Virus record (IMG/VR): IMGVR_UViG_3300033182_000980
Span: 310,001-374,000 of that record
Direction: 5' to 3' (one strand)
Length of the DNA stretch: 64,000 bases
Position numbers and translations under genes: made by a program. The notes under the pieces are model-generated. The model saw only the letters and a program-made list of their open reading frames with translations. It was not told the origin of the DNA and did no database searches. Shown here in pieces: positions 1 to 64,000 of the stretch (positions are counted from its first letter, which is position 1; each line of letters opens with the position of its first letter).

Positions 1-2
1 TG

Positions 3-617
3 AGTCCAGAAGATCGAGATCGTCTTAGGGTAGGGTTAGGGTTGGACGGTGAGATACGAGACACCGAAGATAATAGAATCGAAGATGAAGTAAGTGCGTT
101 AGCAAACAGGCTTATGACTCGTAGTGATGAGCAGGTCATCACGAACATTCCTTCATCTCTTGCCGAGATTTATCCAAGCGAAGATGGGAATGAGGTTTGT
201 GAATGTAGAATACACAGTACAGACGCAATCTTATTGGAGGGGTCATTAGACTTAGACAACTTCTTAGAGATTGAGAATCCAGCACTTAGAGGTATTAGAA
301 ACATGACCGAGAAGAAGGCAGTTGAATGGAGAGAGCATCAGACAGCTCTGCGTGGCGAAAACCTTACACGACCAGTACCAGGACAAGGGGGCTTTGCCAC
401 CTCGTCCTCATTTGGGTCGGACTTTGATTTTAACAATCGTGGCAACAATCGTTTGCTGAACTCGTTTACTAGGGTCAATGAAAACAACGAGCTTGAGTTT
501 GCGAACCCATTTGCAGGGGCTGTCTCAAGTGCGAGTGCAGGGGCTGATCAGTTAAGCGATCAAGCAAGAGCCATCAAAGCGGCTTCCGAACGATTAGGAG
601 GAGATGATAATGACTGA
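3..617 (+). CDS. C-terminal part of a probable virion/baseplate protein (5' truncated)
   Basis: Frame is open from position 3 through the TTG at 42; overlaps the start of the spike-like gene. Confidence 0.55.
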   Translation, partial: SPEDRDRLRVGLGLDGEIRDTEDNRIEDEVSALANRLMTRSDEQVITNIPSSLAEIYPSEDGNEVCECRIHSTDAILLEGSLDLDNFLEIENPALRGIRNMTEKKAVEWREHQTALRGENLTRPVPGQGGFATSSSFGSDFDFNNRGNNRLLNSFTRVNENNELEFANPFAGAVSSASAGADQLSDQARAIKAASERLGGDDND

Positions 618-2907
618 TGTAAACTTAATGAGGGAACAAAACGCAATAGATAACATGAACGCTGACTCAAGCAGAGGCTGGTCAGCTCTTTCGATGTGTA
701 TTGCTCAGATTGTTGAGATTCATTGGGAGGAGATGAGGTGTACTTTAGAAATCCTTAATGGGAACGGAGCTGACACGAGGGCATTAACAGGGGTGGAACT
801 ACTGATGCCTTCTATGGGTAATCGCCACTTCATGGGAGGCATACCAGAGATTGGTGATCAATGTGTTGTGGGTTGGTTTGCACATGACACAAGAGCAGGC
901 ACAGCAGGTAAGACCCCTGCCATCTTAGCGTGGTGGCCTTCAACACCTTGGGTCAGACATGATTGGCACATGACTCAAGGTTTCGACCCCGATGAAAACA
1001 TAATGGAGGACAATGTAAATAGACAGATTGTCCAAAACTTTTATCAGCGTATCCGACATAAAATGAGACACTTCTCTCCTGGCAATATAGGAGCGAGTTC
1101 ATCTCAAGGGTCAGATATGGTTCTTGATGAGAGCGTCTTGTTGAGCAATCGGAGAGCGAATGAGATCATCATAAGAGATCAAGACCAAGCGATCATTATG
1201 AGATCTTTACAGCAGTTTCATGCGATGTCGGGAGCTAGGGTCTATGCTGGTATGGTTCAAAGAGATGCTAGGACTTTACCGAGAGAGATGTTCTCTGATG
1301 GGATCAAATGGGATGCCAACATACAAATAGACTCCGAGGGTAATCCTTATAATCCATTTAGTGGTGGCGAGGGCTTTGAAAACCCTTTAGAGCAAGGAGA
1401 GCTACAGCCTCATCCAGTTTTCCAAAGAGACGAATTTGAGGGAGTCGGTGTAAACATTGAGGGTGAGCGTACCAACTATAAAGGTAGGTTTCCGACTCAT
1501 TTAGACCCTTATGTTTTCTTGTACAACGCAGGGTTTGTGGATGATAACTATGATGAGCTGAACGAAGAAAGCGACATCATTTATGGTGGTAAGTCGATAC
1601 TAAGAGTCGGTAATGAGTTTGGTAAAAATGCGTTTGATAATGGTCAAGCCTTTACCGAGTATCGTATTGAGATGAACCACCTAACAGACGGTATTCTTCC
1701 TGTAACCGAACAGACAGATGGGTTTGACTCTGATAGGGCGAGCAATAGACCTAACGAGAACAGGACTCCTCCATTTATCGAATGGGTGCTAGGAACACCT
1801 GTAGGGAATGATGCGTTTTCAGCTAAGGGCAAAGCTGAATACGGACTACCTGTCGTACCTAGTTTAGCAAATCTTGGAGTGGCGAATGGAGAAACACCTT
1901 TCGCAGATCATGCGGCGACTCTCTTAAGAATCACACCTGTTGTCCCTAACACAGACGACTCTTTTGTGTCATTTACGAAGGGTGGGAAGCTCAAGGCTAA
2001 GATTTCTAGTCCGTCACAAGATGCTTTTGAGGCTAGAGTAGAAGGTGGAGCTTTATTAGAGGTCAATAATGACTTGTCGATACAAAGTGAGAGGACAACG
2101 GTCACAAGTGCGACCAAGACGAACATCAACTCTTTGGGGTCTGTTGAGATCAATGGTTCGGGTAGTGAAGAGGGAGAGCCATTAGGAGGTTCTGACAACT
2201 CGGTGTCTGTTATTATCAAAGGCACTAAGCGTATCAGCATACAGTCGGACACAGCAGTAGCTTTCAAAGCACCTGTCGTTGATTTTTCTCAAGTGGGTCA
2301 GTTGAGGTTAGCTTCATCCGACCAAATGGAGTTCAATACAGGGGCAGGGTTATCACAGACAGCCGATACGATTAAGCAATCGTCTATGGGTCAGTTTGAG
2401 CAAGTGTGTGGTGGACCAGCAGGGTTTAACCCCCTTGCAGGACCAGCTCGAAAAGTGACGGTTACCGAGTCTCCTGCAACTGGTGGTGCAGGATTACCTT
2501 CAGACTCATACACAAATGCTTTTGGTGGTAAGTCAGAAATCTACATTGGACCCGCCACGAACACCAAGACACTCGCTGTTGGTACAGAGACTACAACCAT
2601 CACGGCAGGTTCAGATCAAACAGTTGTGGGTACGACTGTGCAAATGACCGACCCGACAGGCACTAAGTTTTTAGCTCCTGCAGGTTCTGTTGTAGCGACA
2701 GCAGGTACAGTCATAGCTATGGCGGCAAATGTGGTTGCGTTAAAAGGAACTGCGAATGTGTCTATAAGTGGAGCTTCTATTGTGCTTGGTTCTCCAGGTG
2801 CGGCTGTCGGACCAATCGTGTGTGGTTCGGACATACACCCGATCTTAGGTGTGCCTTTCTTGAGTTTCTGTCCACCTAGAGGTCAGAACCTAGCGATTCT
2901 ACCTTAA
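604..2907 (+). CDS. Baseplate central spike, gp5/VgrG-like
   Basis: N-terminal OB-fold-like segment (GGIPEIGDQCVVGW); T/G/V-rich beta-strand C-terminus ending in C/H-containing GPIVCGSDIHP. Confidence 0.6.
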   Translation: MIMTDVNLMREQNAIDNMNADSSRGWSALSMCIAQIVEIHWEEMRCTLEILNGNGADTRALTGVELLMPSMGNRHFMGGIPEIGDQCVVGWFAHDTRAGTAGKTPAILAWWPSTPWVRHDWHMTQGFDPDENIMEDNVNRQIVQNFYQRIRHKMRHFSPGNIGASSSQGSDMVLDESVLLSNRRANEIIIRDQDQAIIMRSLQQFHAMSGARVYAGMVQRDARTLPREMFSDGIKWDANIQIDSEGNPYNPFSGGEGFENPLEQGELQPHPVFQRDEFEGVGVNIEGERTNYKGRFPTHLDPYVFLYNAGFVDDNYDELNEESDIIYGGKSILRVGNEFGKNAFDNGQAFTEYRIEMNHLTDGILPVTEQTDGFDSDRASNRPNENRTPPFIEWVLGTPVGNDAFSAKGKAEYGLPVVPSLANLGVANGETPFADHAATLLRITPVVPNTDDSFVSFTKGGKLKAKISSPSQDAFEARVEGGALLEVNNDLSIQSERTTVTSATKTNINSLGSVEINGSGSEEGEPLGGSDNSVSVIIKGTKRISIQSDTAVAFKAPVVDFSQVGQLRLASSDQMEFNTGAGLSQTADTIKQSSMGQFEQVCGGPAGFNPLAGPARKVTVTESPATGGAGLPSDSYTNAFGGKSEIYIGPATNTKTLAVGTETTTITAGSDQTVVGTTVQMTDPTGTKFLAPAGSVVATAGTVIAMAANVVALKGTANVSISGASIVLGSPGAAVGPIVCGSDIHPILGVPFLSFCPPRGQNLAILP

Positions 2908-3365
2908 GGCCAGTAATAATCCATACCTGCTTCATCAAATGGGAAATAGTCTTTATAATGCTCGTAGTCTTTCTCTAAGAGCTTAGACCTATGCGACCTA
3001 TGGACTAACTCATTACCCCACCATACAGGGGCATTTTTGAACGCATTTGGGTGTTGTTCTCTCCAACCCTCAAAGCGTTCAAGCATGGTGTCTTTATATC
3101 CACGCTCAATCCATTCTTTACAAATGGCTTCCGAGTAAAGGCACAAGAACCACTCATGCCCTTTCCACATAAGGACAGCAGGGTGTTCAATCCAACCCCT
3201 CTTACGCTTTACCCCACGCTTGTCTGTCATGTAGAGATCATTACGCTCTATATGACCAAGCGTGTTGAGTATCTGATAGGACTCGACCCTTTGCTTGCCG
3301 AGTCGTTGTCGATCTAAAGACCAAGAGATGAACTCAAGGTCATCACTAGGTACGAAGGTTTGCAT
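2904..3365 (-). CDS. Pyrimidine-dimer DNA glycosylase-like protein (MSMEG_6728-type)
   Basis: MQTFVP, LDRQRLGKQRVESYQIL, HPAVLMWKG and HRSHRSKLLEKD motifs. Confidence 0.75.
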   Translation of the reverse strand: MQTFVPSDDLEFISWSLDRQRLGKQRVESYQILNTLGHIERNDLYMTDKRGVKRKRGWIEHPAVLMWKGHEWFLCLYSEAICKEWIERGYKDTMLERFEGWREQHPNAFKNAPVWWGNELVHRSHRSKLLEKDYEHYKDYFPFDEAGMDYYWP

Positions 3366-3790
3366 TAGCTCTCGTCCTCCTCTTTCAGACCTACTATGAA
3401 CAGGGGAGATAAGAAGAGGGATAAGCCACTAAGAAAGCCAGTAGCCTTGCAAATGCCTATCGTGTCGTCTGCGTCCTCCATTTTTTGTTTTGCAGAAGAT
3501 AGCTCTACTTGATCACTATCCGAAGGGACAGAGACACATTGCATCATCCATTTAGGGCGATACAGAGTTCCTGTCTCAGCTCCGACATACCTGTGGTATC
3601 GGGTGTGTGCTCCATGATACATTTTCCTGCCCCGATAGTAGACTAGCTCGGACATCCCATTACATTCCAATGGGATATGTGATTGAACACTACCAACCTC
3701 TCTCCGAGCTGTTCGGTAGTCGCTGTAGGAAGAGGTACATTGTACTACCGACAGACTAAACATGATTGTTAAGGTTATTAGGGCGTTCAT
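3365..3790 (-). CDS. Hypothetical membrane protein
   Basis: Hydrophobic N- and C-terminal segments; AGGAG RBS; follows element at 3823. Confidence 0.65.
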   Translation of the reverse strand: MNALITLTIMFSLSVVQCTSSYSDYRTARREVGSVQSHIPLECNGMSELVYYRGRKMYHGAHTRYHRYVGAETGTLYRPKWMMQCVSVPSDSDQVELSSAKQKMEDADDTIGICKATGFLSGLSLFLSPLFIVGLKEEDES

Positions 3791-3822
3791 TTGTTCTCCT
3801 TTGAGAGTAGTTATATTATGTT

Positions 3823-3839
3823 ATGTATAAGGGGTTACG
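3823..3839 (-). promoter_or_regulatory. Class-1 element (consensus TGTAACCCCTTATCTAT)
   Basis: cgtaaccccttatacat on minus strand, upstream of 3790. Confidence 0.65.
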
Positions 3840-3879
3840 CTTCCTAGATTATCTATTGTCGCACCTTATGTAAGGAGGT

Positions 3880-4173
3880 GTGATAATGAGAACACTAAAC
3901 GAAGCCATAGTTATTGTTAAGAGCCTGTTTTCTGCTCCATTGGGTAGTTTCCCTAAAGGTGGGATAGAAAGCTCTTTAAGGGTGCGTTTAAGCACCTCTC
4001 CGACCACACTCACACTGATCTCTGAACATGACTTGTCAGTTTCTCTTAGTAGGGGTGAGGACAAGTGGATCGTTCATTATCTTGATGTTGAGAGAACCTT
4101 TGATGACTTAGGTGATGCTGTCTTTGCTTTGGTCGAGCCTATCATCCGAGTTGAGGTGTCAAAGCGTTTATAG
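3880..4173 (+). CDS. Hypothetical protein
   Basis: 97 aa ORF with AGGAGG RBS. Confidence 0.6.
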   Translation: MIMRTLNEAIVIVKSLFSAPLGSFPKGGIESSLRVRLSTSPTTLTLISEHDLSVSLSRGEDKWIVHYLDVERTFDDLGDAVFALVEPIIRVEVSKRL

Positions 4174-4182
4174 TTTCTTTAT
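4171..4182 (+). promoter_or_regulatory. Class-2 upstream motif TAGTTTCTTTAT (putative late promoter)
   Basis: 60 bp before the ATG at 4231; recurs at the same spacing before related genes. Confidence 0.55.
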
Positions 4183-4230
4183 GGGTTCGCCATTGGTGAT
4201 CTAACCTTAACCGACAATGGAGACTGACTT

Positions 4231-4899
4231 ATGAGAAGATCAGCCAGCGAGATTATTAGAAATCTTGAGATGAGGGTGACTCGTCTTGAAAAAGAAGCTA
4301 AAGAGTCATACCCTTGGGATGACTGCATGAAAGACCAAATGGAGCAGTATGGAGACGAAGAAACTGCGGCCAAGGTCTGTGGTAAAATCAAAGCACAATC
4401 ACAAGGTCTAGGTAAGTACAAGTCAGCCAGCGTCACAGAGCGTGATGTCATTGACGCTATGAATAAGTTTAAGAGCCTATATGAAGCTGGGTTCTTAGAC
4501 AGGGCTACTTATGAGACTCATTGGGATAGGCTTCAAGATCAACTCGCTGACTTTAGGCTTGAAGATGATGATCTTGACGATCCCTCAGTGCCAAAGGTTG
4601 GGGACATTCTTTACTCGTCATGGGGATACAATATGACCCTCGTTGATTTCTACAAGGTCATGGCAGTCTCTCCAAGTGGTAAGTCCATCACCCTGCAAAT
4701 GCTAGAGTCAGATGTAGTAGACGGTGATGCTGGTTATTCGGGTCATGTTATGCCCTCAAGACATGAGAACAGGCGTGAGAAGCCAATCAAGAACAAAAGG
4801 GTATCACCGAGTCGTGATGGGTACTCTGTTAAGATCAACTCATCAGCTAATGCTTACAAGTGGGACGGCAAGAAGAAATACTTCAATCGCATGGATTAG
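4231..4899 (+). CDS. MRRSASE-leader protein 1
   Basis: N-terminus shared with 7936 and 55994; C-terminal domain with GDILYSSWGYNMTLVDFYKV. Confidence 0.75.
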   Translation: MRRSASEIIRNLEMRVTRLEKEAKESYPWDDCMKDQMEQYGDEETAAKVCGKIKAQSQGLGKYKSASVTERDVIDAMNKFKSLYEAGFLDRATYETHWDRLQDQLADFRLEDDDLDDPSVPKVGDILYSSWGYNMTLVDFYKVMAVSPSGKSITLQMLESDVVDGDAGYSGHVMPSRHENRREKPIKNKRVSPSRDGYSVKINSSANAYKWDGKKKYFNRMD

Positions 4900-5167
4900 G
4901 CTTCCAACGGTATGTATGGACGACCTCATCATTCACCATTTGAGCGTCATGGGTGAAAGTGCCATTGTCATAGAAGTAGGTTAAGAGCTTGCCCTTTTGA
5001 GAGGCTACATCTTTGTGTACCATCTCAAGCTCATCAATGGTGATGACATCGGCTTTGGTGAAACCCTCGATCTCACCTTGCTCATTGTAGACCACCTCTG
5101 CGATCATGCCGATCTCATCTTCGCCCTCTTGGGCGACCTTTATCATACGATAGTTCCAGTTAAACAT
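4883..5167 (-). CDS. Hypothetical protein
   Basis: 94 aa ORF; GGAG RBS; in a minus-strand run. Confidence 0.6.
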   Translation of the reverse strand: MFNWNYRMIKVAQEGEDEIGMIAEVVYNEQGEIEGFTKADVITIDELEMVHKDVASQKGKLLTYFYDNGTFTHDAQMVNDEVVHTYRWKPNPCD

Positions 5168-5168
5168 T

Positions 5169-5624
5169 TTAGTCTCCGTGTACGAGTTGGTTGTATGTTT
5201 CCTCTAGGCTTTTTAGGTCGTGCTTAAGCATCAGTAGGTCTTGGATTTCGGAAGCTAGACCCCAGTTTCCATGATCTATGCCCTCACCATTGGTTGGGGA
5301 TTTACAATCCTTGTAGTAGGAGTGTATCTCTTCCCCTGGATAACACGCTGGATCACGAGGGTCATATCCATCAGCGATACATTCCTCGATATAGTCTGAT
5401 CCATACTCAGCCTCGTAGTCCAAAGGGATGAGGTCTTTGGTCATGTCTAGTGGGTCAAGACCTTTGAGGACACATTCTTTACACAGGATTGTCTCATAAC
5501 ACCCATTATAAGAGGGAATGACCCGACCACCTCGACCCATACAGGCTTTGCAAGAGCGAGGGTGCTGTTGAACGATTTGAGCATGGATTTGAGCGATCTT
5601 TGTGTCTATGGCTTGTTGGTTCAT
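5169..5624 (-). CDS. CxxCxGxG...CxxC zinc-finger family protein
   Basis: HPRSCKACMGRGG...CKECVLKGLDPLD; start moved to MNQQ after an AAGGAG RBS. Confidence 0.65.
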   Translation of the reverse strand: MNQQAIDTKIAQIHAQIVQQHPRSCKACMGRGGRVIPSYNGCYETILCKECVLKGLDPLDMTKDLIPLDYEAEYGSDYIEECIADGYDPRDPACYPGEEIHSYYKDCKSPTNGEGIDHGNWGLASEIQDLLMLKHDLKSLEETYNQLVHGD

Positions 5625-5661
5625 TTGGTTCTCCTTTATAGAGTTAGTGATGTTCAAAGAC

Positions 5662-5979
5662 CTACTCGTCTGTGTAGATGATTGTGCAGTTTCCCGACAC
5701 CCCTGCACTTACTGGCTTGGTGGTGTCGATGTGTCTCCACTCACCGTCCACAGCGATGACATCCCATCGGGCGAAGTACCCGTCGCTGTGTTGCTCATTC
5801 ATGATCTTCCCTGTGGATAGACCATGAAAGATAAGTCGCTCACCGCTGTAGCATTTAACCTCGGCTCGATTGCCAAGTACAGCGTACTTATCCCAATCGG
5901 CATCGGTACAGCCTGTAAAGACCTCTAGGGCAACGATTAGACAGATCCCCATGAGGGGATAAAACACATTGTTTCTCAT
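5662..5979 (-). CDS. Putative lipoprotein
   Basis: Signal peptide with lipobox-like FTGC; start moved to MRNN. Confidence 0.55.
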   Translation of the reverse strand: MRNNVFYPLMGICLIVALEVFTGCTDADWDKYAVLGNRAEVKCYSGERLIFHGLSTGKIMNEQHSDGYFARWDVIAVDGEWRHIDTTKPVSAGVSGNCTIIYTDE

Positions 5980-5980
5980 A

Positions 5981-6307
5981 CTACTTTCCTTGAGTGTATT
6001 CGGGTTTAGAGTCATAGTCCAAAGAGCGTTGACGAGGGGTGCGAGTATCGCCTTCTGGCTTAGGTTGGAAAACGATGCTTGCACCTACCTCGATGGGTGA
6101 TCCGATGCTCTTTAGGTTCTCCCCAATCTTTGAGCTAACATAGAAGCTCACATCAGCGAACATATTCATACCTTGACGGTAGTCTCCCTCACCTAAGACC
6201 ACTCGGAAGATTTGATCAAGAGCCTCTTGGTCTGACATAGTGCTAGGCACTTTTACATTCTTGAGGACAAGCCCCAAGTCGATGTTCATTTCTCTGGTAT
6301 CTGACAT
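5981..6307 (-). CDS. Hypothetical protein
   Basis: 108 aa ORF, tightly packed. Confidence 0.6.
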   Translation of the reverse strand: MSDTREMNIDLGLVLKNVKVPSTMSDQEALDQIFRVVLGEGDYRQGMNMFADVSFYVSSKIGENLKSIGSPIEVGASIVFQPKPEGDTRTPRQRSLDYDSKPEYTQGK

Positions 6308-6322
6308 GGTATTCCTTCTTTC

Positions 6323-6790
6323 TTAAGAGAGAGTGCTTGGTGTTGAGAGGTTAGGGTGGAGGCGATACTTGAGCGTCTTGACCTTATCCTCGCCTTGATC
6401 CTGTAGCTTATCGAAGCCATGTAAGACTCGGTAGGTTAGCTCGACACAAGACCCATAAGCGTCATAGTCCGAAGCGACACGCCCTGTACCTTGACAGGCA
6501 TTTGAGAGGGCTTTCCAAGTTGGCTCAGCCCCATTGAGTAGTCGAGTGATGTTCTCGATAGCTCGACCCTTTTCAAAGGTATAAGAGTTGCGACCCCATG
6601 CGGTCACTCGGACAAAGAGGTTTTTGAGAGGGAGTCGGATAACATACTCCCACACATTCCATCGGTCGCTTGAGTCAGAGCGACCATAGGCGAACTCGAC
6701 CTCACCGATGATCTCACCGTCTCGGACGATGACATCGGTCTTGTTGTAGTGGCTCTTATCGCCACGCTTATAACCCACTAACTTTATCAT
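6323..6790 (-). CDS. Hypothetical protein
   Basis: 155 aa; AAGGAG RBS; follows element at 6848. Confidence 0.65.
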   Translation of the reverse strand: MIKLVGYKRGDKSHYNKTDVIVRDGEIIGEVEFAYGRSDSSDRWNVWEYVIRLPLKNLFVRVTAWGRNSYTFEKGRAIENITRLLNGAEPTWKALSNACQGTGRVASDYDAYGSCVELTYRVLHGFDKLQDQGEDKVKTLKYRLHPNLSTPSTLS

Positions 6791-6847
6791 AGTGTCTCCT
6801 TTATGAGAGTTGATATGGAGGCTGACTTAGCCTCACTACACTATGAT

Positions 6848-6864
6848 ATAGATAAGGGGTTACA
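6848..6864 (-). promoter_or_regulatory. Class-1 element
   Basis: Exact consensus on minus strand. Confidence 0.75.
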
Positions 6865-6871
6865 ACAGCTC

Positions 6872-7255
6872 TTATCCTTCAGGGAACAGGTTGTCTACGC
6901 TCTCCTCAACAAAGGGGGAGGGTTCTTCCTCTTGAGCGTTCTGATTGCCTTGGTGAGCGAGGAGTCGTACCTCAATGGACTTACCGAACAGTTGCTTGCG
7001 TGAGAGCGATTTAACGATGTCCTTATCCCATTCAACCACGCTGTACAGATCGGTGTCCTCAAAGTCGAACATATCTGTATGAACAAGTGCGAGCTTGAGG
7101 GCATCAGAAGGTGTCTCGGCAAAGTCGGTGCGTATGATCTTATACTCATCATCTTCATCAGACCTTGAGGACAGACAGATCCCGAACGCATATTGATTGC
7201 GAGGCATGGATTTGAGGAAAAAGGATGAGCCACGCTTTGGCTTAAAGTTATTCAT
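6872..7255 (-). CDS. Hypothetical protein
   Basis: 127 aa; AGGAG RBS. Confidence 0.6.
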   Translation of the reverse strand: MNNFKPKRGSSFFLKSMPRNQYAFGICLSSRSDEDDEYKIIRTDFAETPSDALKLALVHTDMFDFEDTDLYSVVEWDKDIVKSLSRKQLFGKSIEVRLLAHQGNQNAQEEEPSPFVEESVDNLFPEG

Positions 7256-7293
7256 ATTGTCATCTCCTGTAGGAGTGGTTGTTGATTTTTAGG

Positions 7294-7605
7294 TTATATG
7301 AAAAGTAGGATTACCGAGACTGAAAAGCAGAGGTTTCTCACAAATAAGAGAGAAGCCCTTTCGACAACCAGATCCTTGATCTCCTCGTTATTCTCCATGT
7401 CCTCATATCGTATGAGTGAACCATTCTCTATGTGGTCAATCGTCTCTGGATCATCAAGGTTGTCTTGGATCAGCAGGTACTTTTGAAAGTCTGATCTGTT
7501 CTCTGCGATTTCTTGTAGCTTTAAGAACACGAGATGGAGCAGAGCTTTACTGCGAATATGAGTGTAAGCGACAGCTACGCCAAGTGCGATTAAAAGTGGA
7601 GTCAT
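7294..7605 (-). CDS. Small two-TM membrane protein
   Basis: Hydrophobic termini. Confidence 0.55.
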   Translation of the reverse strand: MTPLLIALGVAVAYTHIRSKALLHLVFLKLQEIAENRSDFQKYLLIQDNLDDPETIDHIENGSLIRYEDMENNEEIKDLVVERASLLFVRNLCFSVSVILLFI

Positions 7606-7860
7606 TTAGTTTCCGAAGTTATCCTTTGGTTTCTTGATGTGGTTAGCAAGCTCTTTCCATTGAGCTTTACTTACGGATGAGTTTTTGAAGTAGTTGTTCT
7701 TGACCATCTTGTAAGATGATTCTGGAAAGTCTCGTTGAGATGCCTTAGCCCCTTGTGAGTTTTCAAGTAGCTCCTCGAACTCTTTGAATGGGACATCCGC
7801 CATAGAACAAATGACCTCTAAGGCTCTCTCTGCTGGTGTTTTGTTTCGACCTCTAGCCAT
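7606..7860 (-). CDS. Hypothetical protein
   Basis: 84 aa; AAGGAG RBS. Confidence 0.6.
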   Translation of the reverse strand: MARGRNKTPAERALEVICSMADVPFKEFEELLENSQGAKASQRDFPESSYKMVKNNYFKNSSVSKAQWKELANHIKKPKDNFGN

Positions 7861-7876
7861 GATGGGTACTCCTTTG

Positions 7877-7888
7877 TAGTTTATTTAT
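7877..7888 (+). promoter_or_regulatory. Class-2 motif TAGTTTATTTAT
   Basis: 59 bp before the ATG at 7936. Confidence 0.55.
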
Positions 7889-7935
7889 TGGCTACCAATG
7901 TTTATATGATTTAACCCTTGAATGGAGAATGACTT

Positions 7936-8385
7936 ATGAGAAGATCAGCTAGTGAAATTATTAATGACCTTGAGATGAGGGTCGCTCGTCTTGAGAAATC
8001 AGCAGTCAACCTCAGAATGAATCCAGCTAAAAAGAGTTCGGGTATAGAAGAGGTGGTTGATGCCCTTAAAGACGGAAGCCTTAACCTCTATGAGTTAAGC
8101 GACTTTGCTGTGAACACCTTGAGGGACAACTATCGAAGCCTCAAAGAAGTGAGACTAAGGAAAGAGTATGAGCAGAAACTCAGCGAGATCAACCCAAGTG
8201 CAGACCTTCGTAAGCTCCATGATTGGTATGCTCGACAAATGCGAGGTGATGTTGCTGGTGAGGCGAGCTTTAAGAAGTTTATGAAGCTGAAGCCAGATGT
8301 TGACTTAGGGATTCCCCTTCACTCAAGTATCAAGTATTACCTCTATCAAGCTCTGATTGCAAACCAGACACTTAGACTACCTTAA
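7936..8385 (+). CDS. MRRSASE-leader protein 2
   Basis: MRRSASEIINDLEMRVARLEK followed by an unrelated domain. Confidence 0.75.
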   Translation: MRRSASEIINDLEMRVARLEKSAVNLRMNPAKKSSGIEEVVDALKDGSLNLYELSDFAVNTLRDNYRSLKEVRLRKEYEQKLSEINPSADLRKLHDWYARQMRGDVAGEASFKKFMKLKPDVDLGIPLHSSIKYYLYQALIANQTLRLP

Positions 8386-8390
8386 GGGAG

Positions 8391-8690
8391 GTGATGAAAA
8401 TGGCACACTGCATCCTTCTAAAAAGACACCTAGATAACCTTGAGCTTGAAGCCTGTATGCTTTTGAAAGCCTATGAGAAAAACTCACATTTCATCGCTAA
8501 ATGTGCCGAGAAATCAAATGTCACCCTCACCAAGTCAAGAGTACAAGGTGGCGAGTCTGGTGATTTTATTTTCTTTTGGGTAGTTCCAAGTATGTTTAAT
8601 AATAGACTACCCGCTAAGGCACAGTTAAATAGGCTTAACGATTTTGTTGATCGGTTAGAAAGCACTAAACTTATTGTAGATATAATCTAA
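8391..8690 (+). CDS. Hypothetical protein
   Basis: 99 aa ORF; GGGAGG upstream. Confidence 0.5.
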   Translation: MMKMAHCILLKRHLDNLELEACMLLKAYEKNSHFIAKCAEKSNVTLTKSRVQGGESGDFIFFWVVPSMFNNRLPAKAQLNRLNDFVDRLESTKLIVDII

Positions 8691-8983
8691 TTGTTTTTCT
8701 TAACATAGACACCGTATCTAGCTCTGCCGATCAATCCCATCTGCTTCATATTTCCTAGCTCTTGGGAGATCTGGTCTCTTAGTCGGACACGATCTTTGGT
8801 GCTAGTAGTCTTTGAGGTTTTAGACTCGCCCTTCCTTAGATGAAAAGAGGGGTTGAGATTCTTGCCTTTGATATAAGCGTTGAGACAATCTTCAACTGTT
8901 TGTGGTGTTCCCACTTGGTTGAAGTGTATAGTTAAAAAGCGTCTTATATCTTGTCTTCTACTTATAGGCATAGTGATGTTCAC
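8687..8983 (-). CDS. Basic winged-helix-like protein
   Basis: C-terminal ISQELGNMKQMGLIGRARYGVY resembles a wHTH recognition helix and wing. Confidence 0.5.
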   Translation of the reverse strand: MNITMPISRRQDIRRFLTIHFNQVGTPQTVEDCLNAYIKGKNLNPSFHLRKGESKTSKTTSTKDRVRLRDQISQELGNMKQMGLIGRARYGVYVKKNN

Positions 8984-9317
8984 AGAGATTAAAAATGGTA
9001 AGCGTTGTTGTCAATATCCTTCACTTTATATTACCCCTTGGGATTACCTTAAAGCAGTTTTAAATGAGTCTGGTTTTGTAGATCAACAGAAGGCATCTTC
9101 AAGGGAGTACATTGTAAAGGGTTGTGATAACAAGATTTTGCTCTATGTGAAGTTCAACACAGAAGAAATGTGTAAGATCGTATTTGTCGCTGAGTGCGGT
9201 GAGAATCTGTCTTGTGAGCTATATTGGAATCACCGAGGCAACTTCCATGAGAACGGAGACTTGGTTCTCTTTAACATTCGGAAGATCTGGTCCTCTTTGA
9301 CCACTCTTGACGAATGA
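8976..9317 (+). CDS. E.GF / IR..W paralog family member
   Basis: VLNESGFV ... NIRKIWSS; start placed at MFTE. Confidence 0.5.
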   Translation: MFTEIKNGKRCCQYPSLYITPWDYLKAVLNESGFVDQQKASSREYIVKGCDNKILLYVKFNTEEMCKIVFVAECGENLSCELYWNHRGNFHENGDLVLFNIRKIWSSLTTLDE

Positions 9318-9594
9318 GGTCAAAGAAATCTTGAGAATCACTTATGAGATAGGGGCATTGATTATCGAAACCCCATGTGGCGTTGTTAGTATTCACTAGG
9401 ATGTAAATATCTGTATCAGCTAAGTACCAACGCTCCACCCCTGCATATTCCCCATACTTTTTGAACCCACTCTCGATAAGTCCGACAGAAAAGAACATCA
9501 AACATTTGTTCTCTTTGCCCTCTTTAAACGCTTCTAGGGCTTTGTTCGACCATCCTCTTTTGAAGTCGATTTTGTTTGTGGCGAGAGAGATCAT
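9271..9594 (-). CDS. E.GF / IR..W paralog family member
   Basis: GLIESGFKK ... FFDLIRQEWS. Confidence 0.55.
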   Translation of the reverse strand: MISLATNKIDFKRGWSNKALEAFKEGKENKCLMFFSVGLIESGFKKYGEYAGVERWYLADTDIYILVNTNNATWGFDNQCPYLISDSQDFFDLIRQEWSKRTRSSEC

Positions 9595-10571
9595 AGGGCT
9601 GTGTTATCCTCCTCACCTGTATCAACATCATCAAGCAATGATTTGTAATAAGGCTCTGGCCCACGATCTCTAGGCTTACTAAAGTCGGGTACACTTGATG
9701 CCACACTATCCACAGTGTTTGGTGCAGGAGCACCTTGTACGGTATCGCTAGAACCTGGGAGCTGTTCTTGATCCATCGCTTCAAAGAAGTTGAGGTCAAT
9801 GTTGGTCACGATATGTGAGAGGTGTACCTCATCGAGTTGCTTGTTCGGGTCATAGGGGGCGAGTTGAGCTGTTGTGCCAGAGAGAGCATTGAACAAGATG
9901 TCGTCTCTTTCGATTAACAACTGTTCTCTTAAATCACAGAGCTTGATGATCCTCGCTTCGAGGTTGTTCCTCAAGTGTGAGATTTCTTGTGTCGCCCATT
10001 TACGGGCATGGTATACCACACCACCTATTTGATCTGCTCTTGGATAAATACTCTTATTACTGCCACCTAACCTCCAACCAGGAAACTTTAGAACAGGCAA
10101 CCACCCCGAAGTATCTATCTGCTCTGACTCTTCTGCTGTCGCAGTTCTAGGGTATAGGACACCACCGTATGGCTGATCATAGCTCTTGTAAACATTCCGA
10201 GTATTGCCTTGTGAGTCTGTTACTCTAGGTTGATCTACTCCTGGTTCAGTTTCTCGCTCAATCCAATCATAAGAGTCTGGTCTTAAAAACATGGATATAT
10301 CAAAGGGGTTTCCACCTTGAGCGATATATGCTTTTAAGAGCTTTCCGAGAGCAGAGTTGACATCGACATCAAGTCCGACTCTTTTTTCAGTACAGACTTG
10401 AGCTTCTCCTTCACCCGTCTTTTCATAGGTGATGCGTATCTCTCCTATGCGATTGATCTCTTTATTGATGTGGTTGATCCGATAACCAACATTCTGTCTT
10501 TGCAATAGGACAAAGCGTCTAAACTCTAGCCATTGCCCTTTACGAAACATACAGTTCCAACCGAAGCTCAT
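9591..10571 (-). CDS. Hypothetical protein in structural operon
   Basis: 326 aa; translationally coupled to the 800 aa gene. Confidence 0.7.
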   Translation of the reverse strand: MSFGWNCMFRKGQWLEFRRFVLLQRQNVGYRINHINKEINRIGEIRITYEKTGEGEAQVCTEKRVGLDVDVNSALGKLLKAYIAQGGNPFDISMFLRPDSYDWIERETEPGVDQPRVTDSQGNTRNVYKSYDQPYGGVLYPRTATAEESEQIDTSGWLPVLKFPGWRLGGSNKSIYPRADQIGGVVYHARKWATQEISHLRNNLEARIIKLCDLREQLLIERDDILFNALSGTTAQLAPYDPNKQLDEVHLSHIVTNIDLNFFEAMDQEQLPGSSDTVQGAPAPNTVDSVASSVPDFSKPRDRGPEPYYKSLLDDVDTGEEDNTAL

Positions 10572-12973
10572 TATCCTTCTCCCTCTCCACCCATGAGGGC
10601 GATAAAGAAATCAATAAGAATGGATGGAACACCTCCAGCTACAACCATCGCACCAGTGCCATACCCGCCCGAACCGATGTCGGGTTTATCTTCTGACTGT
10701 TGAAGGGCAGAGATAAGACCTGCTGTACCATCAGCTAAATGGAATGTGCCGTATAGACCAGCAGGGAAACGGAAGCTCAGTATTAAATCTATGAGGGTTT
10801 TTATCTTTGCTATAATCGCCTGTACTTGGGCGATCCTCGTTTTCAGCATATGGATGAACTTAAGTATCTGAGCAACGATACCCTCAAGACCTTTTAGAAA
10901 TCCTTCCATGTACTTTTTAACTGTATCTATAAAGTCGGTTAAAGAGCTGAGGTCGGCATCTCTAAAGGGTCGCTGATTGATCCAAGCACCTGTCTCGGTT
11001 GTGAGAGGGGGGCTTAGGGTGACTACTCTTTGTGCGAGTCTGAATGTCTCTTTAAAGTCCTTATGCAAAAAGAGGTGTCCGATAAACACTCCGTGGTCTA
11101 TAACCACAGGGGATTTAGATCCGACCCAACGATCATGGACAACCGAGTCTCCAAGTCTCTCATAAAGCTGTAAATCGTAGTTAGCGTTTAGCATATCTAA
11201 TGTTACATCTCGATCTTCATTGATATAAATGCTAGTAGGTTGAATACCTACTTCCCCTCCTGTAGCTGTGTCCTTCATCATCTTTGCGAGGTCGAGAGGA
11301 AACTCGTTGATCTTGTCTAAGCTATCCTTCAAAGAGTTAAGGGTCGCATCCGAAGGCATATCAGACTTAAACCTAAGCATGATCTTCCTTAGCCATTCAT
11401 TAGCCTTTAATGCAAACTCTTGGGTGAGCTGATTTCCTACATATAAGTCAGCGTTAGATTCATAATAAAGCGATATGAGTTGTTGCTCTTTACCCACAGG
11501 ACTATCAAAGCCAAGTATGTTCAAGTGGTATACCTCATACGGATGAGTTAGCAGGTGAGCGAGCCAATAAAACTTAACTGCTTTGAGATACTTTTCTCGT
11601 ATGTCGGAGGGGCTTTTGACCACTACTGTGGCAGAGGGTTTAGAGATACTACCTTTACCCATTGCAAGAGAGACTAAACTCTCACCGACACGACCAGAGG
11701 TAAGAAAATCTCCTTCCACTAACTGATCCTGTGTCCCGAATCGTAAAAGACCAGGTAGCTCAACAGTTGTCTTACTTATGGAGTTGTAGTCATCAGAGTC
11801 GATTGTGAGCGAATACAGAGTAATGTAATACTCTGGATCTAAGTTCCCATCTATCTCTAGTTTCTCTAAGGGAATGTCGAAAGAGAAATCGTTGTCTCCA
11901 ACTAGACCTCCACCCCCTCCCCCATAGATGAAGCACCGATAAACATCGGAGATTTTTCGACCGTCAATGTTGTTGAGGTAATAACTGTCCTCTCCCTTTA
12001 TGATGAAAGACCCACTTGTGCCTATCCCATCGGGAGTCTCATCAAGGGGTTGGAACTCTTTGGACTCATCGAGTTTAGTGAACGCTGGGTCATCACTCTT
12101 AATAAGAGGCCAGAGACGAGGGTCTGTTTCCCCACCTACCAAGTCTTGAACAGTAGATTTATTTGGGCCGAATGCGGCTATCTCCACATCTTCTGTAGGC
12201 GGCCTCTCCACATTGTTAATGTAAGCGATCTTCTCATTTGCATTACGAGTGGCTACAGAAAACAAGAAGTAGTCGGGCAATATGAATGTCTTAGGAAAAA
12301 CCTTATTCGTTGAGGGTGGGGCTGGTAAGTTCCATTTGATTCTTATCCCATCTGGCTTATACACATTTGGGATCTCGATGTCTCCAACGATGTCATTGTA
12401 ATAACCTACTCGTACATTTATCGGAGCTTCTGCTTTATCGCTTGCCCCTTTAAATGACAGAAAGAGCTTAAGTAGCTTCTTAATGTAAGCGATGATCGCC
12501 CCTAACTTTGAGGCATCCGCACCTGCAAAGAAGGTCATTGCGAATACTTTGCTTTGAGGGGAGAAGTTAGGGCGAGTAGGGTCTTTGAGGTTTAATAGCT
12601 TCTCTACCATCCGGCTTTCAAATGCAGGGTATCCACCGAGTAGGCTTTCAGCAGGGTTCTTGAACTCTTTTTTATCCCATGTGATATACCAGCCAAGATT
12701 GCGAAGATCAGCGATAAAGGAATTTAACAGAGCGATGATTTCTTCAATGATTGGCTTAAGTGGATTGGTGAAGTCGATCAGTAATGAAGCAATGAAGTCC
12801 AATGCAGAGTTTACTAGAGCGAATGTGAGATTGACGATCTCAAACATCGCATCCGTTTTCTCTTTGGTTTCATCTAAGAGCTTATAAAAATCGTTCTCCT
12901 TGGCAATACCTACATGACCCCATGTATTAAAGCCAGGTGCTTTAGCCCATCCATTAGGGTCGTTATCAGCCAT
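10571..12973 (-). CDS. Probable virion protein (helical termini, beta-rich core)
   Basis: 800 aa; amphipathic helices at both ends; coupled in the operon. Confidence 0.65.
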   Translation of the reverse strand: MADNDPNGWAKAPGFNTWGHVGIAKENDFYKLLDETKEKTDAMFEIVNLTFALVNSALDFIASLLIDFTNPLKPIIEEIIALLNSFIADLRNLGWYITWDKKEFKNPAESLLGGYPAFESRMVEKLLNLKDPTRPNFSPQSKVFAMTFFAGADASKLGAIIAYIKKLLKLFLSFKGASDKAEAPINVRVGYYNDIVGDIEIPNVYKPDGIRIKWNLPAPPSTNKVFPKTFILPDYFLFSVATRNANEKIAYINNVERPPTEDVEIAAFGPNKSTVQDLVGGETDPRLWPLIKSDDPAFTKLDESKEFQPLDETPDGIGTSGSFIIKGEDSYYLNNIDGRKISDVYRCFIYGGGGGGLVGDNDFSFDIPLEKLEIDGNLDPEYYITLYSLTIDSDDYNSISKTTVELPGLLRFGTQDQLVEGDFLTSGRVGESLVSLAMGKGSISKPSATVVVKSPSDIREKYLKAVKFYWLAHLLTHPYEVYHLNILGFDSPVGKEQQLISLYYESNADLYVGNQLTQEFALKANEWLRKIMLRFKSDMPSDATLNSLKDSLDKINEFPLDLAKMMKDTATGGEVGIQPTSIYINEDRDVTLDMLNANYDLQLYERLGDSVVHDRWVGSKSPVVIDHGVFIGHLFLHKDFKETFRLAQRVVTLSPPLTTETGAWINQRPFRDADLSSLTDFIDTVKKYMEGFLKGLEGIVAQILKFIHMLKTRIAQVQAIIAKIKTLIDLILSFRFPAGLYGTFHLADGTAGLISALQQSEDKPDIGSGGYGTGAMVVAGGVPSILIDFFIALMGGEGEG

Positions 12974-13166
12974 TGGGGTCTACCTTTCTCTTTTTCTTTT
13001 GTAGCTCCCACTTAGCGAGTGCTTGTTCGAGGACAGCTAAGTTGCCTAAGTCCTCTTGTAGCTTACCCTCGTAGTGTGCTTGAAGCGTCCTTAAGTTCTC
13101 TAGGAGCTTCCCTACCTCTGTGCCATTAAGGTTTGGCTCTTTGGGTGTCTTTTTCCACTTACTCAT
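12966..13166 (-). CDS. Small coiled-coil protein
   Basis: 66 aa; overlaps both neighbours. Confidence 0.6.
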   Translation of the reverse strand: MSKWKKTPKEPNLNGTEVGKLLENLRTLQAHYEGKLQEDLGNLAVLEQALAKWELQKKKRKVDPNG

Positions 13167-16100
13167 TTGATGTCCTCCAATGCTGTGTCATCGGGGTTGC
13201 TAAGATCCACTCTACTAAGTTTAGATAGAGTGCCGTTTACTTGATCAGTACGAACAGAAATCCATGCGTACCTACTATCTCTAGCGTTCATAGAAGATAT
13301 ATCATTTTCAAGCACTGTCGGGATGCCATCTTCGGGTTCTCCGTACCCCTCATCTGCCATCTTGGGATCTTCAATCAACATTCGCCTGTCATATACTGAT
13401 AAACAAGTCTCGTTGTTCTCAAAAGGCTGACTCGCTTGATTACCCAAGATGCTCTGCAATAAAATATCATTTGACGGATGGCTGTTATCTGCGATGCCTA
13501 CATTATTAATCAATCCCTCGGCTTCATATTGCGACCAAGTGTAAGGCTGTGTTGGAAGCTGATTAAATGAACGAATGACCTCAACCCATGAGAGCGTCCT
13601 CTCCCTAAAAAATAAGAACGATCCAGCTAACGACTCACTAAGGGTAGCGTTGCGTCTAAGGATACGATATGAGAAGGGGTGGATAGACTCTGGCGTTGTA
13701 GCGTATGTACCACCAACAATCCCTGCTGTCTGTCTCAAAGGTTGTGCGTCATCTCCACTTACAGAGGGCAATAGCTTATAGGTTGTCCTCGCTGTTCCAC
13801 TATCTCCAGCATAGAACTCAACAGAGAGCGTGTTAGCGTCATCTACAGATACGACCTTATACGCCCCTCGATTGTCATCAAGGTGATTGGGTATGCCAGG
13901 TGTGCCGTCTCCATTATCACCTTGTGGTGGTGCTCCATATTCAGTCGCTGTTCCTGTAAGCAGACCTTGAGGATCAATCACTAAGAAATCACCCTCTGCT
14001 ACACCTAGAGCGATGAAGTCAGCGTTGGTGTCGGATAGCACATTCTCTACTCCAACGGAGATGCCCTCTTGAGGTGTTGTGGAATAAATCTCTGTGAAGC
14101 CATGTTCAATGAACTGATCGAACGCTTGTAGCTCTGGGATAAGAGGAACACGAGTGATGACCTTAAAGACATCATTGTTCCCAACTGCCGAGACAGACCC
14201 TCTAATGACAGAGCATTTAAGCGTTGAGCCTACCTCAAGGACTCGTAAATAAAGTGTCTCTTGGTTAGACCCATTAACGCACTGTACTTGATCACCTACC
14301 GACACAACATTTGTAAAGTCTCCCACCTGTGTATCTGTACCAGAGACATCAGCGACACCTTCACCATCAACCTTGAGGGGTGTAAGGGTGGCTACACTGT
14401 TAGCATAGGCAACGCTATCCACTCGACCTACTCGTTGCTCATAAAGGTATCGGAAACCCTCGAACGCATAGACGAGCTTAGAGAACACATCAGTAAAGCG
14501 TCTAAGTCTACGAACGGTGAAGTTCACTCTCTCATAGAAATCCCAAGCTGGTGGGTTTGTTAAGGTGGACTCAATCGGAGATCGAACTTGGCTTGGGAGT
14601 TCGCTTGGAGTAGCACCAAACTCAACAGGGGTTGTGCCTGCGTAGTCTCTCAAGAGTCGGGGGAATGTAGGATCAAGATAGATGCCTGCACTCACATTAA
14701 CAGTGATCTTGATCGTGTCATTCGGTGTGATGAATGTATCGTGGTATTCATTGCCTTCGGGATTATCTGTAACACGCTCGTATATATTCTGAGGTAGGTT
14801 GAAAGCCACAACCATGTTGTTTTCATCACGCTCTACCCTAGACTCATCTAAGTTATTTTTAGAACCTGTGTATCCCCCACCCACATTGAAATAAATCTCG
14901 ATGGTGTTATCTAGGCTTACAGGTATCTCACCATACCCTAATAGCAAGGTGTTAAAAGGTATGCGTGTTAAACCACCGATAGTTTGTTGACCCTCTCCTA
15001 CAAGGGAGATGAGTTCGTTTATCGTCACACCAGTAGGATGTGGTCCTCCACCTCCACCACCTGGTTTTTCACCATCAGCATAATGTGGGTTAGCGTGGTT
15101 AGCGTTTGTATTCTCGGTAAAGGTAAATGACCCGCCATTTTCTCCATCTGTCAAGGATTCGTATTCCACATGGACTTGAGAAAACCCATACAGTTCATCA
15201 TATACATGAGTAGACACAGAGAGTGGTTTGCTGAGGTAGTTGTTATTAAGCAGTATAATCAACTCACCGGATGCACCAAAGTAGTCGCTTAGGTTCGGCA
15301 CATCTGTTGTGATTGTTCCAGTACCATCTCCATTATTCACAACGCTTACAACTTTGGGGAACACTACAGGTAGTAAAGCACTTGAACCTAGAGTCTCTGT
15401 GATTTCTACTGTAGCGTCTGTCTTAACCACACCTCTGACCCGATGCGTACCTGCATTATGTCCATTCTCGATGTAAAGAAGATCACCTGTGAGGACATGA
15501 TCCATTGAACCTTGTGAACCAGGTGAAGGTATTACATTACGAAGAATGCCCTTACCACTATCAGTAAGGTTTGCTGGATCTGCAACCCCGACCAATCCAG
15601 AACTTGCAAGACCTTGTAAGATCGTGTCCGACTCATCAACCTCTGACCCAATGAAGATAGACATAGGGTCATCTGTTCGAGAGATCCCATTAAGTGATCT
15701 TGGTCTGAAAGTAGTGCTGTTGACTGAATAGAAAGAAGTGAACTCCTTGTTGTTTACATCACTATCCACAGTGCCTGTACTTGCCCCTCCCTCTTCTCTG
15801 ACCTCAAATGTGCTACTCTTAATCGTCAGCTTTTTAGTCGTATCAGACCCTCCCGCAAAAGCGGGGTCTGTGATTAGAGTAAAAATTTGTCGATCTGTGG
15901 GGAACACAACATCGAGCCTGTTGTTTGCAATCTCGGCTGTGCTAGTGACTGACAGCCTATAGTCATGGGAAACAGGATTACCAGTCTGCTGGTCAGCCCC
16001 AAAGAAGTATCCATTCCCACCATTTGGTTGAACCGAAAAATAAAAAATGTCCGTCGTATTATCCCAGAACCTGTTATAGAGCCAAGAGTTCATATCGCCA

Positions 16101-19100
16101 AAGTTATCCCATGTCTCTGGAGGGATTGATGTTGGGTCGTAAGGGTCTGGTACAGGTTCTTGAACAATAACTAACTGACTTGTCATAGGACAAGATACAG
16201 ATGTGATGTTAGACGCAGTGTGTAATGATTTTGCTACCTCATCATATAGACTTACAGTCCAAGAAGCACCGTCATAACTGAAGATAAATGTCCACTTGTT
16301 TCGATTTGGGTCGACCGTGTTTGACCCAAGGTTATGAACATGGAGTTTGACCTCTAATCCTGCACTTGGACTAGCAAATAAACTCTGAACATCATATCCG
16401 TTCATAAAGTAGATCTCGGTCACAGATCGGTCGTAGATCCCATTGACATCTGGAAACCAACCTTCTTGGATGAATAGATTCCCACCATTCGTTAGACCCA
16501 CTGAAAGATTTTCAAGCTCACATAAGACATCACATGGTGATGTAAATGTTGGTGGAGAAATACGATCCCCATCCACTTCAGCGATCTCAAGAACACCTGT
16601 AGAAGATGTACCTCCAGCACCACTAGAGTCGGGCTTCAAGATCATAAGATCACCCTGTCTCGGAGCTTGCTCGCAGATGCCATTCAAGGTAGAGAAATCT
16701 TCGCTCGTTGTGAGGAAGCCACCAGAAATACTAGCGGTACCCCTCGCCTCATCTGGATAAGCATACTCATTAAGACCCGATATGTCATTGAGCGTCTGCA
16801 CCTGTAAAGCATCTAAAGCTGGTGGGATCTGTGGCAACAAATCCCTCTCGCTAAATCGACTCTTATAAGGGATAGACTCATCACCAGTATCGTCAACAGC
16901 TTCGCCATCAAGAGCTGGATATCTAAAGGGTGTTGTCTCCGAGTAAAAGAAACTAACAGCTCCTTCTAAAGCCAAGCCACCCGAAGGAACATTCTGACCA
17001 ACGATTTCTTTGACGGGCCAGTTCGGTTCACTGATGCTAGGGAGACTTATATCAACAAGCTCACCTGTCGATGACTTTAACCCGATGTCAGAGCCAACCC
17101 TAAAAGTCGTTGACGGCGAGCTGTCATCGTCAAGATCACGAGCAAAGGATTCAATGAGAGTATCACCACGCTTTGGTGGGTTTTCAACCAATGACTCACC
17201 ATTGATCTTCAAGGTAAATGGATTACCTTTTAAGACCACATAGCACCCATTAACGATAGCTTCTACCTTAGCGTTTCTTGGCTCGGATCGTTCAGATAGA
17301 GGTGGGAATAAACCTAACTCAAGGAGTGTCGCTTGCTCGGCTGTGTTCAACACATTGTAGAACTCGCCCCCATTCCGACTGAGCCTCACCTTCGAGTTGA
17401 CTTGCAGACCATTAAAGGTTCGATCCACATTCCCTACAAGGGCATCTGCAAGCTCACCACCCTCACTCACAAACTGAGCCGTATCGGGTAATCCTGTTGT
17501 TGAATCAATGGGGAACTCATCAAGAGGAACAGCAGATAAGATGAAGGTAGGCTTACCCGCTGTCTCTGCCACCTCGGAAGGATAACCATTCAATGAGAAA
17601 TCATACACCCTAAAGCGAGCTGACCTACGACTCACCACAGGGAGGGCTGTAATGTTCTCTATTTGCCCTAGAGCGTTGTTTTGAGCATTGGCTATGGTAA
17701 TCCCATTGGTCGAGCTATTTAACGCTCCAGGATTGCGATATGAGTACATTCTCGTACTCGTAGGGAATAAGCGACTGAACCTATGTCTCCTCCACATAGG
17801 AGAATAAACAGGATCATACTCTACACGCACATAAGGGAAGCCTGCTCCAAAGTCAAAGACCGTCCTCTCCTTTTGACGAATGAGGACATAATCATCCATC
17901 TCGTTTTCTATGAGTGAACGCTGTTGCTCAAGGATTGAAGCCAGCACATCTGCTTCGGGTGGAGAACCACCAATCAAGATCGTGTCCTCTGGAGTCGGGT
18001 ACTGATTAGCAGGATTAAGAGGAGTTAAAAACTCCATGCTCACATAGCGAGGGTAAATCTCCCTCGTGATATGATCCTCCATACCTGGTGCGATCCAATC
18101 ACCAGCAGTCAACAGATTGAACTTGAAAGAGCCATCGGCATCTCCAACCACCTTGCCTGTGGTTGTAGAGAGGATGTCATCAACAGGCTGGACATAGCCA
18201 TTGTAAAGATTGATCCTAGAGCGAGCGACCACATCATTAGCTAGTAAGTCATAGACACCAATCGCCTTACCTTGTGATGTAGGTGAGGAGATAACCAGCT
18301 TACCCCCCGAACCTGTATCTTGATCGAGGCTTTGTTGAAGCTCATTAGCGATCTCTGATGAGTATGCGTCCTCGTCTGCAATCCTTACTTGGAAGGTGTC
18401 TGGTGATGAAACAACACAACTGACATTCAACCCTAGCCCATCGTATTCTTCGGGTGTCGTGGATTGATTAAAGGTTGCCTTGTATGAAGGCTTACTTACT
18501 CGACCACCTAAGAGCGTAAAAGGCTTTACTGCACTCAACGCAGTATGAAGCAAATAATAACTCACTTGAGGTCTTACATCATGGCCATTCTTGAGGTCGA
18601 TTAATCCAGCTTCGGAGTTAAAGTTATAGTCCTCGTTAAGAGTTAAAAGCCTCCCTCGACCCTCGGTGTGATTGTACTTGATGAGCTGAAAACTCTCGGT
18701 GTCAACAATGCCTGTCGTGAGAGTAAGACTAGTGTCTCCCTCAATCAGAACAGGTCTAAACGAGACATAGAAATCATTGGTCGAGATAAAGTCATGCCCC
18801 GTTGTGAACCCCTCGACTGTGACTTTGGTCATGCCAGTTGCATCATCAAGCCCTACCACTTTGACCCTGTAGGGTGTGCCTTGTAAGACCACAATCGACT
18901 TGGCTTTAATGAAGTCTCTGTAATCACCCTGTATCAAGATGTCTGGACTCTTAGGTTTCGCTGTCACATTCGCATTAGCCACCTGCCTAAAGGCATACGA
19001 GCTAGTCGTTCCCCCATAGGTGAATGAAGGCACATTGAGATAAGCAATCATCTCTGCCTCAATGTTCACCCTCGCTGGAGGACTTACAGAAATACTATTC

Positions 19101-22100
19101 GCACTCACCGAAACCACATTGAAAATCTGTGTGCCGACATGAATCAAATCACCAGCACCTAAGATATTCGTAAAGTCTCTTTGGACTGATAACGAGCTAG
19201 ACCCCTTGTCAATCTTGTACTTAGGGATCACCATCCCACTCGATGTACGAACCGTAGCATCTCCTCCGTTAGACTTTAAGGTCGTATAAGACACCTTCAC
19301 AGATGTCGTACTCGCTACCTCAAAAGAGAAGTGTATTGTGTCCTGTCCGATACTATAAAGACCAGCGGTAATCTGCTCTGGCCCTACAAACACTGTGGGC
19401 GAAGCTAATAACTCTACTTCTTTACCTGTCGGGTTGTAGGTGTACTGAAACCCATCTACCCTCGTAGCTTCTTCTTGAATGACTACAAACCCCATCGCTT
19501 CAATAACACGAACACCATTAGGATCATCTGTCGGGGTGTAAGATACCTCTACACCCACTCCCTCCTCTAAAGGGTCTTCAAAACTGATCGCTCCACTCGT
19601 TGCCTCATATCTAGGGTTCGCTAACAACTCCAAGAAATCATCAAATGGTTCGGGGTCAAATGGAGTCGTGAGCGTTAAACTCAAATCCATCTCGGCCGTA
19701 TCAACCAATCCACTACGAGGCTTCCTTACAAAGATCACCTCACCATCTACCCAACTACTGTTCGCTACCCCATCCTTCTCAAAGACCACTCGGTCATTAA
19801 CTACAGTAAACCCCTCTCCTCCAACCATCACACCTGCTTCATACTCAACCTCTCCTACCTTAATGCGATATGACCCACTCGTGTAATGATCTCCACTCAA
19901 CTCATAAGGGGATAATAACACCTCGTCCCTTAACACCGTTAAAGGATATGAGTCATCCCCCTTACGAATAAACAAAGTTGAGCTAGGCAACACCTTGTCA
20001 AAAGCAAGCGTTCCATACACCTTATAGACCTCTACTGCCTTACGCTCCAACACAGGTAGGTCATCTAAAATCTCTCCCACTACCTTTGTAGGATCGGGTG
20101 TCTCCGCTTCCTCTAACCCCTCTCTATATCCTCTGTAAATCTTCCAACGCCCAAGCTGAATACCTAAGACCGAACTAAGCGTAATCACACTCCCTGTAAT
20201 CGCCTCAATCTTAAAGTAGTTTAATCCGTCATAAAAGAAATCACCCTGTCGCACTAGCGTAGCATCAACCTCTAAGTCTAAATCTAATCCAGTTAGTGAT
20301 CCAACCTTCTGACCCGATAAAACCTCTGAACCTAAACGATTGATTAAACGAGCTTGACCCTCTAATCCATCACTCGGCAAGTCATAATCAACTCCCTCGG
20401 TTAAGGTCTGAGTGCTCACAGACCCATCCAACTGCTCTTGCGAGATCGTGATAGATGTTGTGCCTACCCTTAATCCAGATCCCAATGCCAAGCGTGATGT
20501 CTCTTGGTTCACCTTAGAGCTTACTGTACGACCTACAATCCAATGAAACCCATTCGGATTACCCCCAAATGATGTTTCGATGTCCGTATCTCCAAGTACC
20601 TTATCTCCTATCTTGAAAAACTTGCCCGCTCCATATCCAGAGAAATCTAAACGAGGCTCAAACTGTAAAAACTGAAACGCTGTACTACCACTTATGTCGG
20701 CTACCTTCTCCTCATCGAAAGAATAATAACCCTTGACCGTTGAGCGAGTTAAAACAAACTCAAGCCCTGTCTCCAAACTCACACTAGGTACAAGACCAAT
20801 AGACCTCAATGACACAAACTCTTCTGTCGTTGACGGATGATCTACAACAGATCCTTCGTCCACTACCAAATAACCGTCTACTACTGACACCCCCGAACCA
20901 ACCACAGTCTCGCCTGTAAACGATACAACCCCTCCGTCCACCCTAAATGAACCACTCTTGCCCGATAAACCCAAAATGCTCGTGTGCCTCAAACCACCAC
21001 GACTCAAAGCAACATGGCCACTGAAAATCTTCTTCGTCTGATTAGACCAAGCACGACTCAAGAATACCGTGTCCGTACCCTGTACCAAATAACCTCTGTG
21101 GATAGATAACCTCTTAGGTAGCCTCTCTACTAACTCCACAGGTAATGTTCGTCCAGCCTCCTCTAAACGAACATACATCCTCTCCCACCTGTAATCCCAC
21201 TTCAAACCCACACCCGTAGGCTTAAATGAACTCGCCACTCCACTCGGCTCTAATCCCGAACCGTCGGGTACATCCATCTTCTCTACTGTTAATCCGTCTA
21301 CGCCAGCTCCCACCCCAATAGGTGCATCACATAAAACCAATCCGTCATAAATCACAGGAGAGCTAGACAAAATCTTACCACTGTCTAACGCTACCTTCAC
21401 CACACCATATTCTGCATTACCTAAATCTCCCTCGGTGTCCACAAACACTACATCACTATAGCCATATCCAGCCACTCGCAATAAAGGATACTCATTCAAT
21501 CTCGGCTGTGGCGATAAATAACCCTCACCCAAAACCTCATTCGACTCAAATCCGCCAAGCGTCCCAGATATATACAACACCTCTTTACCCACATGATCGC
21601 TACCCTCCTTAAATAAAACCTTGCCCGATGGATTTAAAACCACTCCCTCCGCACCAAGCTCAAACGCTCCCTCCTCCTCACCCTCGGCTACCACAGGGAA
21701 ATCTGCCCCACCTATCTCAAACACCGTGACCGAAGCATCGGCTACATTACCACCGCCTAACCTTAACTCTCCCTCTAACCCAGCTATTACTTCGTAGTCA
21801 TCCTCACCCCCTACCACCCCCACTACACTTCCAGCCCCACCCTTCAATAATGACCAACCCCTGTTCTCATAATCAAACCGAACCCTACTATCATCATTAC
21901 GAGTCCACCAAAATAACCCGCCAACTAATCCAGTACCCTCCACACTAGATAAATCACGAGCTGAATGAACAACAGTCCCACCATAAAAATGATCTAAAGC
22001 ATCACCATTCTCATCTAACACCGAACTTAACCATACCCGACTGTTCGTTAAGTAATAATAGACACCATCAATCGCTTCCTCGAATAACTTCTCAAAACTA

Positions 22101-22312
22101 ACCGTCACACTCTCAACACCTATCTTTCCATCTCCACTAGAAATCAAAGCATAAGAGTCTACTCCTGTAGACCCAATCTCATATAGATCTCGACCCACAC
22201 GCTCCCAACGACCGTCTACCTGTACAACCCCTCCGTCCACCACTCGTAAACATAAGCCAGTTGATGAAGCATTACGCTCTCCACTACGAACATCTAGTAT
22301 AATACTACTCAT
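13163..22312 (-). CDS. Giant (3049 aa) probable baseplate/tail structural protein
   Basis: Uninterrupted 9150 nt ORF; acidic, G/V/T/S-rich, with recurring V..GD.l.i beta motifs. Confidence 0.7.
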   Translation of the reverse strand: MSSIILDVRSGERNASSTGLCLRVVDGGVVQVDGRWERVGRDLYEIGSTGVDSYALISSGDGKIGVESVTVSFEKLFEEAIDGVYYYLTNSRVWLSSVLDENGDALDHFYGGTVVHSARDLSSVEGTGLVGGLFWWTRNDDSRVRFDYENRGWSLLKGGAGSVVGVVGGEDDYEVIAGLEGELRLGGGNVADASVTVFEIGGADFPVVAEGEEEGAFELGAEGVVLNPSGKVLFKEGSDHVGKEVLYISGTLGGFESNEVLGEGYLSPQPRLNEYPLLRVAGYGYSDVVFVDTEGDLGNAEYGVVKVALDSGKILSSSPVIYDGLVLCDAPIGVGAGVDGLTVEKMDVPDGSGLEPSGVASSFKPTGVGLKWDYRWERMYVRLEEAGRTLPVELVERLPKRLSIHRGYLVQGTDTVFLSRAWSNQTKKIFSGHVALSRGGLRHTSILGLSGKSGSFRVDGGVVSFTGETVVGSGVSVVDGYLVVDEGSVVDHPSTTEEFVSLRSIGLVPSVSLETGLEFVLTRSTVKGYYSFDEEKVADISGSTAFQFLQFEPRLDFSGYGAGKFFKIGDKVLGDTDIETSFGGNPNGFHWIVGRTVSSKVNQETSRLALGSGLRVGTTSITISQEQLDGSVSTQTLTEGVDYDLPSDGLEGQARLINRLGSEVLSGQKVGSLTGLDLDLEVDATLVRQGDFFYDGLNYFKIEAITGSVITLSSVLGIQLGRWKIYRGYREGLEEAETPDPTKVVGEILDDLPVLERKAVEVYKVYGTLAFDKVLPSSTLFIRKGDDSYPLTVLRDEVLLSPYELSGDHYTSGSYRIKVGEVEYEAGVMVGGEGFTVVNDRVVFEKDGVANSSWVDGEVIFVRKPRSGLVDTAEMDLSLTLTTPFDPEPFDDFLELLANPRYEATSGAISFEDPLEEGVGVEVSYTPTDDPNGVRVIEAMGFVVIQEEATRVDGFQYTYNPTGKEVELLASPTVFVGPEQITAGLYSIGQDTIHFSFEVASTTSVKVSYTTLKSNGGDATVRTSSGMVIPKYKIDKGSSSLSVQRDFTNILGAGDLIHVGTQIFNVVSVSANSISVSPPARVNIEAEMIAYLNVPSFTYGGTTSSYAFRQVANANVTAKPKSPDILIQGDYRDFIKAKSIVVLQGTPYRVKVVGLDDATGMTKVTVEGFTTGHDFISTNDFYVSFRPVLIEGDTSLTLTTGIVDTESFQLIKYNHTEGRGRLLTLNEDYNFNSEAGLIDLKNGHDVRPQVSYYLLHTALSAVKPFTLLGGRVSKPSYKATFNQSTTPEEYDGLGLNVSCVVSSPDTFQVRIADEDAYSSEIANELQQSLDQDTGSGGKLVISSPTSQGKAIGVYDLLANDVVARSRINLYNGYVQPVDDILSTTTGKVVGDADGSFKFNLLTAGDWIAPGMEDHITREIYPRYVSMEFLTPLNPANQYPTPEDTILIGGSPPEADVLASILEQQRSLIENEMDDYVLIRQKERTVFDFGAGFPYVRVEYDPVYSPMWRRHRFSRLFPTSTRMYSYRNPGALNSSTNGITIANAQNNALGQIENITALPVVSRRSARFRVYDFSLNGYPSEVAETAGKPTFILSAVPLDEFPIDSTTGLPDTAQFVSEGGELADALVGNVDRTFNGLQVNSKVRLSRNGGEFYNVLNTAEQATLLELGLFPPLSERSEPRNAKVEAIVNGCYVVLKGNPFTLKINGESLVENPPKRGDTLIESFARDLDDDSSPSTTFRVGSDIGLKSSTGELVDISLPSISEPNWPVKEIVGQNVPSGGLALEGAVSFFYSETTPFRYPALDGEAVDDTGDESIPYKSRFSERDLLPQIPPALDALQVQTLNDISGLNEYAYPDEARGTASISGGFLTTSEDFSTLNGICEQAPRQGDLMILKPDSSGAGGTSSTGVLEIAEVDGDRISPPTFTSPCDVLCELENLSVGLTNGGNLFIQEGWFPDVNGIYDRSVTEIYFMNGYDVQSLFASPSAGLEVKLHVHNLGSNTVDPNRNKWTFIFSYDGASWTVSLYDEVAKSLHTASNITSVSCPMTSQLVIVQEPVPDPYDPTSIPPETWDNFGDMNSWLYNRFWDNTTDIFYFSVQPNGGNGYFFGADQQTGNPVSHDYRLSVTSTAEIANNRLDVVFPTDRQIFTLITDPAFAGGSDTTKKLTIKSSTFEVREEGGASTGTVDSDVNNKEFTSFYSVNSTTFRPRSLNGISRTDDPMSIFIGSEVDESDTILQGLASSGLVGVADPANLTDSGKGILRNVIPSPGSQGSMDHVLTGDLLYIENGHNAGTHRVRGVVKTDATVEITETLGSSALLPVVFPKVVSVVNNGDGTGTITTDVPNLSDYFGASGELIILLNNNYLSKPLSVSTHVYDELYGFSQVHVEYESLTDGENGGSFTFTENTNANHANPHYADGEKPGGGGGGPHPTGVTINELISLVGEGQQTIGGLTRIPFNTLLLGYGEIPVSLDNTIEIYFNVGGGYTGSKNNLDESRVERDENNMVVAFNLPQNIYERVTDNPEGNEYHDTFITPNDTIKITVNVSAGIYLDPTFPRLLRDYAGTTPVEFGATPSELPSQVRSPIESTLTNPPAWDFYERVNFTVRRLRRFTDVFSKLVYAFEGFRYLYEQRVGRVDSVAYANSVATLTPLKVDGEGVADVSGTDTQVGDFTNVVSVGDQVQCVNGSNQETLYLRVLEVGSTLKCSVIRGSVSAVGNNDVFKVITRVPLIPELQAFDQFIEHGFTEIYSTTPQEGISVGVENVLSDTNADFIALGVAEGDFLVIDPQGLLTGTATEYGAPPQGDNGDGTPGIPNHLDDNRGAYKVVSVDDANTLSVEFYAGDSGTARTTYKLLPSVSGDDAQPLRQTAGIVGGTYATTPESIHPFSYRILRRNATLSESLAGSFLFFRERTLSWVEVIRSFNQLPTQPYTWSQYEAEGLINNVGIADNSHPSNDILLQSILGNQASQPFENNETCLSVYDRRMLIEDPKMADEGYGEPEDGIPTVLENDISSMNARDSRYAWISVRTDQVNGTLSKLSRVDLSNPDDTALEDIK

Positions 22313-22857
22313 ATGAACTTTCCTATAAATGGTGATGAAGCAGGTGCTGGACCAGGAACTCCCGCCACTACACCATTCGCTACTGTGGTTAAAAAGTGTG
22401 AACTGATCCCTTGCCCTAAAGCATTACAGATACGAACTCTATCTAAACCTACAATACCAACACTCGTGAAGCTACTTACCAACAACTGCGTTAATAACAT
22501 AGGATCGCCCACCACCCCTCCTATAAATGAACCTACACCTACTCCAGCTACTGCACCTGTAAAAAAGTATGGCTGACTTATACCCACCATAATCGGAACC
22601 CACATGACCGGAGCCATCACTCCTATTAAACCATTACCCTTAAACGCCGCTTCCATTAAAGCCCCATTAGGAACTACCACCACCGTGCCTCCACATACTC
22701 CACTACCCACTGTTCCCGAACAAGCTCCCTGTACTGTACTCGCTAATAACCATTGATATAAACCAAGCTCTACTCCCTGTGCTATCTGAACCATCTGTGG
22801 AGTCTTACTACTAGAGGAAGCCATTATAGCTCCACTCACTAATCCTGGGACTGGCAT
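22309..22857 (-). CDS. Gly/Val-rich probable virion protein
   Basis: 182 aa; first gene of the minus-strand structural operon. Confidence 0.6.
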   Translation of the reverse strand: MPVPGLVSGAIMASSSSKTPQMVQIAQGVELGLYQWLLASTVQGACSGTVGSGVCGGTVVVVPNGALMEAAFKGNGLIGVMAPVMWVPIMVGISQPYFFTGAVAGVGVGSFIGGVVGDPMLLTQLLVSSFTSVGIVGLDRVRICNALGQGISSHFLTTVANGVVAGVPGPAPASSPFIGKFI

Positions 22858-22954
22858 ATAAAATAATCCTATCGCTTTTTCATGTTGTCAGACTTACACT
22901 ACACGCAAGATGTATGTAGGTCTGTGTCTCTTAGTACATTCTACAACACAAACG

Positions 22955-22966
22955 ATAAAACAACTA
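22955..22966 (-). promoter_or_regulatory. Class-2-like motif TAGTTGTTTTAT
   Basis: Upstream of the structural operon; one mismatch to class 2. Confidence 0.35.
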
Positions 22967-23031
22967 TTGATATTAAACCGTCATTGAAAATGAGATCGAA
23001 AAAACGGATCAGATTTCTACTGTAGCCAGTG

Positions 23032-23049
23032 ATAGATAAGGGGGCTACG
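23032..23049 (-). promoter_or_regulatory. Class-1 element, degenerate
   Basis: cgtagcccccttatctat on minus strand. Confidence 0.5.
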
Positions 23050-23057
23050 CTTCTGGA

Positions 23058-23657
23058 TCATTCGATCCTAAAGTCACCAGCGATCCAAGCGAGGTCTAAC
23101 TGGTGGACGAGATCATATCTGTTCATTTTACGGGCGATAGATTTGAGTTTGTAACAGCGATCCTCAAGGGCATAATGTTGTCTCTGTTTGACCGATAGGA
23201 TCTCTTTGATCTCATAGTGATCTTTGGCCTTTATTTCGAGGTGTGCTTTTCGACCACTCATGTCATAGATGTATTGTTCGTCCCATCTGATAGAGGATCT
23301 ATCGTAGGTTGTCTCGGAGGGTATGACGACCTCGACCTTGCCTTGAGGCTTGGTGAGTTGGAAAACAAAGGTTGAGCAGTAAGAGCCACAGTCGGCTGTA
23401 TTCTCTTCTCCCCAATCATCATCTGGATAGAACTTAGATTTTGTTTCGATGAGGTTGAAGCCTTCGCCTTTGATTTCGATCTTGAGGTCTTTCTTGATGT
23501 GCCATACTCGGAACTGCATTGCACTACAGGTAGCCCAAGCGTCAAAGTAGGCACACGCACCATTTCGATCATTGGGATCATCGAAGAAAGAGTTCTCTTC
23601 CCAGTCACCCCATTCACAGCTACCTTCACCAAAGAGTCTAAAGTCTCCTCTCATCAT
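23058..23657 (-). CDS. Hypothetical protein, paralog of 23654
   Basis: Shares the T.P.G.V, W....I.D..G..A.L and HY...EIL pattern. Confidence 0.7.
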   Translation of the reverse strand: MMRGDFRLFGEGSCEWGDWEENSFFDDPNDRNGACAYFDAWATCSAMQFRVWHIKKDLKIEIKGEGFNLIETKSKFYPDDDWGEENTADCGSYCSTFVFQLTKPQGKVEVVIPSETTYDRSSIRWDEQYIYDMSGRKAHLEIKAKDHYEIKEILSVKQRQHYALEDRCYKLKSIARKMNRYDLVHQLDLAWIAGDFRIE

Positions 23658-24217
23658 GGTGCAAGCTCCATGATCTTATTGTTGAGCATAGTGCGAACAT
23701 CACCTTTAGACATATTACGAAGTCGTGCGAGTCGTTTGATTTCGATGAGAGTTTCTTCTTCTTGAGGGGTGAGGATCTCCTCTACCTTGTAGTGTCCTTG
23801 TTCGGTCTTGAGGAGTCGGGCTTCATTACCTCGTAGGTCTTTGATTAAGCCATCTTTCCATACGACCTCGACCTTATTGTCATCTATCTTGATAGAGACA
23901 TGACCGTTGGGTTGAGTGATCACCCAGTCGATCTCGATCTCATGTTGCTCACAGGGGATCTCCTCATCGTTATCATCCCAAGTGGTGCTTTCGGTACATT
24001 TTTGCTCATGGGAGATGATACGCACACCTTCAGTCTCAAGTTTGTATTCCTTTTTGATTTCGCTGTAAGCACAGAGACTCAACAGCACTCCCTCATGGAC
24101 ATTGAAGAAGGTTTCAGCACCCCCCTCCCATGCGTCTATATTTGAGTCAAGATCAAAGTGTTCTTCGGAGTTATCTGTGTTCCATTTTAGGAAGTATGGA
24201 TTGATGATGTTAAACAT
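23654..24217 (-). CDS. Hypothetical protein, paralog of 23058
   Basis: 187 aa; AAGGAG RBS. Confidence 0.7.
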   Translation of the reverse strand: MFNIINPYFLKWNTDNSEEHFDLDSNIDAWEGGAETFFNVHEGVLLSLCAYSEIKKEYKLETEGVRIISHEQKCTESTTWDDNDEEIPCEQHEIEIDWVITQPNGHVSIKIDDNKVEVVWKDGLIKDLRGNEARLLKTEQGHYKVEEILTPQEEETLIEIKRLARLRNMSKGDVRTMLNNKIMELAP

Positions 24218-24299
24218 GGTTCTCCTTTAGCGAGTGAGAGGGTTGATACTTACTTAACGATCTCAACACTTGAAATAAGACAAATCTTTTAAACTTTTT

Positions 24300-24476
24300 T
24301 CACCAACCTCGATTGGCTTTACTTTTCGCTCGGTTAGCTTGTTGCTCCTTCTCTTGGAGGAGTCTCCAGAGGGCTTGAGCTTCTTGCTCGGTTAGCTTAT
24401 CGAGCATGGGGAGGAGCGTTTGTCTGTCGCAACGCTCTCTATGAAAGAGAGCCGAGAGGTGTCGTTTGATGCTCAT
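24300..24476 (-). CDS. 58 aa protein absent from the ORF track (MSIKRHLSALF...ANRGW)
   Basis: ATGA overlap with the stop of 24473..24694; translated by hand. Confidence 0.5.
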   Translation of the reverse strand: MSIKRHLSALFHRERCDRQTLLPMLDKLTEQEAQALWRLLQEKEQQANRAKSKANRGW

Positions 24477-24694
24477 GCGATACCTCCCATCATGGCTACT
24501 GTTTGAGTGAACACGCTCTCGCTCTCTTTCTTGAGTAGAGAGAGGGCTTCATTGATTGCGAGGTCAGTACACCCTCTCATGTTCTGTTCTGTGATGTATG
24601 GGCCTTTAACAGCCTCATTGAGATGCCACAGCATAGCCTTGAGTGGTGTGCCTGTGAGCTTGTCGAGTTTTAGATTTAAGGTTGTTCGTTTCAT
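24473..24694 (-). CDS. Hypothetical protein
   Basis: 73 aa; RBS; follows element at 24718. Confidence 0.65.
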   Translation of the reverse strand: MKRTTLNLKLDKLTGTPLKAMLWHLNEAVKGPYITEQNMRGCTDLAINEALSLLKKESESVFTQTVAMMGGIA

Positions 24695-24717
24695 GTGTTC
24701 TCCTTTTACGAAGTGAT

Positions 24718-24734
24718 ATAGGTAAGGGGTTACA
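24718..24734 (-). promoter_or_regulatory. Class-1 element
   Basis: tgtaaccccttacctat. Confidence 0.7.
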
Positions 24735-24822
24735 GGTTCTTCATACGATAGTAGCTGACGATGAAGAGTCCGATGAGGCAGATGCTGGCGACACCAGCGA
24801 TGTCTAGGATTGTTGAGATCAT
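24730..24822 (-). CDS. 30 aa single-TM peptide MISTILDIAGVASICLIGLFIVSYYRMKNL
   Basis: AAAGGAG RBS; its TAA stop lies inside the class-1 element. Confidence 0.55.
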   Translation of the reverse strand: MISTILDIAGVASICLIGLFIVSYYRMKNL

Positions 24823-24910
24823 TGTCTTTAGTCTCCTTTAGGCTGAACCCTTTCGGTTGTTCTGGTGTAGAATGATGATAATCATTAGTGCGAGAAGTTT
24901 AAGAGTCATG

Positions 24911-25120
24911 TTAGACCTTCCATACTTGCGTGAATCCAAATCGAAGCTCTAGTGCCTCTAGGAACGCACTTTGGCTCTTGGGTGAACCCTCCACATCAAC
25001 TTTCACATAAGGCTCGTAGGGAGTGCCTTCTCGTGTCTTTAAAGACACACCATGTGTCATGGCAATAGAGTGGAGCTGACACTCCTTAGAGTGTATGGTT
25101 CTGGTCATGGCGAGGGTCAT
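24911..25120 (-). CDS. Hypothetical protein
   Basis: 69 aa ORF in a co-oriented run. Confidence 0.5.
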   Translation of the reverse strand: MTLAMTRTIHSKECQLHSIAMTHGVSLKTREGTPYEPYVKVDVEGSPKSQSAFLEALELRFGFTQVWKV

Positions 25121-25134
25121 AAGGTTGCTCTCTC

Positions 25135-25671
25135 TTAGCGAGGGTTGTTGAACGCATCCCGATCCACCGTTTCGTCAAACTCGGTGATCTCGTGTCGGAT
25201 GTAGCGTGGGAGGTTCAAGTTAGTTTCGATGCAGTTGCGGATTGCTGTGAAGAGGTGCTTTGCCTCTTTGAGTGGATAGTGTCCATCAACGATGACACCC
25301 CGAACATATTGACGGCCATCCTCCGAGTAGAAGAAGGGAGTACCATCTCTACGAGTGAGCTTACCACTGTAGCTCTTAGGTCGGTTAGTGTTGTTTCCTG
25401 CGAGGCTCGCTTGGGTGCTAGGGATCATCCCCTTGCTACCGAACAGCACCTTATCGACATCAGCTTCGGTGCATTGAACACCTGCCTCATTGATGAGGGC
25501 AGTAGCCTGTGCGAGAGTGTTAGAGCTTGTGAAGGCTTGAAGGCGAGTCAGACGCTCCTGGAGGACTGCCTTGTAGGGGACGGTCATGTCGAGGATGACG
25601 CTGTAGAGTCCATCTCCATTGATGCGGCCGAGTTTGACTCTTGGATGATTGGTTGGGGTTGAGTTATTCAT
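25135..25671 (-). CDS. Hypothetical protein, possible distant relative of 26680/29388
   Basis: YVRGVIV and IETNLNLPRYIRH resemble HVRGIII and ISSELDL...WRQY; start moved to the ATG after AGGAG. Confidence 0.6.
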   Translation of the reverse strand: MNNSTPTNHPRVKLGRINGDGLYSVILDMTVPYKAVLQERLTRLQAFTSSNTLAQATALINEAGVQCTEADVDKVLFGSKGMIPSTQASLAGNNTNRPKSYSGKLTRRDGTPFFYSEDGRQYVRGVIVDGHYPLKEAKHLFTAIRNCIETNLNLPRYIRHEITEFDETVDRDAFNNPR

Positions 25672-25722
25672 CTTTAGTCTCCTATGAGAGTGAGTGGGCT
25701 TCATTGCCCTCGATACTAGGTT

Positions 25723-25739
25723 ATAGATAAGGGGTTACG
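25723..25739 (-). promoter_or_regulatory. Class-1 element
   Basis: cgtaaccccttatctat; contains the stop of the upstream gene. Confidence 0.75.
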
Positions 25740-26034
25740 CTTCTAGCTCATCAGCGAGCTGATCGTTCACGCTGTCGAAGAAAAAGTCGAGGCGAGTCCG
25801 ATCACTTTCGCTGACGGAGGCGGTCGTATTGATCACATCATAGAAGCATGGGGCATCGGGAGCTACCTCCTCCATGACGGAAACCATGTTGATGTACATC
25901 CCACGCTCTGCGATGTTGATCTCCTCCTCATTCTCCTCGGCCTCATCCATGAGGTCTTGGAGCTGATTGCGATAGCTCTGCATTTGAGTTTCGATCTGAC
26001 GAGAGAGCTGTAGTAGTTTCTCTTGGACTGTCAT
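25735..26034 (-). CDS. Acidic hypothetical protein
   Basis: 99 aa; RBS. Confidence 0.65.
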   Translation of the reverse strand: MTVQEKLLQLSRQIETQMQSYRNQLQDLMDEAEENEEEINIAERGMYINMVSVMEEVAPDAPCFYDVINTTASVSESDRTRLDFFFDSVNDQLADELEA

Positions 26035-26078
26035 GTCTGTTCTCCTTTACGAAGTTGGGTGTCGATTACATAGGTTAT

Positions 26079-26095
26079 ATGATTAAGGGGTTACA
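26079..26095 (-). promoter_or_regulatory. Class-1 element
   Basis: tgtaaccccttaatcat. Confidence 0.7.
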
Positions 26096-26148
26096 AGCTC
26101 TAAAGCCGACAGTTAGTTGGCAGTCGCTACCACCCTCGATACTAGACT

Positions 26149-26165
26149 ATAGATAAGGGGTTACA
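26149..26165 (-). promoter_or_regulatory. Class-1 element (no ORF before the next copy)
   Basis: Exact consensus. Confidence 0.75.
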
Positions 26166-26227
26166 CTTCCCCACGGTAGAAATGCACGAGTCAGAGAATA
26201 CGCAAAGTTTTCGAGGGTTTAGGTGTC

Positions 26228-26244
26228 TGTAACCCCTTATCTAT
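26228..26244 (+). promoter_or_regulatory. Class-1 element
   Basis: Exact consensus; divergent from 26149. Confidence 0.75.
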
Positions 26245-26302
26245 ATCATAGTATCGGGGCTGAATGACTCACCCCACCAACCACTCCCCAATGGAGAACA
26301 TC

Positions 26303-26563
26303 ATGAACGCACTTCCCCCCCTAACATACGCAGAAGCCTCACATGGTATCACCAAGATCGTCAGTGATCTTGGCTTCCCCCTCTTTATGGGTGAGGCAGA
26401 GCGTAAGCCTACTGTCAAGGCTGTACGCAAGCAAGTGAGTGCTTACTACAACCGACTCCACCGAGAGAACAAGCTCGACTGTCTCCATGCGTATGACGCA
26501 GAGAATAAGTCAGAGCTTCTTGAGGCGGCCGTGGCAGAGCTTCTTGAGCGAGTCGAGGGCTAA
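26303..26563 (+). CDS. Hypothetical protein
   Basis: Start moved to MNAL after a GGAG RBS. Confidence 0.6.
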   Translation: MNALPPLTYAEASHGITKIVSDLGFPLFMGEAERKPTVKAVRKQVSAYYNRLHRENKLDCLHAYDAENKSELLEAAVAELLERVEG

Positions 26564-26574
26564 GAGAGTCGGGT

Positions 26575-26591
26575 TGTAACCCCTTATCTAT
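26575..26591 (+). promoter_or_regulatory. Class-1 element
   Basis: Exact consensus. Confidence 0.75.
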
Positions 26592-26679
26592 AACCTAGTG
26601 TGAGAGGCTAGGGAAACAATCACCCAGCAATCATATAACTTAATCTGCAACCACACCATCTCTTGAAAGGAGAACCACC

Positions 26680-27285
26680 ATGCAGAACATCACAGCAACC
26701 CCAAACACAAGCATCACTTTCACCACAACCAAGTCGGGTCGTGCCGACTTGAAGAGGGACGGAGGCACAGTTCGTGGGCGACATACAGTCGAGGTGTCGA
26801 TGTTGGTCGGCACTGACCACAAGACCATCGCAGGTCTTGACCTCGCTAAAGTCGAGACTGCTGACCGAGCGAAGCTCAAGACAGCTCTTGAGGATCGGGG
26901 CTTGGTCTTTACTGACCTCGACTTTAACTTGGCTCTTGAGGGTGATCAACCTCGTAAGAAGGGTCTACTGACTGCGTTGCGTCAGTCGGCTACAGGATCG
27001 AACGATGACAACAAGCATCTTGAGGCTTACTCTGACCACCCATGTGGGGTCAAGGGAGTGAGTATCCATGACGGTACAGGTGATGTCCATGTGCGTGGGA
27101 TCATCATCGGAGAGAAGATCATCTCTGCTGACCCGAATGGTGATGCTCGCAAGGTGGCGAATGGGCTTCATGTCCAGCTCAAGAACGCAATCAGCTCCGA
27201 GCTTGATCTCACTTCACGAAAGTGGAGGCAGTACAAGCTACCAGCGTCAGCGACTGTAAATGGGATCGACAACCCAACTCTCTAA
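26680..27285 (+). CDS. Hypothetical protein, paralog of 29388
   Basis: DGGT.RGRHTV.V.MLVG, KHLEAY..HPCG, DPNGDAR and WRQYKLP shared. Confidence 0.75.
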   Translation: MQNITATPNTSITFTTTKSGRADLKRDGGTVRGRHTVEVSMLVGTDHKTIAGLDLAKVETADRAKLKTALEDRGLVFTDLDFNLALEGDQPRKKGLLTALRQSATGSNDDNKHLEAYSDHPCGVKGVSIHDGTGDVHVRGIIIGEKIISADPNGDARKVANGLHVQLKNAISSELDLTSRKWRQYKLPASATVNGIDNPTL

Positions 27286-27303
27286 GAGGTCGAGGGTATA
27301 CTC

Positions 27304-27320
27304 TGTAACCCCTTATTCAT
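27304..27320 (+). promoter_or_regulatory. Class-1 element
   Basis: tgtaaccccttattcat. Confidence 0.7.
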
Positions 27321-27363
27321 ATAACAGCATCAGCCAACTAACCACTCACTAAGGAGAACAAAA

Positions 27364-28578
27364 ATGGCTAAGAACTTATCAGCTACCGTCCGAGAGAACC
27401 TTCCCTTTATCCTCAGCACCAATGGTGCCCCAATGAACAAGAAAGAGCTTCGTGATGCTTATGTCTCACACGAGGGGTGTTCGTCCGAGTTTGACTTCGG
27501 GCAAAACAAGGACACTTGGAGCAAGCTCCGATCTGCGATCCACGGTGCGGCTCCCAAGCTCGTAAAGCAAGGTGTCCTTTTTCAGCCGACTAAGGGCAAG
27601 TTTGATGTGGTCGAGGGTACAGCTATCCCATCAGCGTTTGTGCCTTTCCTCAATGGTCAAGCACCTGTTGCTCCAACCCCTGTGGTCGAGGCAGACCCTG
27701 TGGTTGAGGTCGAGCCTGTGGTTGAGGTTGAGCCTGTGGTTGAGGCAGACCCTATGGTCGAGGTGAGCGTGAGCAATCCGGCGGTCATCGAGGCTCACAT
27801 CGACACCGAGACTCAAGAGCTGGTTGAGAATGTCGGTGGTAGCCGAGACTACCGTAAGCCTCTCGATCAAGTAGAGGACGGATATATCACCTCAAGCGTA
27901 CCCTCAAGCGTACAAGTCAGCACGACTACCCTTGAGCCTGTGGTCGAGGTTGAGGAGACTCAAGAGGTGGTCGAAGCCGAGCCTGTGGTTGAGGAGACTC
28001 AAGAAGAGGTCGTAGATGCCCCTGTAGAGCCTGTTGAGGTTGAGGAGGTGGTAGAGGCTACCCCTGTGGCAGAAACGCTTGTAGAGGACGATCTCGACCT
28101 CTTTGGTGAGGAGGTTGAGGAGACTCAAGAGGAGGAAGATCAGCAACCGAGCTATGACCTCAAAGAGCTTCGCAAGAACGCTTCCTTTGACCCACTCTCG
28201 CTGACCATGAAGGGAGTAAAGGGTAGCTATGAGGTATATCGAGATATGGAGGCACGAAACATCGTGTTGACGCAAAAGGGGCGAGAGGACTATGTGATCG
28301 TACCTGTGGATGTGGATCAAGATCGACTTGACGCTCTTAATGAAGCAGATGCTCGTTATGCTCGATATGCCCTTAAGTCAGTAGAGATCTTCGATACAGC
28401 ATCGCATCACAAGGATGGTTGTACTCCAATCGTCAAGGCTCTTATCTCTTGTACCAATAACTGCGAGCATACAGATGACTTTGGAGGTCTAGTAGAGCCT
28501 TGCATGAAGCCTCTTGACTGTCCTCTACAGAGCATTTGGGGAGGGGTGGCGATCTATGTCAACCCTCAAGACGCATAA
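27364..28578 (+). CDS. wHTH-like N-terminus + acidic PVVEVE-repeat linker + Cys-containing C-terminal domain
   Basis: LVKQGVLFQPTKGKF wing-like motif; low-complexity linker with DLFGE. Confidence 0.7.
   Translation: MAKNLSATVRENLPFILSTNGAPMNKKELRDAYVSHEGCSSEFDFGQNKDTWSKLRSAIHGAAPKLVKQGVLFQPTKGKFDVVEGTAIPSAFVPFLNGQAPVAPTPVVEADPVVEVEPVVEVEPVVEADPMVEVSVSNPAVIEAHIDTETQELVENVGGSRDYRKPLDQVEDGYITSSVPSSVQVSTTTLEPVVEVEETQEVVEAEPVVEETQEEVVDAPVEPVEVEEVVEATPVAETLVEDDLDLFGEEVEETQEEEDQQPSYDLKELRKNASFDPLSLTMKGVKGSYEVYRDMEARNIVLTQKGREDYVIVPVDVDQDRLDALNEADARYARYALKSVEIFDTASHHKDGCTPIVKALISCTNNCEHTDDFGGLVEPCMKPLDCPLQSIWGGVAIYVNPQDA
27679..27768 (+). repeat. Five imperfect 18-bp coding tandem repeats (CCTGTGGTYGAGGYNGAS)
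   Basis: Encode PVVEAD/PVVEVE/PMVEVS. Confidence 0.85.
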
Positions 28579-28780
28579 CGATACACCCCTCAAGCTGTTA
28601 AGTGAGAGTCGCCTAGAGCGTTTCTTAAAGGCAGTAGCCCCGACACTTAAGAGCGTGGGGGTGGAGCAGAACATACTTACTTTAACCTTTGACCAAACAA
28701 CAATCATACTCCCCCTCACATCAACGATGACTTGGGGGCAACTAATAGACTCCTTAAAGGAGAAAGGGCTTATCCCATGA
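28556..28780 (+). CDS. Hypothetical protein
   Basis: Start placed at MSTLK. Confidence 0.5.
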   Translation: MSTLKTHNDTPLKLLSESRLERFLKAVAPTLKSVGVEQNILTLTFDQTTIILPLTSTMTWGQLIDSLKEKGLIP

Positions 28781-29022
28781 GCAACAAGCTAACAACAACA
28801 GACCTTCGAGACTCAATCATCATCGTAATCGAGCGAGACGGCTCACATCACATCAAGCTCCCGAATAATGACGAGCTAGAGTTTGACAAGAAGGCGTATA
28901 ACGCCATGCTAAACACCTTAACTGTCTTAGACGAGCCGAGCTTTGTCCTTAAGACCTTCCTTTGGATCGAGCGTAGGATGCAAGCTCTTAGCCACATGAT
29001 CTTCGGTAGGGCAGAGACTTGA
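28777..29022 (+). CDS. Hypothetical protein
   Basis: ATGA overlap with the previous gene. Confidence 0.55.
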   Translation: MSNKLTTTDLRDSIIIVIERDGSHHIKLPNNDELEFDKKAYNAMLNTLTVLDEPSFVLKTFLWIERRMQALSHMIFGRAET

Positions 29023-29345
29023 AATATACGGTCTTAGTGGACGGTAAGCGTGAGCCTAATCCCAAGCTAGGCTCAATGCCTTTGTATTCACTAGATCTAA
29101 TAGCTTGGATGGAACTACTTACCGAGATGGGGTTTAGGAAAATAGATGGGGATCAAACTTGGGAACATACCAAAGACCCCGAACTGCTCCTTAGATTGAA
29201 GTTTGATGGTTCTCTAATCTCCCTCGAAATCTACCACCCCAAAAGTGGAGGCATTAGCAAGAGCTTTACCCTCGAACGAACCCAAAGTGCCTTCCTTGGC
29301 ATAGAGGCTCTGCTCACAGAAATACGCAACATCTACCGAAACTGA
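29019..29345 (+). CDS. E.GF / IR..W(Y) paralog family member
   Basis: LLTEMGFRK..WEHTKDP ... EIRNIY. Confidence 0.6.
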   Translation: MKYTVLVDGKREPNPKLGSMPLYSLDLIAWMELLTEMGFRKIDGDQTWEHTKDPELLLRLKFDGSLISLEIYHPKSGGISKSFTLERTQSAFLGIEALLTEIRNIYRN

Positions 29346-29387
29346 CTAGAAATCTTATAACTAACTTATCACAACTTTTATGGAGGC

Positions 29388-29984
29388 ATGGATATGGACA
29401 TCCAGCTAAACGACAATACGATCATTTCATTCACCACCCAGCGTGTAGGCAAGAAAGACCTCAAGAAAGATGGAGGCACACATCGTGGGCGACATACAGT
29501 CCGAGTGACAATGCTTGTTGGGTCTGACTATAAGACTGTCTCATCATTGGATTGGACGAAGGCGATGATGGCAGACGCAAACAAGTACGACTACATGGAG
29601 AAGATCAAGGAGCGAAATCCAGACCTTGAGTTCGACAAGCTGAACTTCAACATCGCATGGGATGATGTCATCATCTCACTACAGGACACTGCACATGGTG
29701 AGGAGAAGCGAAACAAGCACCTTGAAGCGTATGAGCCTCACCCATGTGGTATTCGAGGTGTCATGGTACACAAGGAGACAGGTGATGTTTACCTTACAGG
29801 CATCCAGGTGAAAGAGGAGATCGTTGAAGAAGATCCCAATGGAGATGCTCGACAGCTTCCTCGGACGATGAAGGCTCAACTCAAGCGTGAGGTTCAAAAG
29901 GTGCTGGAGCTGATGACAGGCAACTGGCGACAGTACAAGCTCCCAAAGGGTGTGACCATTAATGGGATTGACTCTAACGACTAG
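29388..29984 (+). CDS. Hypothetical protein, paralog of 26680
   Basis: Shared motifs listed under 26680. Confidence 0.75.
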   Translation: MDMDIQLNDNTIISFTTQRVGKKDLKKDGGTHRGRHTVRVTMLVGSDYKTVSSLDWTKAMMADANKYDYMEKIKERNPDLEFDKLNFNIAWDDVIISLQDTAHGEEKRNKHLEAYEPHPCGIRGVMVHKETGDVYLTGIQVKEEIVEEDPNGDARQLPRTMKAQLKREVQKVLELMTGNWRQYKLPKGVTINGIDSND

Positions 29985-30427
29985 AGGTTAGCCTCTAACC
30001 AGGAGAGGTCAAGCGTCCATTGATGCTGTGATCTCTCATTCCACACCTCAAAGACTTGGACGATGTAGTCCTCTGTCTCTTGAGGTGTGAGATCATTGAT
30101 CTTAGCTAGGTGCTTTAAGACTCTGGTTTGCGTATGGGGTGGCTCAACAGATAGAGTACGCCCGATGTGTTTGACCTTGTGGCAGGTGGGGCAAAGAGAA
30201 ATCAAGCCCTTGAGTGTTTGGGTCTTGGTCTGATCGTTGTAATCCCATATCTCGTGGCACTCAACAGGCCACTTAGACCCTTTGCCTCCACAGACTTCGC
30301 ATTTGTACCCTGCTTGCTTATAAGAGGCTTTGCGTAGCTTATCCCATTGTGCTTTGGAGAGGTTGGCTTCGGAGCGTAGGTTATTGCCCCATGAGGATTG
30401 TGGTACGAGTTCAATGTTTAGTTGCAT
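29981..30427 (-). CDS. HNH endonuclease-like protein
   Basis: CEVCG...ECHEIW...LCPTCHKVKH. Confidence 0.75.
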   Translation of the reverse strand: MQLNIELVPQSSWGNNLRSEANLSKAQWDKLRKASYKQAGYKCEVCGGKGSKWPVECHEIWDYNDQTKTQTLKGLISLCPTCHKVKHIGRTLSVEPPHTQTRVLKHLAKINDLTPQETEDYIVQVFEVWNERSQHQWTLDLSWLEANL

Positions 30428-30752
30428 ATAGACCTCTGATGGTATCTAACAGTTCCCTAATCACATAGAGGAGAGAGTTGCTGGATAAGATGTGTACATA
30501 GGCTATCTTTTCGTCAGCCTTAAAAATAGTGATTAGACTTATCTTGCTGTCGAATCTAAGTCGGAGGGTTGGGTCATTGGTGTGTTTGTAAGACCAGCTA
30601 TCACGACTGGACACGCCATCCGGATCTTTCACGAACCCAATCTCGATGAAAACTACCTTCCAATCAGCAACCGAGAGATGGTAAGGAGATAACGAACCGA
30701 GGTTGGACGATGGGATCAGTAGCCCCTCGGAGTCCCGATCAATGTATTTCAT
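30411..30752 (-). CDS. E.GF / IR..W(Y) paralog family member
   Basis: VFIEIGFVK...KHTNDP ... TIRGLY. Confidence 0.6.
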   Translation of the reverse strand: MKYIDRDSEGLLIPSSNLGSLSPYHLSVADWKVVFIEIGFVKDPDGVSSRDSWSYKHTNDPTLRLRFDSKISLITIFKADEKIAYVHILSSNSLLYVIRELLDTIRGLYATKH

Positions 30753-31180
30753 TTCTTCTTCTCTCTAAGTGCGAGTAAGGTTTTGGTCAGCTCACCTGCT
30801 TCATCTTGTCTGTCTTGATTTCTATCTGGATGGCAGAACATGAGCAGTCTTTTGACGAGAGCTTGATCTATCTTGGGCTTCGACTGAGCTTGATAGCGTA
30901 GGCTAGAAATCTCCATCTTGAGTTGATGGACTTGAGCGTTGAGTGTCTTGATCTGATTATCTAGGTACGAAGTGTCGGGTGTCTCTTGTAAGAGCTGATG
31001 GATGATTTTCTGTAGGGAGTCGTATCGGTCATCAGACTTGATACGCTGAAAGCCTTGGCTACCTCTCCAGCAAGTCCAGCAAAGATCATAGTGGCTATTT
31101 TCCATAGGCCAGTTGCACTCGCTACATATTTGAACATCCATAGTTAATACTTTCTTTATATCTATTCTTACACAGATCAT
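30749..31180 (-). CDS. Zn-ribbon + coiled coil + C-terminal J-domain-like (HPD) protein
   Basis: CSEC/CWTC; LLMFCHPDRN; true start may be 31141. Confidence 0.6.
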   Translation of the reverse strand: MICVRIDIKKVLTMDVQICSECNWPMENSHYDLCWTCWRGSQGFQRIKSDDRYDSLQKIIHQLLQETPDTSYLDNQIKTLNAQVHQLKMEISSLRYQAQSKPKIDQALVKRLLMFCHPDRNQDRQDEAGELTKTLLALREKKK

Positions 31181-31200
31181 TTATATGAAAGGCATAAACA

Positions 31201-31938
31201 ATGTATGACAAGATCGCTTATCTAAGATTAAGGATTGCTCGTTTAGAACGACTCGCAGATTTAAGGCCAGGTCTTGGCACAAAAGACCCTTGCTACATTA
31301 TTCAGAGAGCAGTTAACAATGGAGCAGACATCCCAAAAGCCCGATATGTTAAAGAGGTGTTGGAGGATCTTGAAATCGTCACATACGGAGAGTCTGGCCG
31401 TAGTGGGTTAGAAGACATTCCTAGTAGCGAAAAGAATGATTGGTATGGGGCTACTTACCCTCGCAGATTGAAGGAAAGAGTTGAGGGCGAGGAGATTGCA
31501 TATGGAAAAGGTGGGAAGAAAAAGTTGCCAGTCAACATTCCACATCTCACTTATTCTCAACACGCTCAGTTTAGGATGGATCTGAGAGGGGTCACTACGA
31601 AACAAGTAGAAGCTGTTGTGAAGCACTGGCACACACAGAATGCAATGGTACGAGAGGGTATACGAGATTATGACCGACTAAAAGAAATCGCCATGACAAA
31701 TAAAGAGGAGCATGATTCAATCCGAGAGAACTTGGACTATCTTGAAAGGATTCTGTCTCCTGATGAGTTCAGAAAGCAGAAGGCTGATATGAAAAGGTAC
31801 AATAGGAGTATGGAGATCAACCATAAATATATGGGTGTCTTTGTAGGGTTTGTGCCTCAGAGAGATGGAAGTATAGACATCAAGACCGTCTTTAATCTTA
31901 AGAAAGACGATGAGCCTTACGGAAACTATGGTTGCTAA
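31201..31938 (+). CDS. Leader-related protein with a DUF4258/RelE-like region
   Basis: N-terminal LRLRIARLERLA; YSQHAQFRMDLRGV and IDIKTVF motifs. Confidence 0.6.
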   Translation: MYDKIAYLRLRIARLERLADLRPGLGTKDPCYIIQRAVNNGADIPKARYVKEVLEDLEIVTYGESGRSGLEDIPSSEKNDWYGATYPRRLKERVEGEEIAYGKGGKKKLPVNIPHLTYSQHAQFRMDLRGVTTKQVEAVVKHWHTQNAMVREGIRDYDRLKEIAMTNKEEHDSIRENLDYLERILSPDEFRKQKADMKRYNRSMEINHKYMGVFVGFVPQRDGSIDIKTVFNLKKDDEPYGNYGC

Positions 31939-31943
31939 GATTT

Positions 31944-32270
31944 CTACTCCGAGAGTTTCATCTTTTGGAAGAACTTTCGAGACTCCTCTAAGAAGCACGA
32001 GATAAGCTCTTTGTTCGTGATTTTGCTATCGTAGATATAGCTATCTGACTTGTACTTGTACTCAAAAAAGATGGTGTTGTCTTTTGATGAGAGCTGAACG
32101 CTGAACAGATCATCTTGTGTATGCGTCCAGACACCATCTCTATGAGATGCCTGGAAGCCACATTCTACTACGAGGATTTTGAAGATGGAGTCTTTGTTAA
32201 AGTCCTCTGTCTGTGATGTGGTGAGATCGGGGCTAACAACCCTCACTCCGTTTTGTTTAACTGTCAGCAT
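31944..32270 (-). CDS. E.GF paralog family member
   Basis: MLTVKQNGVRV..P matches the N-terminus of 52553; VVECGFQ. Confidence 0.6.
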   Translation of the reverse strand: MLTVKQNGVRVVSPDLTTSQTEDFNKDSIFKILVVECGFQASHRDGVWTHTQDDLFSVQLSSKDNTIFFEYKYKSDSYIYDSKITNKELISCFLEESRKFFQKMKLSE

Positions 32271-33060
32271 TGGTTTCACCCCCCATCTTGAGGTGACCTG
32301 TGACAAGATCAATCGCACGGCGGAAGTCATACGCTTGATCCCGCGAAATCTTGACGCTAAAGAGTAGGTCAAGGACTTGACCCTTCCATGCTAGGGGGTT
32401 GTCGCTTGTGAAGTTTACGAAGAGTCTTTGGACTTCTCTTATATGACTCACAGGAGTCAAATCATCCCCTTTGATTGACATATAAGCATCCATCAATCGG
32501 ACGACATACCTTGAGCTGATAGGTGAAGCGACCTTTTCTGATACGCCTTGCTCATCTAAGATTTGCTTGAGGATATTTGAGGTATGGTCTGTGCAGTTGA
32601 GCTTACGGCCAGACTGATAGTAAGCGTTGACTGCCTCGACCTTTTCTTCGTCCGAGATCTTGTCGATCTTACGAGTGTGCTCTTTACGAGACTTGGTGTG
32701 TTGTTTGCGGGAAGCCTTTAGGGAGTCATTCTGCTTCATGTCAGATGTAGGCAAGCTATCCTCGCCCATAAGAAACTTACTCCACCTTACATTTATAGTG
32801 GTGGGGCTGACTCCATACTTCATTGCTAGATTATGTACTCCATCTGGTTCATTTCGGGCTTGTTCGACCTCCTCGATAGGGATTGGTACTGATAGGTGCT
32901 TGTAATTTGCACCTGTGATCTTCGGTGTGGCTTTCCTTAAAGTCTTTACGACCACGACTGGATGCTCGTTGTACCGAGTAGCGATCTGTTCTGGAGTCTT
33001 CCCTTCTTGCATGAGCTTGTGCCACTCGACCCTCATTTCTGGCTTTGCTTTCATGCTCAT
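32257..33060 (-). CDS. Multi-HTH DNA-binding protein
   Basis: GKTPEQIATRY and LAMKYGVSPTTI HTH-like segments. Confidence 0.6.
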   Translation of the reverse strand: MSMKAKPEMRVEWHKLMQEGKTPEQIATRYNEHPVVVVKTLRKATPKITGANYKHLSVPIPIEEVEQARNEPDGVHNLAMKYGVSPTTINVRWSKFLMGEDSLPTSDMKQNDSLKASRKQHTKSRKEHTRKIDKISDEEKVEAVNAYYQSGRKLNCTDHTSNILKQILDEQGVSEKVASPISSRYVVRLMDAYMSIKGDDLTPVSHIREVQRLFVNFTSDNPLAWKGQVLDLLFSVKISRDQAYDFRRAIDLVTGHLKMGGETNADS

Positions 33061-33061
33061 G

Positions 33062-33280
33062 TTAGCCCCACTTGCTCACGAGGTTGTTGACCTCTTTCTC
33101 GTACTCTTTGAGGGTGTACTTTTTGTGGACACCGAAGTCTCTTGCGAGCTTCATCCACTCGTTGTTGAAAGCCACTGGATCTTTGCCCTCGGACATGACC
33201 TTGTAGAAGGTGCTCCTCACCCTCTCGTTGATGGCGAGAAGCTGTGCCTTCTTGCTTACCTTGTTCTTGATCTTCTTCAT
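33062..33280 (-). CDS. Basic hypothetical protein
   Basis: 72 aa; RBS; follows element at 33345. Confidence 0.65.
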   Translation of the reverse strand: MKKIKNKVSKKAQLLAINERVRSTFYKVMSEGKDPVAFNNEWMKLARDFGVHKKYTLKEYEKEVNNLVSKWG

Positions 33281-33344
33281 GGTGAGTTCTCCTTAGTGGG
33301 AGTTAGTTGGGGGGGGGTTGGTCATCAACCCCTTACACTAGGAC

Positions 33345-33361
33345 ATAGATAAGGGGTTACG
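33345..33361 (-). promoter_or_regulatory. Class-1 element
   Basis: Consensus; contains the stop of 33357..33773. Confidence 0.75.
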
Positions 33362-33773
33362 ACCTCTTAAACTTGACTTGGTAGGTCTGCATCGTTTCGA
33401 GGTTAGGTACAGCGTAGAACGCTTCCTTGACCTCTTCGGGAGCATCCCGAAACTCGCTCCACCGGATCGTGTAGCTGTGTGCGATGTATTGGTCGAAGAG
33501 ATCCTCACCGATAGCGTCCTCGATGTCGTTGATGTCAACCGACTCTAGCTTGGGAGTCGGGGGTTGCTTCTCCACCCTTGTCGTGTACTTACCTGATGCA
33601 GACTCGATGATGAGATCTTGGTCATCAGCCATTTCGATCAGCTCGGACTTGAAGCTCTTAAGAGACTTGTTGAGCCTGTTCTGTGCCTCCCACAGTCGAG
33701 AGGCGGCTTCGGTTCGCTGATTGATGTTGAGGGTGGTGTCATTCATTTGGTTCATAAGTGCGTTGAAGTTCAT
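33357..33773 (-). CDS. Hypothetical protein
   Basis: 138 aa; GGAG RBS. Confidence 0.65.
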   Translation of the reverse strand: MNFNALMNQMNDTTLNINQRTEAASRLWEAQNRLNKSLKSFKSELIEMADDQDLIIESASGKYTTRVEKQPPTPKLESVDINDIEDAIGEDLFDQYIAHSYTIRWSEFRDAPEEVKEAFYAVPNLETMQTYQVKFKRS

Positions 33774-33803
33774 TTCTTTATTCTCCGTTTGTGAAGTGTG
33801 GTT

Positions 33804-34445
33804 TTAGTTGGTGAGGTTAAGTTCGGTTAGGATGTGTGTGGTAGTTTCTCCGTTAAGGCTTTCCCATCGGACTCCCACTTGGTGAAAGCCATGACCCTCT
33901 AGGTTTGGGTTCTTTTGAGCTCCAGAGATAAGGAAGCCTTTCATGCTTGGGTCTGATTTGAGGGACACCTCTTTGCCTGTCGTAAAGTGAGGTGCAAGAG
34001 CTTCACAGACTCGATAAGTCTCATTTAAGATGTCTCTCTCTCCTGGCTTCGGCAACCGAACCTTAGTTGCAGAGTCTCGAACCATACAGGACTTGTGGGT
34101 CAAGACATCATAGACGAAGAGTGCTTTACCCGACCCTTGCATTGGCTCTTTGGCGTGAAGGATAAACCCTTCGATACCTCGCTTGTCTTTGCTTCCCTTA
34201 GTGACCTTTACAGGAGTGTTGATAGCGAGACAGTCATACATCATATCCATCTCGGACTTGAGAGCCTTCTCAAAAGCTCTGACTTGAGACTTAACCAAGT
34301 CGCCATTAACTAGCTCTTGGATAAGGTCGGAGTCATGCCCCTCATAAGGATGGTCTGACTTGTACACCCCTTGAGGTAGAGGTTGACCTTTTAGTGCGAG
34401 GTGTACGCTCTTAGCGTACTCTAAGACTTGTTCTGTTGTGTTCAT
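33804..34445 (-). CDS. Hypothetical protein (possible KOW/SH3-like domains)
   Basis: VKVTKG...GIEG pattern; RBS. Confidence 0.6.
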   Translation of the reverse strand: MNTTEQVLEYAKSVHLALKGQPLPQGVYKSDHPYEGHDSDLIQELVNGDLVKSQVRAFEKALKSEMDMMYDCLAINTPVKVTKGSKDKRGIEGFILHAKEPMQGSGKALFVYDVLTHKSCMVRDSATKVRLPKPGERDILNETYRVCEALAPHFTTGKEVSLKSDPSMKGFLISGAQKNPNLEGHGFHQVGVRWESLNGETTTHILTELNLTN

Positions 34446-34470
34446 GTTTGTTCTCCTTTACGAGAGTAAG

Positions 34471-35241
34471 TTAGATATTGTTCATTGCTTTGTAGGCATC
34501 ACCGATAACCTTTTTCACCATGCCCCATGAGGGGATATGATAGGCTACCTCACCTTTAAGGATCGGCTCACCCGATACGACACAAGAGGTGTCAGCTAGA
34601 GCCTCTATTTCGGTTGTGTCATGGAGTTTGGCTGACTTGGGTACTTTGACCTTACTTAAGTTGTATCCAGCTTTAGAGGCGATCTCTAGGGCTTCATTCC
34701 TTGCCTCTCTTGCTTCCCTTTTGGCTTGTTGGGCTTCACCCTTAGTCTCACAGCATTGAGCTAAGAGAGGACAGCCTTGACATACAGGGTCAGATTGAAC
34801 CACCTTGCCGAAGCATGGAGTGGTAGCGACAAGTCGGATGAGAGTCTCCTCACAGGTGAGGTCATACAGACTTGGTGCGTTTGTGTTTACCTCGATCTCA
34901 CCGAACAGATCATCTTCGAGCATCATCATCTCCATTGTGGTTTGTGTAGGTTGAGAAGCAACAGGTGCTTCTGCTTCTGCTTCGCAAACCACAGTACCAT
35001 TCCATCTCCACTCCCAACCTTGGGTGGTCATCTCCCCTGTAGCCTTGAGCGTCTTGACTGCTTGGCTACAGAGGTTATCGAACTTGGGCTGGCCCGATGG
35101 GTAGTAGCCAAAGTCAGCGTGGGTCATACCCATGTGAGTGAGGATTGCTTGTCGAGCTTCTTGGAGTCGGCTCGGCAAGATGCTAGGGAAGATCTCCCTC
35201 ATAGAGTTGAGGATCAGAGTTTTTTGTTCTTGGGTTGTCAT
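34471..35241 (-). CDS. Mrr-N-like winged helix + Cys cluster protein
   Basis: SGQPKFDNLCSQAVKTLKATG; PCFG...CQGCP...CC; DDLFGE; start moved to MTTQ. Confidence 0.6.
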   Translation of the reverse strand: MTTQEQKTLILNSMREIFPSILPSRLQEARQAILTHMGMTHADFGYYPSGQPKFDNLCSQAVKTLKATGEMTTQGWEWRWNGTVVCEAEAEAPVASQPTQTTMEMMMLEDDLFGEIEVNTNAPSLYDLTCEETLIRLVATTPCFGKVVQSDPVCQGCPLLAQCCETKGEAQQAKREAREARNEALEIASKAGYNLSKVKVPKSAKLHDTTEIEALADTSCVVSGEPILKGEVAYHIPSWGMVKKVIGDAYKAMNNI

Positions 35242-35295
35242 AGATTTGTCTCCTTTAGGAGTGAGTAAGTGAGCGATCTCACCTTTCAAGAGTTA

Positions 35296-35312
35296 ATAGA
35301 TAAGGGGTTACA
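35296..35312 (-). promoter_or_regulatory. Class-1 element
   Basis: Exact consensus. Confidence 0.75.
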
Positions 35313-35335
35313 GAGTGGTTGTCCACCTACCGACC

Positions 35336-36496
35336 TTAGAGGTCGATAGGGCAAACATCAGAGCTGGCTTGGCTTTGAGCGTCTACCACATCGGAGCGTA
35401 GGTAGGGGTCGATAGCACCCTCAAGAGCGTCTTGATTGTGCTTCTCGTTGAGATGCCCCTTGATGATCGCAAAGGATCGCTTGAGAGCCTTCTTAAAGTC
35501 GGTGATGCCTAAGTCCTCCATGACTGTAAGGCAAGCATGACCCCATTGCTTTGCTTGGCGTAGAGTGATCTCCATACCCATCGCTTGCTCCTCTGCTACC
35601 TTACGGATAGCTCGGTTGCAGTCCACCAAGAGCTTCACTTGGTCTTGATCAAACTGAGGAAACTCAGCCTGTACGACCATACGCTCAAACTTAGGTGTAG
35701 GAGGTGGAGCGTAGATACCGACACAGCGAGACAGGAGGCTTGAGTCTTTCATTTGGGTGATGTTCCCTCGACCACCATCCCCATCTGCACCACTATTGCT
35801 CGTAAAGTAGAAGCGAGTGTTAGGCAAGATCTCAAACATCTCACCTGTGATTGGGTTGGTCAGCTTCTCTTTGCCTAGCTCAAGAGCTTGGCGGAGGATC
35901 TCAAGCTGGTCGGGTGTAGCTCTGTCGTAGTCAGAGAAGAGGATGACTGCGGGTACTGTGATTGTAAGCATACCCTTGTCATTGACAACAGTATAGCCGA
36001 CTTTCTCCATGCCCTTGATTGCGTCTTGAAGCTGTTGCTCGGTTGCCCCTGTAAAGTCTCGCTTGCACGACACCCCACGACAAGCCTTGAGCAGATCACC
36101 CTCGACCTCTTTAGTCATTGTGCCACCTTTGCCATCACCTACGAGCGTGGTTCGGTAGATCCAGTCCACAGGATTTGTGCCTTGCTTAAAGGCAAAGCGA
36201 GCGAGAGGCAGATTGAAAGCGTGGCAAAACGCCTCGATTAAGATGTCCTTACCTGTACCAGCAGGCCCCGACACGATGAGGTGGTTGATTTTCAAGAAGA
36301 GAGTGCCATCTTGCATCCACCCCTCGCTCGTGTCCTCGACATAGTTGTCGGGACGCTTTGCAGGGTCGAAGCCAGCGTTGATGATCTCTAACGCTGTGAG
36401 TGGCGACATTGTTCTACGCACACCACAGAAGTAGTTGTAGGCGAGGGTATACAGTTCGGGTCGCTGACGATTTTTTTTCATGTTCATATCGACCAT
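35336..36496 (-). CDS. MoxR/CobS/CbbQ-type AAA+ ATPase
   Basis: Walker A GPAGTGKD, Walker B region ILFSDYDR, sensor TSNS, SLLSR, ITLRQ; next to a vWA gene. Confidence 0.8.
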   Translation of the reverse strand: MVDMNMKKNRQRPELYTLAYNYFCGVRRTMSPLTALEIINAGFDPAKRPDNYVEDTSEGWMQDGTLFLKINHLIVSGPAGTGKDILIEAFCHAFNLPLARFAFKQGTNPVDWIYRTTLVGDGKGGTMTKEVEGDLLKACRGVSCKRDFTGATEQQLQDAIKGMEKVGYTVVNDKGMLTITVPAVILFSDYDRATPDQLEILRQALELGKEKLTNPITGEMFEILPNTRFYFTSNSGADGDGGRGNITQMKDSSLLSRCVGIYAPPPTPKFERMVVQAEFPQFDQDQVKLLVDCNRAIRKVAEEQAMGMEITLRQAKQWGHACLTVMEDLGITDFKKALKRSFAIIKGHLNEKHNQDALEGAIDPYLRSDVVDAQSQASSDVCPIDL

Positions 36497-36539
36497 AAGG
36501 GTTCTCCTTGTCGAAGTAGGTTGCGTTGATGTAGTTCAC

Positions 36540-36556
36540 ATAAATAAGGGGTTACA
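36540..36556 (-). promoter_or_regulatory. Class-1 element
   Basis: tgtaaccccttatttat. Confidence 0.7.
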
Positions 36557-36620
36557 GGTTGGGCGAGTCGCCCGATTAGGTTATACAATCTCGTGAGAAA
36601 ATGTTCCCTCACACCATGAT

Positions 36621-36637
36621 ATAAATAAGGGGTTACA
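36621..36637 (-). promoter_or_regulatory. Class-1 element (no ORF before the next copy)
   Basis: tgtaaccccttatttat. Confidence 0.7.
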
Positions 36638-36654
36638 GCTCATCGAAAAAAGTT

Positions 36655-36674
36655 TTTTGTCCGATAGTGGTCAG
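36655..36674 (+). repeat. 20-bp intergenic repeat TTTTGTCCGATAGTGGTCAG, copy 1
   Basis: Identical to 41048-41067. Confidence 0.75.
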
Positions 36675-36701
36675 CTCGTCCGTTATATGTGTGAACCGAA
36701 T

Positions 36702-36718
36702 TGTAACCCCTTATCTAT
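36702..36718 (+). promoter_or_regulatory. Class-1 element
   Basis: Exact consensus. Confidence 0.75.
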
Positions 36719-36757
36719 ACCATCACATCAACCACCCACTCCAACAGGAGAACGCTT

Positions 36758-36952
36758 ATCAAATACCAAGTCATACTGAACAACACCCAAGTCCTCTCAA
36801 CACATAAAAATCGCAAGCTCGCTGAGAATGCACTCAGACGATGGATGAAGAAGCATGATGAGGAGCGTCAAGCCCACAACCGAATGATCAGTTGGGTTGA
36901 CCCAAAGCTCGTTCGCAATGTGAGTGGGGTCTACCACATCCGAGCAGTGTAA
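36758..36952 (+). CDS. 64 aa ORF with ATC at the start position (non-canonical start or pseudogene)
   Basis: AGGAGAACGCTT-ATC versus AGGAGAACGCTT-ATG at 42819 and 47121; TAA lies in the next element. Confidence 0.5.
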   Translation: MKYQVILNNTQVLSTHKNRKLAENALRRWMKKHDEERQAHNRMISWVDPKLVRNVSGVYHIRAV

Positions 36953-36964
36953 CCCCTTATCTGT
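36948..36964 (+). promoter_or_regulatory. Class-1 element
   Basis: tgtaaccccttatctgt. Confidence 0.7.
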
Positions 36965-37041
36965 AGACTAGTGTCGAGGGCAACTGTTCCTCACTTTCAT
37001 ATAATACACGAACACCCACTCACTCACCAAAGGAGATCCTT

Positions 37042-38187
37042 ATGGTACTACCACCAAACCATGACCCTACACAATACGCAAAGCGTGATCCCTTGAGCTT
37101 CGCTAAGGGTGCGTTTGAAGCGTTGACCTTAATGCTCAAGGACATCAAGGTCGTCCGACAGGGCGGCACTTTTGCAATCGCATCAGCCTTTCCTTGGCTC
37201 GTCTTTGGGCGAGCTATCCAAGACACAAGAGCGTCTGACTACCACTCGAAAAACGAGTGGCTCAAAGCCATCTACAGGGACGCTCAGTACAAGTTTCAGT
37301 CATCACCCGATACTGCTACTCTGTTTCTTCCAGCTCCATCAGCGGCAGGTGTGACGACAATCAACGCTAGTGCTGGTGTTGGTGGAGGTGTGCATGAAGC
37401 AGGTCATGCGATCTGCGACTGTGCGAACGGACGCTTCCCGACTTATGAGCAGTTTCGAGCTAAGGTCGGCCGCCACTTGGATATGACTATCCCCTACCAC
37501 GAGTCAAACTTCCCCAAGTGGGTAAATGTGACTGCTGACATGAGGCTTGAGCCAGGAATGGCTTTGGCTTATCCAGAGGTCGAGCATCGCTTCCATGCAA
37601 TCCAAACTTGGTGTCATGGTCTTGAGGCAGAGGGTCGAGGTCAGGAAGTACCTAGCGACTTTCTCATGGCTCTTAGAGATGCTGGTAAGGGTTGGGTGTC
37701 TGACGAGTCAAAGGCTGTCTATGCAGAGTATCAGCAAGACGCTAGAGACTTGGTTGACTACCTCCGACCAATCTGGTCAGAGCTAAAGCCTCGCAATACA
37801 GATTGGGCTGACTCGGCTCACCTCCCTGTCTATGTCGCTGTGGAGATCATCAACGCCTTACATAAGATCTTAAAAGAGCCTCCCCCTCCCCCTAAGCCAA
37901 GGGGGGGCAAGGGCAAGGGCAAGGGTGATCCTCAAGATAAAGGTAAGGGAGATGGGAAAGGTGATCCTCAAGATCAGCAAGACCCACAAGATCAACAAGA
38001 CACGCAACAGTCAGCAGGCAAGTCTCCAATGAGCCTTGAGGACATCAAGCGTCTGCTCGATGGGGAGGGTAAAGCACTTGATCCGAACAGTGCGATGAAG
38101 CAAGAGGTCGAAAAGAACAAGAGGTATCTTGACCACGAGCTGTACATCCCTAACGGAGCAAAGCCAATCTATCGGAAGCTCCTCTAA
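37042..38187 (+). CDS. HExxH metallopeptidase-like (CobT N-terminal-like) protein
   Basis: VHEAGH and NVTADMRLE motifs, then a P/G/K/D/Q low-complexity linker. Confidence 0.7.
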   Translation: MVLPPNHDPTQYAKRDPLSFAKGAFEALTLMLKDIKVVRQGGTFAIASAFPWLVFGRAIQDTRASDYHSKNEWLKAIYRDAQYKFQSSPDTATLFLPAPSAAGVTTINASAGVGGGVHEAGHAICDCANGRFPTYEQFRAKVGRHLDMTIPYHESNFPKWVNVTADMRLEPGMALAYPEVEHRFHAIQTWCHGLEAEGRGQEVPSDFLMALRDAGKGWVSDESKAVYAEYQQDARDLVDYLRPIWSELKPRNTDWADSAHLPVYVAVEIINALHKILKEPPPPPKPRGGKGKGKGDPQDKGKGDGKGDPQDQQDPQDQQDTQQSAGKSPMSLEDIKRLLDGEGKALDPNSAMKQEVEKNKRYLDHELYIPNGAKPIYRKLL

Positions 38188-38201
38188 CAGATCGGGGCTG
38201 T

Positions 38202-38218
38202 TGTAACCCCTTACTTAT
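38202..38218 (+). promoter_or_regulatory. Class-1 element
   Basis: tgtaaccccttacttat. Confidence 0.7.
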
Positions 38219-38244
38219 CCTACTCTTGAAAGGAGACTTATATC

Positions 38245-39057
38245 ATGCCTAATAAGTACGACACACAAGTCTTGTCCTCGATCAATCGGGGAACAAATAA
38301 AGTGAGGCGAGCCTTAGAGGTCGCCAATCAAAAGGTCGGTCAAAACTTTATCGGTGCTCGCTTGAACACTCGAAGCTCGGCTCTCGTGAATACGCTTACT
38401 AGCGTTCGCACTGGTCAGATCAATCGTGATCGCTACCATAAGATGTACCAGAAGCCACAAGTGAGAGCGGCGTTCTCGTTCGCTATAGACGGTAGCGACT
38501 CGATGAACTACAACACAGGGTGTCCGAGTGGCACTTACTGGAAAGAGTGTATCAGTCTCATACATGGGCTTCATACAGCTTGCCAAGGGATCGGGGTTGA
38601 CTCAACCTCTGCGTTGGTCATGTACACCTATGGTGATCGTGATGTGCCTATGGCAAGCTCTAGCTATAAGCCTGTGGCTAACATGATCAAAGGTCTTGGT
38701 GATAAATGGCAACGAGATAATCCCGATAAGCTACGCAAGAAGCGTTGCAATGGAGGAACATCAATCATCTGTTATGCCGAGACCGCACTAGACATGGTAT
38801 CTCAATCTGACGCTACCCATAAGATCGCCTTCTTCCTTACCGATGGTGAGGACTATGAAAAGGCTTACCTAGAGAGCATGAGACAGCAAGCTCAAGCTCA
38901 AGGCATCAAGCTAGTAGGGATCGGGCTAGGTGTGAGTGGTGATCGACTCCCTAATGGCATTAGTGGTGCTAATGCTCTTGAGATCGCACCTCGAATGATG
39001 GATCACCTAGAGAAAATCATCAAGTCCTCAACAGGTGTAGAGGCAAACGACAAATAA
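38245..39057 (+). CDS. von Willebrand factor A domain protein (CobT C-terminal-like)
   Basis: MIDAS DGSDS, GGT, FFLTDGE, LVGIGLG. Confidence 0.85.
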   Translation: MPNKYDTQVLSSINRGTNKVRRALEVANQKVGQNFIGARLNTRSSALVNTLTSVRTGQINRDRYHKMYQKPQVRAAFSFAIDGSDSMNYNTGCPSGTYWKECISLIHGLHTACQGIGVDSTSALVMYTYGDRDVPMASSSYKPVANMIKGLGDKWQRDNPDKLRKKRCNGGTSIICYAETALDMVSQSDATHKIAFFLTDGEDYEKAYLESMRQQAQAQGIKLVGIGLGVSGDRLPNGISGANALEIAPRMMDHLEKIIKSSTGVEANDK

Positions 39058-39121
39058 TCATATAACCCAAAGACCAACCAAACCCAGCCCACATGGGCCT
39101 CAACACAGGAGAACAAAGCCA

Positions 39122-39466
39122 ATGGCTAACATCCGAACCCTCATCAAGTCATCCCTCCAATCAGACAGCTCCGGTATGCGTGTTGCTGACATCGCTGACT
39201 CCATCGGGGTGTCCTACTCCTCTACCTATCAGACCATCAAGAACATGGAGTCTGACGGTGAGGTCAATAAGATCGCTCGTGGGGTCTATGCCCTTGCGTA
39301 CATCCCTAACTTCAGCACCGCCGAGTGCATCTCCCTCCTCCAGTCTTTGGAGAGCCAAGAGATCGCTGTTGAGATCGCTCGTGAAGAGCTTGATCGAGCA
39401 GAGGCACAGCTTCAAGCTGTCAAGCGTACCATCAAGTCAACCATGATGTCAGCGTTCGAGGACTAG
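39122..39466 (+). CDS. Winged-HTH + coiled-coil protein
   Basis: VADIADSIGVSYSSTYQTIKNMESDGEVNKIARGVY. Confidence 0.75.
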   Translation: MANIRTLIKSSLQSDSSGMRVADIADSIGVSYSSTYQTIKNMESDGEVNKIARGVYALAYIPNFSTAECISLLQSLESQEIAVEIAREELDRAEAQLQAVKRTIKSTMMSAFED

Positions 39467-39494
39467 CCGACCTCTGCCCTTAGTGGCATTCGAT

Positions 39495-39610
39495 AGACGC
39501 AGACGCTGGTGTCTCACATCTAGGCTTTGTCCATGAGCTGAACGAACAACACTTTTTGAAGGTAGGTGCTGTTCCCGATGTGATGGGAGGTTCGACTCCT
39601 CTATGTGTCT
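39495..39610 (+). ncRNA. tRNA-like structured RNA 1 (non-canonical)
   Basis: AGACGCA/TGTGTCT terminal stem, GAC-GCTGGT-GTC D-like arm, TCACATC/GATGTGA stem, T-arm GGAGG-TTCGACT-CCTCT. Confidence 0.65.
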
Positions 39611-39636
39611 TTAGGAGATTTAGTCTTGTATCTCCG

Positions 39637-39791
39637 AGCCTTAGACGGTTGGTGTCGCACATACAGGTTTTAGTGTATTGTCCTGTAGCTCTAATCTGAT
39701 CGCTGTGGGTGGCGATCTCACTCGTACTTTTGGGAAGGGGTACAGAGTAAAGATTGAGCAGTGTCGGAGGGTTCGACTCCCTCGTAAGGCT
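39637..39791 (+). ncRNA. tRNA-like structured RNA 2 (non-canonical)
   Basis: AGCCTTA/TAAGGCT stem, GAC-GGTTGGT-GTC arm, multi-hairpin insert, T-arm GAGGG-TTCGACT-CCCTC. Confidence 0.65.
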
Positions 39792-39830
39792 TTACGATTA
39801 GATTTCTAGCCTGTGGGCGAGGGGCTGATC

Positions 39831-39847
39831 TGTAACCCCTTATTTAT
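39831..39847 (+). promoter_or_regulatory. Class-1 element
   Basis: tgtaaccccttatttat. Confidence 0.7.
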
Positions 39848-39903
39848 AGTCTAGTGTAAGGGTTGATTGACAGCCCACTAACCCACTCCCAAAGGAGAAA
39901 CAA

Positions 39904-39981
39904 ATGGTACAGCTCTTTATCTTCCTCCCTGTCCTCTTCCTCGCCTACGCCATGCTCTGTGATTGGGTTGTTGGCGAGTAA
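39904..39981 (+). CDS. 25 aa hydrophobic peptide MVQLFIFLPVLFLAYAMLCDWVVGE
   Basis: AAAGGAG RBS; sole ORF between two elements. Confidence 0.6.
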   Translation: MVQLFIFLPVLFLAYAMLCDWVVGE

Positions 39982-39997
39982 AGTAAAGTCGGGGTTC

Positions 39998-40014
39998 TGT
40001 AACCCCTTATCTAT
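39998..40014 (+). promoter_or_regulatory. Class-1 element
   Basis: Exact consensus. Confidence 0.75.
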
Positions 40015-40069
40015 TACCTAACATGAGGAACGATCCTCACAACCACTCACTCTCATAGGAGAACAAGAC

Positions 40070-40372
40070 ATGATCGACTTAACCAACTACCCAATGCTCA
40101 ACGCTCGTCAGCACACCCCCTTCTTCGCAGACCTCACCTCAGAGGATCGTGTGATGAATGTCAACGGTAGCCCCATGTCTCATGGGGTGTGGAACATGAT
40201 CGTCAGCCACCGAGATCTCAAGCTGTGGTGTCGGCTCGGAATGAAACCCCATCGTGGGTGGAAGGTGAGCCAGGCGAAGGCTTACTTCGGCATCAAGGGC
40301 AACAAGGACAAGCTCTTGAAAGAGTTTGAGGCTCTTAAGGCAGAGGTAGACGAGATCCTTTTAGGGCGATAA
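40070..40372 (+). CDS. Hypothetical protein
   Basis: 100 aa; RBS; between two elements. Confidence 0.7.
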   Translation: MIDLTNYPMLNARQHTPFFADLTSEDRVMNVNGSPMSHGVWNMIVSHRDLKLWCRLGMKPHRGWKVSQAKAYFGIKGNKDKLLKEFEALKAEVDEILLGR

Positions 40373-40382
40373 TGATCGGGGT

Positions 40383-40399
40383 TGTAACCCCTTATCTAT
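40383..40399 (+). promoter_or_regulatory. Class-1 element
   Basis: Exact consensus. Confidence 0.75.
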
Positions 40400-40451
40400 A
40401 ACCTAACATGAGGAACGATCCTCACAACCACTCACTCCCAAAGGAGACAAC

Positions 40452-40976
40452 ATGAACAGCGTAAACATCACAGCCGAAAACTTTATCCCAGCTCTCCTCG
40501 CACCCTTCGGTGGCAAGGACACCCACAACGAGGCAGGCGAGGCTCTCCCCTCAACCAGCTCTAAGGCTTGGAGCTTCACCCTCCACAATCGTGATCGCAA
40601 CACTCACCTCACCTTCAAGGCTCGCCGCCCGAAGGGGTGGACTGTAGAGTCTCCTGTCCTCATCGACCTCATGACAGGCAAGGACAACGATGCAGACTTT
40701 GGCTTCATCGGGAGCGTCAGTCCTCGTGGGTTCTACAAGCCAAGCCCCAAGAGCAAGGTAGACGCTGATCGCCTTGAGGTAGCCAATCGCACAATGGTTT
40801 GGCTTCTCACCAAGCTCAACAATGGGGTGGAGCTTCCCGATGCCCTAGAGATCAAGGGTGCTTCTAAGTGCTGTAGGTGTGCTAAGAAGCTCACCAACCC
40901 CGACAGCGTAGACGATGGGATGGGTCCAGTCTGTCGCCGTAAGGCTAACGAGAGCAAGGTTAGCCGAGGGGTCTAA
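40452..40976 (+). CDS. DUF6011-like Zn-finger protein, paralog of 50168
   Basis: CCRCAKKLTNPDSVDDGMGPVC. Confidence 0.75.
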   Translation: MNSVNITAENFIPALLAPFGGKDTHNEAGEALPSTSSKAWSFTLHNRDRNTHLTFKARRPKGWTVESPVLIDLMTGKDNDADFGFIGSVSPRGFYKPSPKSKVDADRLEVANRTMVWLLTKLNNGVELPDALEIKGASKCCRCAKKLTNPDSVDDGMGPVCRRKANESKVSRGV

Positions 40977-41047
40977 GGGTTGGGCTAGGGTCGGGGCTGA
41001 AAAGCTCTTAGAGGGGCATTTAAGAGATCGTAAGAAAAGTTTGTAGG

Positions 41048-41067
41048 TTTTGTCCGATAGTGGTCAG
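41048..41067 (+). repeat. 20-bp intergenic repeat, copy 2
   Basis: Identical to 36655-36674; upstream of an RBS. Confidence 0.75.
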
Positions 41068-41107
41068 AGCCTTCGTCTTATAGGTGAACAGCAAAGGAGA
41101 ACAAGAC

Positions 41108-41416
41108 ATGAGACATGATAACCTAACTCTCCCCAACAACCGAAAGGGAAGCACGATGAAGATGAGAGCAAGACGAGGCGACCTTATCACCCTCCAACCT
41201 GATGCCTGTGGCTACTTCGAGTCCGAGGTCGGCTGTACGGTAACGCTCATGAGTGAGGATCTCGGTAATCGTACGGTGCGTGTCATCAAGGCTCGTGATC
41301 AGTTCCACCACGACTGGCCCGAAGCTCCAAATAACCTCATGCTCGTAAGGTGTGAGGGTCAACAGTACCTTGTGTCTCGTGAGCATCGCCACCTCTGCTT
41401 GGTGTCGGGGAGCTGA
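41108..41416 (+). CDS. Hypothetical protein
   Basis: AAAGGAG RBS before MRHD. Confidence 0.55.
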   Translation: MRHDNLTLPNNRKGSTMKMRARRGDLITLQPDACGYFESEVGCTVTLMSEDLGNRTVRVIKARDQFHHDWPEAPNNLMLVRCEGQQYLVSREHRHLCLVSGS

Positions 41417-41472
41417 TCGGGGTTGGACCCTAGAAATCATGGGTCGGTCATATCCAGCTCTAGTGCCAGAGC

Positions 41473-41489
41473 TGTAACCCCTTATCTAT
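41473..41489 (+). promoter_or_regulatory. Class-1 element
   Basis: Exact consensus. Confidence 0.75.
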
Positions 41490-41549
41490 GATCTAGTATC
41501 AAGGGTTGACTGGTTCAGCCCAACAGACTCCAGAAAGGGAGAACAAGAC

Positions 41550-42149
41550 ATGACCAACAAGACCTTCGCAACCATGATCATCATCGGCATTGCCCTCGCT
41601 GGCTTCTATGGTAAGGCGAGCATTGAGGCCCATGAGGGCAGGGCAGTTTACCACAGCGAGTGTGAGATCAGCTCACACCCTGTGCAGTACCTCCACACGA
41701 CAGGGAAGAAGAGGTGGAGGAAGTGGGTCTACCTCGATACTGTAAATGGTGTCGAGATCAAGGCGAGCAAGGATCAGCACAAGGCGTGTGAGAGCGTGAA
41801 GGTTCTCATGTCGAATGAGGCGGAGCTTGCAGAGGCGAACCGACTCAAGAGCATCGAGAACCAGAGGCTCTTAGCAGTCCTCGGTTGGTTCTTTTTGATC
41901 ATGGTGGTTGAGGTCGCCATCAACTATCTGGCTAAGAGGCGAGAGCGTCTTGAGTGGGAAGAGGCGAAGCGACAACAAGACCTTGAGCATAAGCGAGAGT
42001 GTGAGAAGTGGGCGGCGAGGCGTAAGGCAGAGGAAGCCGAGCGTATGAGGTCTAAGACAGCGAATGAAGAACGAGCAAAGCGAAAGGCCGAGAGGGGAGC
42101 AATCCTTGAGGCTAGGAGGCTTGCTAACCTAGAGCGTAAGAAAGGATAA
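41550..42149 (+). CDS. Two-TM membrane protein with a charged coiled-coil tail
   Basis: Two hydrophobic segments; E/R/K-rich C-terminus. Confidence 0.7.
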   Translation: MTNKTFATMIIIGIALAGFYGKASIEAHEGRAVYHSECEISSHPVQYLHTTGKKRWRKWVYLDTVNGVEIKASKDQHKACESVKVLMSNEAELAEANRLKSIENQRLLAVLGWFFLIMVVEVAINYLAKRRERLEWEEAKRQQDLEHKRECEKWAARRKAEEAERMRSKTANEERAKRKAERGAILEARRLANLERKKG

Positions 42150-42153
42150 CGAG

Positions 42154-42708
42154 ATGACGCTAAGAGAACAGCTACAACAAAGAGCAGACATGATAGGTCA
42201 ACTAGGAGGTCGAGGCGACCTTATGACGCAAGAGCAGTATGTGATCAATGAGGGTGTTCAGATGGCTTCTAGTGAGCCTTTAACAGAGGAGCAGTACGCT
42301 TACCTTAGAATGATCACAGGAGCGATTGAGTGCCTTCCTAAGCAGTGCTTTTACAATGCACAGATGATGACCCTTGCCGATAGCTACCATGAGACACCCA
42401 GGGTGCAGTACCATGAGGGCTATGTGTGGACTGGCTTAATGCCGATCCTTCATGGGTGGATCACTCTTGATGATAAGATCGTGGATGTGACTTTGAGTAC
42501 AGACCGAGAGGCGACTCAAAGATACTTTGATGGTGAACCTCCACAAGAGGACTTGAGGGATAGGATACTAGGAGTGATACCCGATGGGTGGGAGTACATT
42601 GGTGTGCCGATGGAGACGGCTTATGTGGTGGGGTTCATGCTGGAGAAGATGGAGTCCCGATCACTCATTGACAACTGGCAAGATGGTTGGCCTTTGCTCC
42701 AAGCCTAA
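42154..42708 (+). CDS. Putative Cys-His-Asp (transglutaminase/papain-like) enzyme
   Basis: KQCFYNA, YHEGY, LHGW, IVDVT. Confidence 0.55.
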   Translation: MTLREQLQQRADMIGQLGGRGDLMTQEQYVINEGVQMASSEPLTEEQYAYLRMITGAIECLPKQCFYNAQMMTLADSYHETPRVQYHEGYVWTGLMPILHGWITLDDKIVDVTLSTDREATQRYFDGEPPQEDLRDRILGVIPDGWEYIGVPMETAYVVGFMLEKMESRSLIDNWQDGWPLLQA

Positions 42709-42761
42709 ATAGGAACACGCTTCCTATTTAGAAAAGGTAGAAGCACTTCCACCTTTCAACT

Positions 42762-42778
42762 TGTAACCCCTTACCTAT
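42762..42778 (+). promoter_or_regulatory. Class-1 element
   Basis: tgtaaccccttacctat. Confidence 0.7.
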
Positions 42779-42818
42779 GAGGGGGTATCAATCAACCACT
42801 CTGACAAGGAGAACGCTT

Positions 42819-43229
42819 ATGAACTCTTTCATCTCAATCATCACAACCAACGCAATCAAACGCTTCGAGGCTTACGATGACACCTTCAAGCGTGTGATCC
42901 CGACAGCCCATATCGAGCTGACCAACATGAGCTTCGGCATCCACAAGTCTTTCTTTGGAAATGACACCGACCACATCGCCCCACTCTCACAGCGTACAGG
43001 CACTTACCGACTTGTGTGCGACCCAAAGGATCACGAGGCTATCGTGGAGGCTCTTGCAGAGGAGTTTGCTGAGGTGTCTGCTTGCGTCAAGCTGTTCGCT
43101 ATCGAGATCAGCCGACCGACCACAACCAAGTGGGTTGCTCGTAAAGAGAAGGCAATGACTCGTAAGGGAGCTACCACTCTCACAATCACTTGGAGTGAGG
43201 ACTCTCGCATCACCACACAGAACCTCTAG
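42819..43229 (+). CDS. Hypothetical protein
   Basis: Start moved to MNSF after AAGGAG. Confidence 0.65.
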   Translation: MNSFISIITTNAIKRFEAYDDTFKRVIPTAHIELTNMSFGIHKSFFGNDTDHIAPLSQRTGTYRLVCDPKDHEAIVEALAEEFAEVSACVKLFAIEISRPTTTKWVARKEKAMTRKGATTLTITWSEDSRITTQNL

Positions 43230-43315
43230 GATAGCCCTAGAGAGTTTTTGGGTATCGACCCTAACACTACCCCTAACCACACACCAAAGATGGCTTAGAG
43301 GGCAATCTCGAAGCT

Positions 43316-43576
43316 CTAGTGAACCATGACTTGATGGTAGGCAAACTTGAGCCAGTCCTCTGCGTGGTTGCCCCCTTGCCACATGAGGAGCTGTACGGAC
43401 TTTTCAAGCTCTCTCCATTCAGCGAGGGTCTTGCTGTTAGTGGTCATCCATCGTGATCTCAAGTCTCGGTAATGACCTCGTGCTAAATCCTCCCACATGG
43501 GGAGCCAGCTTGATCGAGCTGTCCTAGACTTACGAAGCATCTGGATAAGGTCAAGTGTGGTCATGTCTCGTGTCAT
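43316..43576 (-). CDS. Hypothetical protein
   Basis: 86 aa; AAGGAG RBS. Confidence 0.6.
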   Translation of the reverse strand: MTRDMTTLDLIQMLRKSRTARSSWLPMWEDLARGHYRDLRSRWMTTNSKTLAEWRELEKSVQLLMWQGGNHAEDWLKFAYHQVMVH

Positions 43577-43638
43577 GTTTTACTCCTTGTATCATATAAC
43601 TTTGAGTACCTATTTGTTATATGATTTGAGGGGTAAAC

Positions 43639-44232
43639 ATGACTTATCTAATAAGGAGTTATCGGGGTTTTGACTCGTTCTTAAAGTGGCAGTTATGGGT
43701 CGGGTTTCTGGCTAGTCTGGTGTGGGCTTTGAGTGTGCCGATAGTCCATAAGCTCCAGGGTGTGCATTGGACGACAGCGTATATCTCACTCTACCTAATC
43801 TTCATCCGAGTGAGTGGGTTGATCCTGCCCTTCTTCAAAGGAGCGAGGATTAGAAATCTGTACCTCATCACGATCTGCTTGAATGTGATCTATGCAGCCA
43901 GCCTGTTGCTTTACTTCTATGATGTCCATCTCTTCCTCTGGGCAGAGGTGGTTCTAGGCATAGCGTATAGCGTGGTTGGTCCACTCATGGGGATCGGGTG
44001 GGATGTGTGGGTCGTGAAGCAGTACCCAACGGACACCTTCGAGGACTTCAGATATTGGGAGTCCTTTAGGTGTTCGCTAGGTGGTGTGATGGGGAGTGGC
44101 TTAGTCGCCTTGATGACAACCCTCACGAGTCTCGATCAGACCGTGAGGGTGTTCATGGGGGCGATGGTGTTCATGCTAATGATCCAGCAAGCAAACTGGA
44201 TCAAGCACTACCGACATCTCATCGAGCCTTAG
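43639..44232 (+). CDS. Polytopic (about 6 TM) membrane protein, half-MFS-like
   Basis: About six hydrophobic segments. Confidence 0.6.
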   Translation: MTYLIRSYRGFDSFLKWQLWVGFLASLVWALSVPIVHKLQGVHWTTAYISLYLIFIRVSGLILPFFKGARIRNLYLITICLNVIYAASLLLYFYDVHLFLWAEVVLGIAYSVVGPLMGIGWDVWVVKQYPTDTFEDFRYWESFRCSLGGVMGSGLVALMTTLTSLDQTVRVFMGAMVFMLMIQQANWIKHYRHLIEP

Positions 44233-44711
44233 CGACCCTTACGCTTTTGTCGGCTAAGGATCTGATTCATGCTCACTACCCCGTCATCGTCAGAGGGTAA
44301 AAGCTCGGTGATCTTGTCTCCCTCAATGAGAGCCTGATACCCCTCGAAGTCAGAGATGACAAACCCCTCTGGAGTCTTGACCCAAGACACCTTGGCGATC
44401 TCATCGAGTCCGTCATAGTGGAGGGTCAGCTCGCCTGTGTCGGTCGGCTTGAAGATGATCTCAACGCACCACTGGGGATCGAGTCCGTTGTCATCGTCCA
44501 TGTACTCTTGAGTGACCTTGTACTCGCCGCCTACGACCCTTGCGTAGTAGGTGAGCTTCAAGTCAGAGAAGCTGGAGACAGACCAGGTGGGGTTGCCCTT
44601 TTCGGGAGTGTTAAAGAAGGTCATTGCTGAGGGGTCAAGATCATCAGTAGGGTAGGGTGGGTCATGGTTTACCGTAGCGTAGGAAAAGTCCTCATACGAG
44701 CGTTGAGACAT
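44229..44711 (-). CDS. Acidic hypothetical protein (possibly related to 23058/23654)
   Basis: 160 aa; weak pattern similarity. Confidence 0.55.
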   Translation of the reverse strand: MSQRSYEDFSYATVNHDPPYPTDDLDPSAMTFFNTPEKGNPTWSVSSFSDLKLTYYARVVGGEYKVTQEYMDDDNGLDPQWCVEIIFKPTDTGELTLHYDGLDEIAKVSWVKTPEGFVISDFEGYQALIEGDKITELLPSDDDGVVSMNQILSRQKRKGR

Positions 44712-44714
44712 GGG

Positions 44715-45176
44715 TCAGCTCCGATCACAAATCTCGTTCAAGCGAGAGGCGAAGGGAGGGCAGTTCTCCATCATGTATGCGTAAGCGTCCTCTTGCTTGT
44801 AGATGCCCGACTGACTCGCTGTGTCTTGGAGGCAAGCGATCAGATAGGTGAGGCGAGCAGAGGGAGCGTTGGTGAACTTGTAGCTGGTCAAGTCATCCTC
44901 GCTCATGTTCTCGGCAGTCTCACAGAGCCAAGCCTTGTCTTGCTCGGTAAGATCGAAGCCATAGGAGGGGCGATTGATTGACCACCAGAGGGACATCTCA
45001 AAGGGGTGTGCGAGCTTGCCATGAGCCTTGAGGTAAGCCTTGGCCTCGTCCATCTTCCGCTCGATGACGATGTGGAGATCGTTGTCAGAGCGGGTCGGGT
45101 AGCGTGGGTCGTTGTTGATCTTCGTTTGCTCTGCGATCACAAACTGTCGATACTGATTGAGGGTTGCGTTCTTCAT
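44715..45176 (-). CDS. Hypothetical protein
   Basis: 153 aa ORF. Confidence 0.65.
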   Translation of the reverse strand: MKNATLNQYRQFVIAEQTKINNDPRYPTRSDNDLHIVIERKMDEAKAYLKAHGKLAHPFEMSLWWSINRPSYGFDLTEQDKAWLCETAENMSEDDLTSYKFTNAPSARLTYLIACLQDTASQSGIYKQEDAYAYMMENCPPFASRLNEICDRS

Positions 45177-45289
45177 ATTGTCTGTAGCTTCCTTTTTAGG
45201 AGGTCTAAGTTTGGTTGAGGGTCAGCTTGTCTGCCCTCTACTATCTGAACACATAGGCTGTCGGTTTCTTTTCACCGACTGTGATTTTT

Positions 45290-45898
45290 TTATGGGCGAG
45301 AGAGCTGACCCTCCCTTGAGCCGAAGTTAAACTCCTCGATGATCTCGTTGATCTTCTGTAGCTGTGTAGCTACCCACTCTTGGTTGCCTCCACCTTTAGT
45401 GTCGTAGTGGTGGTCGAGGAGGTGGAGGTTATTCGAGATGCTGAACAGCTCGGAGCTGAACTCGTAGTACGCTCTGTCATAGTCCTCGATGACCTGTGGA
45501 GGTGTCATGTCGGCCTCCCACGCAAACTCCATGAAGAGGTCATGTAGAGCGTCCTCTCGCTCGTCCTCATCTAAGGTCGGGTCAAGGGAAGCCTTAGCCG
45601 CTTCCTCATCGAACCATGATCGGTTAGTGTCCCAAGCGTAGACCCCCTCCATGACGCAGTGGTCGCACAGCTCCTCGTCATGGTCGTACTCGTCATAGCC
45701 GACACAGTACGAAACCATGTACCGTCCTGCACCCTCACACTCCCGACACATCTTAGCGTCAGCGTAGCGAGATGCTTGGAGCTTCGCCTTAGCATCCTGT
45801 AGCATTGCCTTGAGGGTGGGGAGGTTAGCGATGTCGCTCTCGATCTTCGAGGTGAGGACTCGCTCTGAGGTCTTGATGTCTTGTAGTGATGGCATCAT
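45290..45898 (-). CDS. CxxCxGxG...CxxC zinc-finger family protein
   Basis: CRECEGAG...CDHCVMEG. Confidence 0.65.
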   Translation of the reverse strand: MMPSLQDIKTSERVLTSKIESDIANLPTLKAMLQDAKAKLQASRYADAKMCRECEGAGRYMVSYCVGYDEYDHDEELCDHCVMEGVYAWDTNRSWFDEEAAKASLDPTLDEDEREDALHDLFMEFAWEADMTPPQVIEDYDRAYYEFSSELFSISNNLHLLDHHYDTKGGGNQEWVATQLQKINEIIEEFNFGSREGQLSRP

Positions 45899-45960
45899 AT
45901 TGATGTCTCCATTAGGAGTGAGTGAGGTGCGTGATGATTCTGCCCCTCTGACATTTAACT

Positions 45961-45977
45961 ATAGATAAGGGGTTACA
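45961..45977 (-). promoter_or_regulatory. Class-1 element
   Basis: Exact consensus. Confidence 0.75.
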
Positions 45978-45987
45978 GACTCAGGGA

Positions 45988-46170
45988 TTACATTTGCTTG
46001 AGGAGCGTTAAAGCCTCCTCTGCCTTGTCAGCGTCAACCTTGATGTGGACGATCTGATCGCTCGGTACAGGGTGGAAGCTAGGGTTCAAGTGCGTTATGA
46101 CAGCCATGATGTCATAGAGGTGATAAAGGGTTGAGGTGTCGGGTAAAGACGCTACGATGGTTCGGGTCAT
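45988..46170 (-). CDS. Hypothetical protein
   Basis: 60 aa; AGGAG RBS. Confidence 0.6.
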   Translation of the reverse strand: MTRTIVASLPDTSTLYHLYDIMAVITHLNPSFHPVPSDQIVHIKVDADKAEEALTLLKQM

Positions 46171-46182
46171 GTCGTTCTCCTA

Positions 46183-46464
46183 TTAGTGGTGGTAAGGGTT
46201 CATCTCGTGTCCTGGCTCAAAGCCTGTGATCAGCCACTCTCGGATTTGGACTGACCACTCCGAGAGTGCGTCTTGAGCCACAGCTCCCTCGGCCCATGCA
46301 GTCAGCATGGCAACAGCTTGGGTGGCAGGGGTGTCTACCTCAAGGGTAGATGGGGCTGGTGCGAGCCACCCTGTAGCCGAGCGAGTGAGAGTGGTCTTAC
46401 CCTCAACCTCTGCGACTTTAACCGAGATAGCACCCATTGGTCGTTGGTGTGTGATAGTTGTCAT
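46183..46464 (-). CDS. Hypothetical protein
   Basis: 93 aa; RBS. Confidence 0.65.
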   Translation of the reverse strand: MTTITHQRPMGAISVKVAEVEGKTTLTRSATGWLAPAPSTLEVDTPATQAVAMLTAWAEGAVAQDALSEWSVQIREWLITGFEPGHEMNPYHH

Positions 46465-46495
46465 GTGTGTCTCCTAGTAGTGGTTGTGGTTGATG

Positions 46496-46512
46496 ATAGA
46501 TAAGGGGTTACA
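46496..46512 (-). promoter_or_regulatory. Class-1 element
   Basis: Exact consensus. Confidence 0.75.
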
Positions 46513-46566
46513 AATCGTGAGGGCTGACCCTCCATTATAGGGTTCGGGTTTCACCCCCCCTCGTTC

Positions 46567-46779
46567 CTACTTGCCTTTCTTGTCTTGCATCCACTGGGTG
46601 AAGTCGATGACCTCTTGCTTTGGGGCGTACAGCTCTTGGAGGAGCTTCGCCTTGATCGTGTCGATGTCAGACTCGCTGACCTCCCACACTCGATCCCCAT
46701 GAGAGGTTGGCTGGCCAGTCTTGATCGAGTGGGCCATCTCCTTCACGAAGTTGTTGATGTCTTCATTGGTCATACGCAT
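46567..46779 (-). CDS. Hypothetical protein
   Basis: 70 aa; RBS. Confidence 0.65.
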   Translation of the reverse strand: MRMTNEDINNFVKEMAHSIKTGQPTSHGDRVWEVSESDIDTIKAKLLQELYAPKQEVIDFTQWMQDKKGK

Positions 46780-46840
46780 AAGCGTTTATCCTTTGTCAAA
46801 GAGTGGTTGCGTGGGTGGTCGCTACCACCCACGCTAGTTC

Positions 46841-46857
46841 ATAGATAAGGGGTTACA
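46841..46857 (-). promoter_or_regulatory. Class-1 element with a perfect 11-bp hairpin downstream
   Basis: Exact consensus; gcgtgggtggt-agcg-accacccacgc. Confidence 0.75.
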
Positions 46858-47121
46858 TTAGTCTCGAACGATGCGTCCTAGTCGGTTCACCTTGATAACG
46901 AAGGTATCACCATGACGGTAAGCGTCATCACCTTTTCCGATGATGGCAGACTGTACAAGAAGGACATAGCGATGACCTTTTACAAGGTGGTCAAACATAT
47001 CTTTCCAAGGCAGTCTTGGTTGTGAGGATGAGGCTGATGTCAGACGAACACGCTTCACATCATAGGACACTTGAGCTTTAGCCCAAGCAAACACATCAGC
47101 TTTACTCGGCATAGAAGCCAT
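46858..47121 (-). CDS. Hypothetical protein
   Basis: 87 aa; RBS; stop abuts the element. Confidence 0.65.
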   Translation of the reverse strand: MASMPSKADVFAWAKAQVSYDVKRVRLTSASSSQPRLPWKDMFDHLVKGHRYVLLVQSAIIGKGDDAYRHGDTFVIKVNRLGRIVRD

Positions 47122-47188
47122 AAGCGTTCTCCTTTACGAAGTAGTGGTTTTCAAAGAAATAATCGTTGGTCGCTACCAACACTAGTCC

Positions 47189-47205
47189 ATAGATAAGGGG
47201 TTACA
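47189..47205 (-). promoter_or_regulatory. Class-1 element (back-to-back pair)
   Basis: Exact consensus. Confidence 0.75.
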
Positions 47206-47211
47206 GGCTGT

Positions 47212-47228
47212 CGTAACCCCTTATCTAT
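47212..47228 (+). promoter_or_regulatory. Class-1 element (back-to-back pair)
   Basis: cgtaaccccttatctat. Confidence 0.75.
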
Positions 47229-47295
47229 CTCTTAGTATCGAGGGTGGCAGAGGTCGCCCCACCAACCAAACTCTTTGACACTATGAAAGGAGGCT

Positions 47296-47577
47296 ATGCT
47301 TATGCGTATGCCTACTAAGTCCGACTACCTAGCCTACGCTGGCTACTCACGCTCTTACCAGGTTGAGGTCTGTGCTTGCGAGTACGACTCAAAGGGTATG
47401 ATCCTCGACTTCGCCACAGACGGATGGGAAGGGCGGCAGCTTCGCAATGTGCCAACTGACACACCCCTTCAGCTCAACATCATGGATCGCAATGGCGACA
47501 AGATGGAGGACATCGGGATCAGCATCAATGGTGAGACTGGTGAGATCGAGTGCAGTAGCAAGCACTTCGAGGGCTAG
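47296..47577 (+). CDS. Hypothetical protein
   Basis: 93 aa; AGGAGG RBS. Confidence 0.65.
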   Translation: MLMRMPTKSDYLAYAGYSRSYQVEVCACEYDSKGMILDFATDGWEGRQLRNVPTDTPLQLNIMDRNGDKMEDIGISINGETGEIECSSKHFEG

Positions 47578-47593
47578 GGTAGTCGGGGTATCG

Positions 47594-47610
47594 AGTAACC
47601 CCTTAATCAT
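47594..47610 (+). promoter_or_regulatory. Class-1 element
   Basis: agtaaccccttaatcat. Confidence 0.65.
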
Positions 47611-47650
47611 ATAACAACATCAACCACTTACTTCGTAAAGGAGACTGCCT

Positions 47651-47800
47651 ATGTACGAACTGTATGATCGCTTCGAGCGTAAGGTCGTCAAGACCTTCTC
47701 TTCACTTGGCGAGGCTGGACTTTACCTCGCCCAAGAGGTAGAACATGAGTCTCGTAAAGAGGGGCGAGTGTCCATGCCACGCTTCATCATCAGATACTAG
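47651..47800 (+). CDS. 49 aa protein absent from the ORF track (MYELYDRFERK...RFIIRY)
   Basis: AAAGGAG RBS; translated by hand. Confidence 0.55.
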   Translation: MYELYDRFERKVVKTFSSLGEAGLYLAQEVEHESRKEGRVSMPRFIIRY

Positions 47801-47812
47801 GAAGGACTGCAC

Positions 47813-48424
47813 ATGACACTTACCCAAAAAGTAAATGGGGTTCGGAAGATGATCCCGACCCCTCATCACAAGACAGCGTATAAGACCAATGCGTCCGAGC
47901 AGTCTTGGCTTGCCCGACATCGTGATCTGTTCATCCAGCTTGCCGAGGAGGTGGGCTTCGAGGTGGGGGTGGGGAGTCGAGAGCTTCGGCTGACGCACGA
48001 CATCGGAAACTTCACCGTCCGATTCCATTGGGATCGGGAGTGGTCAACAATCGAGATGTACGGTCGCTGTGTTGATCGAACCACCCGAACCTACCACCAC
48101 TGGCGAGGTGATGCTAAACCCAAATCGCACAATGACGCACACCTTGGAAACTGGTTTCTCAAGAATGTGCGAGAGGACTGGATCGGGTCCAATATGCCAC
48201 CGATGGAACAGATCGGTCCGAGGGACGAGATCGTGTTTACCTCCACTCCGACAGGTGGGGGTCAAAGAACACGAGCAAAGGTCATCGAGCGAGGGGGCAA
48301 GTGGGGCAACAACTACTTCAAGGTCGAACTGCTAGAGGAGCGAGGGGTGAAGAAGATCAAGCCCATCGGTACGGTGGTGGAGGTACACTATAACTGCATC
48401 ATCCACCACGAGAGCAAAGCGTAA
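47813..48424 (+). CDS. Hypothetical protein
   Basis: 203 aa; TAA inside the next element. Confidence 0.65.
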   Translation: MTLTQKVNGVRKMIPTPHHKTAYKTNASEQSWLARHRDLFIQLAEEVGFEVGVGSRELRLTHDIGNFTVRFHWDREWSTIEMYGRCVDRTTRTYHHWRGDAKPKSHNDAHLGNWFLKNVREDWIGSNMPPMEQIGPRDEIVFTSTPTGGGQRTRAKVIERGGKWGNNYFKVELLEERGVKKIKPIGTVVEVHYNCIIHHESKA

Positions 48425-48436
48425 CCCCTTATCTAT
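48420..48436 (+). promoter_or_regulatory. Class-1 element
   Basis: cgtaaccccttatctat. Confidence 0.75.
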
Positions 48437-48474
48437 AGAACAGCATACAGCACCTCTCTTGAAAGGAGAACAGC

Positions 48475-48849
48475 ATGACAATCGAACAGCAACGAGTCCA
48501 ATACGCAACCATCCGAAACAGCCTCCCCTCAGCCTTTCGTGCCGAGTGGCGAAACATCGAGCAAGCCTTCAAGGATCTCGATGTACCACCAACCCCTAGC
48601 GAGTGGGTAGCCGAGGTGAGAAAGTACAGCTCCGAGGTGAGTCAGTACGAGTCGGCACTGAACGCTTGGGTCAAACTCCGAATGGAGGACGAGGCAGGTT
48701 GGGGCGAGGACTACAGCCCAAGTCAGATCAAGGGGTGGCGAGATGACCTCGACATCCGAAGCAAGACCTCGCTCTTGAGGCGAGCGTTCAATGAAGACTT
48801 AAACACAATGATCAGCTACGATGAGTGGCGAGAAAGTAGAGACTGGTAA
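48475..48849 (+). CDS. Hypothetical protein
   Basis: 124 aa; RBS. Confidence 0.65.
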   Translation: MTIEQQRVQYATIRNSLPSAFRAEWRNIEQAFKDLDVPPTPSEWVAEVRKYSSEVSQYESALNAWVKLRMEDEAGWGEDYSPSQIKGWRDDLDIRSKTSLLRRAFNEDLNTMISYDEWRESRDW

Positions 48850-48850
48850 T

Positions 48851-49228
48851 ATGAGTTGGCATCAACATATATCAGAGTTAGCAGACATGATCAATGAAGC
48901 CCACAGCCTACGGTTGACCGACAAACAAGAGGCTCTTAGTTGGGCTGAGGATTACATCGACCAATCCGAAACCTATGAGGAGATCAAAGACCTAGCCCAC
49001 CACTACGGGATAGGATCTGTCGAGGTCGCCCAACCCCAAAAGATAAAAGACCAGCTCAAAAAAATGATCGCTGATGAGGTGCTTGATTGGAAAGGGGCAG
49101 AGGCTGAAGAAGCTGAGGAGGAGGAGGCCGAGTGGGAAGTCGAGTCTACTTGCGATGACCAATGGGAGATCGAGTATGAGGACGAGGACGAGGCAGAGGA
49201 CTGCGAAGCATGGGAGGGCGAGCGATGA
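48851..49228 (+). CDS. Protein with a highly acidic C-terminus
   Basis: E/D/W-rich tail; start placed at MSWH. Confidence 0.6.
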   Translation: MSWHQHISELADMINEAHSLRLTDKQEALSWAEDYIDQSETYEEIKDLAHHYGIGSVEVAQPQKIKDQLKKMIADEVLDWKGAEAEEAEEEEAEWEVESTCDDQWEIEYEDEDEAEDCEAWEGER

Positions 49229-49824
49229 AAGCACTCATAGGGCTAACGCTCAAGAAGGCTAAGGAGGTCGCCAAGCAAGAGCTAGGGGTCAAGAGGATGG
49301 GCGATGCTCGCTTTCAGATGATCCTCGATCAAGGAGTCAAGAGAGGCGACTTCATCCTCGAAGGCGACATGATCAAAGACCCCAACATCAGCTCGACAGA
49401 CCCCCTCGACCTAGACCTGTTCGGTGAGATCGAAGAGGTCGAGGAGGAGGTCGAAGCATCACCCGACCCTGTGATCTCCACTAAGACCATCCACCCCGAA
49501 GTAGCCCACCTCGACCCCAAGCTGTCCAGCTCTGACCTACCACGAGCTGGTGATCTCTACCACTACAGATCCTACTCTGGTGAGGTCGTGCAAGGTGAGG
49601 TCAAGTCCACCATCTGCTTTGCCGAGTGTCAGAACCCCGATGGCACATGGCAGACAGTCGCCTTTCAAGACCTCTACCTCAAGAAGCGTGGAGTGCCTAA
49701 AGAGACGATGCTAAATCACCTCAACGCTTACTACCAGAATAATAATAATTTAAGAGCAGAGCATGATCAGCTCTTAAAAGAGATAAGCGAGCTTAAGGGG
49801 AAAGTGGACGAGGCGAAGGGGTAG
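49225..49824 (+). CDS. Hypothetical protein with a DLFGE acidic linker
   Basis: ATGA overlap; LDLDLFGEIEE. Confidence 0.65.
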   Translation: MKALIGLTLKKAKEVAKQELGVKRMGDARFQMILDQGVKRGDFILEGDMIKDPNISSTDPLDLDLFGEIEEVEEEVEASPDPVISTKTIHPEVAHLDPKLSSSDLPRAGDLYHYRSYSGEVVQGEVKSTICFAECQNPDGTWQTVAFQDLYLKKRGVPKETMLNHLNAYYQNNNNLRAEHDQLLKEISELKGKVDEAKG

Positions 49825-49825
49825 C

Positions 49826-49842
49826 TGTAACCCCTTATCTAT
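49826..49842 (+). promoter_or_regulatory. Class-1 element
   Basis: Exact consensus. Confidence 0.75.
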
Positions 49843-49895
49843 GTCCTAGTGTCGGGGCTTATGACCAGCCCCCCACTCACACTAGGAGAACCCCC

Positions 49896-50138
49896 ATGAA
49901 AGTCACAATCTATCCAGCCACTCAAGCCCCCCACACTGTAGTGGTCAGCACCTTCTCTGACCTACAGAAGCTCGTAGGTGGAGACATCCAGGTTGTTAAG
50001 GAGACGAGCCTTGGCGACCTACTCGTCAACGAAGAGGGCTTGCTCATGAACCTACCTCGCAATCAGCACTACCCCTTCCTCGTGGGTGATGTTGTCCTCG
50101 CACCCAAGGGCTGGGGCGACCTTCCCTACGGCGACTAA
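49896..50138 (+). CDS. DUF3846-like protein
   Basis: LQKLVGGDIQ, VNEEGLLMNLPRN, LVGDVVL. Confidence 0.7.
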   Translation: MKVTIYPATQAPHTVVVSTFSDLQKLVGGDIQVVKETSLGDLLVNEEGLLMNLPRNQHYPFLVGDVVLAPKGWGDLPYGD

Positions 50139-50167
50139 CCCACCAACACTCTGACAAGGAGAACCCC

Positions 50168-50701
50168 ATGCACCAGATCGTTGTTTCACCAGCCGACTTC
50201 CTCAACCACCTCAACGCTCCATTCTTCGGGGCGACCCATGACCAAGACGGCAACGCCCTCCCCTCCAAGCGTACCAAGGAGTGGGTGTTCACGCTCGGCA
50301 ACGAGCGTAAGGATAATCACCTCACCTTCAAGGCGACTCGCCACAAGGGGCAGACCGTCAATGATCCTGTCGAGGTCAGCCTCAATCTGCATGGGCTGAA
50401 CAGCATCCATGACCCTGTGTATCAGACCATCGGGACGGTGGACTCTAGGGGTACGCTCCGAGTCCAGTACGGACTCAACCTTAACCAGCCGAGACTCGAC
50501 ATCGGCTATGACACCCTCGTCTGGCTCTTAGGTGTGGCGACCGACCCTAGCTATGAGATGCCCGACCATCTCCAGATCATGTGTGAAGCACGATGTGCAA
50601 GATGCCGACTCCCCCTCACCAACCCTAACAGCCTCAAGTCAGCCATCGGCCCCATATGTCGTAGCAAGATCAACAAGAGCAAGCCAGCCAAGAGGCCATG
50701 A
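50168..50701 (+). CDS. DUF6011-like Zn-finger protein, paralog of 40452
   Basis: CARCRLPLTNPNSLKSAIGPIC; HLTFKA shared. Confidence 0.75.
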   Translation: MHQIVVSPADFLNHLNAPFFGATHDQDGNALPSKRTKEWVFTLGNERKDNHLTFKATRHKGQTVNDPVEVSLNLHGLNSIHDPVYQTIGTVDSRGTLRVQYGLNLNQPRLDIGYDTLVWLLGVATDPSYEMPDHLQIMCEARCARCRLPLTNPNSLKSAIGPICRSKINKSKPAKRP

Positions 50702-50805
50702 AAATTTACTCGCTCACCCCACTAAAATTTTTAGGGCGAGCCGAACAAAAATCTCAGCGTGTAGAAATCAGAGGGTCGGGGGGTGCTTCGCAGAAGCAGT
50801 CCGAG

Positions 50806-50822
50806 TGTAACCCCTTATCTAT
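50806..50822 (+). promoter_or_regulatory. Class-1 element
   Basis: Exact consensus. Confidence 0.75.
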
Positions 50823-50884
50823 AGTCTAGTGTGGGGAGGCTGACAGGCTGACCCAACCCCCCCTCTCGAACAAGGAGAACCGAC

Positions 50885-51346
50885 ATGACGATCACCAAGA
50901 CACACGCTGACATCAAGACCCTTGAGGCGAGCCTCGATCAGCTCAACGCACAGCTCAAGGCCGAGCACCCCAACCACTGCACCAAGTGTGGGGGTGTCGG
51001 GGGTGACATCTCCACCAGTGGCGATGGGTGGCACGAGCCGATCACAGATGACTGGAACGACTGCTCGGCTTGTCTCGGTCAGAGCCTCAACCCCCTCGAC
51101 CTCACCTCGACCATCTCCGATGAGGACGCAGAGGCCCATGTCGAGCGGATGACGGATGGGGAGCACCCCCTCCTCTCCAAGATCCATGAGGTCGAGCTTG
51201 AGCTTCACTACGAGCAGATGCACCTCGCACACCTTGAGATGGAAGAGGCCGAGCGAGAGTGGCTTGAGCGTGAACACGAGCGAGCGATGAGAGAGGCCGC
51301 CGAGGACGAGCAGAGCTACCTAGAGTTTTACTCCGACCTCAACTGA
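50885..51346 (+). CDS. CxxCxGxG...CxxC zinc-finger family protein
   Basis: HPNHCTKCGGVGG...CSACLGQSLNPLD. Confidence 0.7.
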   Translation: MTITKTHADIKTLEASLDQLNAQLKAEHPNHCTKCGGVGGDISTSGDGWHEPITDDWNDCSACLGQSLNPLDLTSTISDEDAEAHVERMTDGEHPLLSKIHEVELELHYEQMHLAHLEMEEAEREWLEREHERAMREAAEDEQSYLEFYSDLN

Positions 51347-51347
51347 G

Positions 51348-51364
51348 CGTAACCCCTTATCTAT
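51348..51364 (+). promoter_or_regulatory. Class-1 element
   Basis: cgtaaccccttatctat. Confidence 0.75.
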
Positions 51365-51430
51365 GACCTCGTGTAAGGGGCGACTACTTCGTACTCGCCC
51401 ACCCACCCACTCCCCCTAATGGAGAACCCC

Positions 51431-51829
51431 ATGACAGACCATCACACACAAGCCAAGCTCGCAGACCTCAAGAGGCGAGCTGACCTCAACGCGGCTAAGC
51501 GAGCCGAGATCACAGCCAAGCTCAACGCTGACTACCCCCACCTATGCGACCAGTGTGATGGGACAGGTGGTGAGATCTCCTACGACTGGGGGAGCTTCAC
51601 AGAGCCGCCGTGCCATGACTTCGAGGCTTGCTCGGTCTGTCTTGGAGAGGGCTTGAACCCTCTCGACATCACCTCCACCTTGAGTGAGGATGAGGTCGAG
51701 GCATGGATCGACAAGGTGCTTGATGACCTCAAGTACCCCCTCCCCCTCCACGCAGACCTTGAGGCTCTGATGCAAGAGGCAGATGCTCTCGGAGAGGAAC
51801 AGGCAGACCTCCTAATGAGGCAAGGCTAA
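51431..51829 (+). CDS. CxxCxGxG...CxxC zinc-finger family protein
   Basis: YPHLCDQCDGTGG...CSVCLGEGLNPLD. Confidence 0.7.
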   Translation: MTDHHTQAKLADLKRRADLNAAKRAEITAKLNADYPHLCDQCDGTGGEISYDWGSFTEPPCHDFEACSVCLGEGLNPLDITSTLSEDEVEAWIDKVLDDLKYPLPLHADLEALMQEADALGEEQADLLMRQG

Positions 51830-51977
51830 TGCTCCCCCCTCAAAGACAGGGTTAATCAACATTCTGTCAGAACCCCACCAAAAACTATTGCGGGGATCTC
51901 GGAGTCCCTAAAACCGCATATTGAAAACGCATACAAAATGACACCCTTAATTTGAAACCATGTTTCAACCACCCTTT

Positions 51978-51994
51978 CGTAACCCCCTAGTTAT
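51978..51994 (+). promoter_or_regulatory. Class-1 element, degenerate
   Basis: cgtaaccccctagttat. Confidence 0.5.
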
Positions 51995-52026
51995 AGGGCT
52001 ACACAACCGAACCAAAGGTATGAACA

Positions 52027-52398
52027 ATGGACACTACAGCAACTAAAACACAATACGAGCTAGACGCAGAGCTAGTGGCACATAAGTTATCAGAGCTTCG
52101 AGGAGGCTCTTACCACGATGCACGACCTGTTGAGATCAAGATCGAGAATGGGGGGTGCTACATCAGCTTCAAGATGTGGTCGGGTGAGGACGAGCCGGAG
52201 GAAGATGAGGACGATGACCGAGAGTGGAACTTGGAGTGTTCGACAGGTGATCTTCTGTCAGATCTCAAGAGGGCGTGTCGTGAGAGTGGTGTAGACATCG
52301 ACATGGTGTACCAATACTGCGATGTCCATAATGATCGCTACAGAGGCATCTATGTCGATGCCTGTATCGACCTCACCCACACAGGAGCAGACGAATAG
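52027..52398 (+). CDS. Acidic hypothetical protein
   Basis: 123 aa ORF. Confidence 0.6.
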   Translation: MDTTATKTQYELDAELVAHKLSELRGGSYHDARPVEIKIENGGCYISFKMWSGEDEPEEDEDDDREWNLECSTGDLLSDLKRACRESGVDIDMVYQYCDVHNDRYRGIYVDACIDLTHTGADE

Positions 52399-52505
52399 GG
52401 TTAAGTCTCCAGAGGGGGGGTCTTATATATGAGCATTTTTGGAAAAGCGATGTTGGATAAGTGATCTCATATATTATTTGGCGGGGGATTTTTTGGGTTC
52501 GATTT

Positions 52506-52522
52506 TGTAACCCCTTATCTAT
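52506..52522 (+). promoter_or_regulatory. Class-1 element
   Basis: Exact consensus. Confidence 0.75.
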
Positions 52523-52552
52523 GTAATCTTGCCTCTTGAAAGGAGACTTAGA

Positions 52553-52894
52553 ATGAAGCTAACAGTTAAAGACAATGGTATTCGAGTAGCGAACCCTAGT
52601 TATAAGGGTAATCGTATAAGCGGTGATCAGATAAGGCAGTATCACTCGACTTTGCTTGAGGAGTTGGGGTTTAAGAAAGAGGGTAGACCATTCTGGATGC
52701 ACAGCTCAACGAGCAAGTTTGAGGCATCTGCATTATGTGTGGTTTGGAAAGAAGATCCGTATGTGTTGAGCATACAGAGAGGAGACTTTGTTAAGAACCT
52801 TCGTATTGGGGGAGAGTATGATCTGTATGACTTTGTGTCTGATGTTTTGCAGTCGGTAAGGGATGTTTGGGTTGAGGGCGGTAAGCACCAATAA
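52553..52894 (+). CDS. E.GF / IR..W paralog family member
   Basis: MKLTVKDNGIRV; LLEELGFKK; SVRDVW. Confidence 0.65.
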   Translation: MKLTVKDNGIRVANPSYKGNRISGDQIRQYHSTLLEELGFKKEGRPFWMHSSTSKFEASALCVVWKEDPYVLSIQRGDFVKNLRIGGEYDLYDFVSDVLQSVRDVWVEGGKHQ

Positions 52895-52937
52895 GCAACG
52901 GAAACATATAAGTCATTCTCTTGAAAGGAGAACAGAG

Positions 52938-53282
52938 ATGAACAAGTATATAGAGAGACAAGATGATGGTACGGTGGACTGGTCTAAAGAAGGCTTTGAG
53001 CTTTTGAATAGTTTTCAACAAACGGTCGCATCTCAAGGAGATCTTGCTTGTCGTAAGGTTTTGAGTGAGGTGCTTGAGAGTCGTGGTTTTGAGTGGGCTT
53101 TACCTTATGAGGAGTATGTCTTATCAGACGGTGCGGGTAAGTCAGTTTGGGTCTTGATGGGAGTCGAGTCTTTACAGGTCGTGAGAGACGGTGTGATTTA
53201 CAATGGAGCTATGCACTATGAGCTTGGTTCGGATGAGTTGGGAGATTTATGGGAAATGATCAGAAAGGCATGGAACGCATAA
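52938..53282 (+). CDS. E.GF / IR..W paralog family member
   Basis: VLESRGFEW; MIRKAW; AAGGAG RBS. Confidence 0.65.
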   Translation: MNKYIERQDDGTVDWSKEGFELLNSFQQTVASQGDLACRKVLSEVLESRGFEWALPYEEYVLSDGAGKSVWVLMGVESLQVVRDGVIYNGAMHYELGSDELGDLWEMIRKAWNA

Positions 53283-53515
53283 TGATTGAGTATTCAAGTG
53301 TGAGGGAAGTACCCAAGACGATAGCTGGGTTTTTTAGTGAGTCGGACTTAGAGGGTAAGAGTCGTGTTGAGATTTCTTATAGTTATCCGGGAGGTTCATT
53401 AGTGATCCATGAGGTGGGGGTGATAGGTTCATATCGTTTGGAGTTATTATCAGCCGAGATAGACGGTCGTTCTGGGATCAAGATACGGACAACTTATAGA
53501 GTGGAGGTGATGTGA
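53282..53515 (+). CDS. Hypothetical protein
   Basis: TAATG coupling with the previous gene. Confidence 0.55.
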   Translation: MIEYSSVREVPKTIAGFFSESDLEGKSRVEISYSYPGGSLVIHEVGVIGSYRLELLSAEIDGRSGIKIRTTYRVEVM

Positions 53516-53856
53516 GAACCTTTACTTTAATAAGGGATGGAAAGAGGCAATGGAAGGATTATGATCCTTATGTGGAGGAGATGTTGGGTAGGTATTGTTT
53601 GGAGATGCCCGACTGTTCTGACTTCTTTGTGTGGATATTTAAGGACGAGTTAGGTTTTGAGCCAGGAGACTTCACATCTTACTTGGGAGTATACGGATCA
53701 AGTTTTAGTGATTGTTTAGTATTGGGGGGCAAGGTGAGTGTGTTTTACTTTGATCGTTGTCACTGGGTAGTGAAGCATGGTGCGTATGAGCGAGTGGTGG
53801 AGGATATGAGGGATATATTTGATCTGATCCGAGAGGCGTGGGTGTTTTATGAGTGA
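53512..53856 (+). CDS. E.GF / IR..W paralog family member
   Basis: KDELGFEP; DLIREAW. Confidence 0.6.
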   Translation: MRTFTLIRDGKRQWKDYDPYVEEMLGRYCLEMPDCSDFFVWIFKDELGFEPGDFTSYLGVYGSSFSDCLVLGGKVSVFYFDRCHWVVKHGAYERVVEDMRDIFDLIREAWVFYE

Positions 53857-53900
53857 GGGATCATATAAGGGGTGGTTCACATTGAGAAAGGAGAGAAATC

Positions 53901-54209
53901 TTGAGATATTTGGTGGCGTTGATGTTTTTACTAGGTTGTGGTGAGGAAGGTCTAAGGAGCACCCCATGTGAGCCTTATGAATTTGATGGTGGGACTTACC
54001 CTCGTGCAATCTTAGAGGGTTTAGACCCAACAGAGATAAGTGATGTGAAGTTATGTGGGGTGAGATCAGCAGATGTATATGAGTATTCTTGCTTCACGGA
54101 TCTTGTTTTGATCTCCGATGGGGATTCAACGGAGATTATTTGTTTTGGTCGATCTTATCCCTTGTTGGAGTACACAGATCTCACGGTTTATTATAGGGAG
54201 TCAAAATGA
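53901..54209 (+). CDS. Putative lipoprotein
   Basis: Lipobox LLGC; Cys-rich. Confidence 0.65.
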   Translation: MRYLVALMFLLGCGEEGLRSTPCEPYEFDGGTYPRAILEGLDPTEISDVKLCGVRSADVYEYSCFTDLVLISDGDSTEIICFGRSYPLLEYTDLTVYYRESK

Positions 54210-54502
54210 GGTTGTTGCTTCTACTTGTTTTATTACTGGGTTGTGGTGAGGATAAACCTGCTAAGGTTTACAAAACGAATTGTCCAGAGGTGGAGTTAGG
54301 GCAGTACATAGGTTATTTGAGTATAGAGGGTGTGGACAAGAAATCGTATGTGTATTGGGGTTGTGTAGATGAGGATTGCAGACGAGAGGCAACGAGTGAT
54401 TATGAGGTATCTGTGATGTCAATGGGAGATGATGTTTTGAGGGTCTGTTGTGGAGGTGTGGAACACCGAGTAGATCGGGTAAATGTGGTAGTTATTAAAT
54501 GA
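54206..54502 (+). CDS. Putative lipoprotein
   Basis: Lipobox LLGC; LLGCGE shared with 53901. Confidence 0.65.
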   Translation: MRLLLLLVLLLGCGEDKPAKVYKTNCPEVELGQYIGYLSIEGVDKKSYVYWGCVDEDCRREATSDYEVSVMSMGDDVLRVCCGGVEHRVDRVNVVVIK

Positions 54503-54539
54503 CTTAGGGTTATAGACTAGAGGGGGTGAAATATGCCTT

Positions 54540-54896
54540 ATGTCTATAACAGAAAAAAAGAATGACAGACGAGTTTGGTCAGAAGGCTTTATTTTAGCCT
54601 ATGAAGGACTGACGGTAGAAGATCGCTATCAGAGCTTGATCTTAGGTTTAAGCGAGGCTGGGTTCGTCAAGCAGGACTACACCTCTTACTCTCCCTTGAG
54701 CAAAGTGACCGATTTATTGTTAGATGGTGTCGTTGTTCGTCTTTATCTAGTAGATCTAAACAGCGACACGGTGATTTGTTATCGTGTGGGTTTAGAAGGT
54801 CGTATGGATAACGATGACACCGACACTATATTTAGGCTTAGTCTGGACACGATATGGGAGGACATTCGTAAGGCTTGGATCAGTTCAAAGTTATAG
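54540..54896 (+). CDS. E.GF / IR..W paralog family member
   Basis: LSEAGFVK; DIRKAW. Confidence 0.6.
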   Translation: MSITEKKNDRRVWSEGFILAYEGLTVEDRYQSLILGLSEAGFVKQDYTSYSPLSKVTDLLLDGVVVRLYLVDLNSDTVICYRVGLEGRMDNDDTDTIFRLSLDTIWEDIRKAWISSKL

Positions 54897-54951
54897 TTTT
54901 TCTATATGTTGATTATATTAGCATCGAACTTTGTAATAGGAGTACATCATC

Positions 54952-55257
54952 ATGTCCGAGTCAATGAAGAACGCTTTAGAGTGGGGTTTTAAGATACTGT
55001 CAGTTTTCTTGATCCCTGTAATCATTTATATCTTTAACATGAGTACGAGTCTGAAGCTGATGGAGCAGAAGTCCGAGTCTCAAACACGCACTATCGAAAA
55101 GTTAGAGGGTAAGATTGAGCGTATAGAAGAGGACTTGAATCAAGTTCAGCTTAACAGTCAAGAGCTTCGTCAAATGAGAACGGACTTAAATCAACAGAAC
55201 GCTATGATGAGGGAGGTTTATCAGTGGGTTCTCCGACAACAAGGTAGAAATCCATGA
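54952..55257 (+). CDS. Membrane-anchored coiled-coil protein
   Basis: N-terminal TM then heptads; class-2-like motif TAGTTTTTCTAT 58 bp upstream. Confidence 0.7.
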   Translation: MSESMKNALEWGFKILSVFLIPVIIYIFNMSTSLKLMEQKSESQTRTIEKLEGKIERIEEDLNQVQLNSQELRQMRTDLNQQNAMMREVYQWVLRQQGRNP

Positions 55258-55619
55258 AAAAGTTAGCTCTACTTATCGTAGTCTTTAGTTTTTTTTTAAT
55301 GAGTGGGGTAGGGGTTGAAAGTCGGGGTTCTACAGAAAATGTTGACAATGTGTTTGAAACAGATAAAGAGGTGGTACAAGTAAAGAGTGTGGCTCAAGAG
55401 CAAGCCGAGATCATCTCAGACATGAGGGACGAGGTTAAAGAGCTTCACGAGATGACTTGCCAAATCACCCTTATGCTTAAAAGCACAGGAGAACATAAAG
55501 ATGTCAGAAGAGACTGTAAACCCAGAGGCGACAGAGACAGCGACCAACCAACCTCAAGAAGTGGGGACACTCACCGAGGAGGAAATGGCTTCGATCTCAC
55601 AACTCCGTCAGAACGCTAA
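55254..55619 (+). CDS. Signal-anchored coiled-coil protein
   Basis: MKK + hydrophobic stretch; ATGA overlap. Confidence 0.6.
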   Translation: MKKLALLIVVFSFFLMSGVGVESRGSTENVDNVFETDKEVVQVKSVAQEQAEIISDMRDEVKELHEMTCQITLMLKSTGEHKDVRRDCKPRGDRDSDQPTSRSGDTHRGGNGFDLTTPSER

Positions 55620-55842
55620 TCAGCTTTTAAATCAGCTTGGTCAGTTAGAGCTCCGCAAGACTCGTATTGCGTTTCAGATTGAGCGTAATGAAGCACAGGC
55701 ACAAGAGATTGTAGCATCAGCTCGTGAGCGTCTTGGTATTCCAGAGTCAGCACCTTGGCAGATTCAAGAGGATGGCAAGGTTGTAGCGATCCTCAATCAG
55801 CCATCTGAAGAGGGTGTTACTGCTGACGAGGGTAGCGACTGA
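55501..55842 (+). CDS. Coiled-coil hypothetical protein
   Basis: AGGAG RBS; overlaps the previous ORF by 119 nt. Confidence 0.65.
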   Translation: MSEETVNPEATETATNQPQEVGTLTEEEMASISQLRQNANQLLNQLGQLELRKTRIAFQIERNEAQAQEIVASARERLGIPESAPWQIQEDGKVVAILNQPSEEGVTADEGSD

Positions 55843-55887
55843 TTAGTTAGCTCACCCAACAACCTTTAAGGTTGATAAGATCGACTT

Positions 55888-55932
55888 GAAGAGCCTATCT
55901 TCCTTGAATGAGGAGATAGGCTCTTTTCGTTT
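55888..55932 (+). terminator. Intrinsic terminator
   Basis: gaagagcctatct...agataggctcttt stem followed by a T-rich tract. Confidence 0.7.
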
Positions 55933-55933
55933 G

Positions 55934-55945
55934 TAGTTTCTTTAT
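55934..55945 (+). promoter_or_regulatory. Class-2 motif TAGTTTCTTTAT
   Basis: 60 bp before the ATG at 55994. Confidence 0.55.
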
Positions 55946-55993
55946 ATCTTCTCATAAGTGATCTCTTAACCTTAACCAAATGGAGACTGACTT

Positions 55994-56416
55994 ATGAGAA
56001 GATCAGCATCAGAAGTAATTAGAAATCTTGAGATGAGGATCGCTCGTCTTGAAAGGCAGTCTTCAAGTACGGACGACTACATACTTGCAAAGAAAATTGA
56101 GCGTCAGTTGGACGAAAACGGTCTTACCTTAAAAGACCTCGAAAGAAACCCTAAGCTCCTTGACCTTGATGAGATTGAGCATCAAAATCCTAGCATGAAA
56201 TCTGACATACAAAGATGGGTCAAGAAGGGTTGGATCACCATTGAGGGTGGTGAATATGAGGAGTCTCGTGGAAGCCGATCATATCCTGGAGGTTGGGATG
56301 CGTACCTCATCACCAAAAAAGGTATTCAAGAGATTAGGACTTGGAACACCCTACAACAGATGGGTCGGCTTCACCACCACATCCAGATGGGAGTGATTAG
56401 GCCTCTGACCACCTAA
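55994..56416 (+). CDS. MRRSASE-leader protein 3
   Basis: MRRSASEVIRNLEMRIARLER; C-terminal KKGWI...YLITKKG is wHTH-like. Confidence 0.75.
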   Translation: MRRSASEVIRNLEMRIARLERQSSSTDDYILAKKIERQLDENGLTLKDLERNPKLLDLDEIEHQNPSMKSDIQRWVKKGWITIEGGEYEESRGSRSYPGGWDAYLITKKGIQEIRTWNTLQQMGRLHHHIQMGVIRPLTT

Positions 56417-57047
56417 AGAAACGATCATCTTCTTTATGAGTGATCCCCATACGCTTCACTTTACCAGCTTTCTTCCCACGCACATAGCGTTCAAAGTCAG
56501 TAAAGTGTCTACGCTCTAAGTCGGACAAGTCATCAACGGTAATCTGTTCTTCGACTAAGAGCCAAAAGCGACTCGCCGCTTTAGCTACCCAAAAGGCATC
56601 GGCTTGGTGGTTATTCCACCTCTTAGCACCTTGCCCTTGAGTAGCTTGTTTAGCCGCGTCTACCATATCTCCCTTACCCATCTTCCACCCCTTTGGTCGA
56701 TTAAGGAAAGCAGAGGCATGAGCTTTAACTTGATTGGGGGAGAGGTAAACAGTGTCGCACTTCTCAAGCATGAGGGCTTCATTGCTGTAGAGGAACAGAC
56801 CGTACATACCCTCGGAATATAGATCGTTGAAGATGGGAGACTCGATCCCGACACGCAGTGTTTCTTCGGGGTGGTCAGCTCTGACTTTCTGTACGATTTC
56901 TCTTAAACCTTCTCTAAGAGTGATATATCTATCAACGAACATCATCTTGGCTTCTGTTTTCATTGTGCCTTTATCCATGAAGTGTCCGTCATCACGGATA
57001 AGCGTCCACCCAAAGTTTCTAAGTGAGGGGTCGAGTCCTAAGATCAT
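56397..57047 (-). CDS. ruvC: Holliday junction resolvase, RuvC-like
   Basis: MILGLDPSLRNFGW, GIES, KGDM, HQADA. Confidence 0.85.
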   Translation of the reverse strand: MILGLDPSLRNFGWTLIRDDGHFMDKGTMKTEAKMMFVDRYITLREGLREIVQKVRADHPEETLRVGIESPIFNDLYSEGMYGLFLYSNEALMLEKCDTVYLSPNQVKAHASAFLNRPKGWKMGKGDMVDAAKQATQGQGAKRWNNHQADAFWVAKAASRFWLLVEEQITVDDLSDLERRHFTDFERYVRGKKAGKVKRMGITHKEDDRFFRWSEA

Positions 57048-57063
57048 GTGGTCAATCCTTTTG

Positions 57064-57075
57064 TAGTTTATTTAT
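57064..57075 (+). promoter_or_regulatory. Class-2 motif TAGTTTATTTAT
   Basis: 63 bp before the ATG at 57127. Confidence 0.5.
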
Positions 57076-57126
57076 GATCGTCTTTATATGTTCGTTATAT
57101 GATACCCCTTTTAAGGAGAAAACCAC

Positions 57127-58125
57127 ATGAGACATGATAACAGTTATCGTAGAGCAAAACGCTCTTATCGTGAGGCTTCAATGAGCCGACAGGCAACAAT
57201 GGAGCGTATTGCAGGGCTTGAGATGAAGGTCGCGGCGATGGAATACCAAGCAGGGATGAAAGAGTCTCTTAAGGGGCTATTCCTCAAGTATGTTGCCGAG
57301 CCTCTTGATAAGTATCGCAGACATCTTAATCTTTTTAAGATGCCCATTGATGATCTAATGGATGATGTAATCGAGGCGATTGCTCCAGAGTATGCCGAGA
57401 AGCTCATGGAGGCTGAGGTTGACGCTGACTTCACCGAGTTTGAAGAGGGTGCTAAACTCCGACAAGATGAGAGAGCACATGGTCAGTCCAAATTCCCCCC
57501 TCGTAATAAGTCTCCAGAGTTCTATGAGGGTTATCATTGGGGCGATGTTAATGATGGCCCTGTTCCGAATGAGGTTAAGAAGCGTATCATCCAGGAAGCC
57601 GCTCAAGAGCACAGCAAGAAGGTTACCGAGAGAGCTTTGAAAAAGGTTCTTAATGTAATCAACCCTGTTGAGATCATCAAACACGCTTACCACATCATCA
57701 AGAAGCATGGATGGGATCCTCATACTGAGGAGATTTGGTATAAGAAATGGCCTAAGCGTCTGTTCAAGGTTGTTCTCATGGGTATTGCTGTAGCTATCGT
57801 TGAGACAATCGAACACGCTGTACTACCTGCCATTATGGTTAAGCTCACGGGCAACCCAGCTTGGTATGGACTTGCCGCTGTACCTCTCCTTGAGATTGTT
57901 CTTCCTATCGTCCTCGCTTACTTCAAGGGAGCTAAGAAAGACACTGTTGATGAGCCAGGACACCTTGATTGGTATGAAGAGAACTATGGAGAAATCGAGG
58001 ATGTCCTTGACGATAATGTCTTTGACGATGATGACGATGATGATAGCCGAGTAGCGAGCTATCGTCCTCGTGGTCGCAGAGCGAGTTATCTTGATCCTGC
58101 TCTCAAGTTTAACTACAACCTTTAA
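57127..58125 (+). CDS. Helical protein with a leader-like segment and C-terminal hydrophobic hairpin
   Basis: ERIAGLEMKVAAME resembles the leader; two TM-like segments. Confidence 0.7.
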   Translation: MRHDNSYRRAKRSYREASMSRQATMERIAGLEMKVAAMEYQAGMKESLKGLFLKYVAEPLDKYRRHLNLFKMPIDDLMDDVIEAIAPEYAEKLMEAEVDADFTEFEEGAKLRQDERAHGQSKFPPRNKSPEFYEGYHWGDVNDGPVPNEVKKRIIQEAAQEHSKKVTERALKKVLNVINPVEIIKHAYHIIKKHGWDPHTEEIWYKKWPKRLFKVVLMGIAVAIVETIEHAVLPAIMVKLTGNPAWYGLAAVPLLEIVLPIVLAYFKGAKKDTVDEPGHLDWYEENYGEIEDVLDDNVFDDDDDDDSRVASYRPRGRRASYLDPALKFNYNL

Positions 58126-58607
58126 GGTAGTACGCAGAGTCCTCGACTCACATTGTGGATGACAGGGAAGCATTTCCCTCCAGCCACAATGACCGTACCC
58201 AACATAGATGGGTCTTTAGGGTGAACCACATTATCGGTGGTAATCACCTCATCTATACCTAGCTCATTCAATCGGTGTTCTGCATCGGTGAATGAGCTTT
58301 GTTTTATGCCCCATTGCTCTTTTTCACTACGAGCTAGGGCATACCCTACCATAGCCTCTATAACTTCGTTTACAGAGGCTTCTATGCCCCATGTGAGTAC
58401 CGACTCTCTATTAGAGGGTTGCTCTACCCATTTGAGTAGGTCATCTCCCTTTGGAGCACCTACGAGTAAAGGCATACATTTAGGGGGAACATCTACTTCG
58501 AGGAACAATGGTGTCTTGCCCTTTACTTTTAGTTCTAAGATTTCAATCATCATTGTCCTCGTTTTGGTCTGTACTATCGGCAAGAACCCATAAGAGAGCG
58601 GCCACAT
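58122..58607 (-). CDS. Hypothetical protein
   Basis: ORF in the replication operon; true start likely MMIE. Confidence 0.6.
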   Translation of the reverse strand: MWPLSYGFLPIVQTKTRTMMIEILELKVKGKTPLFLEVDVPPKCMPLLVGAPKGDDLLKWVEQPSNRESVLTWGIEASVNEVIEAMVGYALARSEKEQWGIKQSSFTDAEHRLNELGIDEVITTDNVVHPKDPSMLGTVIVAGGKCFPVIHNVSRGLCVLP

Positions 58608-58944
58608 CTGGATATTTACTAGCTATCTTACCCATGTCGCCCTCATTGATGAGATCATCAAACTCAAGATTGAACTCGTCTCTGATTTCTTCCTCTGTTT
58701 TTTGGGGCTTGAAGAAAGGACAGGTGTTTGGTGTGGATGGGTCACAGATCACACCATCCCACTCTTTAGGTTTCTCTGCATCTTGGAGGCAAACATAAAA
58801 CAAAGGGTCATTAGCATTGCCTCGGACTAAACCGGAGTGAGAACAGTTGCAAGGCTTCTTCGACATACCATTGCGAATAGCCTTTTGAAGAAGCCGATGT
58901 TTGACTTGCTTGAGCTTATGTCTGATTGCACCTTGTTTCTTCAT
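58543..58944 (-). CDS. Cys-rich hypothetical protein
   Basis: 133 aa; coupled to the SbcC-like gene. Confidence 0.65.
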   Translation of the reverse strand: MKKQGAIRHKLKQVKHRLLQKAIRNGMSKKPCNCSHSGLVRGNANDPLFYVCLQDAEKPKEWDGVICDPSTPNTCPFFKPQKTEEEIRDEFNLEFDDLINEGDMGKIASKYPDVAALLWVLADSTDQNEDNDD

Positions 58945-59564
58945 TACTTTATTCTCTTTAAGGTAGCACCATTCTTACTTGGTGTGATCTTGTATCCTAT
59001 ATCACAGTTATCAGCAATGGTCGGATCATGTGTAATACACAAAATGTCCATATCTAAGCGTTGACAGAGAACCTTGAGAAAATCGACTAGAATCTCTACT
59101 CGGTTTTCGTCCACAGCAGGGAATGTCTCATCAAGAATGAGGACAGGTCTTAGGTTTCTCTTAAGGATTAAAGAAATCCTTAACAAGAGGCTCTGTATCG
59201 TGGTGACAGCTCCACCAAAAGCGTCTAAGCCATCTCCCTCAATCTCAAGCCCATCTTGACCTTTAAAGGTGGTTTTGAGATTGACTGCTACCTTACCACG
59301 AACCTTTGTGATCTCGGCTGTCAGCCCAACCTCTTGTTCGGGGAAGATCGCCTTCAACCCCTCTTCTAAGAGGGAGATATAGGTCGATACCCCTCGCTCT
59401 ACTTCATCTTGAGCGAGAGTGTCGAGGATGACCCCTGCTTCTGTCTTTTTATCTTTATCTAGCTCAAGGAAAGCGATCTCGTTTTCGAGGTCGTCTATGC
59501 GTTTTTCACACGATTCCTTGAGCGTTTTTAATCGGTAAAATCGAGAAGCAAGGTCATTCATCAC
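58944..59564 (-). CDS. SbcC/Rad50 (gp46-like) ABC ATPase, C-terminal half
   Basis: Coiled coil, signature-like FGGA, Walker B LILDE, H-loop ITHD; no Walker A. Confidence 0.75.
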   Translation of the reverse strand: MMNDLASRFYRLKTLKESCEKRIDDLENEIAFLELDKDKKTEAGVILDTLAQDEVERGVSTYISLLEEGLKAIFPEQEVGLTAEITKVRGKVAVNLKTTFKGQDGLEIEGDGLDAFGGAVTTIQSLLLRISLILKRNLRPVLILDETFPAVDENRVEILVDFLKVLCQRLDMDILCITHDPTIADNCDIGYKITPSKNGATLKRIK

Positions 59565-59565
59565 A

Positions 59566-60771
59566 TTAAAGCATCCAACCTATAATAGAAACAGTCTGTA
59601 CTCCAGAGTCTTGATCGGACTTAAAGAGCATATAACCCTTGTTGCCCTCACGAGTACACCCAAAGACGATGTTATCATTATAGATTTCTACTGCCTTTTT
59701 GATCGACAAATAGTTAAAATCGAAAGTGGCGATGTCGTCACCCTCACCAGCCTCTTTGAGCCGAGTCGCATACATCAAGTTGGAGAGGTCTGTGATCTCT
59801 TCGAGTGGCTTCTCTGCATCCTCGAATGGGGGCACTTCGAGATTGTATGAGATCGTCTTACTGTTAGACGAGTTCATCTCAAGGCTAGGAGGCAATAAAG
59901 CCTCATCTTCGGGGTCTTTGAATGTGACTTTATAGTTGGTCTTATCAGCAAACGCTGACAAGAATGTAAGCCCATTCATAAAGTTATCCTTAGACAGCCT
60001 CCAAACCCTACGAGGCGTCCAGTTAAACGCATCAGCATATTGCTGTGTGATGGGAGGGTAGGTGTAAGGCAGATCCATTACAGCGAATAACGCACCGTCC
60101 TCTGCCTTAAAGAATGTCGCTTGACCACCACTAAGGACTTCAATCACATTACCGTCATATGCTTTGAGGAACTTCATCAGTGGTGCGATGTCCTTGTAGT
60201 GGATCTTTACATCCATCCCTTGAAGGTCATCGTGTCGGGACATATTAAGCATATATCCGTCACAGGCAATCGCTTTACCACCCTCGATCAAGATCATTGC
60301 AAGCTCTGGTCTACGGCTATCATCTTGTGATACATACTGTCGGTTTGTATTAAGCGTATCATAGAGGATAGAAGCAGAAATCTCTCCGACCTTAGTCGCT
60401 TGTTTGAACTTCTCGACCCAAGGAGGGAATGCTTCGGGATCTAATGAGACTGTGGTTGCCTCACCCTCACTGCCCTTTAAGGATACTTCCTTCTCCTCAT
60501 CGTTGTACTCAATCTCAACGACACCTGTCATAACATTAGTCGCTGAGATTAAACGCTTACCCTCGATAGAAAAAGACCCTTTATCTTGAACTGTAGCACC
60601 GATGACAGGGATCTTTGAAAACTGACGAGGGGGAGAACAAGCCATGACGCTCACACCAGCTTCTTCGGCAGAGAAGATAAAGTGTGAGGTGATGTCTTGA
60701 TTTGTACCCAAAGTGTTCTGAGCGATTGATAGGGTTTCTTTCAAGTCTTGTGCTGAGACTGTAATCTTCAT
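59566..60771 (-). CDS. dnaN: DNA polymerase beta sliding clamp-like protein
   Basis: MKITVSAQDL, FPP, SQDDSRRPELAMI, ACDGYML resemble beta-clamp motifs; 401 aa. Confidence 0.7.
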   Translation of the reverse strand: MKITVSAQDLKETLSIAQNTLGTNQDITSHFIFSAEEAGVSVMACSPPRQFSKIPVIGATVQDKGSFSIEGKRLISATNVMTGVVEIEYNDEEKEVSLKGSEGEATTVSLDPEAFPPWVEKFKQATKVGEISASILYDTLNTNRQYVSQDDSRRPELAMILIEGGKAIACDGYMLNMSRHDDLQGMDVKIHYKDIAPLMKFLKAYDGNVIEVLSGGQATFFKAEDGALFAVMDLPYTYPPITQQYADAFNWTPRRVWRLSKDNFMNGLTFLSAFADKTNYKVTFKDPEDEALLPPSLEMNSSNSKTISYNLEVPPFEDAEKPLEEITDLSNLMYATRLKEAGEGDDIATFDFNYLSIKKAVEIYNDNIVFGCTREGNKGYMLFKSDQDSGVQTVSIIGWML

Positions 60772-61031
60772 AGAGAATCTACTCGACTTTCAATGCGTGT
60801 GATGACTTGCTCTGCATCCAACAGAGCTTCGTTAAGTTTGGTGATTGCCTCTTGCCTTTCAGCTTTGAGGCGATTGATTTCATCTTCAAGAGTGTCGGGG
60901 TTAATACCCCTTTCGACCAATCTTTTATCAAGCTCCGAGAGACTTGATCTGGCTGCTTCTAGCTTACCAAGCAAACGCTCTCGCCTTCGCTCAATGTCTA
61001 GTTTTTTATTTACGAGTTGTTCAAGATCCAT
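60768..61031 (-). CDS. Coiled-coil protein
   Basis: 87 aa heptad pattern; overlaps the clamp start. Confidence 0.65.
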   Translation of the reverse strand: MDLEQLVNKKLDIERRRERLLGKLEAARSSLSELDKRLVERGINPDTLEDEINRLKAERQEAITKLNEALLDAEQVITRIESRVDSL

Positions 61032-61074
61032 TTGAACTTTCCTTTCGTAGTGTGGTTATCAACCATTATATGAT

Positions 61075-62049
61075 TTACTTCATATTGAGGTTGATAATCC
61101 CCCCACCTTGTTCAGTCGGGTCTGGTGTCTTTGTTTTACCTAGACCACGCTTCGCCGCATTACGCTTCTTTTGTGCTTGTCGTTCTTCACAGATGTTCTC
61201 GAACTTACACCAAGTACAGTGCTTAGGGATTGGGTTAGGCTCAAACACCCCCCTGTGGATAGCACGATTAGTTTCAATCGCCTCTTTCCCTAGCCTACGA
61301 ATATCGTCATCTGTGATCTTCACTTCAACAAATCCAGTCCACTCATCATCTGGATTTGCAAAGTGCTTCTCTGGAGGGTTTGATCGAGGATACCTAAAGT
61401 AAAAGAACCCAAGCCGATCTGGTACTTTCCCATATTGTAATCTAAAACAAAGGGCATACCACCGAAGCTGATCTTCGTCCTCATATTTCATTGGAGTAGA
61501 TGCGTTCTTACCATCAAGGATATGAACCTTGCCCTCCTTGTCTCGATATACAAGGTCAGCAATACCACATACATTAAAGTATTTGTTCATAGGTGGGGTC
61601 ATACGCAACTCGGACTTCGCATACGGCCCAAGAAATCTATGCTCTTTTAAAATCTCAAGAAAGTTTTGAGCACCTTTATGACAGATGTCCATTGCTTCTT
61701 CTCTAGTCATATATGACCAGATCACATAGTGGCGTTGCTCTGCTTTGGCAAACGCTTGATCAACGATCTCCTTGATCTTTGTCTGTATCGTCTTAGGATC
61801 ACGATACAACTCATGGTCGTATATTTCCTCAACCACAGTAGATAATACAGTACCCATTAACTGATGATGCTCGGAGTCTTTTGACTCATCAGGCAATGGC
61901 TTTGGCTTTCCTTTACCAGCCCCTAAATCATGGTCGGGGTGTCCTTTATGCCATAGGTATTGTTGAGGGCAAGCCCTCATCATTTTCAAGTGAGACCAGT
62001 ATATGTTTCTCATGGGATCGTCCAATACTTCGGTGTTAGGTTCACCCAT
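61075..62049 (-). CDS. PD-(D/E)XK exonuclease, RecB/AddB/Cas4-like with Fe-S cysteines
   Basis: ACP, GIADL, ILDGK, QLRWYA, CTWCKFENIC. Confidence 0.8.
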   Translation of the reverse strand: MGEPNTEVLDDPMRNIYWSHLKMMRACPQQYLWHKGHPDHDLGAGKGKPKPLPDESKDSEHHQLMGTVLSTVVEEIYDHELYRDPKTIQTKIKEIVDQAFAKAEQRHYVIWSYMTREEAMDICHKGAQNFLEILKEHRFLGPYAKSELRMTPPMNKYFNVCGIADLVYRDKEGKVHILDGKNASTPMKYEDEDQLRWYALCFRLQYGKVPDRLGFFYFRYPRSNPPEKHFANPDDEWTGFVEVKITDDDIRRLGKEAIETNRAIHRGVFEPNPIPKHCTWCKFENICEERQAQKKRNAAKRGLGKTKTPDPTEQGGGIINLNMK

Positions 62050-62150
62050 ATTGTACCTCCTATCTAGTTAAAGTTGACGACCCTCTTCCTTATATGTTTG
62101 TAATCCCTTTATGACCCCTAGATTATGTAGCAAACGCATTTGGGGGTCTT

Positions 62151-63035
62151 ATGTTAGACAGAGTAGTACAACGACACATGGTTAGGCTTGCTTGCCAAGT
62201 AGCTTATGAGCAAACCCCTAACTTGAAGAAAGCACACGCTTCGGATTTCTCTCTTGAAGCAATCCAAGTAATCGCCAAGCACTTAACCTCCAATAGCCGT
62301 CAAGACTTTACGCAGAAGAAGGCTTTTTTCTCCATAGTAAAAAAGGTCAAGCAACTCATCGACCTCTTTAAGAAAGCACCTCAAGCGTGGGATAAGTTTA
62401 AAACCATGCTAGGTATTACTTCTAGCGGTGTGGCGATGGTTAAAGAAATCGACACAAAGCTCGGTAATCTTCTTGAGGAGGGGAAGAAGAAGCTCGACCA
62501 AGTAGCTAAAAGAGTATGGAGTGAAATACCCATGCTTAAGTTGATTGGTGAGGTTCTTGAAGAAAAGAACAGGTGGGAAGTAGCATTAGAGAACGCAAAA
62601 AAGTTTGTACCAGAAAAGGTATTGAATGCGTTTAAAGCGATTGAATCTAGTGCCACATCAATAGGCGATTATTTAGATGACCTATTAAGCAAGTCTAAGA
62701 CCCTCAAAGCATTATCAGCACCAATCAAAATCTATCTGTTTTTTCAGATATGGGATTGGTTTGCTGACTTTGACTTTAGGGTCGTGGTGGCAGGTATTCT
62801 CGGCACGATTGATTTCAAAGACTTGATCGCCCTATTACCCTCGGAGGGTATCGAGATCATCCTTGAGCTTGTACTACCCCCACCAGCCAATGGAGCGTTA
62901 GCAAAGCTCATAATAGAAGTGGGGGTTGCCTCTGCCTTTGCCATGATTATGGTGCTAGAGATCAAACACTTGATGAAGGTCTACAAGGTAAACAACACCA
63001 AAGACCTCTTAGTAAAGCTAGAGGCTAATGGCTAA
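62151..63035 (+). CDS. Helical protein with a hydrophobic C-terminal region
   Basis: 294 aa; solitary plus-strand gene inside a minus-strand operon. Confidence 0.7.
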   Translation: MLDRVVQRHMVRLACQVAYEQTPNLKKAHASDFSLEAIQVIAKHLTSNSRQDFTQKKAFFSIVKKVKQLIDLFKKAPQAWDKFKTMLGITSSGVAMVKEIDTKLGNLLEEGKKKLDQVAKRVWSEIPMLKLIGEVLEEKNRWEVALENAKKFVPEKVLNAFKAIESSATSIGDYLDDLLSKSKTLKALSAPIKIYLFFQIWDWFADFDFRVVVAGILGTIDFKDLIALLPSEGIEIILELVLPPPANGALAKLIIEVGVASAFAMIMVLEIKHLMKVYKVNNTKDLLVKLEANG

Positions 63036-63037
63036 TC

Positions 63038-64000
63038 TTAGTTGAAGAGATCGTCTAGCTCGTCCATAGCCGCTTGAGCATCACCACCGAGCTTGCTTGA
63101 TGGCTCTGTCTTGATCTCTGGTTCATCTTCCTTCTTCTTGGAAGTAAGATAACCACGCACTTGACCAAACATAACATCAAGCCAGTTAGCAGGGAGAAGG
63201 TTTCGGAAGCCCTCAAGACCTTGACCCTTATGTTCTGTGCCTGTGGTTGGGTCAGCCCAAGTGTACCAAGCACCACCCTTCTTCACGACACCGACAGAAA
63301 TCGCAAGGTCAAGCACAGTACGCTCATTGTCTACACCAACCCCATTCATAAGGTAGAACTCGGATTCATGTTTATAAGCGTCTGACACCTTACACTTATC
63401 GAGGGTAGCACGAACGATGTTGCCCTTGACGGTATCAATCATCTTGTTCTGTAGACCGTCCCACTCCTTACCTCGATCCTTACCAACCACACGAAGCATG
63501 ATCTTGAGGCTTGAGTAGTAAGTCCATGCTTGACCACCTTGAGGCTTACGAGTCGGACCACCACCAAAGCCACCCATACCACCGATAGCTTCACGAAGCT
63601 GAGAAATCCCGATAACCGCAGTGTTCGAGTCAGCGATTACACGCTTAAAGAGAGGAAGGAACTGCGACCATTGTCGGGCGAGAAGTCCGACAGCAGATTG
63701 CTCACCAGCTTCCTTTTGGAACATCTTTTCGGGAACACCAGCACCCACAGAGTCAACCACGATAAGGTCAACACCTGCCGATGCGAACTTGACCATGAGC
63801 TTGAACCCTTGCTCAAGGGTTTCGGGCTGTAGGAGCATAAATTTAGATTTGTCTGTAACAGGCACACCGAGCATTTGAGCATAACGAGGTTCGACCTCAT
63901 TCTCCCAGTCAATGTAGACACAAGTTCCACCTTCCTCATTACAAATCGAGGCGGCTGTCTGGAGAGCGATAGTGGTCTTACCTGCACCTGCAAGCCCATA
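63038..64000 (-). CDS. recA: RecA/UvsX recombinase (5' truncated)
   Basis: Frame open to the window end: YGLAGAGKTT, YIDWE, LIVVDSV, ISQLRE, PQGG. Confidence 0.92.
   Translation of the reverse strand, partial: YGLAGAGKTTIALQTAASICNEEGGTCVYIDWENEVEPRYAQMLGVPVTDKSKFMLLQPETLEQGFKLMVKFASAGVDLIVVDSVGAGVPEKMFQKEAGEQSAVGLLARQWSQFLPLFKRVIADSNTAVIGISQLREAIGGMGGFGGGPTRKPQGGQAWTYYSSLKIMLRVVGKDRGKEWDGLQNKMIDTVKGNIVRATLDKCKVSDAYKHESEFYLMNGVGVDNERTVLDLAISVGVVKKGGAWYTWADPTTGTEHKGQGLEGFRNLLPANWLDVMFGQVRGYLTSKKKEDEPEIKTEPSSKLGGDAQAAMDELDDLFN

What the first reader, a model, noticed from the sequence alone, without database searches (positions are those of the whole stretch)
23032..52522. Array of single-gene expression cassettes headed by TGTAACCCCTTATCTAT
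Seen: 34 copies by eye, 32 between 23.0 and 52.5 kb plus 3823 and 6848. All lie at gene boundaries and point toward the downstream gene. The typical unit is element, NNNCTAGTRT, GC hairpin, C/A-rich leader, AAGGAGA, ATG, then one or a few short ORFs, mostly unknown and often paralogous. None was seen inside the structural or replication operons. Known analogy: PeSL (promoter-early-stem-loop) cassettes that shuffle modules in T4-type phages. Inference: this is a phage-specific early promoter (TATRNY as a -10-like box, GTAACCCC upstream, no TTGACA) that also provides homology for gene gain, loss and shuffling. A repressor site or a site-specific recombination site is the alternative.
Basis: partly seen in the sequence, partly recalled or inferred. 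Interest (0 to 1): 0.85.

Follow-up and report, generated by a model that had tools for sequence, protein, structure and literature searches.

The report
Phage-specific promoter heading shuffled gene cassettes
A 17-base sequence repeated 34 times in this piece of a 375-kb uncultured marine giant phage is most likely the phage's own promoter, placed in front of one to five small genes each time, and relatives differ by cassettes gained, lost, swapped or flipped exactly at this sequence.

Summary
YGTAACCCCTTATYTAT occurs 31 times at up to 3 mismatches (0.13 expected); the 11-base core occurs 33 times, plus one degenerate copy at 23032. Of these 33 copies, 31 point at a Shine-Dalgarno site, a start codon and an ORF 18-124 nt downstream. 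The window is bases 310,001-374,000 of a 375,691-bp IMG/VR contig. The same element, with the same layout, occurs in about 30 related marine contigs. It also occurs in a Tara Oceans scaffold that I fetched through a protein, not through the motif.

It behaves as a compact, self-contained promoter. It is a sharp 17-nt block followed by a purine. Divergent copies sit back to back, only 6 bases apart. The shortest units leave 11-13 nt before the ribosome site. Sigma-70-type sites are not enriched. Across orthologous regions the block is more conserved (0.91) than second codon positions (0.88).

Relatives show a cassette swap, a cassette inversion explained by recombination between inverted copies, and cassette indels, all bounded by the element. 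Breakpoints also occur at junctions without the motif.

I could not identify the polymerase or factor that reads it. "Early" timing is untested.

Verdict: a non-sigma-70 analogue of T4-type PeSL cassettes, a new variant of a known kind.

The parts
23032..52522 (.). Cassette array: six blocks of alternating direction, (-)24.7-26.2 kb, (+)26.2-27.3, (-)33.3-36.6, (+)36.7-42.8, (-)46.0-47.2, (+)47.2-52.5. Each unit is element, leader, SD, then 1-5 small ORFs. G+C is 0.48-0.57, against 0.42-0.46 in the flanking modules.
3823..3839 (-). element copy (3 mismatches), heads the 141-aa ORF 3365-3790
6848..6864 (-). element copy (exact), box + hairpin, heads the 155-aa ORF 6323-6790
23032..23049 (-). 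degenerate copy (CGTAGCCCCCTTATCTAT) about 175 nt upstream of the operon that holds the 3049-aa ORF. The Tara relative has a variant copy at the same place.
24718..24734 (-). element copy, minimal unit (SD about 20 nt downstream)
25723..25739 (-). element copy, box + hairpin; overlaps the stop codon of the upstream ORF
26079..26095 (-). element copy, hybrid form with TCATATAAC in place of TCTAT
26149..26165 (-). element copy + box + hairpin with no ORF, 70 nt upstream of the next copy ('solo' unit)
26228..26244 (+). element copy, divergent partner of 26149-26165
26575..26591 (+). element copy
27304..27320 (+). element copy, hybrid TTCATATAAC form, heads a 5-gene unit
33345..33361 (-). element copy, box + 8-bp GC hairpin
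35296..35312 (-). element copy, heads a 3-gene unit
36540..36556 (-). element copy, heads the AAA_5 (MoxR/CobS-like) 386-aa ORF
36621..36637 (-). element copy, solo unit 81 nt upstream of 36540-36556
36702..36718 (+). element copy, divergent partner; no ORF of at least 30 aa within 140 nt
36948..36964 (+). element copy, box + hairpin, then TCATATAAT, heads a 381-aa ORF
38202..38218 (+). element copy, minimal unit (SD starts 13 nt after the block); heads a VWA-domain ORF
39831..39847 (+). element copy, box + hairpin
39998..40014 (+). element copy. Its cassette (40070-40372) is swapped in order with the next one in the 226-kb relative.
40383..40399 (+). element copy; its roughly 55-nt leader is almost identical to that of 39998 although the genes differ
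41473..41489 (+). element copy
42762..42778 (+). element copy; homology to the relative starts at 42761
45961..45977 (-). element copy, heads a 3-gene unit
46496..46512 (-). element copy, no hairpin
46841..46857 (-). element copy, 11-bp hairpin; this cassette is absent from the 226-kb relative
47189..47205 (-). element copy, back to back with 47212-47228 (6 bases between them)
47212..47228 (+). element copy. Its cassette (47296-47577) is inverted in the 226-kb relative.
47594..47610 (+). element copy, hybrid ATCATATAAC form; homology to the relative starts at 47595
48420..48436 (+). element copy; overlaps the end of the upstream ORF
49826..49842 (+). element copy, box + hairpin
50806..50822 (+). 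element copy, box + hairpin
51348..51364 (+). element copy, hairpin
51978..51994 (+). variant copy (GTAACCCCCTAGTTAT)
52506..52522 (+). last copy; heads the long + strand operon 52553-56416. The relative has an extra cassette inserted here.

Best explanation
The 17-bp block YGTAACCCCTTATYTAT is a complete, compact promoter specific to a family of marine giant (about 330-375 kb) myovirus-like phages.

Inferred mechanism:
- The block is bound by a phage-directed transcription machine. This is either a phage-encoded RNA polymerase or a phage specificity factor on the host core enzyme. It has not been identified.
- Transcription starts at, or within a few bases after, the purine that follows TAT.
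- The transcript carries a 5' leader. In about a third to a half of units the leader starts with YTAGTRT and a G+C-rich stem-loop, probably a 5' stabiliser or regulator site. A G-poor C/A-rich stretch follows, then a strong AAGGAGA ribosome site, then 1-5 small genes.

Shown by comparison of genomes:
- The same 17 bp, often with 30-55 bp of similar leader, sit in front of dozens of units in both orientations.
- The copies mark cassette deletion and insertion between direct copies and inversion between inverted copies, as expected if they serve as homology for recombination.
- The cassette, with the element as its 5' border, is the unit of gene-order change.
For: 1. Reality and orientation: the element is far above chance, and 31 of 33 copies point at an SD-start-ORF 18-124 nt away.
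2. Shape: in 141 non-redundant copies the information content rises sharply at -17/-16 and falls after -1. Position +1 is A in 62% and G in 15%. Upstream positions carry no information, so there is no -35.
3. Compactness: divergent copies lie 6-9 bp apart, at window 47189-47205/47212-47228, L150 3787/3797 and L191 3737/3746. Neither partner has room for further upstream elements. No other promoter can feed them, which also excludes a purely RNA-level element.
4. Start-site limit: minimal units have the SD 11-13 nt after the block (window 38203, L055 1824, L150 4482). The start must therefore lie within about 10 nt of TAT.
5. No host-type promoters: sigma-70-like sites number 11, against 14.9 expected, in 34-53.5 kb, a stretch that holds more than 25 transcription units.
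6. Purifying selection: identity across aligned relatives is 0.906 for the block (0.97-1.00 at -16 to -6). It is 0.65-0.73 for the flanks, 0.88 for codon position 2 and 0.64 for codon position 3.
7. Check free of ascertainment bias: a Tara Oceans scaffold fetched through the giant protein has 8 exact copies in the 10 kb on the array side. There are none in 20 kb of the RecA-terminase side.
8. Recombination: 13 of 57 homology end-points lie within 10 nt of a copy (3.7% expected, maximum 12% in 500 trials). Homology starts exactly at the block at 26229, 40383, 42761, 47595 and 52507. Cassettes 40070-40372 and 40452-40976 are swapped in the 226-kb relative. Cassette 47296-47577 is inverted there, exactly as predicted by exchange between the inverted copies at 47204(-) and 47595(+). 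Cassettes 46567-47121 are absent there. There are also extra cassettes and 'solo' element-leader units (26149, 36621).
Against:
- No single-subunit or multisubunit RNA polymerase and no sigma factor was found. I searched the window and about 1.5 Mb of fetched loci, an estimated 40-50% of the family's gene content. Methods were motif regexes, phmmer/hmmsearch with T7, N4 RNAPII and N4 vRNAP, hhalign, Pfam and PHROGs on about 85 large ORFs (the 38 array ORFs, 23-46 kb, were scanned with Pfam as well), and AlphaFold + Foldseek on two parts of the 3049-aa protein.
- Per junction, breakpoints are only about twice as frequent at motif-bearing junctions (27 at 24 junctions) as at junctions without the motif (18 at 31). 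Selection for intact genes explains part of the pattern.
- Most relatives were fetched through the motif, which inflates its apparent conservation. L191 is the control for this.
- The hairpin is present in a minority of copies.
Confidence: 0.68

Rival explanations
1. The block is the binding site of a phage regulator, either an operator or a 'stoperator' like the asymmetric 13-bp sites of cluster A mycobacteriophages. On this view it sits on or beside weak promoters and is not itself the polymerase recognition sequence.
For: It is asymmetric, intergenic, present in many copies, and always oriented with transcription, as stoperators are (from my own knowledge of phage L5). At least one ORF in the array (23-46 kb) gives weak winged-helix/HTH Pfam hits.
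Against: No separate promoter elements exist. There is no information upstream of the block, sigma-70-like sites are not enriched, and back-to-back pairs leave 6 bp between blocks. No integrase or repressor, and no sign of a temperate lifestyle, was seen in the loci examined. Conservation is as strict as for single-subunit polymerase promoters.
Confidence: 0.12
2. The block is a promoter for a host alternative sigma factor, not a phage-specific one. For example, CCCCTTAT resembles the CCCCATNT -10 element of heat-shock sigma-32 promoters.
For: The resemblance of CCCCTTAT to the sigma-32 -10 consensus comes from my own knowledge. A start about 7 nt downstream would still satisfy the limit set by the minimal units.
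Against: There is no -35-like conservation 13-17 bp upstream. Conservation continues through TCTAT, which would be the discriminator. In 185,579 species genomes the 18-mer gave only chance hits. The one multi-copy case (MAG AUK107) is a roughly 150-bp dispersed repeat without any cassette layout.
Confidence: 0.1
3. The block is a site-specific recombination site, either integron attC-like or a target of the family's poxvirus-type topoisomerase IB (whose known relatives cut at CCCTT), and gene expression comes from elsewhere.
For: Cassette borders coincide with the block. The invariant core contains CCCTT. A protein matching Pfam Topoisom_I (E = 2e-13) and, weakly, Phage_integrase is conserved in the family (L004:294-1751).
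Against: CCCTT occurs 169 times outside the element, more than the 130 expected, so it gives no specificity. The block is not an inverted repeat. No integron-type integrase, resolvase or invertase was seen. Divergent units need promoters, and nothing else is conserved there. The fixed orientation and the short, SD-linked distance to start codons are promoter features.
Confidence: 0.04
4. The block acts at the RNA level, as a processing site or 5'-UTR signal in long polycistronic transcripts.
For: It has a constant position before SD sites and is followed by a stem-loop in part of the copies.
Against: Back-to-back divergent copies have only antisense coding sequence upstream, so no transcript could carry them. 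The block itself has no conserved structure. There was no Rfam match in the window.
Confidence: 0.04

Closest known systems
PeSL (promoter-early stem-loop) cassettes of T4-type phages (Arbiol et al. 2010, PMC2839356; Comeau et al. 2014, PMC4122927)
   Same: A repeated promoter plus G/C stem-loop plus SD sits in front of small ORFans in hyperplastic regions. Indels and replacements between relatives are bounded by the repeats. Leaders are exchanged between neighbours. The stems are G-run/C-run.
   Different: The PeSL promoter is a sigma-70 -35/-10 early promoter with an AT-rich upstream region, read by host RNA polymerase. Here there is no -35/-10, only a contiguous 17-nt phage-specific block. 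The PeSL stem-loop overlaps or precedes the promoter and acts as a terminator. Here it lies downstream in the leader and has no U tract. PeSL mini-circles were shown by PCR; nothing comparable could be tested here. The host phage is a very different, roughly 375-kb marine phage.
Promoters of single-subunit phage RNA polymerases (T7, T3, SP6 type)
   Same: One contiguous, almost invariant block of about 17 bp ends at the start site. The last bases are T/A-rich (CTAT here, CTATA in T7) and are followed by a purine. AACCC(C)T lies around -13 to -8, as in the T3 promoter (from my own knowledge). There are many copies per genome, and some transcripts carry a 5' stem-loop.
   Different: No T7-like polymerase gene was found in the DNA available. 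Position +1 is mostly A, not G. Copies head small accessory genes rather than the replication and structural genes.
Promoters of giant-phage multisubunit polymerases (phiKZ, AR9; AR9 late consensus AACA-N6-TA/G, PMC5449584)
   Same: A giant phage with its own promoter consensus unrelated to sigma-70, and compact promoters next to the start site.
   Different: Those consensus elements are short and A/T(U)-rich. No beta/beta'-like genes (DFDGD and similar motifs) were found here.
Stoperators of cluster A mycobacteriophages (L5)
   Same: Asymmetric, multi-copy, intergenic sites oriented with transcription.
   Different: Those bind the immunity repressor of a temperate phage and sit inside operons fed by separate promoters. 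Here nothing else could serve as the promoter.
Morons and integron gene cassettes
   Same: Autonomous small gene units that can be added to or removed from a genome.
   Different: Morons lack a shared flanking repeat. Integron cassettes are promoterless, are bounded by attC inverted repeats, and are moved by an integrase.

Membership tests
PeSL cassettes (T4-type phages) | Sigma-70-like early promoter (-35, -10, AT-rich upstream region) | tested here: not met
   The logo of 141 copies shows no information upstream of -17 and no bipartite pattern. Sigma-70-like sites number 11 against 14.9 expected.
PeSL cassettes (T4-type phages) | Adjacent stable stem-loop, often G-run/C-run, acting as terminator or attenuator | tested here: inconclusive
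   A downstream G+C hairpin occurs in a minority of copies (stems of at least 7 bp: 14% against 5%). An upstream G-run pairs with the block's CCCC in 41 of 141 copies. There is no U tract, and terminator activity was not testable.
PeSL cassettes (T4-type phages) | Located between small non-essential ORFs in variable regions, followed by SD and start codon | tested here: met
PeSL cassettes (T4-type phages) | Insertions, deletions and replacements between relatives bounded by the elements | tested here: met
   a swap, an inversion and indels; 13 of 57 end-points lie within 10 nt of a copy, against 3.7% expected
PeSL cassettes (T4-type phages) | Excised mini-circles formed by exchange between neighbouring elements | not testable with these tools
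T7-type single-subunit polymerase promoter | Contiguous, near-invariant block of about 17-23 bp abutting the start site | tested here: met
T7-type single-subunit polymerase promoter | Cognate T7-like RNA polymerase gene in the same genome | tested here: inconclusive
   None was found in the window or in the fetched family loci. Only part of the 375-kb genome could be read.
T7-type single-subunit polymerase promoter | Transcripts start at the base after the block | not testable with these tools
   No RNA data. Indirect limit: the start lies within about 10 nt of TAT.
phiKZ/AR9-type giant-phage promoters | Split beta/beta'-like multisubunit polymerase genes | tested here: inconclusive
   No DFDGD, GEME or similar motifs and no Pfam RNA polymerase hits in the loci held
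Mycobacteriophage stoperators | Sites lie within operons served by separate promoters and bind an immunity repressor | tested here: not met
   No separate promoters exist, and back-to-back pairs lie 6 bp apart. No repressor was identified.
Integron attC sites | Imperfect inverted repeats at the 3' end of promoterless cassettes, plus an integron integrase | tested here: not met
   The block is not palindromic, it lies at the 5' end of units in both orientations, and no integrase was found.

The most novel reading that the evidence does not exclude
The element is read by a transcription enzyme or specificity factor with no detectable similarity to known single-subunit or multisubunit RNA polymerases or sigma factors. 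That protein would be encoded by a globally distributed family of marine giant phages (Saanich Inlet, Tara Oceans). The same 17-bp promoter would double as the portable homology that lets these phages exchange accessory-gene cassettes.
Probability: 0.2. Interest if true: 0.85.

Novelty: new variant of a known kind. Interest (0 to 1): 0.55.

Why it matters
The element gives a ready-made regulon map for an uncultured, almost unannotated family of giant marine phages: at least 58 promoter-headed units in one genome. It singles out the genes most likely to act in host takeover.

It extends the PeSL idea (regulatory repeats as vehicles of modular shuffling) beyond T4-type phages and beyond host-type promoters.

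It also poses a concrete open question, namely which protein reads a 17-bp promoter in a phage where no polymerase or sigma factor can be recognised. A short, highly specific promoter with an unknown cognate enzyme is of practical interest as an orthogonal expression part.

Tried and rejected
Polymerase hunt (all negative):
- Pfam and PHROGs on the 767-, 800-, 3049-, 1001-, 1008-, 1127-, 1799-aa and about 80 other ORFs.
- PDB sequence searches.
- ESM Atlas. The 767-aa protein is a gp5/VgrG-like baseplate hub; the others gave no lead.
- Regexes for catalytic motifs.
- phmmer/hmmsearch with T7, marine T7-like, N4 RNAPII and N4 virion polymerase.
- hhalign of 101 clusters of large ORFs against a T7-like profile.
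- AlphaFold of residues 1280-1930 and 2560-3049 of the 3049-aa protein (pLDDT 67 and 69) with Foldseek against PDB. No hit at E below 0.001. The folds are beta-rich, with capsid-like and small-barrel matches only.
- A DIDGD motif in a 525-aa protein turned out to be an EF-hand.
- A profile scan of IMG/VR for T7-like polymerases returned only about-40-kb podoviruses.
- Walking from RecA in relatives found an intein-bearing terminase, not a polymerase.

Host search: the scan of species genomes gave chance hits, plus a bacterial dispersed repeat in MAG AUK107 that happens to contain the 18-mer.

Topoisomerase IB/CCCTT idea: rejected as unspecific.

ECF-sigma reading (TGTAAC-N17-GTRT): rejected because the 'spacer' is invariant and the box is missing from most copies.

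Other negatives:
- The literature holds no mention of the core sequence.
- No close or annotated phage relative: megablast found nothing, and tblastn hit one unannotated 485-kb uncultured phage.
- No tRNA or Rfam family in the window.
- The exact-protein look-up of the truncated RecA failed.

Full report
**What is there.** The string TGTAACCCCTTATCTAT matches 31 times at up to 3 mismatches, where 0.13 matches are expected. The 11-base core GTAACCCCTTA matches 33 times, where 0.76 are expected. A 34th, degenerate copy lies at 23032-23049(-). The copies form six blocks of alternating direction between 24.7 and 52.5 kb, plus two copies at 3.8 and 6.9 kb. Of the 33 copies, 31 are followed on the same strand, 18-124 nt away (median 54), by a Shine-Dalgarno site, a start codon and an ORF of at least 30 aa. 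The antisense direction gives 10 and random sites give 12. Units hold one to five genes, and about half hold one gene. Almost none of the proteins has a recognisable family. Five paralogous pairs exist.

**Where the window comes from.** The window is identical to bases 310,001-374,000 of IMG/VR contig 3300033182_000980, which is 375,691 bp long. It has no close relative among deposited phages. The left part encodes tail and baseplate proteins, including a gp5/VgrG-like hub, and a 3049-aa protein conserved in 40 unannotated relatives. The right part encodes a clamp, an exonuclease and RecA. Family loci also carry a T4-type terminase, a portal, a sheath, DNA polymerase A, a D5-like primase, RNR and PhoH. 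It is therefore a giant myovirus-like phage from marine samples. Relatives come from Saanich Inlet metagenomes (the record name of L344) and from Tara Oceans scaffolds of 301-333 kb.

**The element is a family trait.** Exact-pattern scans of IMG/VR found it, with the same layout (element, leader, AAGGAGA, ATG), in about 30 contigs from about 20 metagenomes. In the 375-kb contig about 25 further copies lie outside the window, again mostly before small ORFs. These loci were fetched through the motif, so I used a locus fetched through a protein as a control. Tara scaffold L191 has 8 exact copies in the 10 kb on the array side, including a back-to-back pair, and 2 in the tail region, one exact and one with a substitution. 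It also has a variant copy before the giant-ORF operon. Twenty kb around RecA and the terminase have none, except at the edge of the array.

**Anatomy.**
- In 141 non-redundant copies the information content jumps from about 0.1-0.5 bit to 2 bits at the G of GTAACC. It stays high through TTA-T-Y-TAT and collapses after the next base, which is A in 62% and G in 15%.
- A weaker YTAGTRT box at +5 to +10 is present in 41 of 141 copies. It goes with a G+C-rich hairpin (mean folding energy -7.3 against -2.1 kcal/mol).
- Perfect stems of at least 7 bp occur in 14% of leaders, against 4.5-5% in controls, and start mostly at +12 to +14.
- The rest of the leader is C/A-rich and G-poor.
- In 41 of 141 copies a G-run just after the upstream stop codon can pair with the block's CCCC.

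**Why I read it as a promoter.**
1. Divergent copies lie 6-9 bp apart (window 47189-47205/47212-47228; also L150, C226, C205 and L191). Upstream of each copy is only the other copy and antisense coding sequence. Transcription must therefore start at the element itself, and the element needs nothing further upstream.
2. Minimal units place the ribosome site 11-13 nt after the block, so the start lies within about 10 nt of TAT.
3. Sigma-70-type sites are not enriched in 34-53.5 kb (11 against 14.9 expected), although that stretch holds more than 25 units.
4. In alignments with relatives the block is 0.906 identical (0.97-1.00 at -16 to -6). Its flanks are 0.65-0.73 identical, second codon positions 0.88 and third codon positions 0.64.

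A contiguous 17-nt block ending in CTAT plus a purine is the layout of single-subunit phage polymerase promoters. That comparison, and the resemblance of AACCCCT to the T3 promoter, rest on my own knowledge and are leads, not tests.

**Who reads it.** This is unresolved. I found no T7-like, N4-like or multisubunit polymerase and no sigma factor in the window or in about 1.5 Mb of fetched loci. The methods are listed under Tried and rejected. Two conserved parts of the 3049-aa protein fold into beta-rich domains with no polymerase match. Only an estimated 40-50% of the family's gene content was readable, so absence is not shown. 'Early' timing is an inference from the kind of genes involved and was not tested.

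**Recombination.** Homology between the window and relatives often begins exactly at the block: at 26229, 40383, 42761, 47595 and 52507. Of 57 independent homology end-points in 22.9-53 kb, 13 lie within 10 nt of a copy. Random placement gives 3.7%, with a maximum of 12% in 500 trials. Per junction, 27 end-points fall at 24 motif-bearing junctions and 18 at 31 motif-free junctions. The gene-order maps show three things.
- A swap of the adjacent cassettes 40070-40372 and 40452-40976 in the 226-kb relative.
- An inversion of cassette 47296-47577. The relative's order is P<, X(-), P<, P>, Y. That is exactly the product of an exchange between the inverted copies at 47204(-) and 47595(+) in the window's order P<, P>, X(+), P>, Y.
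- Absence of cassettes 46567-47121, extra cassettes at 52.5 kb, larger inverted blocks in the 205-kb relative, and ORF-less 'solo' element-leader units (26149, 36621, L084).

Neighbouring cassettes with unrelated genes share nearly identical 55-nt leaders (39998 and 40383). This behaviour matches that described for PeSLs (PMC2839356). Selection for intact genes explains part of the boundary effect.

**Rivals.** An operator or stoperator reading fails because no separate promoter exists. A host alternative-sigma reading is weakened by the missing -35, by conservation that continues through the discriminator, and by the lack of any bacterial genome with cassette-like copies. A site-specific recombination reading, including the CCCTT/topoisomerase IB idea, is unspecific and leaves expression unexplained. 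An RNA-level element is excluded by the back-to-back pairs.

**Verdict.** It works like PeSLs but is not a member of that family, because the sigma-70 promoter is absent. It is a new variant of a known kind, and the reading enzyme is the open and most interesting question.

Noticed in passing
window 7293-7301(-), 26074(-), 26631(+), 27317(+), 36682(-), 36997(+), 39058(+), 43592(+), 43616(-), 47607(+), 57094(-), 61065(-): A second enriched motif, WCATATAAY (12 copies against 1.5 expected), lies in intergenic DNA pointing at genes. Some of these genes are on the structural and replication sides, which lack the main element. It may be a second promoter class. In three copies of the main element it replaces TCTAT (a hybrid form, GTAACCCCTTAATCATATAAC).
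   Followed up: partly
window 13163-22312(-): A 3049-aa ORF next to baseplate genes has 40 homologues of 2,000-3,900 aa in giant marine phage contigs. It has no Pfam, PDB or Foldseek match. The two parts I modelled are beta-rich. G+C skew reaches -0.44 over its 5' part.
   Followed up: partly
window 24000-52000 versus the rest: The cassette array has a higher G+C content (0.48-0.57) than the structural and replication modules (0.42-0.46).
   Followed up: no
window 26149-26165(-), 36621-36637(-); L084 2711(+): 'Solo' units: element plus box plus hairpin with no ORF, directly followed by another element. They look like footprints of cassette loss or of exchanges inside leaders.
   Followed up: partly
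window 39991-40006, 40378-40391, 38190-38210, 47580-47600 and others: A G-rich stretch (TCGGGGYT) right after the upstream stop codon can pair with AACCCC of the element (41 of 141 copies). This may be an attenuator for read-through, reminiscent of the G-run/C-run stems of PeSLs.
   Followed up: partly
L285-L343 (MAG 'bacterium AUK107', JAGGVT01): A real bacterial genome (FtsK, NADH dehydrogenase subunit G, HEAT and LVIVD repeat proteins) carries 25 or more copies of a roughly 150-bp dispersed repeat. By chance this repeat contains the same 18-mer. It has no cassette layout and gives no evidence about the host.
   Followed up: yes
L345:10687-13812(+); L162:9156-10547(+): Relatives carry inteins (Intein_splicing, LAGLIDADG/Hint) inside the large terminase subunit, just beyond the window's right end, and inside an IMP dehydrogenase gene.
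   Followed up: no
L004:294-1751(-), also L005, L006, L034: A conserved 485-aa protein matches the eukaryotic/poxvirus-type topoisomerase IB catalytic core (Pfam E = 2e-13), which is unusual for a phage. The element's core contains CCCTT, but that pentamer is common throughout the window.
   Followed up: partly
window 26680-27285/29394-29984; 40452-40976/50168-50701; 50885-51346/51431-51829; 29019-29345/30411-30752; 23058-23657/23654-24217: Five paralogous gene pairs (22-46% identity) lie within the window, four within the array and one at its left edge (23058-24217). This shows cassette duplication as well as exchange.
   Followed up: partly
window 35336-36496(-), 38245-39057(+): An AAA_5 (MoxR/CobS-like) ATPase and a VWA-domain protein, each headed by the element. 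This pair is common as an auxiliary gene set in marine phages.
   Followed up: no

What the first reader, a model, noticed from the sequence alone, without database searches (positions are those of the whole stretch)
24718..51364. Upstream genes terminate inside or against the class-1 element
Seen: the TAA of GTAAC is the stop codon of five ORFs (24730..24822, 25735..26034, 33357..33773, 36758..36952, 47813..48424). Three more stop 0-1 nt before the element (46858, 49824, 51346). Inference: units behave as abutting cassettes with the junction at GTAAC, loosely like stop codons in the integron attC inverse core, or deletions are anchored at the repeat.
Basis: partly seen in the sequence, partly recalled or inferred. 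Interest (0 to 1): 0.6.

Follow-up and report, generated by a model that had tools for sequence, protein, structure and literature searches.

The report
Phage promoter whose edge supplies stop codons
The repeated "class-1 element" is most likely the promoter of an uncultured 376-kb marine phage. Its fixed first letters GTAAC contain a TAA that tightly packed upstream genes use as their stop codon, and the same promoters mark the places where small gene cassettes are lost, swapped or flipped between related phages.

Summary
All five ORFs end on the TAA of GTAAC. One of them, 36758-36952, starts with ATC where a relative has ATG. The three other stops lie 1, 2 and 2 nt before GTAAC.

The element is GTAACCCCTTATCTATA: 33 copies in the window and about 67 in the 375,691-bp genome. 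It looks like a promoter. It points at a ribosome-binding site and start codon a median 67 nt downstream (65 of 68). It sits in 16 of 59 divergent gaps and 0 of 59 convergent gaps.

Sharing the TAA is typical of this promoter class across the whole clade. It occurs in 28 of 110 distinct co-directional junctions. Upstream genes are in frame with the TAA in 29 of 46 junction families (p=4e-5).

Orthologues show small changes at the junction: a 6-nt duplication or deletion, TAG-TAA tandem stops, and premature stops. Relatives and marine metagenome contigs differ by whole promoter-to-promoter units.

Best reading: genome compaction against an unchangeable promoter edge, plus recombination and deletion at the repeats. 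This resembles the PeSLs of T4-type phages and is not an integron. The polymerase that reads the promoter was not identified. Interest is moderate.

The parts
24717..24733 (-). class-1 element (promoter-like); its TAA (24730-24732) is the stop of ORF 24730-24822
   Evidence: junction conserved in two relatives
24730..24822 (-). 30-aa membrane-like ORF ending ...RMKNL* on the element's TAA
   Evidence: strong ribosome-binding site; orthologues in L053/G001 and L075/L062 share the TAA
25722..25738 (-). class-1 element; its TAA (25735-25737) is the stop of ORF 25735-26034
25735..26034 (-). 99-aa ORF ending ...DELEA* on the element's TAA; in G001/L053 the same end has its own TAA plus AGC before the element (GCGTAAAGCGTAAC)
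26078..26094 (-). class-1 element, subclass GTAACCCCTTAATCATATAAC (second TAA at positions 10-12); downstream member of an 'empty' tandem pair
   Evidence: a blastn match to G001 ends exactly here
26148..26164 (-). class-1 element with no gene before the next element; G001 has two genes (88 and 125 aa) here
26229..26245 (+). class-1 element, divergent partner of 26164
26576..26592 (+). class-1 element; upstream stop 12 nt away
27305..27321 (+). class-1 element; upstream stop 19 nt away
33344..33360 (-). class-1 element; its TAA (33357-33359) is the stop of ORF 33357-33773
33357..33773 (-). 138-aa ORF ending ...VKFKRS* on the element's TAA; L060/L066 have TCT TAG TAA (TAG overlapping the G, then the TAA in frame)
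35295..35311 (-). class-1 element; upstream stop 24 nt away
36539..36555 (-). class-1 element, tandem pair with 36636
36620..36636 (-). class-1 element, 'empty' upstream member of the tandem pair; divergent partner of 36703
36703..36719 (+). class-1 element ahead of ORF 36758-36952
36758..36952 (+). 65-codon ORF with ATC in the start position (ATG in G001), ending ...HIRAV* on the TAA of element 36949
36949..36965 (+). class-1 element (variant TCTGTA); its TAA (36950-36952) closes ORF 36758-36952
38203..38219 (+). class-1 element; upstream stop 15 nt away; the spacer carries a GGGGC arm
39832..39848 (+). class-1 element
39991..40006 (+). hairpin GGGGTTctGTAACCCC followed by TTATCTAT: the upstream arm pairs with the C-tract of element 39999 (terminator-like)
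39999..40015 (+). class-1 element of the 100-aa cassette; this cassette and the next are in swapped order in G001
40378..40391 (+). hairpin GGGGTTGTAACCCC overlapping element 40384
40384..40400 (+). class-1 element of the 174-aa (DUF6011) cassette; upstream stop 11 nt away
41474..41490 (+). class-1 element
42763..42779 (+). class-1 element
45960..45976 (-). class-1 element; upstream stop 11 nt away
46495..46511 (-). class-1 element; left end of the 345-nt unit missing in a marine metagenome contig (joint 46512->46858)
46840..46856 (-). class-1 element; stop of ORF 46858-47121 lies 1 nt upstream; right end of the unit missing in run X6
46858..47121 (-). 87-aa ORF, stop TAA 1 nt before the element; the whole cassette is absent in contigs of runs X1, X2, X3 and in G001
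47188..47204 (-). class-1 element, back-to-back with 47213 (8 nt apart)
47213..47229 (+). class-1 element; the cassette it drives (93 aa, 47296-47577) is inverted in G001
47595..47611 (+). class-1 element, subclass TTAATCATATAAC; upstream stop 17 nt away; GGGGT arm in the spacer
47813..48424 (+). 203-aa ORF ending ...HHESKA* on the TAA of element 48421; orthologues end ...GKA*, ...HNP* (TAA shared) or ...NTK TAG TAA
48421..48437 (+). class-1 element; its TAA (48422-48424) is the stop of ORF 47813-48424
49210..49824 (+). about 200-aa ORF, stop TAG, then ct, then GTAAC: the TAA is an in-frame second stop; G001 and L042 orthologues are 2 codons longer and end TAG overlapping the G
49827..49843 (+). 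class-1 element; the last codons AAG GGG TAG supply a GGGGT arm that can pair with ACCCC
50807..50823 (+). class-1 element
50885..51346 (+). 153-aa ORF, stop TGA, then gc, then GTAAC (TAA in frame); the same arrangement is in L094
51349..51365 (+). class-1 element
51979..51995 (+). degenerate class-1 element (GTAACCCCCTAGTTATA)
52507..52523 (+). class-1 element, last of the dense array
3822..3838 (-). class-1 element outside the array
6847..6863 (-). class-1 element outside the array; upstream stop 8 nt away

Best explanation
The class-1 element is the promoter of one temporal gene class, probably early, in an uncultured marine huge phage. Its core is 17 contiguous nt, GTAACCCCTTATCTATA, preceded by a pyrimidine. 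Nearly every small orphan gene (no known relatives) in the 28-kb array has its own copy.

Selection for promoter function holds the motif fixed. Its first five letters contain TAA, so that TAA is a stop codon that cannot drift.

The genome is under strong compaction. Deletions between a gene's end and the next promoter are tolerated until they reach the promoter edge. A gene that loses its own stop in the TAA frame ends on the promoter's TAA with no extension. That state has no spacer left to change, so it is 'sticky'. Leaving it by a nonsense mutation or a 3n insertion keeps the frame. This explains both the spike at the shared TAA and the excess of upstream genes in frame with it.

The repeats are also where rearrangements end. 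Recombination or slippage between copies removes, inverts or reorders promoter-to-promoter units. Deletions that would cut into a promoter are purged. Each gene therefore carries its junction with the next promoter along.

Shown: the anatomy, the statistics, the junction variants and the unit-sized rearrangements.
Inferred: promoter activity, the temporal class, the polymerase, and neutrality of the frame bias.
For: Promoter anatomy:
- 65 of 68 copies are followed by a co-oriented ribosome-binding site and start codon, a median 67 nt from the G (60 lie within 39-104 nt).
- 16 of 59 divergent intergenic regions carry one and 0 of 59 convergent regions do.
- Conservation is sharp from -1 to 17 and there is no sigma-70 -35/-10 layout.
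- The exact 16-mer recurs many times in related IMG/VR contigs and is absent from the more distant LR745208.1.

The TAA is conserved whatever lies upstream: 67 of 68 copies here and 158 of 170 distinct contexts in the clade keep GTAAC.

Compaction: 25.5% of co-directional gene pairs without an element overlap, and a further 25.5% are 0-20 nt apart.

Spike and frame bias:
- Gap -4 in 8 (+1) of about 39 junctions here and in 28 of 110 across the clade.
- 29 of 46 junction families are in the TAA frame, p=3.6e-5.
- Without the -4 families the count is 14 of 31, p=0.12.

Stickiness: 18 of 27 orthologue pairs keep their state in families with a -4 member, against 8 of 32 in the others.

Junction transitions seen: GCGTAA|AGCGTAAC (6 nt), TCT TAG TAA, AAG TAG TAA, GGG TAG CTG TAA.

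Rearrangements ending at elements:
- A swapped cassette pair, an inverted cassette, and absent or extra cassettes in G001.
- A metagenome joint 46512->46858 that skips exactly 345 nt, the element-to-element distance.
- The 46858-47121 cassette is missing in three other runs.
Against: - No transcription start has been mapped and no RNA run holds the phage.
- No polymerase or sigma factor that could read the motif was found.
- Genes ending on the element's stops in the other two frames are much rarer (3 families against 15), although the motif often offers stops there. The sticky-boundary model accounts for this only if C-terminal extensions of 3-7 or more residues are usually harmful.
- The stickiness contrast at family level is weak (Fisher p=0.09).
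- Gene calls come from my own simple caller.
Confidence: 0.7

Rival explanations
1. The TAA, together with the frequent stops in the other two frames at positions 10-12, 16-18 and 21-23, is selected as a stop signal in its own right. The element would then be an all-in-one cassette boundary: stop codon, terminator arm, promoter and recombination site. Any gene joined to any copy by recombination would be correctly terminated.
For: - Frame bias of 29 of 46.
- TAG-TAA and TGA..TAA tandem stops recur in orthologues.
- About half of the copies have stops in the other two frames within 23 nt.
- A subset forms the hairpin GGGGTTnnGTAACCCC followed by a U-rich tail.
- Unit-sized cassette exchange is seen.
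Against: - The TAA is just as invariant in copies with no co-directional upstream gene.
- Its conservation is no higher than that of neighbouring core positions.
- Once the -4 families are removed, the remaining frame bias is not significant.
- The stops in the other frames are hardly used.
Confidence: 0.17
2. The element is a site for a site-specific recombinase, and the units are integron-like cassettes. The stop codon sits in the site as it does in the attC inverse core.
For: - Cassette-sized presence/absence differences with ends at the element.
- TAAC resembles the end of the attC inverse core RYYYAAC (my own knowledge).
- One weak tyrosine-recombinase-like match in the genome.
Against: - No inverted-repeat partner or conserved second half-site.
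- Copies lie on both strands and always point at a start codon.
- Back-to-back divergent pairs occur.
- Each unit has its own copy ahead of the gene, not a single array promoter.
- The recombinase-like ORF is about 270 kb away and scores only 25-28 bits.
- Some deletions have only one end at an element.
Confidence: 0.03
3. Chance or an annotation artefact: short open frames that merely happen to be closed by the motif's TAA.
For: - Two of the ORFs sharing the TAA in this genome are very short: 30 aa at window 24730-24822 and 27 aa upstream of the element at genome position 176149.
- One lacks a canonical start.
Against: - The ORFs have strong ribosome-binding sites and are conserved with the same C-termini in relatives that are 75-90% identical.
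- The result holds for proteins of 50 aa or more and for families seen in 2 or more relatives.
- p-values range from 2e-3 to 4e-5.
Confidence: 0.05

Closest known systems
PeSLs (promoter-early stem-loops) of T4-type phages (Arbiol et al. 2010, PMC2839356; Comeau et al. 2014, PMC4122927)
   Same: - Repeated intergenic promoter motifs concentrated in hyperplastic regions full of small orphan genes.
- The motif begins at the stop codon of the upstream gene (legend of fig. 2 in PMC2839356).
- A G-tract/C-tract stem-loop is associated with the promoter.
- Recombination between copies gives insertions, deletions and replacements of single-gene units between close relatives.
   Different: - This promoter is a contiguous 17-mer with no sigma-70 -35/-10 layout.
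- The stop codon lies inside the invariant motif rather than in an AT-rich leader.
- The stem-loop is present in only about 12-16 of 68 copies and uses the promoter's own C-tract as one arm.
- The phages are unrelated huge marine phages.
- Mini-circles were not tested.
Promoters of T7-group single-subunit RNA polymerases (my own knowledge)
   Same: - One contiguous, highly conserved block of about 17-23 bp ending in CTATA just before the presumed start.
- Dozens of near-identical copies.
- Copies are packed against, or overlap, the ends of upstream genes.
- Structured 5' leaders.
   Different: - No T7-like polymerase gene was detected: PF00940 gave nothing, and the only RxxxK(6-8)YG motif is in the DNA polymerase.
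- The start site is unknown.
Integron attC sites
   Same: Cassette ORFs often end inside the first part of the site, and the units are gained and lost one at a time.
   Different: - No palindromic attC architecture.
- No adjacent integrase.
- Cassettes carry their own promoters and lie in both orientations.
Overlapping stop/start junctions (ATGA, TAATG) in compact prokaryotic and phage genomes
   Same: Two adjacent functional signals share nucleotides. In this genome 10% of co-directional gene pairs overlap by exactly 4 nt, the same geometry as the stop shared with the promoter.
   Different: Here the partner is a transcription signal, not a start codon, so translational coupling is not involved.

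Membership tests
PeSL (T4-type promoter-early stem-loop) | sigma-70-like -35/-10 early promoter with an AT-rich upstream region | tested here: not met
   The logo shows one contiguous block from -1 to 17 and nothing upstream. Sigma-70-like sites are not enriched: 13 found against 18.6 expected.
PeSL (T4-type promoter-early stem-loop) | stem-loop (terminator or attenuator) as part of the motif | tested here: inconclusive
   The hairpin GGGGTTnnGTAACCCC followed by TTATCTAT is found at 39991-40006, 40378-40391 and in about 12-16 of 68 copies. Most copies lack the upstream arm.
PeSL (T4-type promoter-early stem-loop) | flanks orphan genes in hyperplastic regions | tested here: met
   There are 31 copies in window 24.7-52.5 kb. 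Cassette genes have almost no Pfam or PHROGs matches. Gene content differs between relatives.
PeSL (T4-type promoter-early stem-loop) | recombination between copies produces indels or replacements of the enclosed gene | tested here: met
   A 345-nt skip equals the element-to-element distance. G001 shows absent, extra, swapped and inverted cassettes with blastn match ends at elements.
PeSL (T4-type promoter-early stem-loop) | excised mini-circles | not testable with these tools
   This needs inverse PCR or raw long reads from an infection.
Integron (attC cassette array) | attC with paired inverse-core and core sites forming an imperfect palindrome | tested here: not met
   No conserved inverted partner appears in the logo from -40 to +70 or in the folds.
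Integron (attC cassette array) | integron integrase next to the array | tested here: not met
   The only PF00589 match is at G000:62279-62695 (25.4 bits), about 270 kb from the array.
Integron (attC cassette array) | mostly promoterless cassettes in one orientation behind a common promoter | tested here: not met
   Every unit has its own element ahead of the gene, on both strands.
T7-type single-subunit RNA polymerase promoter | contiguous conserved block of about 17-23 bp at a fixed distance from the start site | tested here: inconclusive
   The contiguous block is present. The start site has not been mapped because no RNA data exist.
T7-type single-subunit RNA polymerase promoter | cognate single-subunit polymerase encoded by the phage | tested here: not met
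   A six-frame PF00940 search found nothing, although its controls could not ring either. The motif B regex matches only the family-A DNA polymerase. PHROGs, Pfam and PDB searches of the large proteins found no RNA polymerase.

The most novel reading that the evidence does not exclude
In this clade of uncultured marine huge phages, a 17-nt promoter read by a so far unrecognisable polymerase has evolved into a complete gene-cassette 'punctuation mark'. It would provide a built-in stop codon or codons, one arm of a terminator hairpin, the promoter, and the homology used for cassette exchange. The in-frame bias of upstream genes would then reflect selection for exchangeable, self-terminating cassettes rather than neutral compaction.
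Probability: 0.17. Interest if true: 0.6.

Novelty: new variant of a known kind. Interest (0 to 1): 0.4.

Why it matters
- It provides a promoter consensus and a map of about 67 transcription units for a clade of 200-400-kb marine phages. These phages have no cultured member and almost no annotatable genes.
- It shows that promoter-bounded cassette shuffling, described for the sigma-70-type PeSLs of T4-like phages, also operates with a quite different, phage-specific promoter.
- For annotation, short ORFs that end on GTAAC are real genes, and the element marks the gene boundaries.
- The motif is also a handle for finding the unknown polymerase or specificity factor that reads it.

Tried and rejected
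Searches for the polymerase, all negative:
- Six-frame searches for PF00940, PF00623, PF00562 and PF04542.
- Pfam and PHROGs scans of about 35 large proteins. These gave terminase with an intein, portal, tail and sheath proteins, helicases, family-A DNA polymerase and ribonucleotide reductase, but no RNA polymerase.
- The 3049-aa ORF against PDB sequences and the ESM Atlas (one search failed on length).
- Regex searches for DxDGD-type and T7 motif A/B/C signatures.

Expression evidence: no RNA run holds the phage. Only marine DNA contigs hold it, at small word shares, so no start site could be mapped.

Other searches that found nothing:
- Megablast of 20 kb against GenBank phages.
- The nearest record, LR745208.1 (DNA polymerase 45% identical), lacks the motif.
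- A literature search for the motif string returned only unrelated primer and oligo matches.

Readings rejected:
- A sigma-70 reading, on spacing and on the absence of enrichment.
- An ECF-like reading (GTAAC as the -35 box), because positions 6-17, which would be the spacer, are the most conserved.
- The integron reading (see the membership test).

Other points:
- Seven IMG/VR loci with a single 16-mer match and no homology to the genome (L025, L026, L047, L063, L064, L068, L100) are treated as chance matches.
- I did not simulate the neutral indel model. The parameters would have been guesses.

Full report
**Observation.** The window is positions 310,001-374,000 of a 375,691-bp IMG/VR virus record.
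- ORF 36758-36952 has ATC where a start codon should be. It aligns with a 55-aa gene of a relative that has ATG there and the same ...AV* end on the element's TAA. It is a real gene family, perhaps with a damaged or non-canonical start in this genome.
- The other three stops are 1 nt (46858), 2 nt (49824) and 2 nt (51346) before the G. The two 2-nt cases are in frame with the TAA.

**What the element is.** With up to 3 mismatches there are 68 copies in the genome, one of which (53585) is probably false.
- The logo is a sharp contiguous block: a pyrimidine at -1, then GTAACCCCTTA-t-c-T-A-T-a, with weaker conservation at positions 20-32 and none upstream.
- 65 of 68 copies are followed by a co-oriented AAGGAG-type ribosome-binding site and start codon, a median 67 nt from the G.
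- 16 of 59 divergent intergenic regions carry a copy, often as back-to-back pairs such as 47204(-)/47213(+). None of 59 convergent regions does.
- Many leaders begin with a hairpin.
- Sigma-70-like sites are not enriched.
- This is the anatomy of a phage-specific promoter. Its form resembles T7-group promoters (contiguous, ending CTATA; my own knowledge).
- Promoter activity, start site and temporal class are inferred, not shown. The driven genes are small orphan genes, which suggests an early class.

**Context.** The phage has no close GenBank relative. The best match is the 485-kb uncultured phage LR745208.1, whose DNA polymerase is 45% identical. That phage lacks the motif. The exact 16-mer occurs many times in related IMG/VR contigs that are 73-93% identical to this genome. 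Marine metagenomes hold relatives.

**Is it more than chance?**
- With my own gene caller, about 39 elements in this genome have a co-directional upstream gene. 8 of these genes, plus the ATC ORF, end on the element's TAA. 6 more stop 1-3 nt before the G. The rest are spread from 6 to 365 nt.
- Outside the window the proportion is the same (4 of 15). The pattern belongs to the promoter class, not to this locus.
- Across the genome and all fetched relatives there are 110 distinct co-directional junctions. 28 share the TAA, and no other single distance exceeds 6.
- Grouped into 60 upstream-gene families, 46 lie within 30 nt of the element. 29 of these are in frame with the TAA, against one third expected (p=3.6e-5). 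The p-value stays between 2e-3 and 3e-4 after restricting to proteins of 50 aa or more and/or families seen in 2 or more relatives.
- Without the families that share the TAA, the bias is 14 of 31 (p=0.12).
- Stops deeper in the element are rare. Two families end at positions 10-12, in the subclass ...CCTTAA.... One ends at positions 21-23.

**Orthologous junctions.**
- The 30-aa gene ends ...NL* on the TAA in three lineages.
- The 138-aa gene ends ...KRS* on the TAA here and in G001. L060/L066 read TCT TAG TAA instead.
- The 203-aa gene ends on the TAA in three lineages. L042/L054 read AAG TAG TAA.
- The 99-aa gene shares the TAA here. G001/L053 read GCGTAA-AGC-GTAAC, a 6-nt direct repeat whose loss gives the window's state.
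- The roughly 200-aa gene ends GGG TAG ctG TAA here and in L094. In G001 and L042 it is two codons longer and ends with TAG overlapping the G.
- C-termini therefore vary by only 0-3 residues and the frame relative to the TAA is kept.
- Families with a shared-TAA member keep their state in 18 of 27 orthologue pairs. Families with a spacer keep it in 8 of 32, because their spacers carry small indels in nearly every comparison.

**Cassettes.** I compared window 22-54 kb with the homologous 40 kb of G001 (IMG/VR 3300025098_000012, about 80% identical) and with G003.
- Synteny is conserved overall, but there are several local differences.
- The 100-aa and 174-aa cassettes at 39999 and 40384 are in swapped order.
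- The 93-aa cassette at 47213 is inverted relative to both flanks.
- The cassettes at 46511-47204 and 49827-50807 are absent from G001.
- G001 has four extra cassettes.
- Several cassette genes have paralogues within the array.
- About 12 of 40 blastn match ends fall within about 10 nt of an element or inside one, although elements make up only about 3-4% of the region.
- The 'empty' tandem promoters at 26164/26094 correspond to two genes in G001. That deletion runs from the leader of one gene to exactly the edge of the next element.
- Independent marine contigs confirm unit-sized changes. In run X6 the joint 46512->46858 skips 345 nt, exactly the distance between the elements at 46511 and 46856. 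It leaves the stop of the 87-aa gene 3 nt from the surviving element. In runs X1, X2 and X3 the 87-aa cassette itself is missing.
- One upstream gene (...DDFRV*) is joined through the TAA to three different downstream sequences in three contigs, one of which has the element truncated after position 11.

**Mechanism.** The TAA is conserved in copies with and without an upstream gene: 67 of 68 copies here, and GTAAC in 158 of 170 distinct contexts across the clade. So it is held by promoter function.
- The genome is compact. A quarter of ordinary co-directional gene pairs overlap, and 10% overlap by exactly 4 nt.
- Deletional compaction against a fixed promoter edge that contains TAA gives a state with no spacer. 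This state is hard to leave, and the usual exits from it preserve the frame.
- That accounts for the spike, the tandem stops and the frame bias. I give this reading 0.7.
- The main rival is direct selection for a built-in stop that makes cassettes exchangeable. It is not excluded (0.17). The scarcity of genes ending on the motif's stops in the other two frames is its best argument.
- An integron-like site-specific system fails its defining tests.

**Comparison with known systems.** The closest known system is the PeSL of T4-type phages (PMC2839356, PMC4122927).
- PeSLs are repeated early-promoter/stem-loop motifs that begin at the upstream stop codon, flank orphan genes in hyperplastic regions and mediate modular shuffling.
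- The present element works like a PeSL but is not one by sequence. It has no sigma-70 layout, the stop lies inside the invariant motif, and a stem-loop is present only in a subset.
- In that subset an upstream (TC)GGGGTT pairs with the promoter's own AACCCC and is followed by TTATCTAT.

**Unresolved.** The enzyme that reads the motif is unknown. No T7-like or multisubunit polymerase and no sigma factor was detectable. The giant 3049-aa ORF next to the array has no match anywhere.

Noticed in passing
whole genome G000 (window included): Extreme avoidance of short palindromes (observed/expected). ACGT 0/~1300 and GCGC 0/~890 in 375,691 bp. CGCG 64/721, CCGG 112/730, AATT 414/1873. Zero copies of ACATGT, AGTACT, CCATGG, CTCGAG, GCATGC, GCTAGC, CYCGRG and RCATGY. 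AAGCTT 4/379, CGATCG 2/160, GCWGC 21/449. This looks like very broad restriction-site avoidance.
   Followed up: partly
whole genome; window: GTAAC/GTTAC is itself depleted outside the promoters. There are 162 copies, 68 of them in elements, against about 460 expected. In the window, 43 were found against 90 expected, and 33 of those are elements. GTSAC is also at 0.45 of expectation. The cause could be GTNAC restriction avoidance or avoidance of promoter-like seeds.
   Followed up: partly
window 39991-40006, 40378-40391; also spacers before 26229, 26576, 27305, 38203, 39832, 47595, 49827: An upstream motif (TC)GGGG(T/C)T pairs with the element's AACCCC to give a hairpin followed by TTATCTAT. 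This would be a terminator-like structure sharing its descending arm with the promoter. TCG(A)GGG is also fixed at element positions 26-32 in 10 copies.
   Followed up: partly
window 26078-26094, 47595-47611, 27305-27321; G000 positions 215438, 265158: A subclass of the element, GTAACCCCTTA(A/T)TCATATAAC, with a one-base-longer 3' half. In the TTAA variants it has a second TAA at positions 10-12. That second TAA is used as a stop by the inverted 94-aa gene in G001 and by one gene in L094.
   Followed up: partly
window 26094-26164 and 36555-36636: Tandem promoters 70 and 81 nt apart with no gene between them. At the first pair G001 has two genes (88 and 125 aa), so this is a deletion scar that kept both promoters.
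   Followed up: yes
window 36758-36760: ATC occupies the start position of a conserved small gene, where the relative G001 has ATG. This is either a non-canonical start or a recently silenced gene.
   Followed up: partly
window 13163-22312 (-): A 3049-aa ORF beside the promoter array has no match in Pfam, PHROGs or PDB sequences. An ESM Atlas search of residues 700-2700 also found nothing. Its GC skew is strongly negative.
   Followed up: partly
window 50532-50810 (+): A 92-codon GTG-started frame ends on the TAA of element 50807 and overlaps the called 177-aa gene 50168-50701. Relatives' contigs carry 1-nt deletions at 50704 and 50724. The true gene end here is uncertain.
   Followed up: no
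window 45290-45898(-), 50885-51346, 51431-51829; 40452-40976 and 50168-50701; 26680-27285 and 29394-29984: Paralogous cassette genes lie within the array: one family in three copies and two families in two copies. This points to duplication of promoter-gene units.
   Followed up: partly
L009:3255-7340 (-) and L013:6441-9101 (+) (G000 positions 3255-7340 and 86441-89101): The large terminase subunit and the ribonucleotide reductase large subunit both carry intein/LAGLIDADG insertions.
   Followed up: no
window 35336-36496 (-) and 38245-39057 (+): An AAA_5 (MoxR/dynein-like) ATPase and a von Willebrand A domain protein are each driven by a class-1 element. They are among the few cassette genes with any family match.
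   Followed up: no
G000:62279-62695 (L107): A single weak tyrosine-recombinase-like domain (25.4 bits) sits in a 491-aa frame, far from the array.
   Followed up: no
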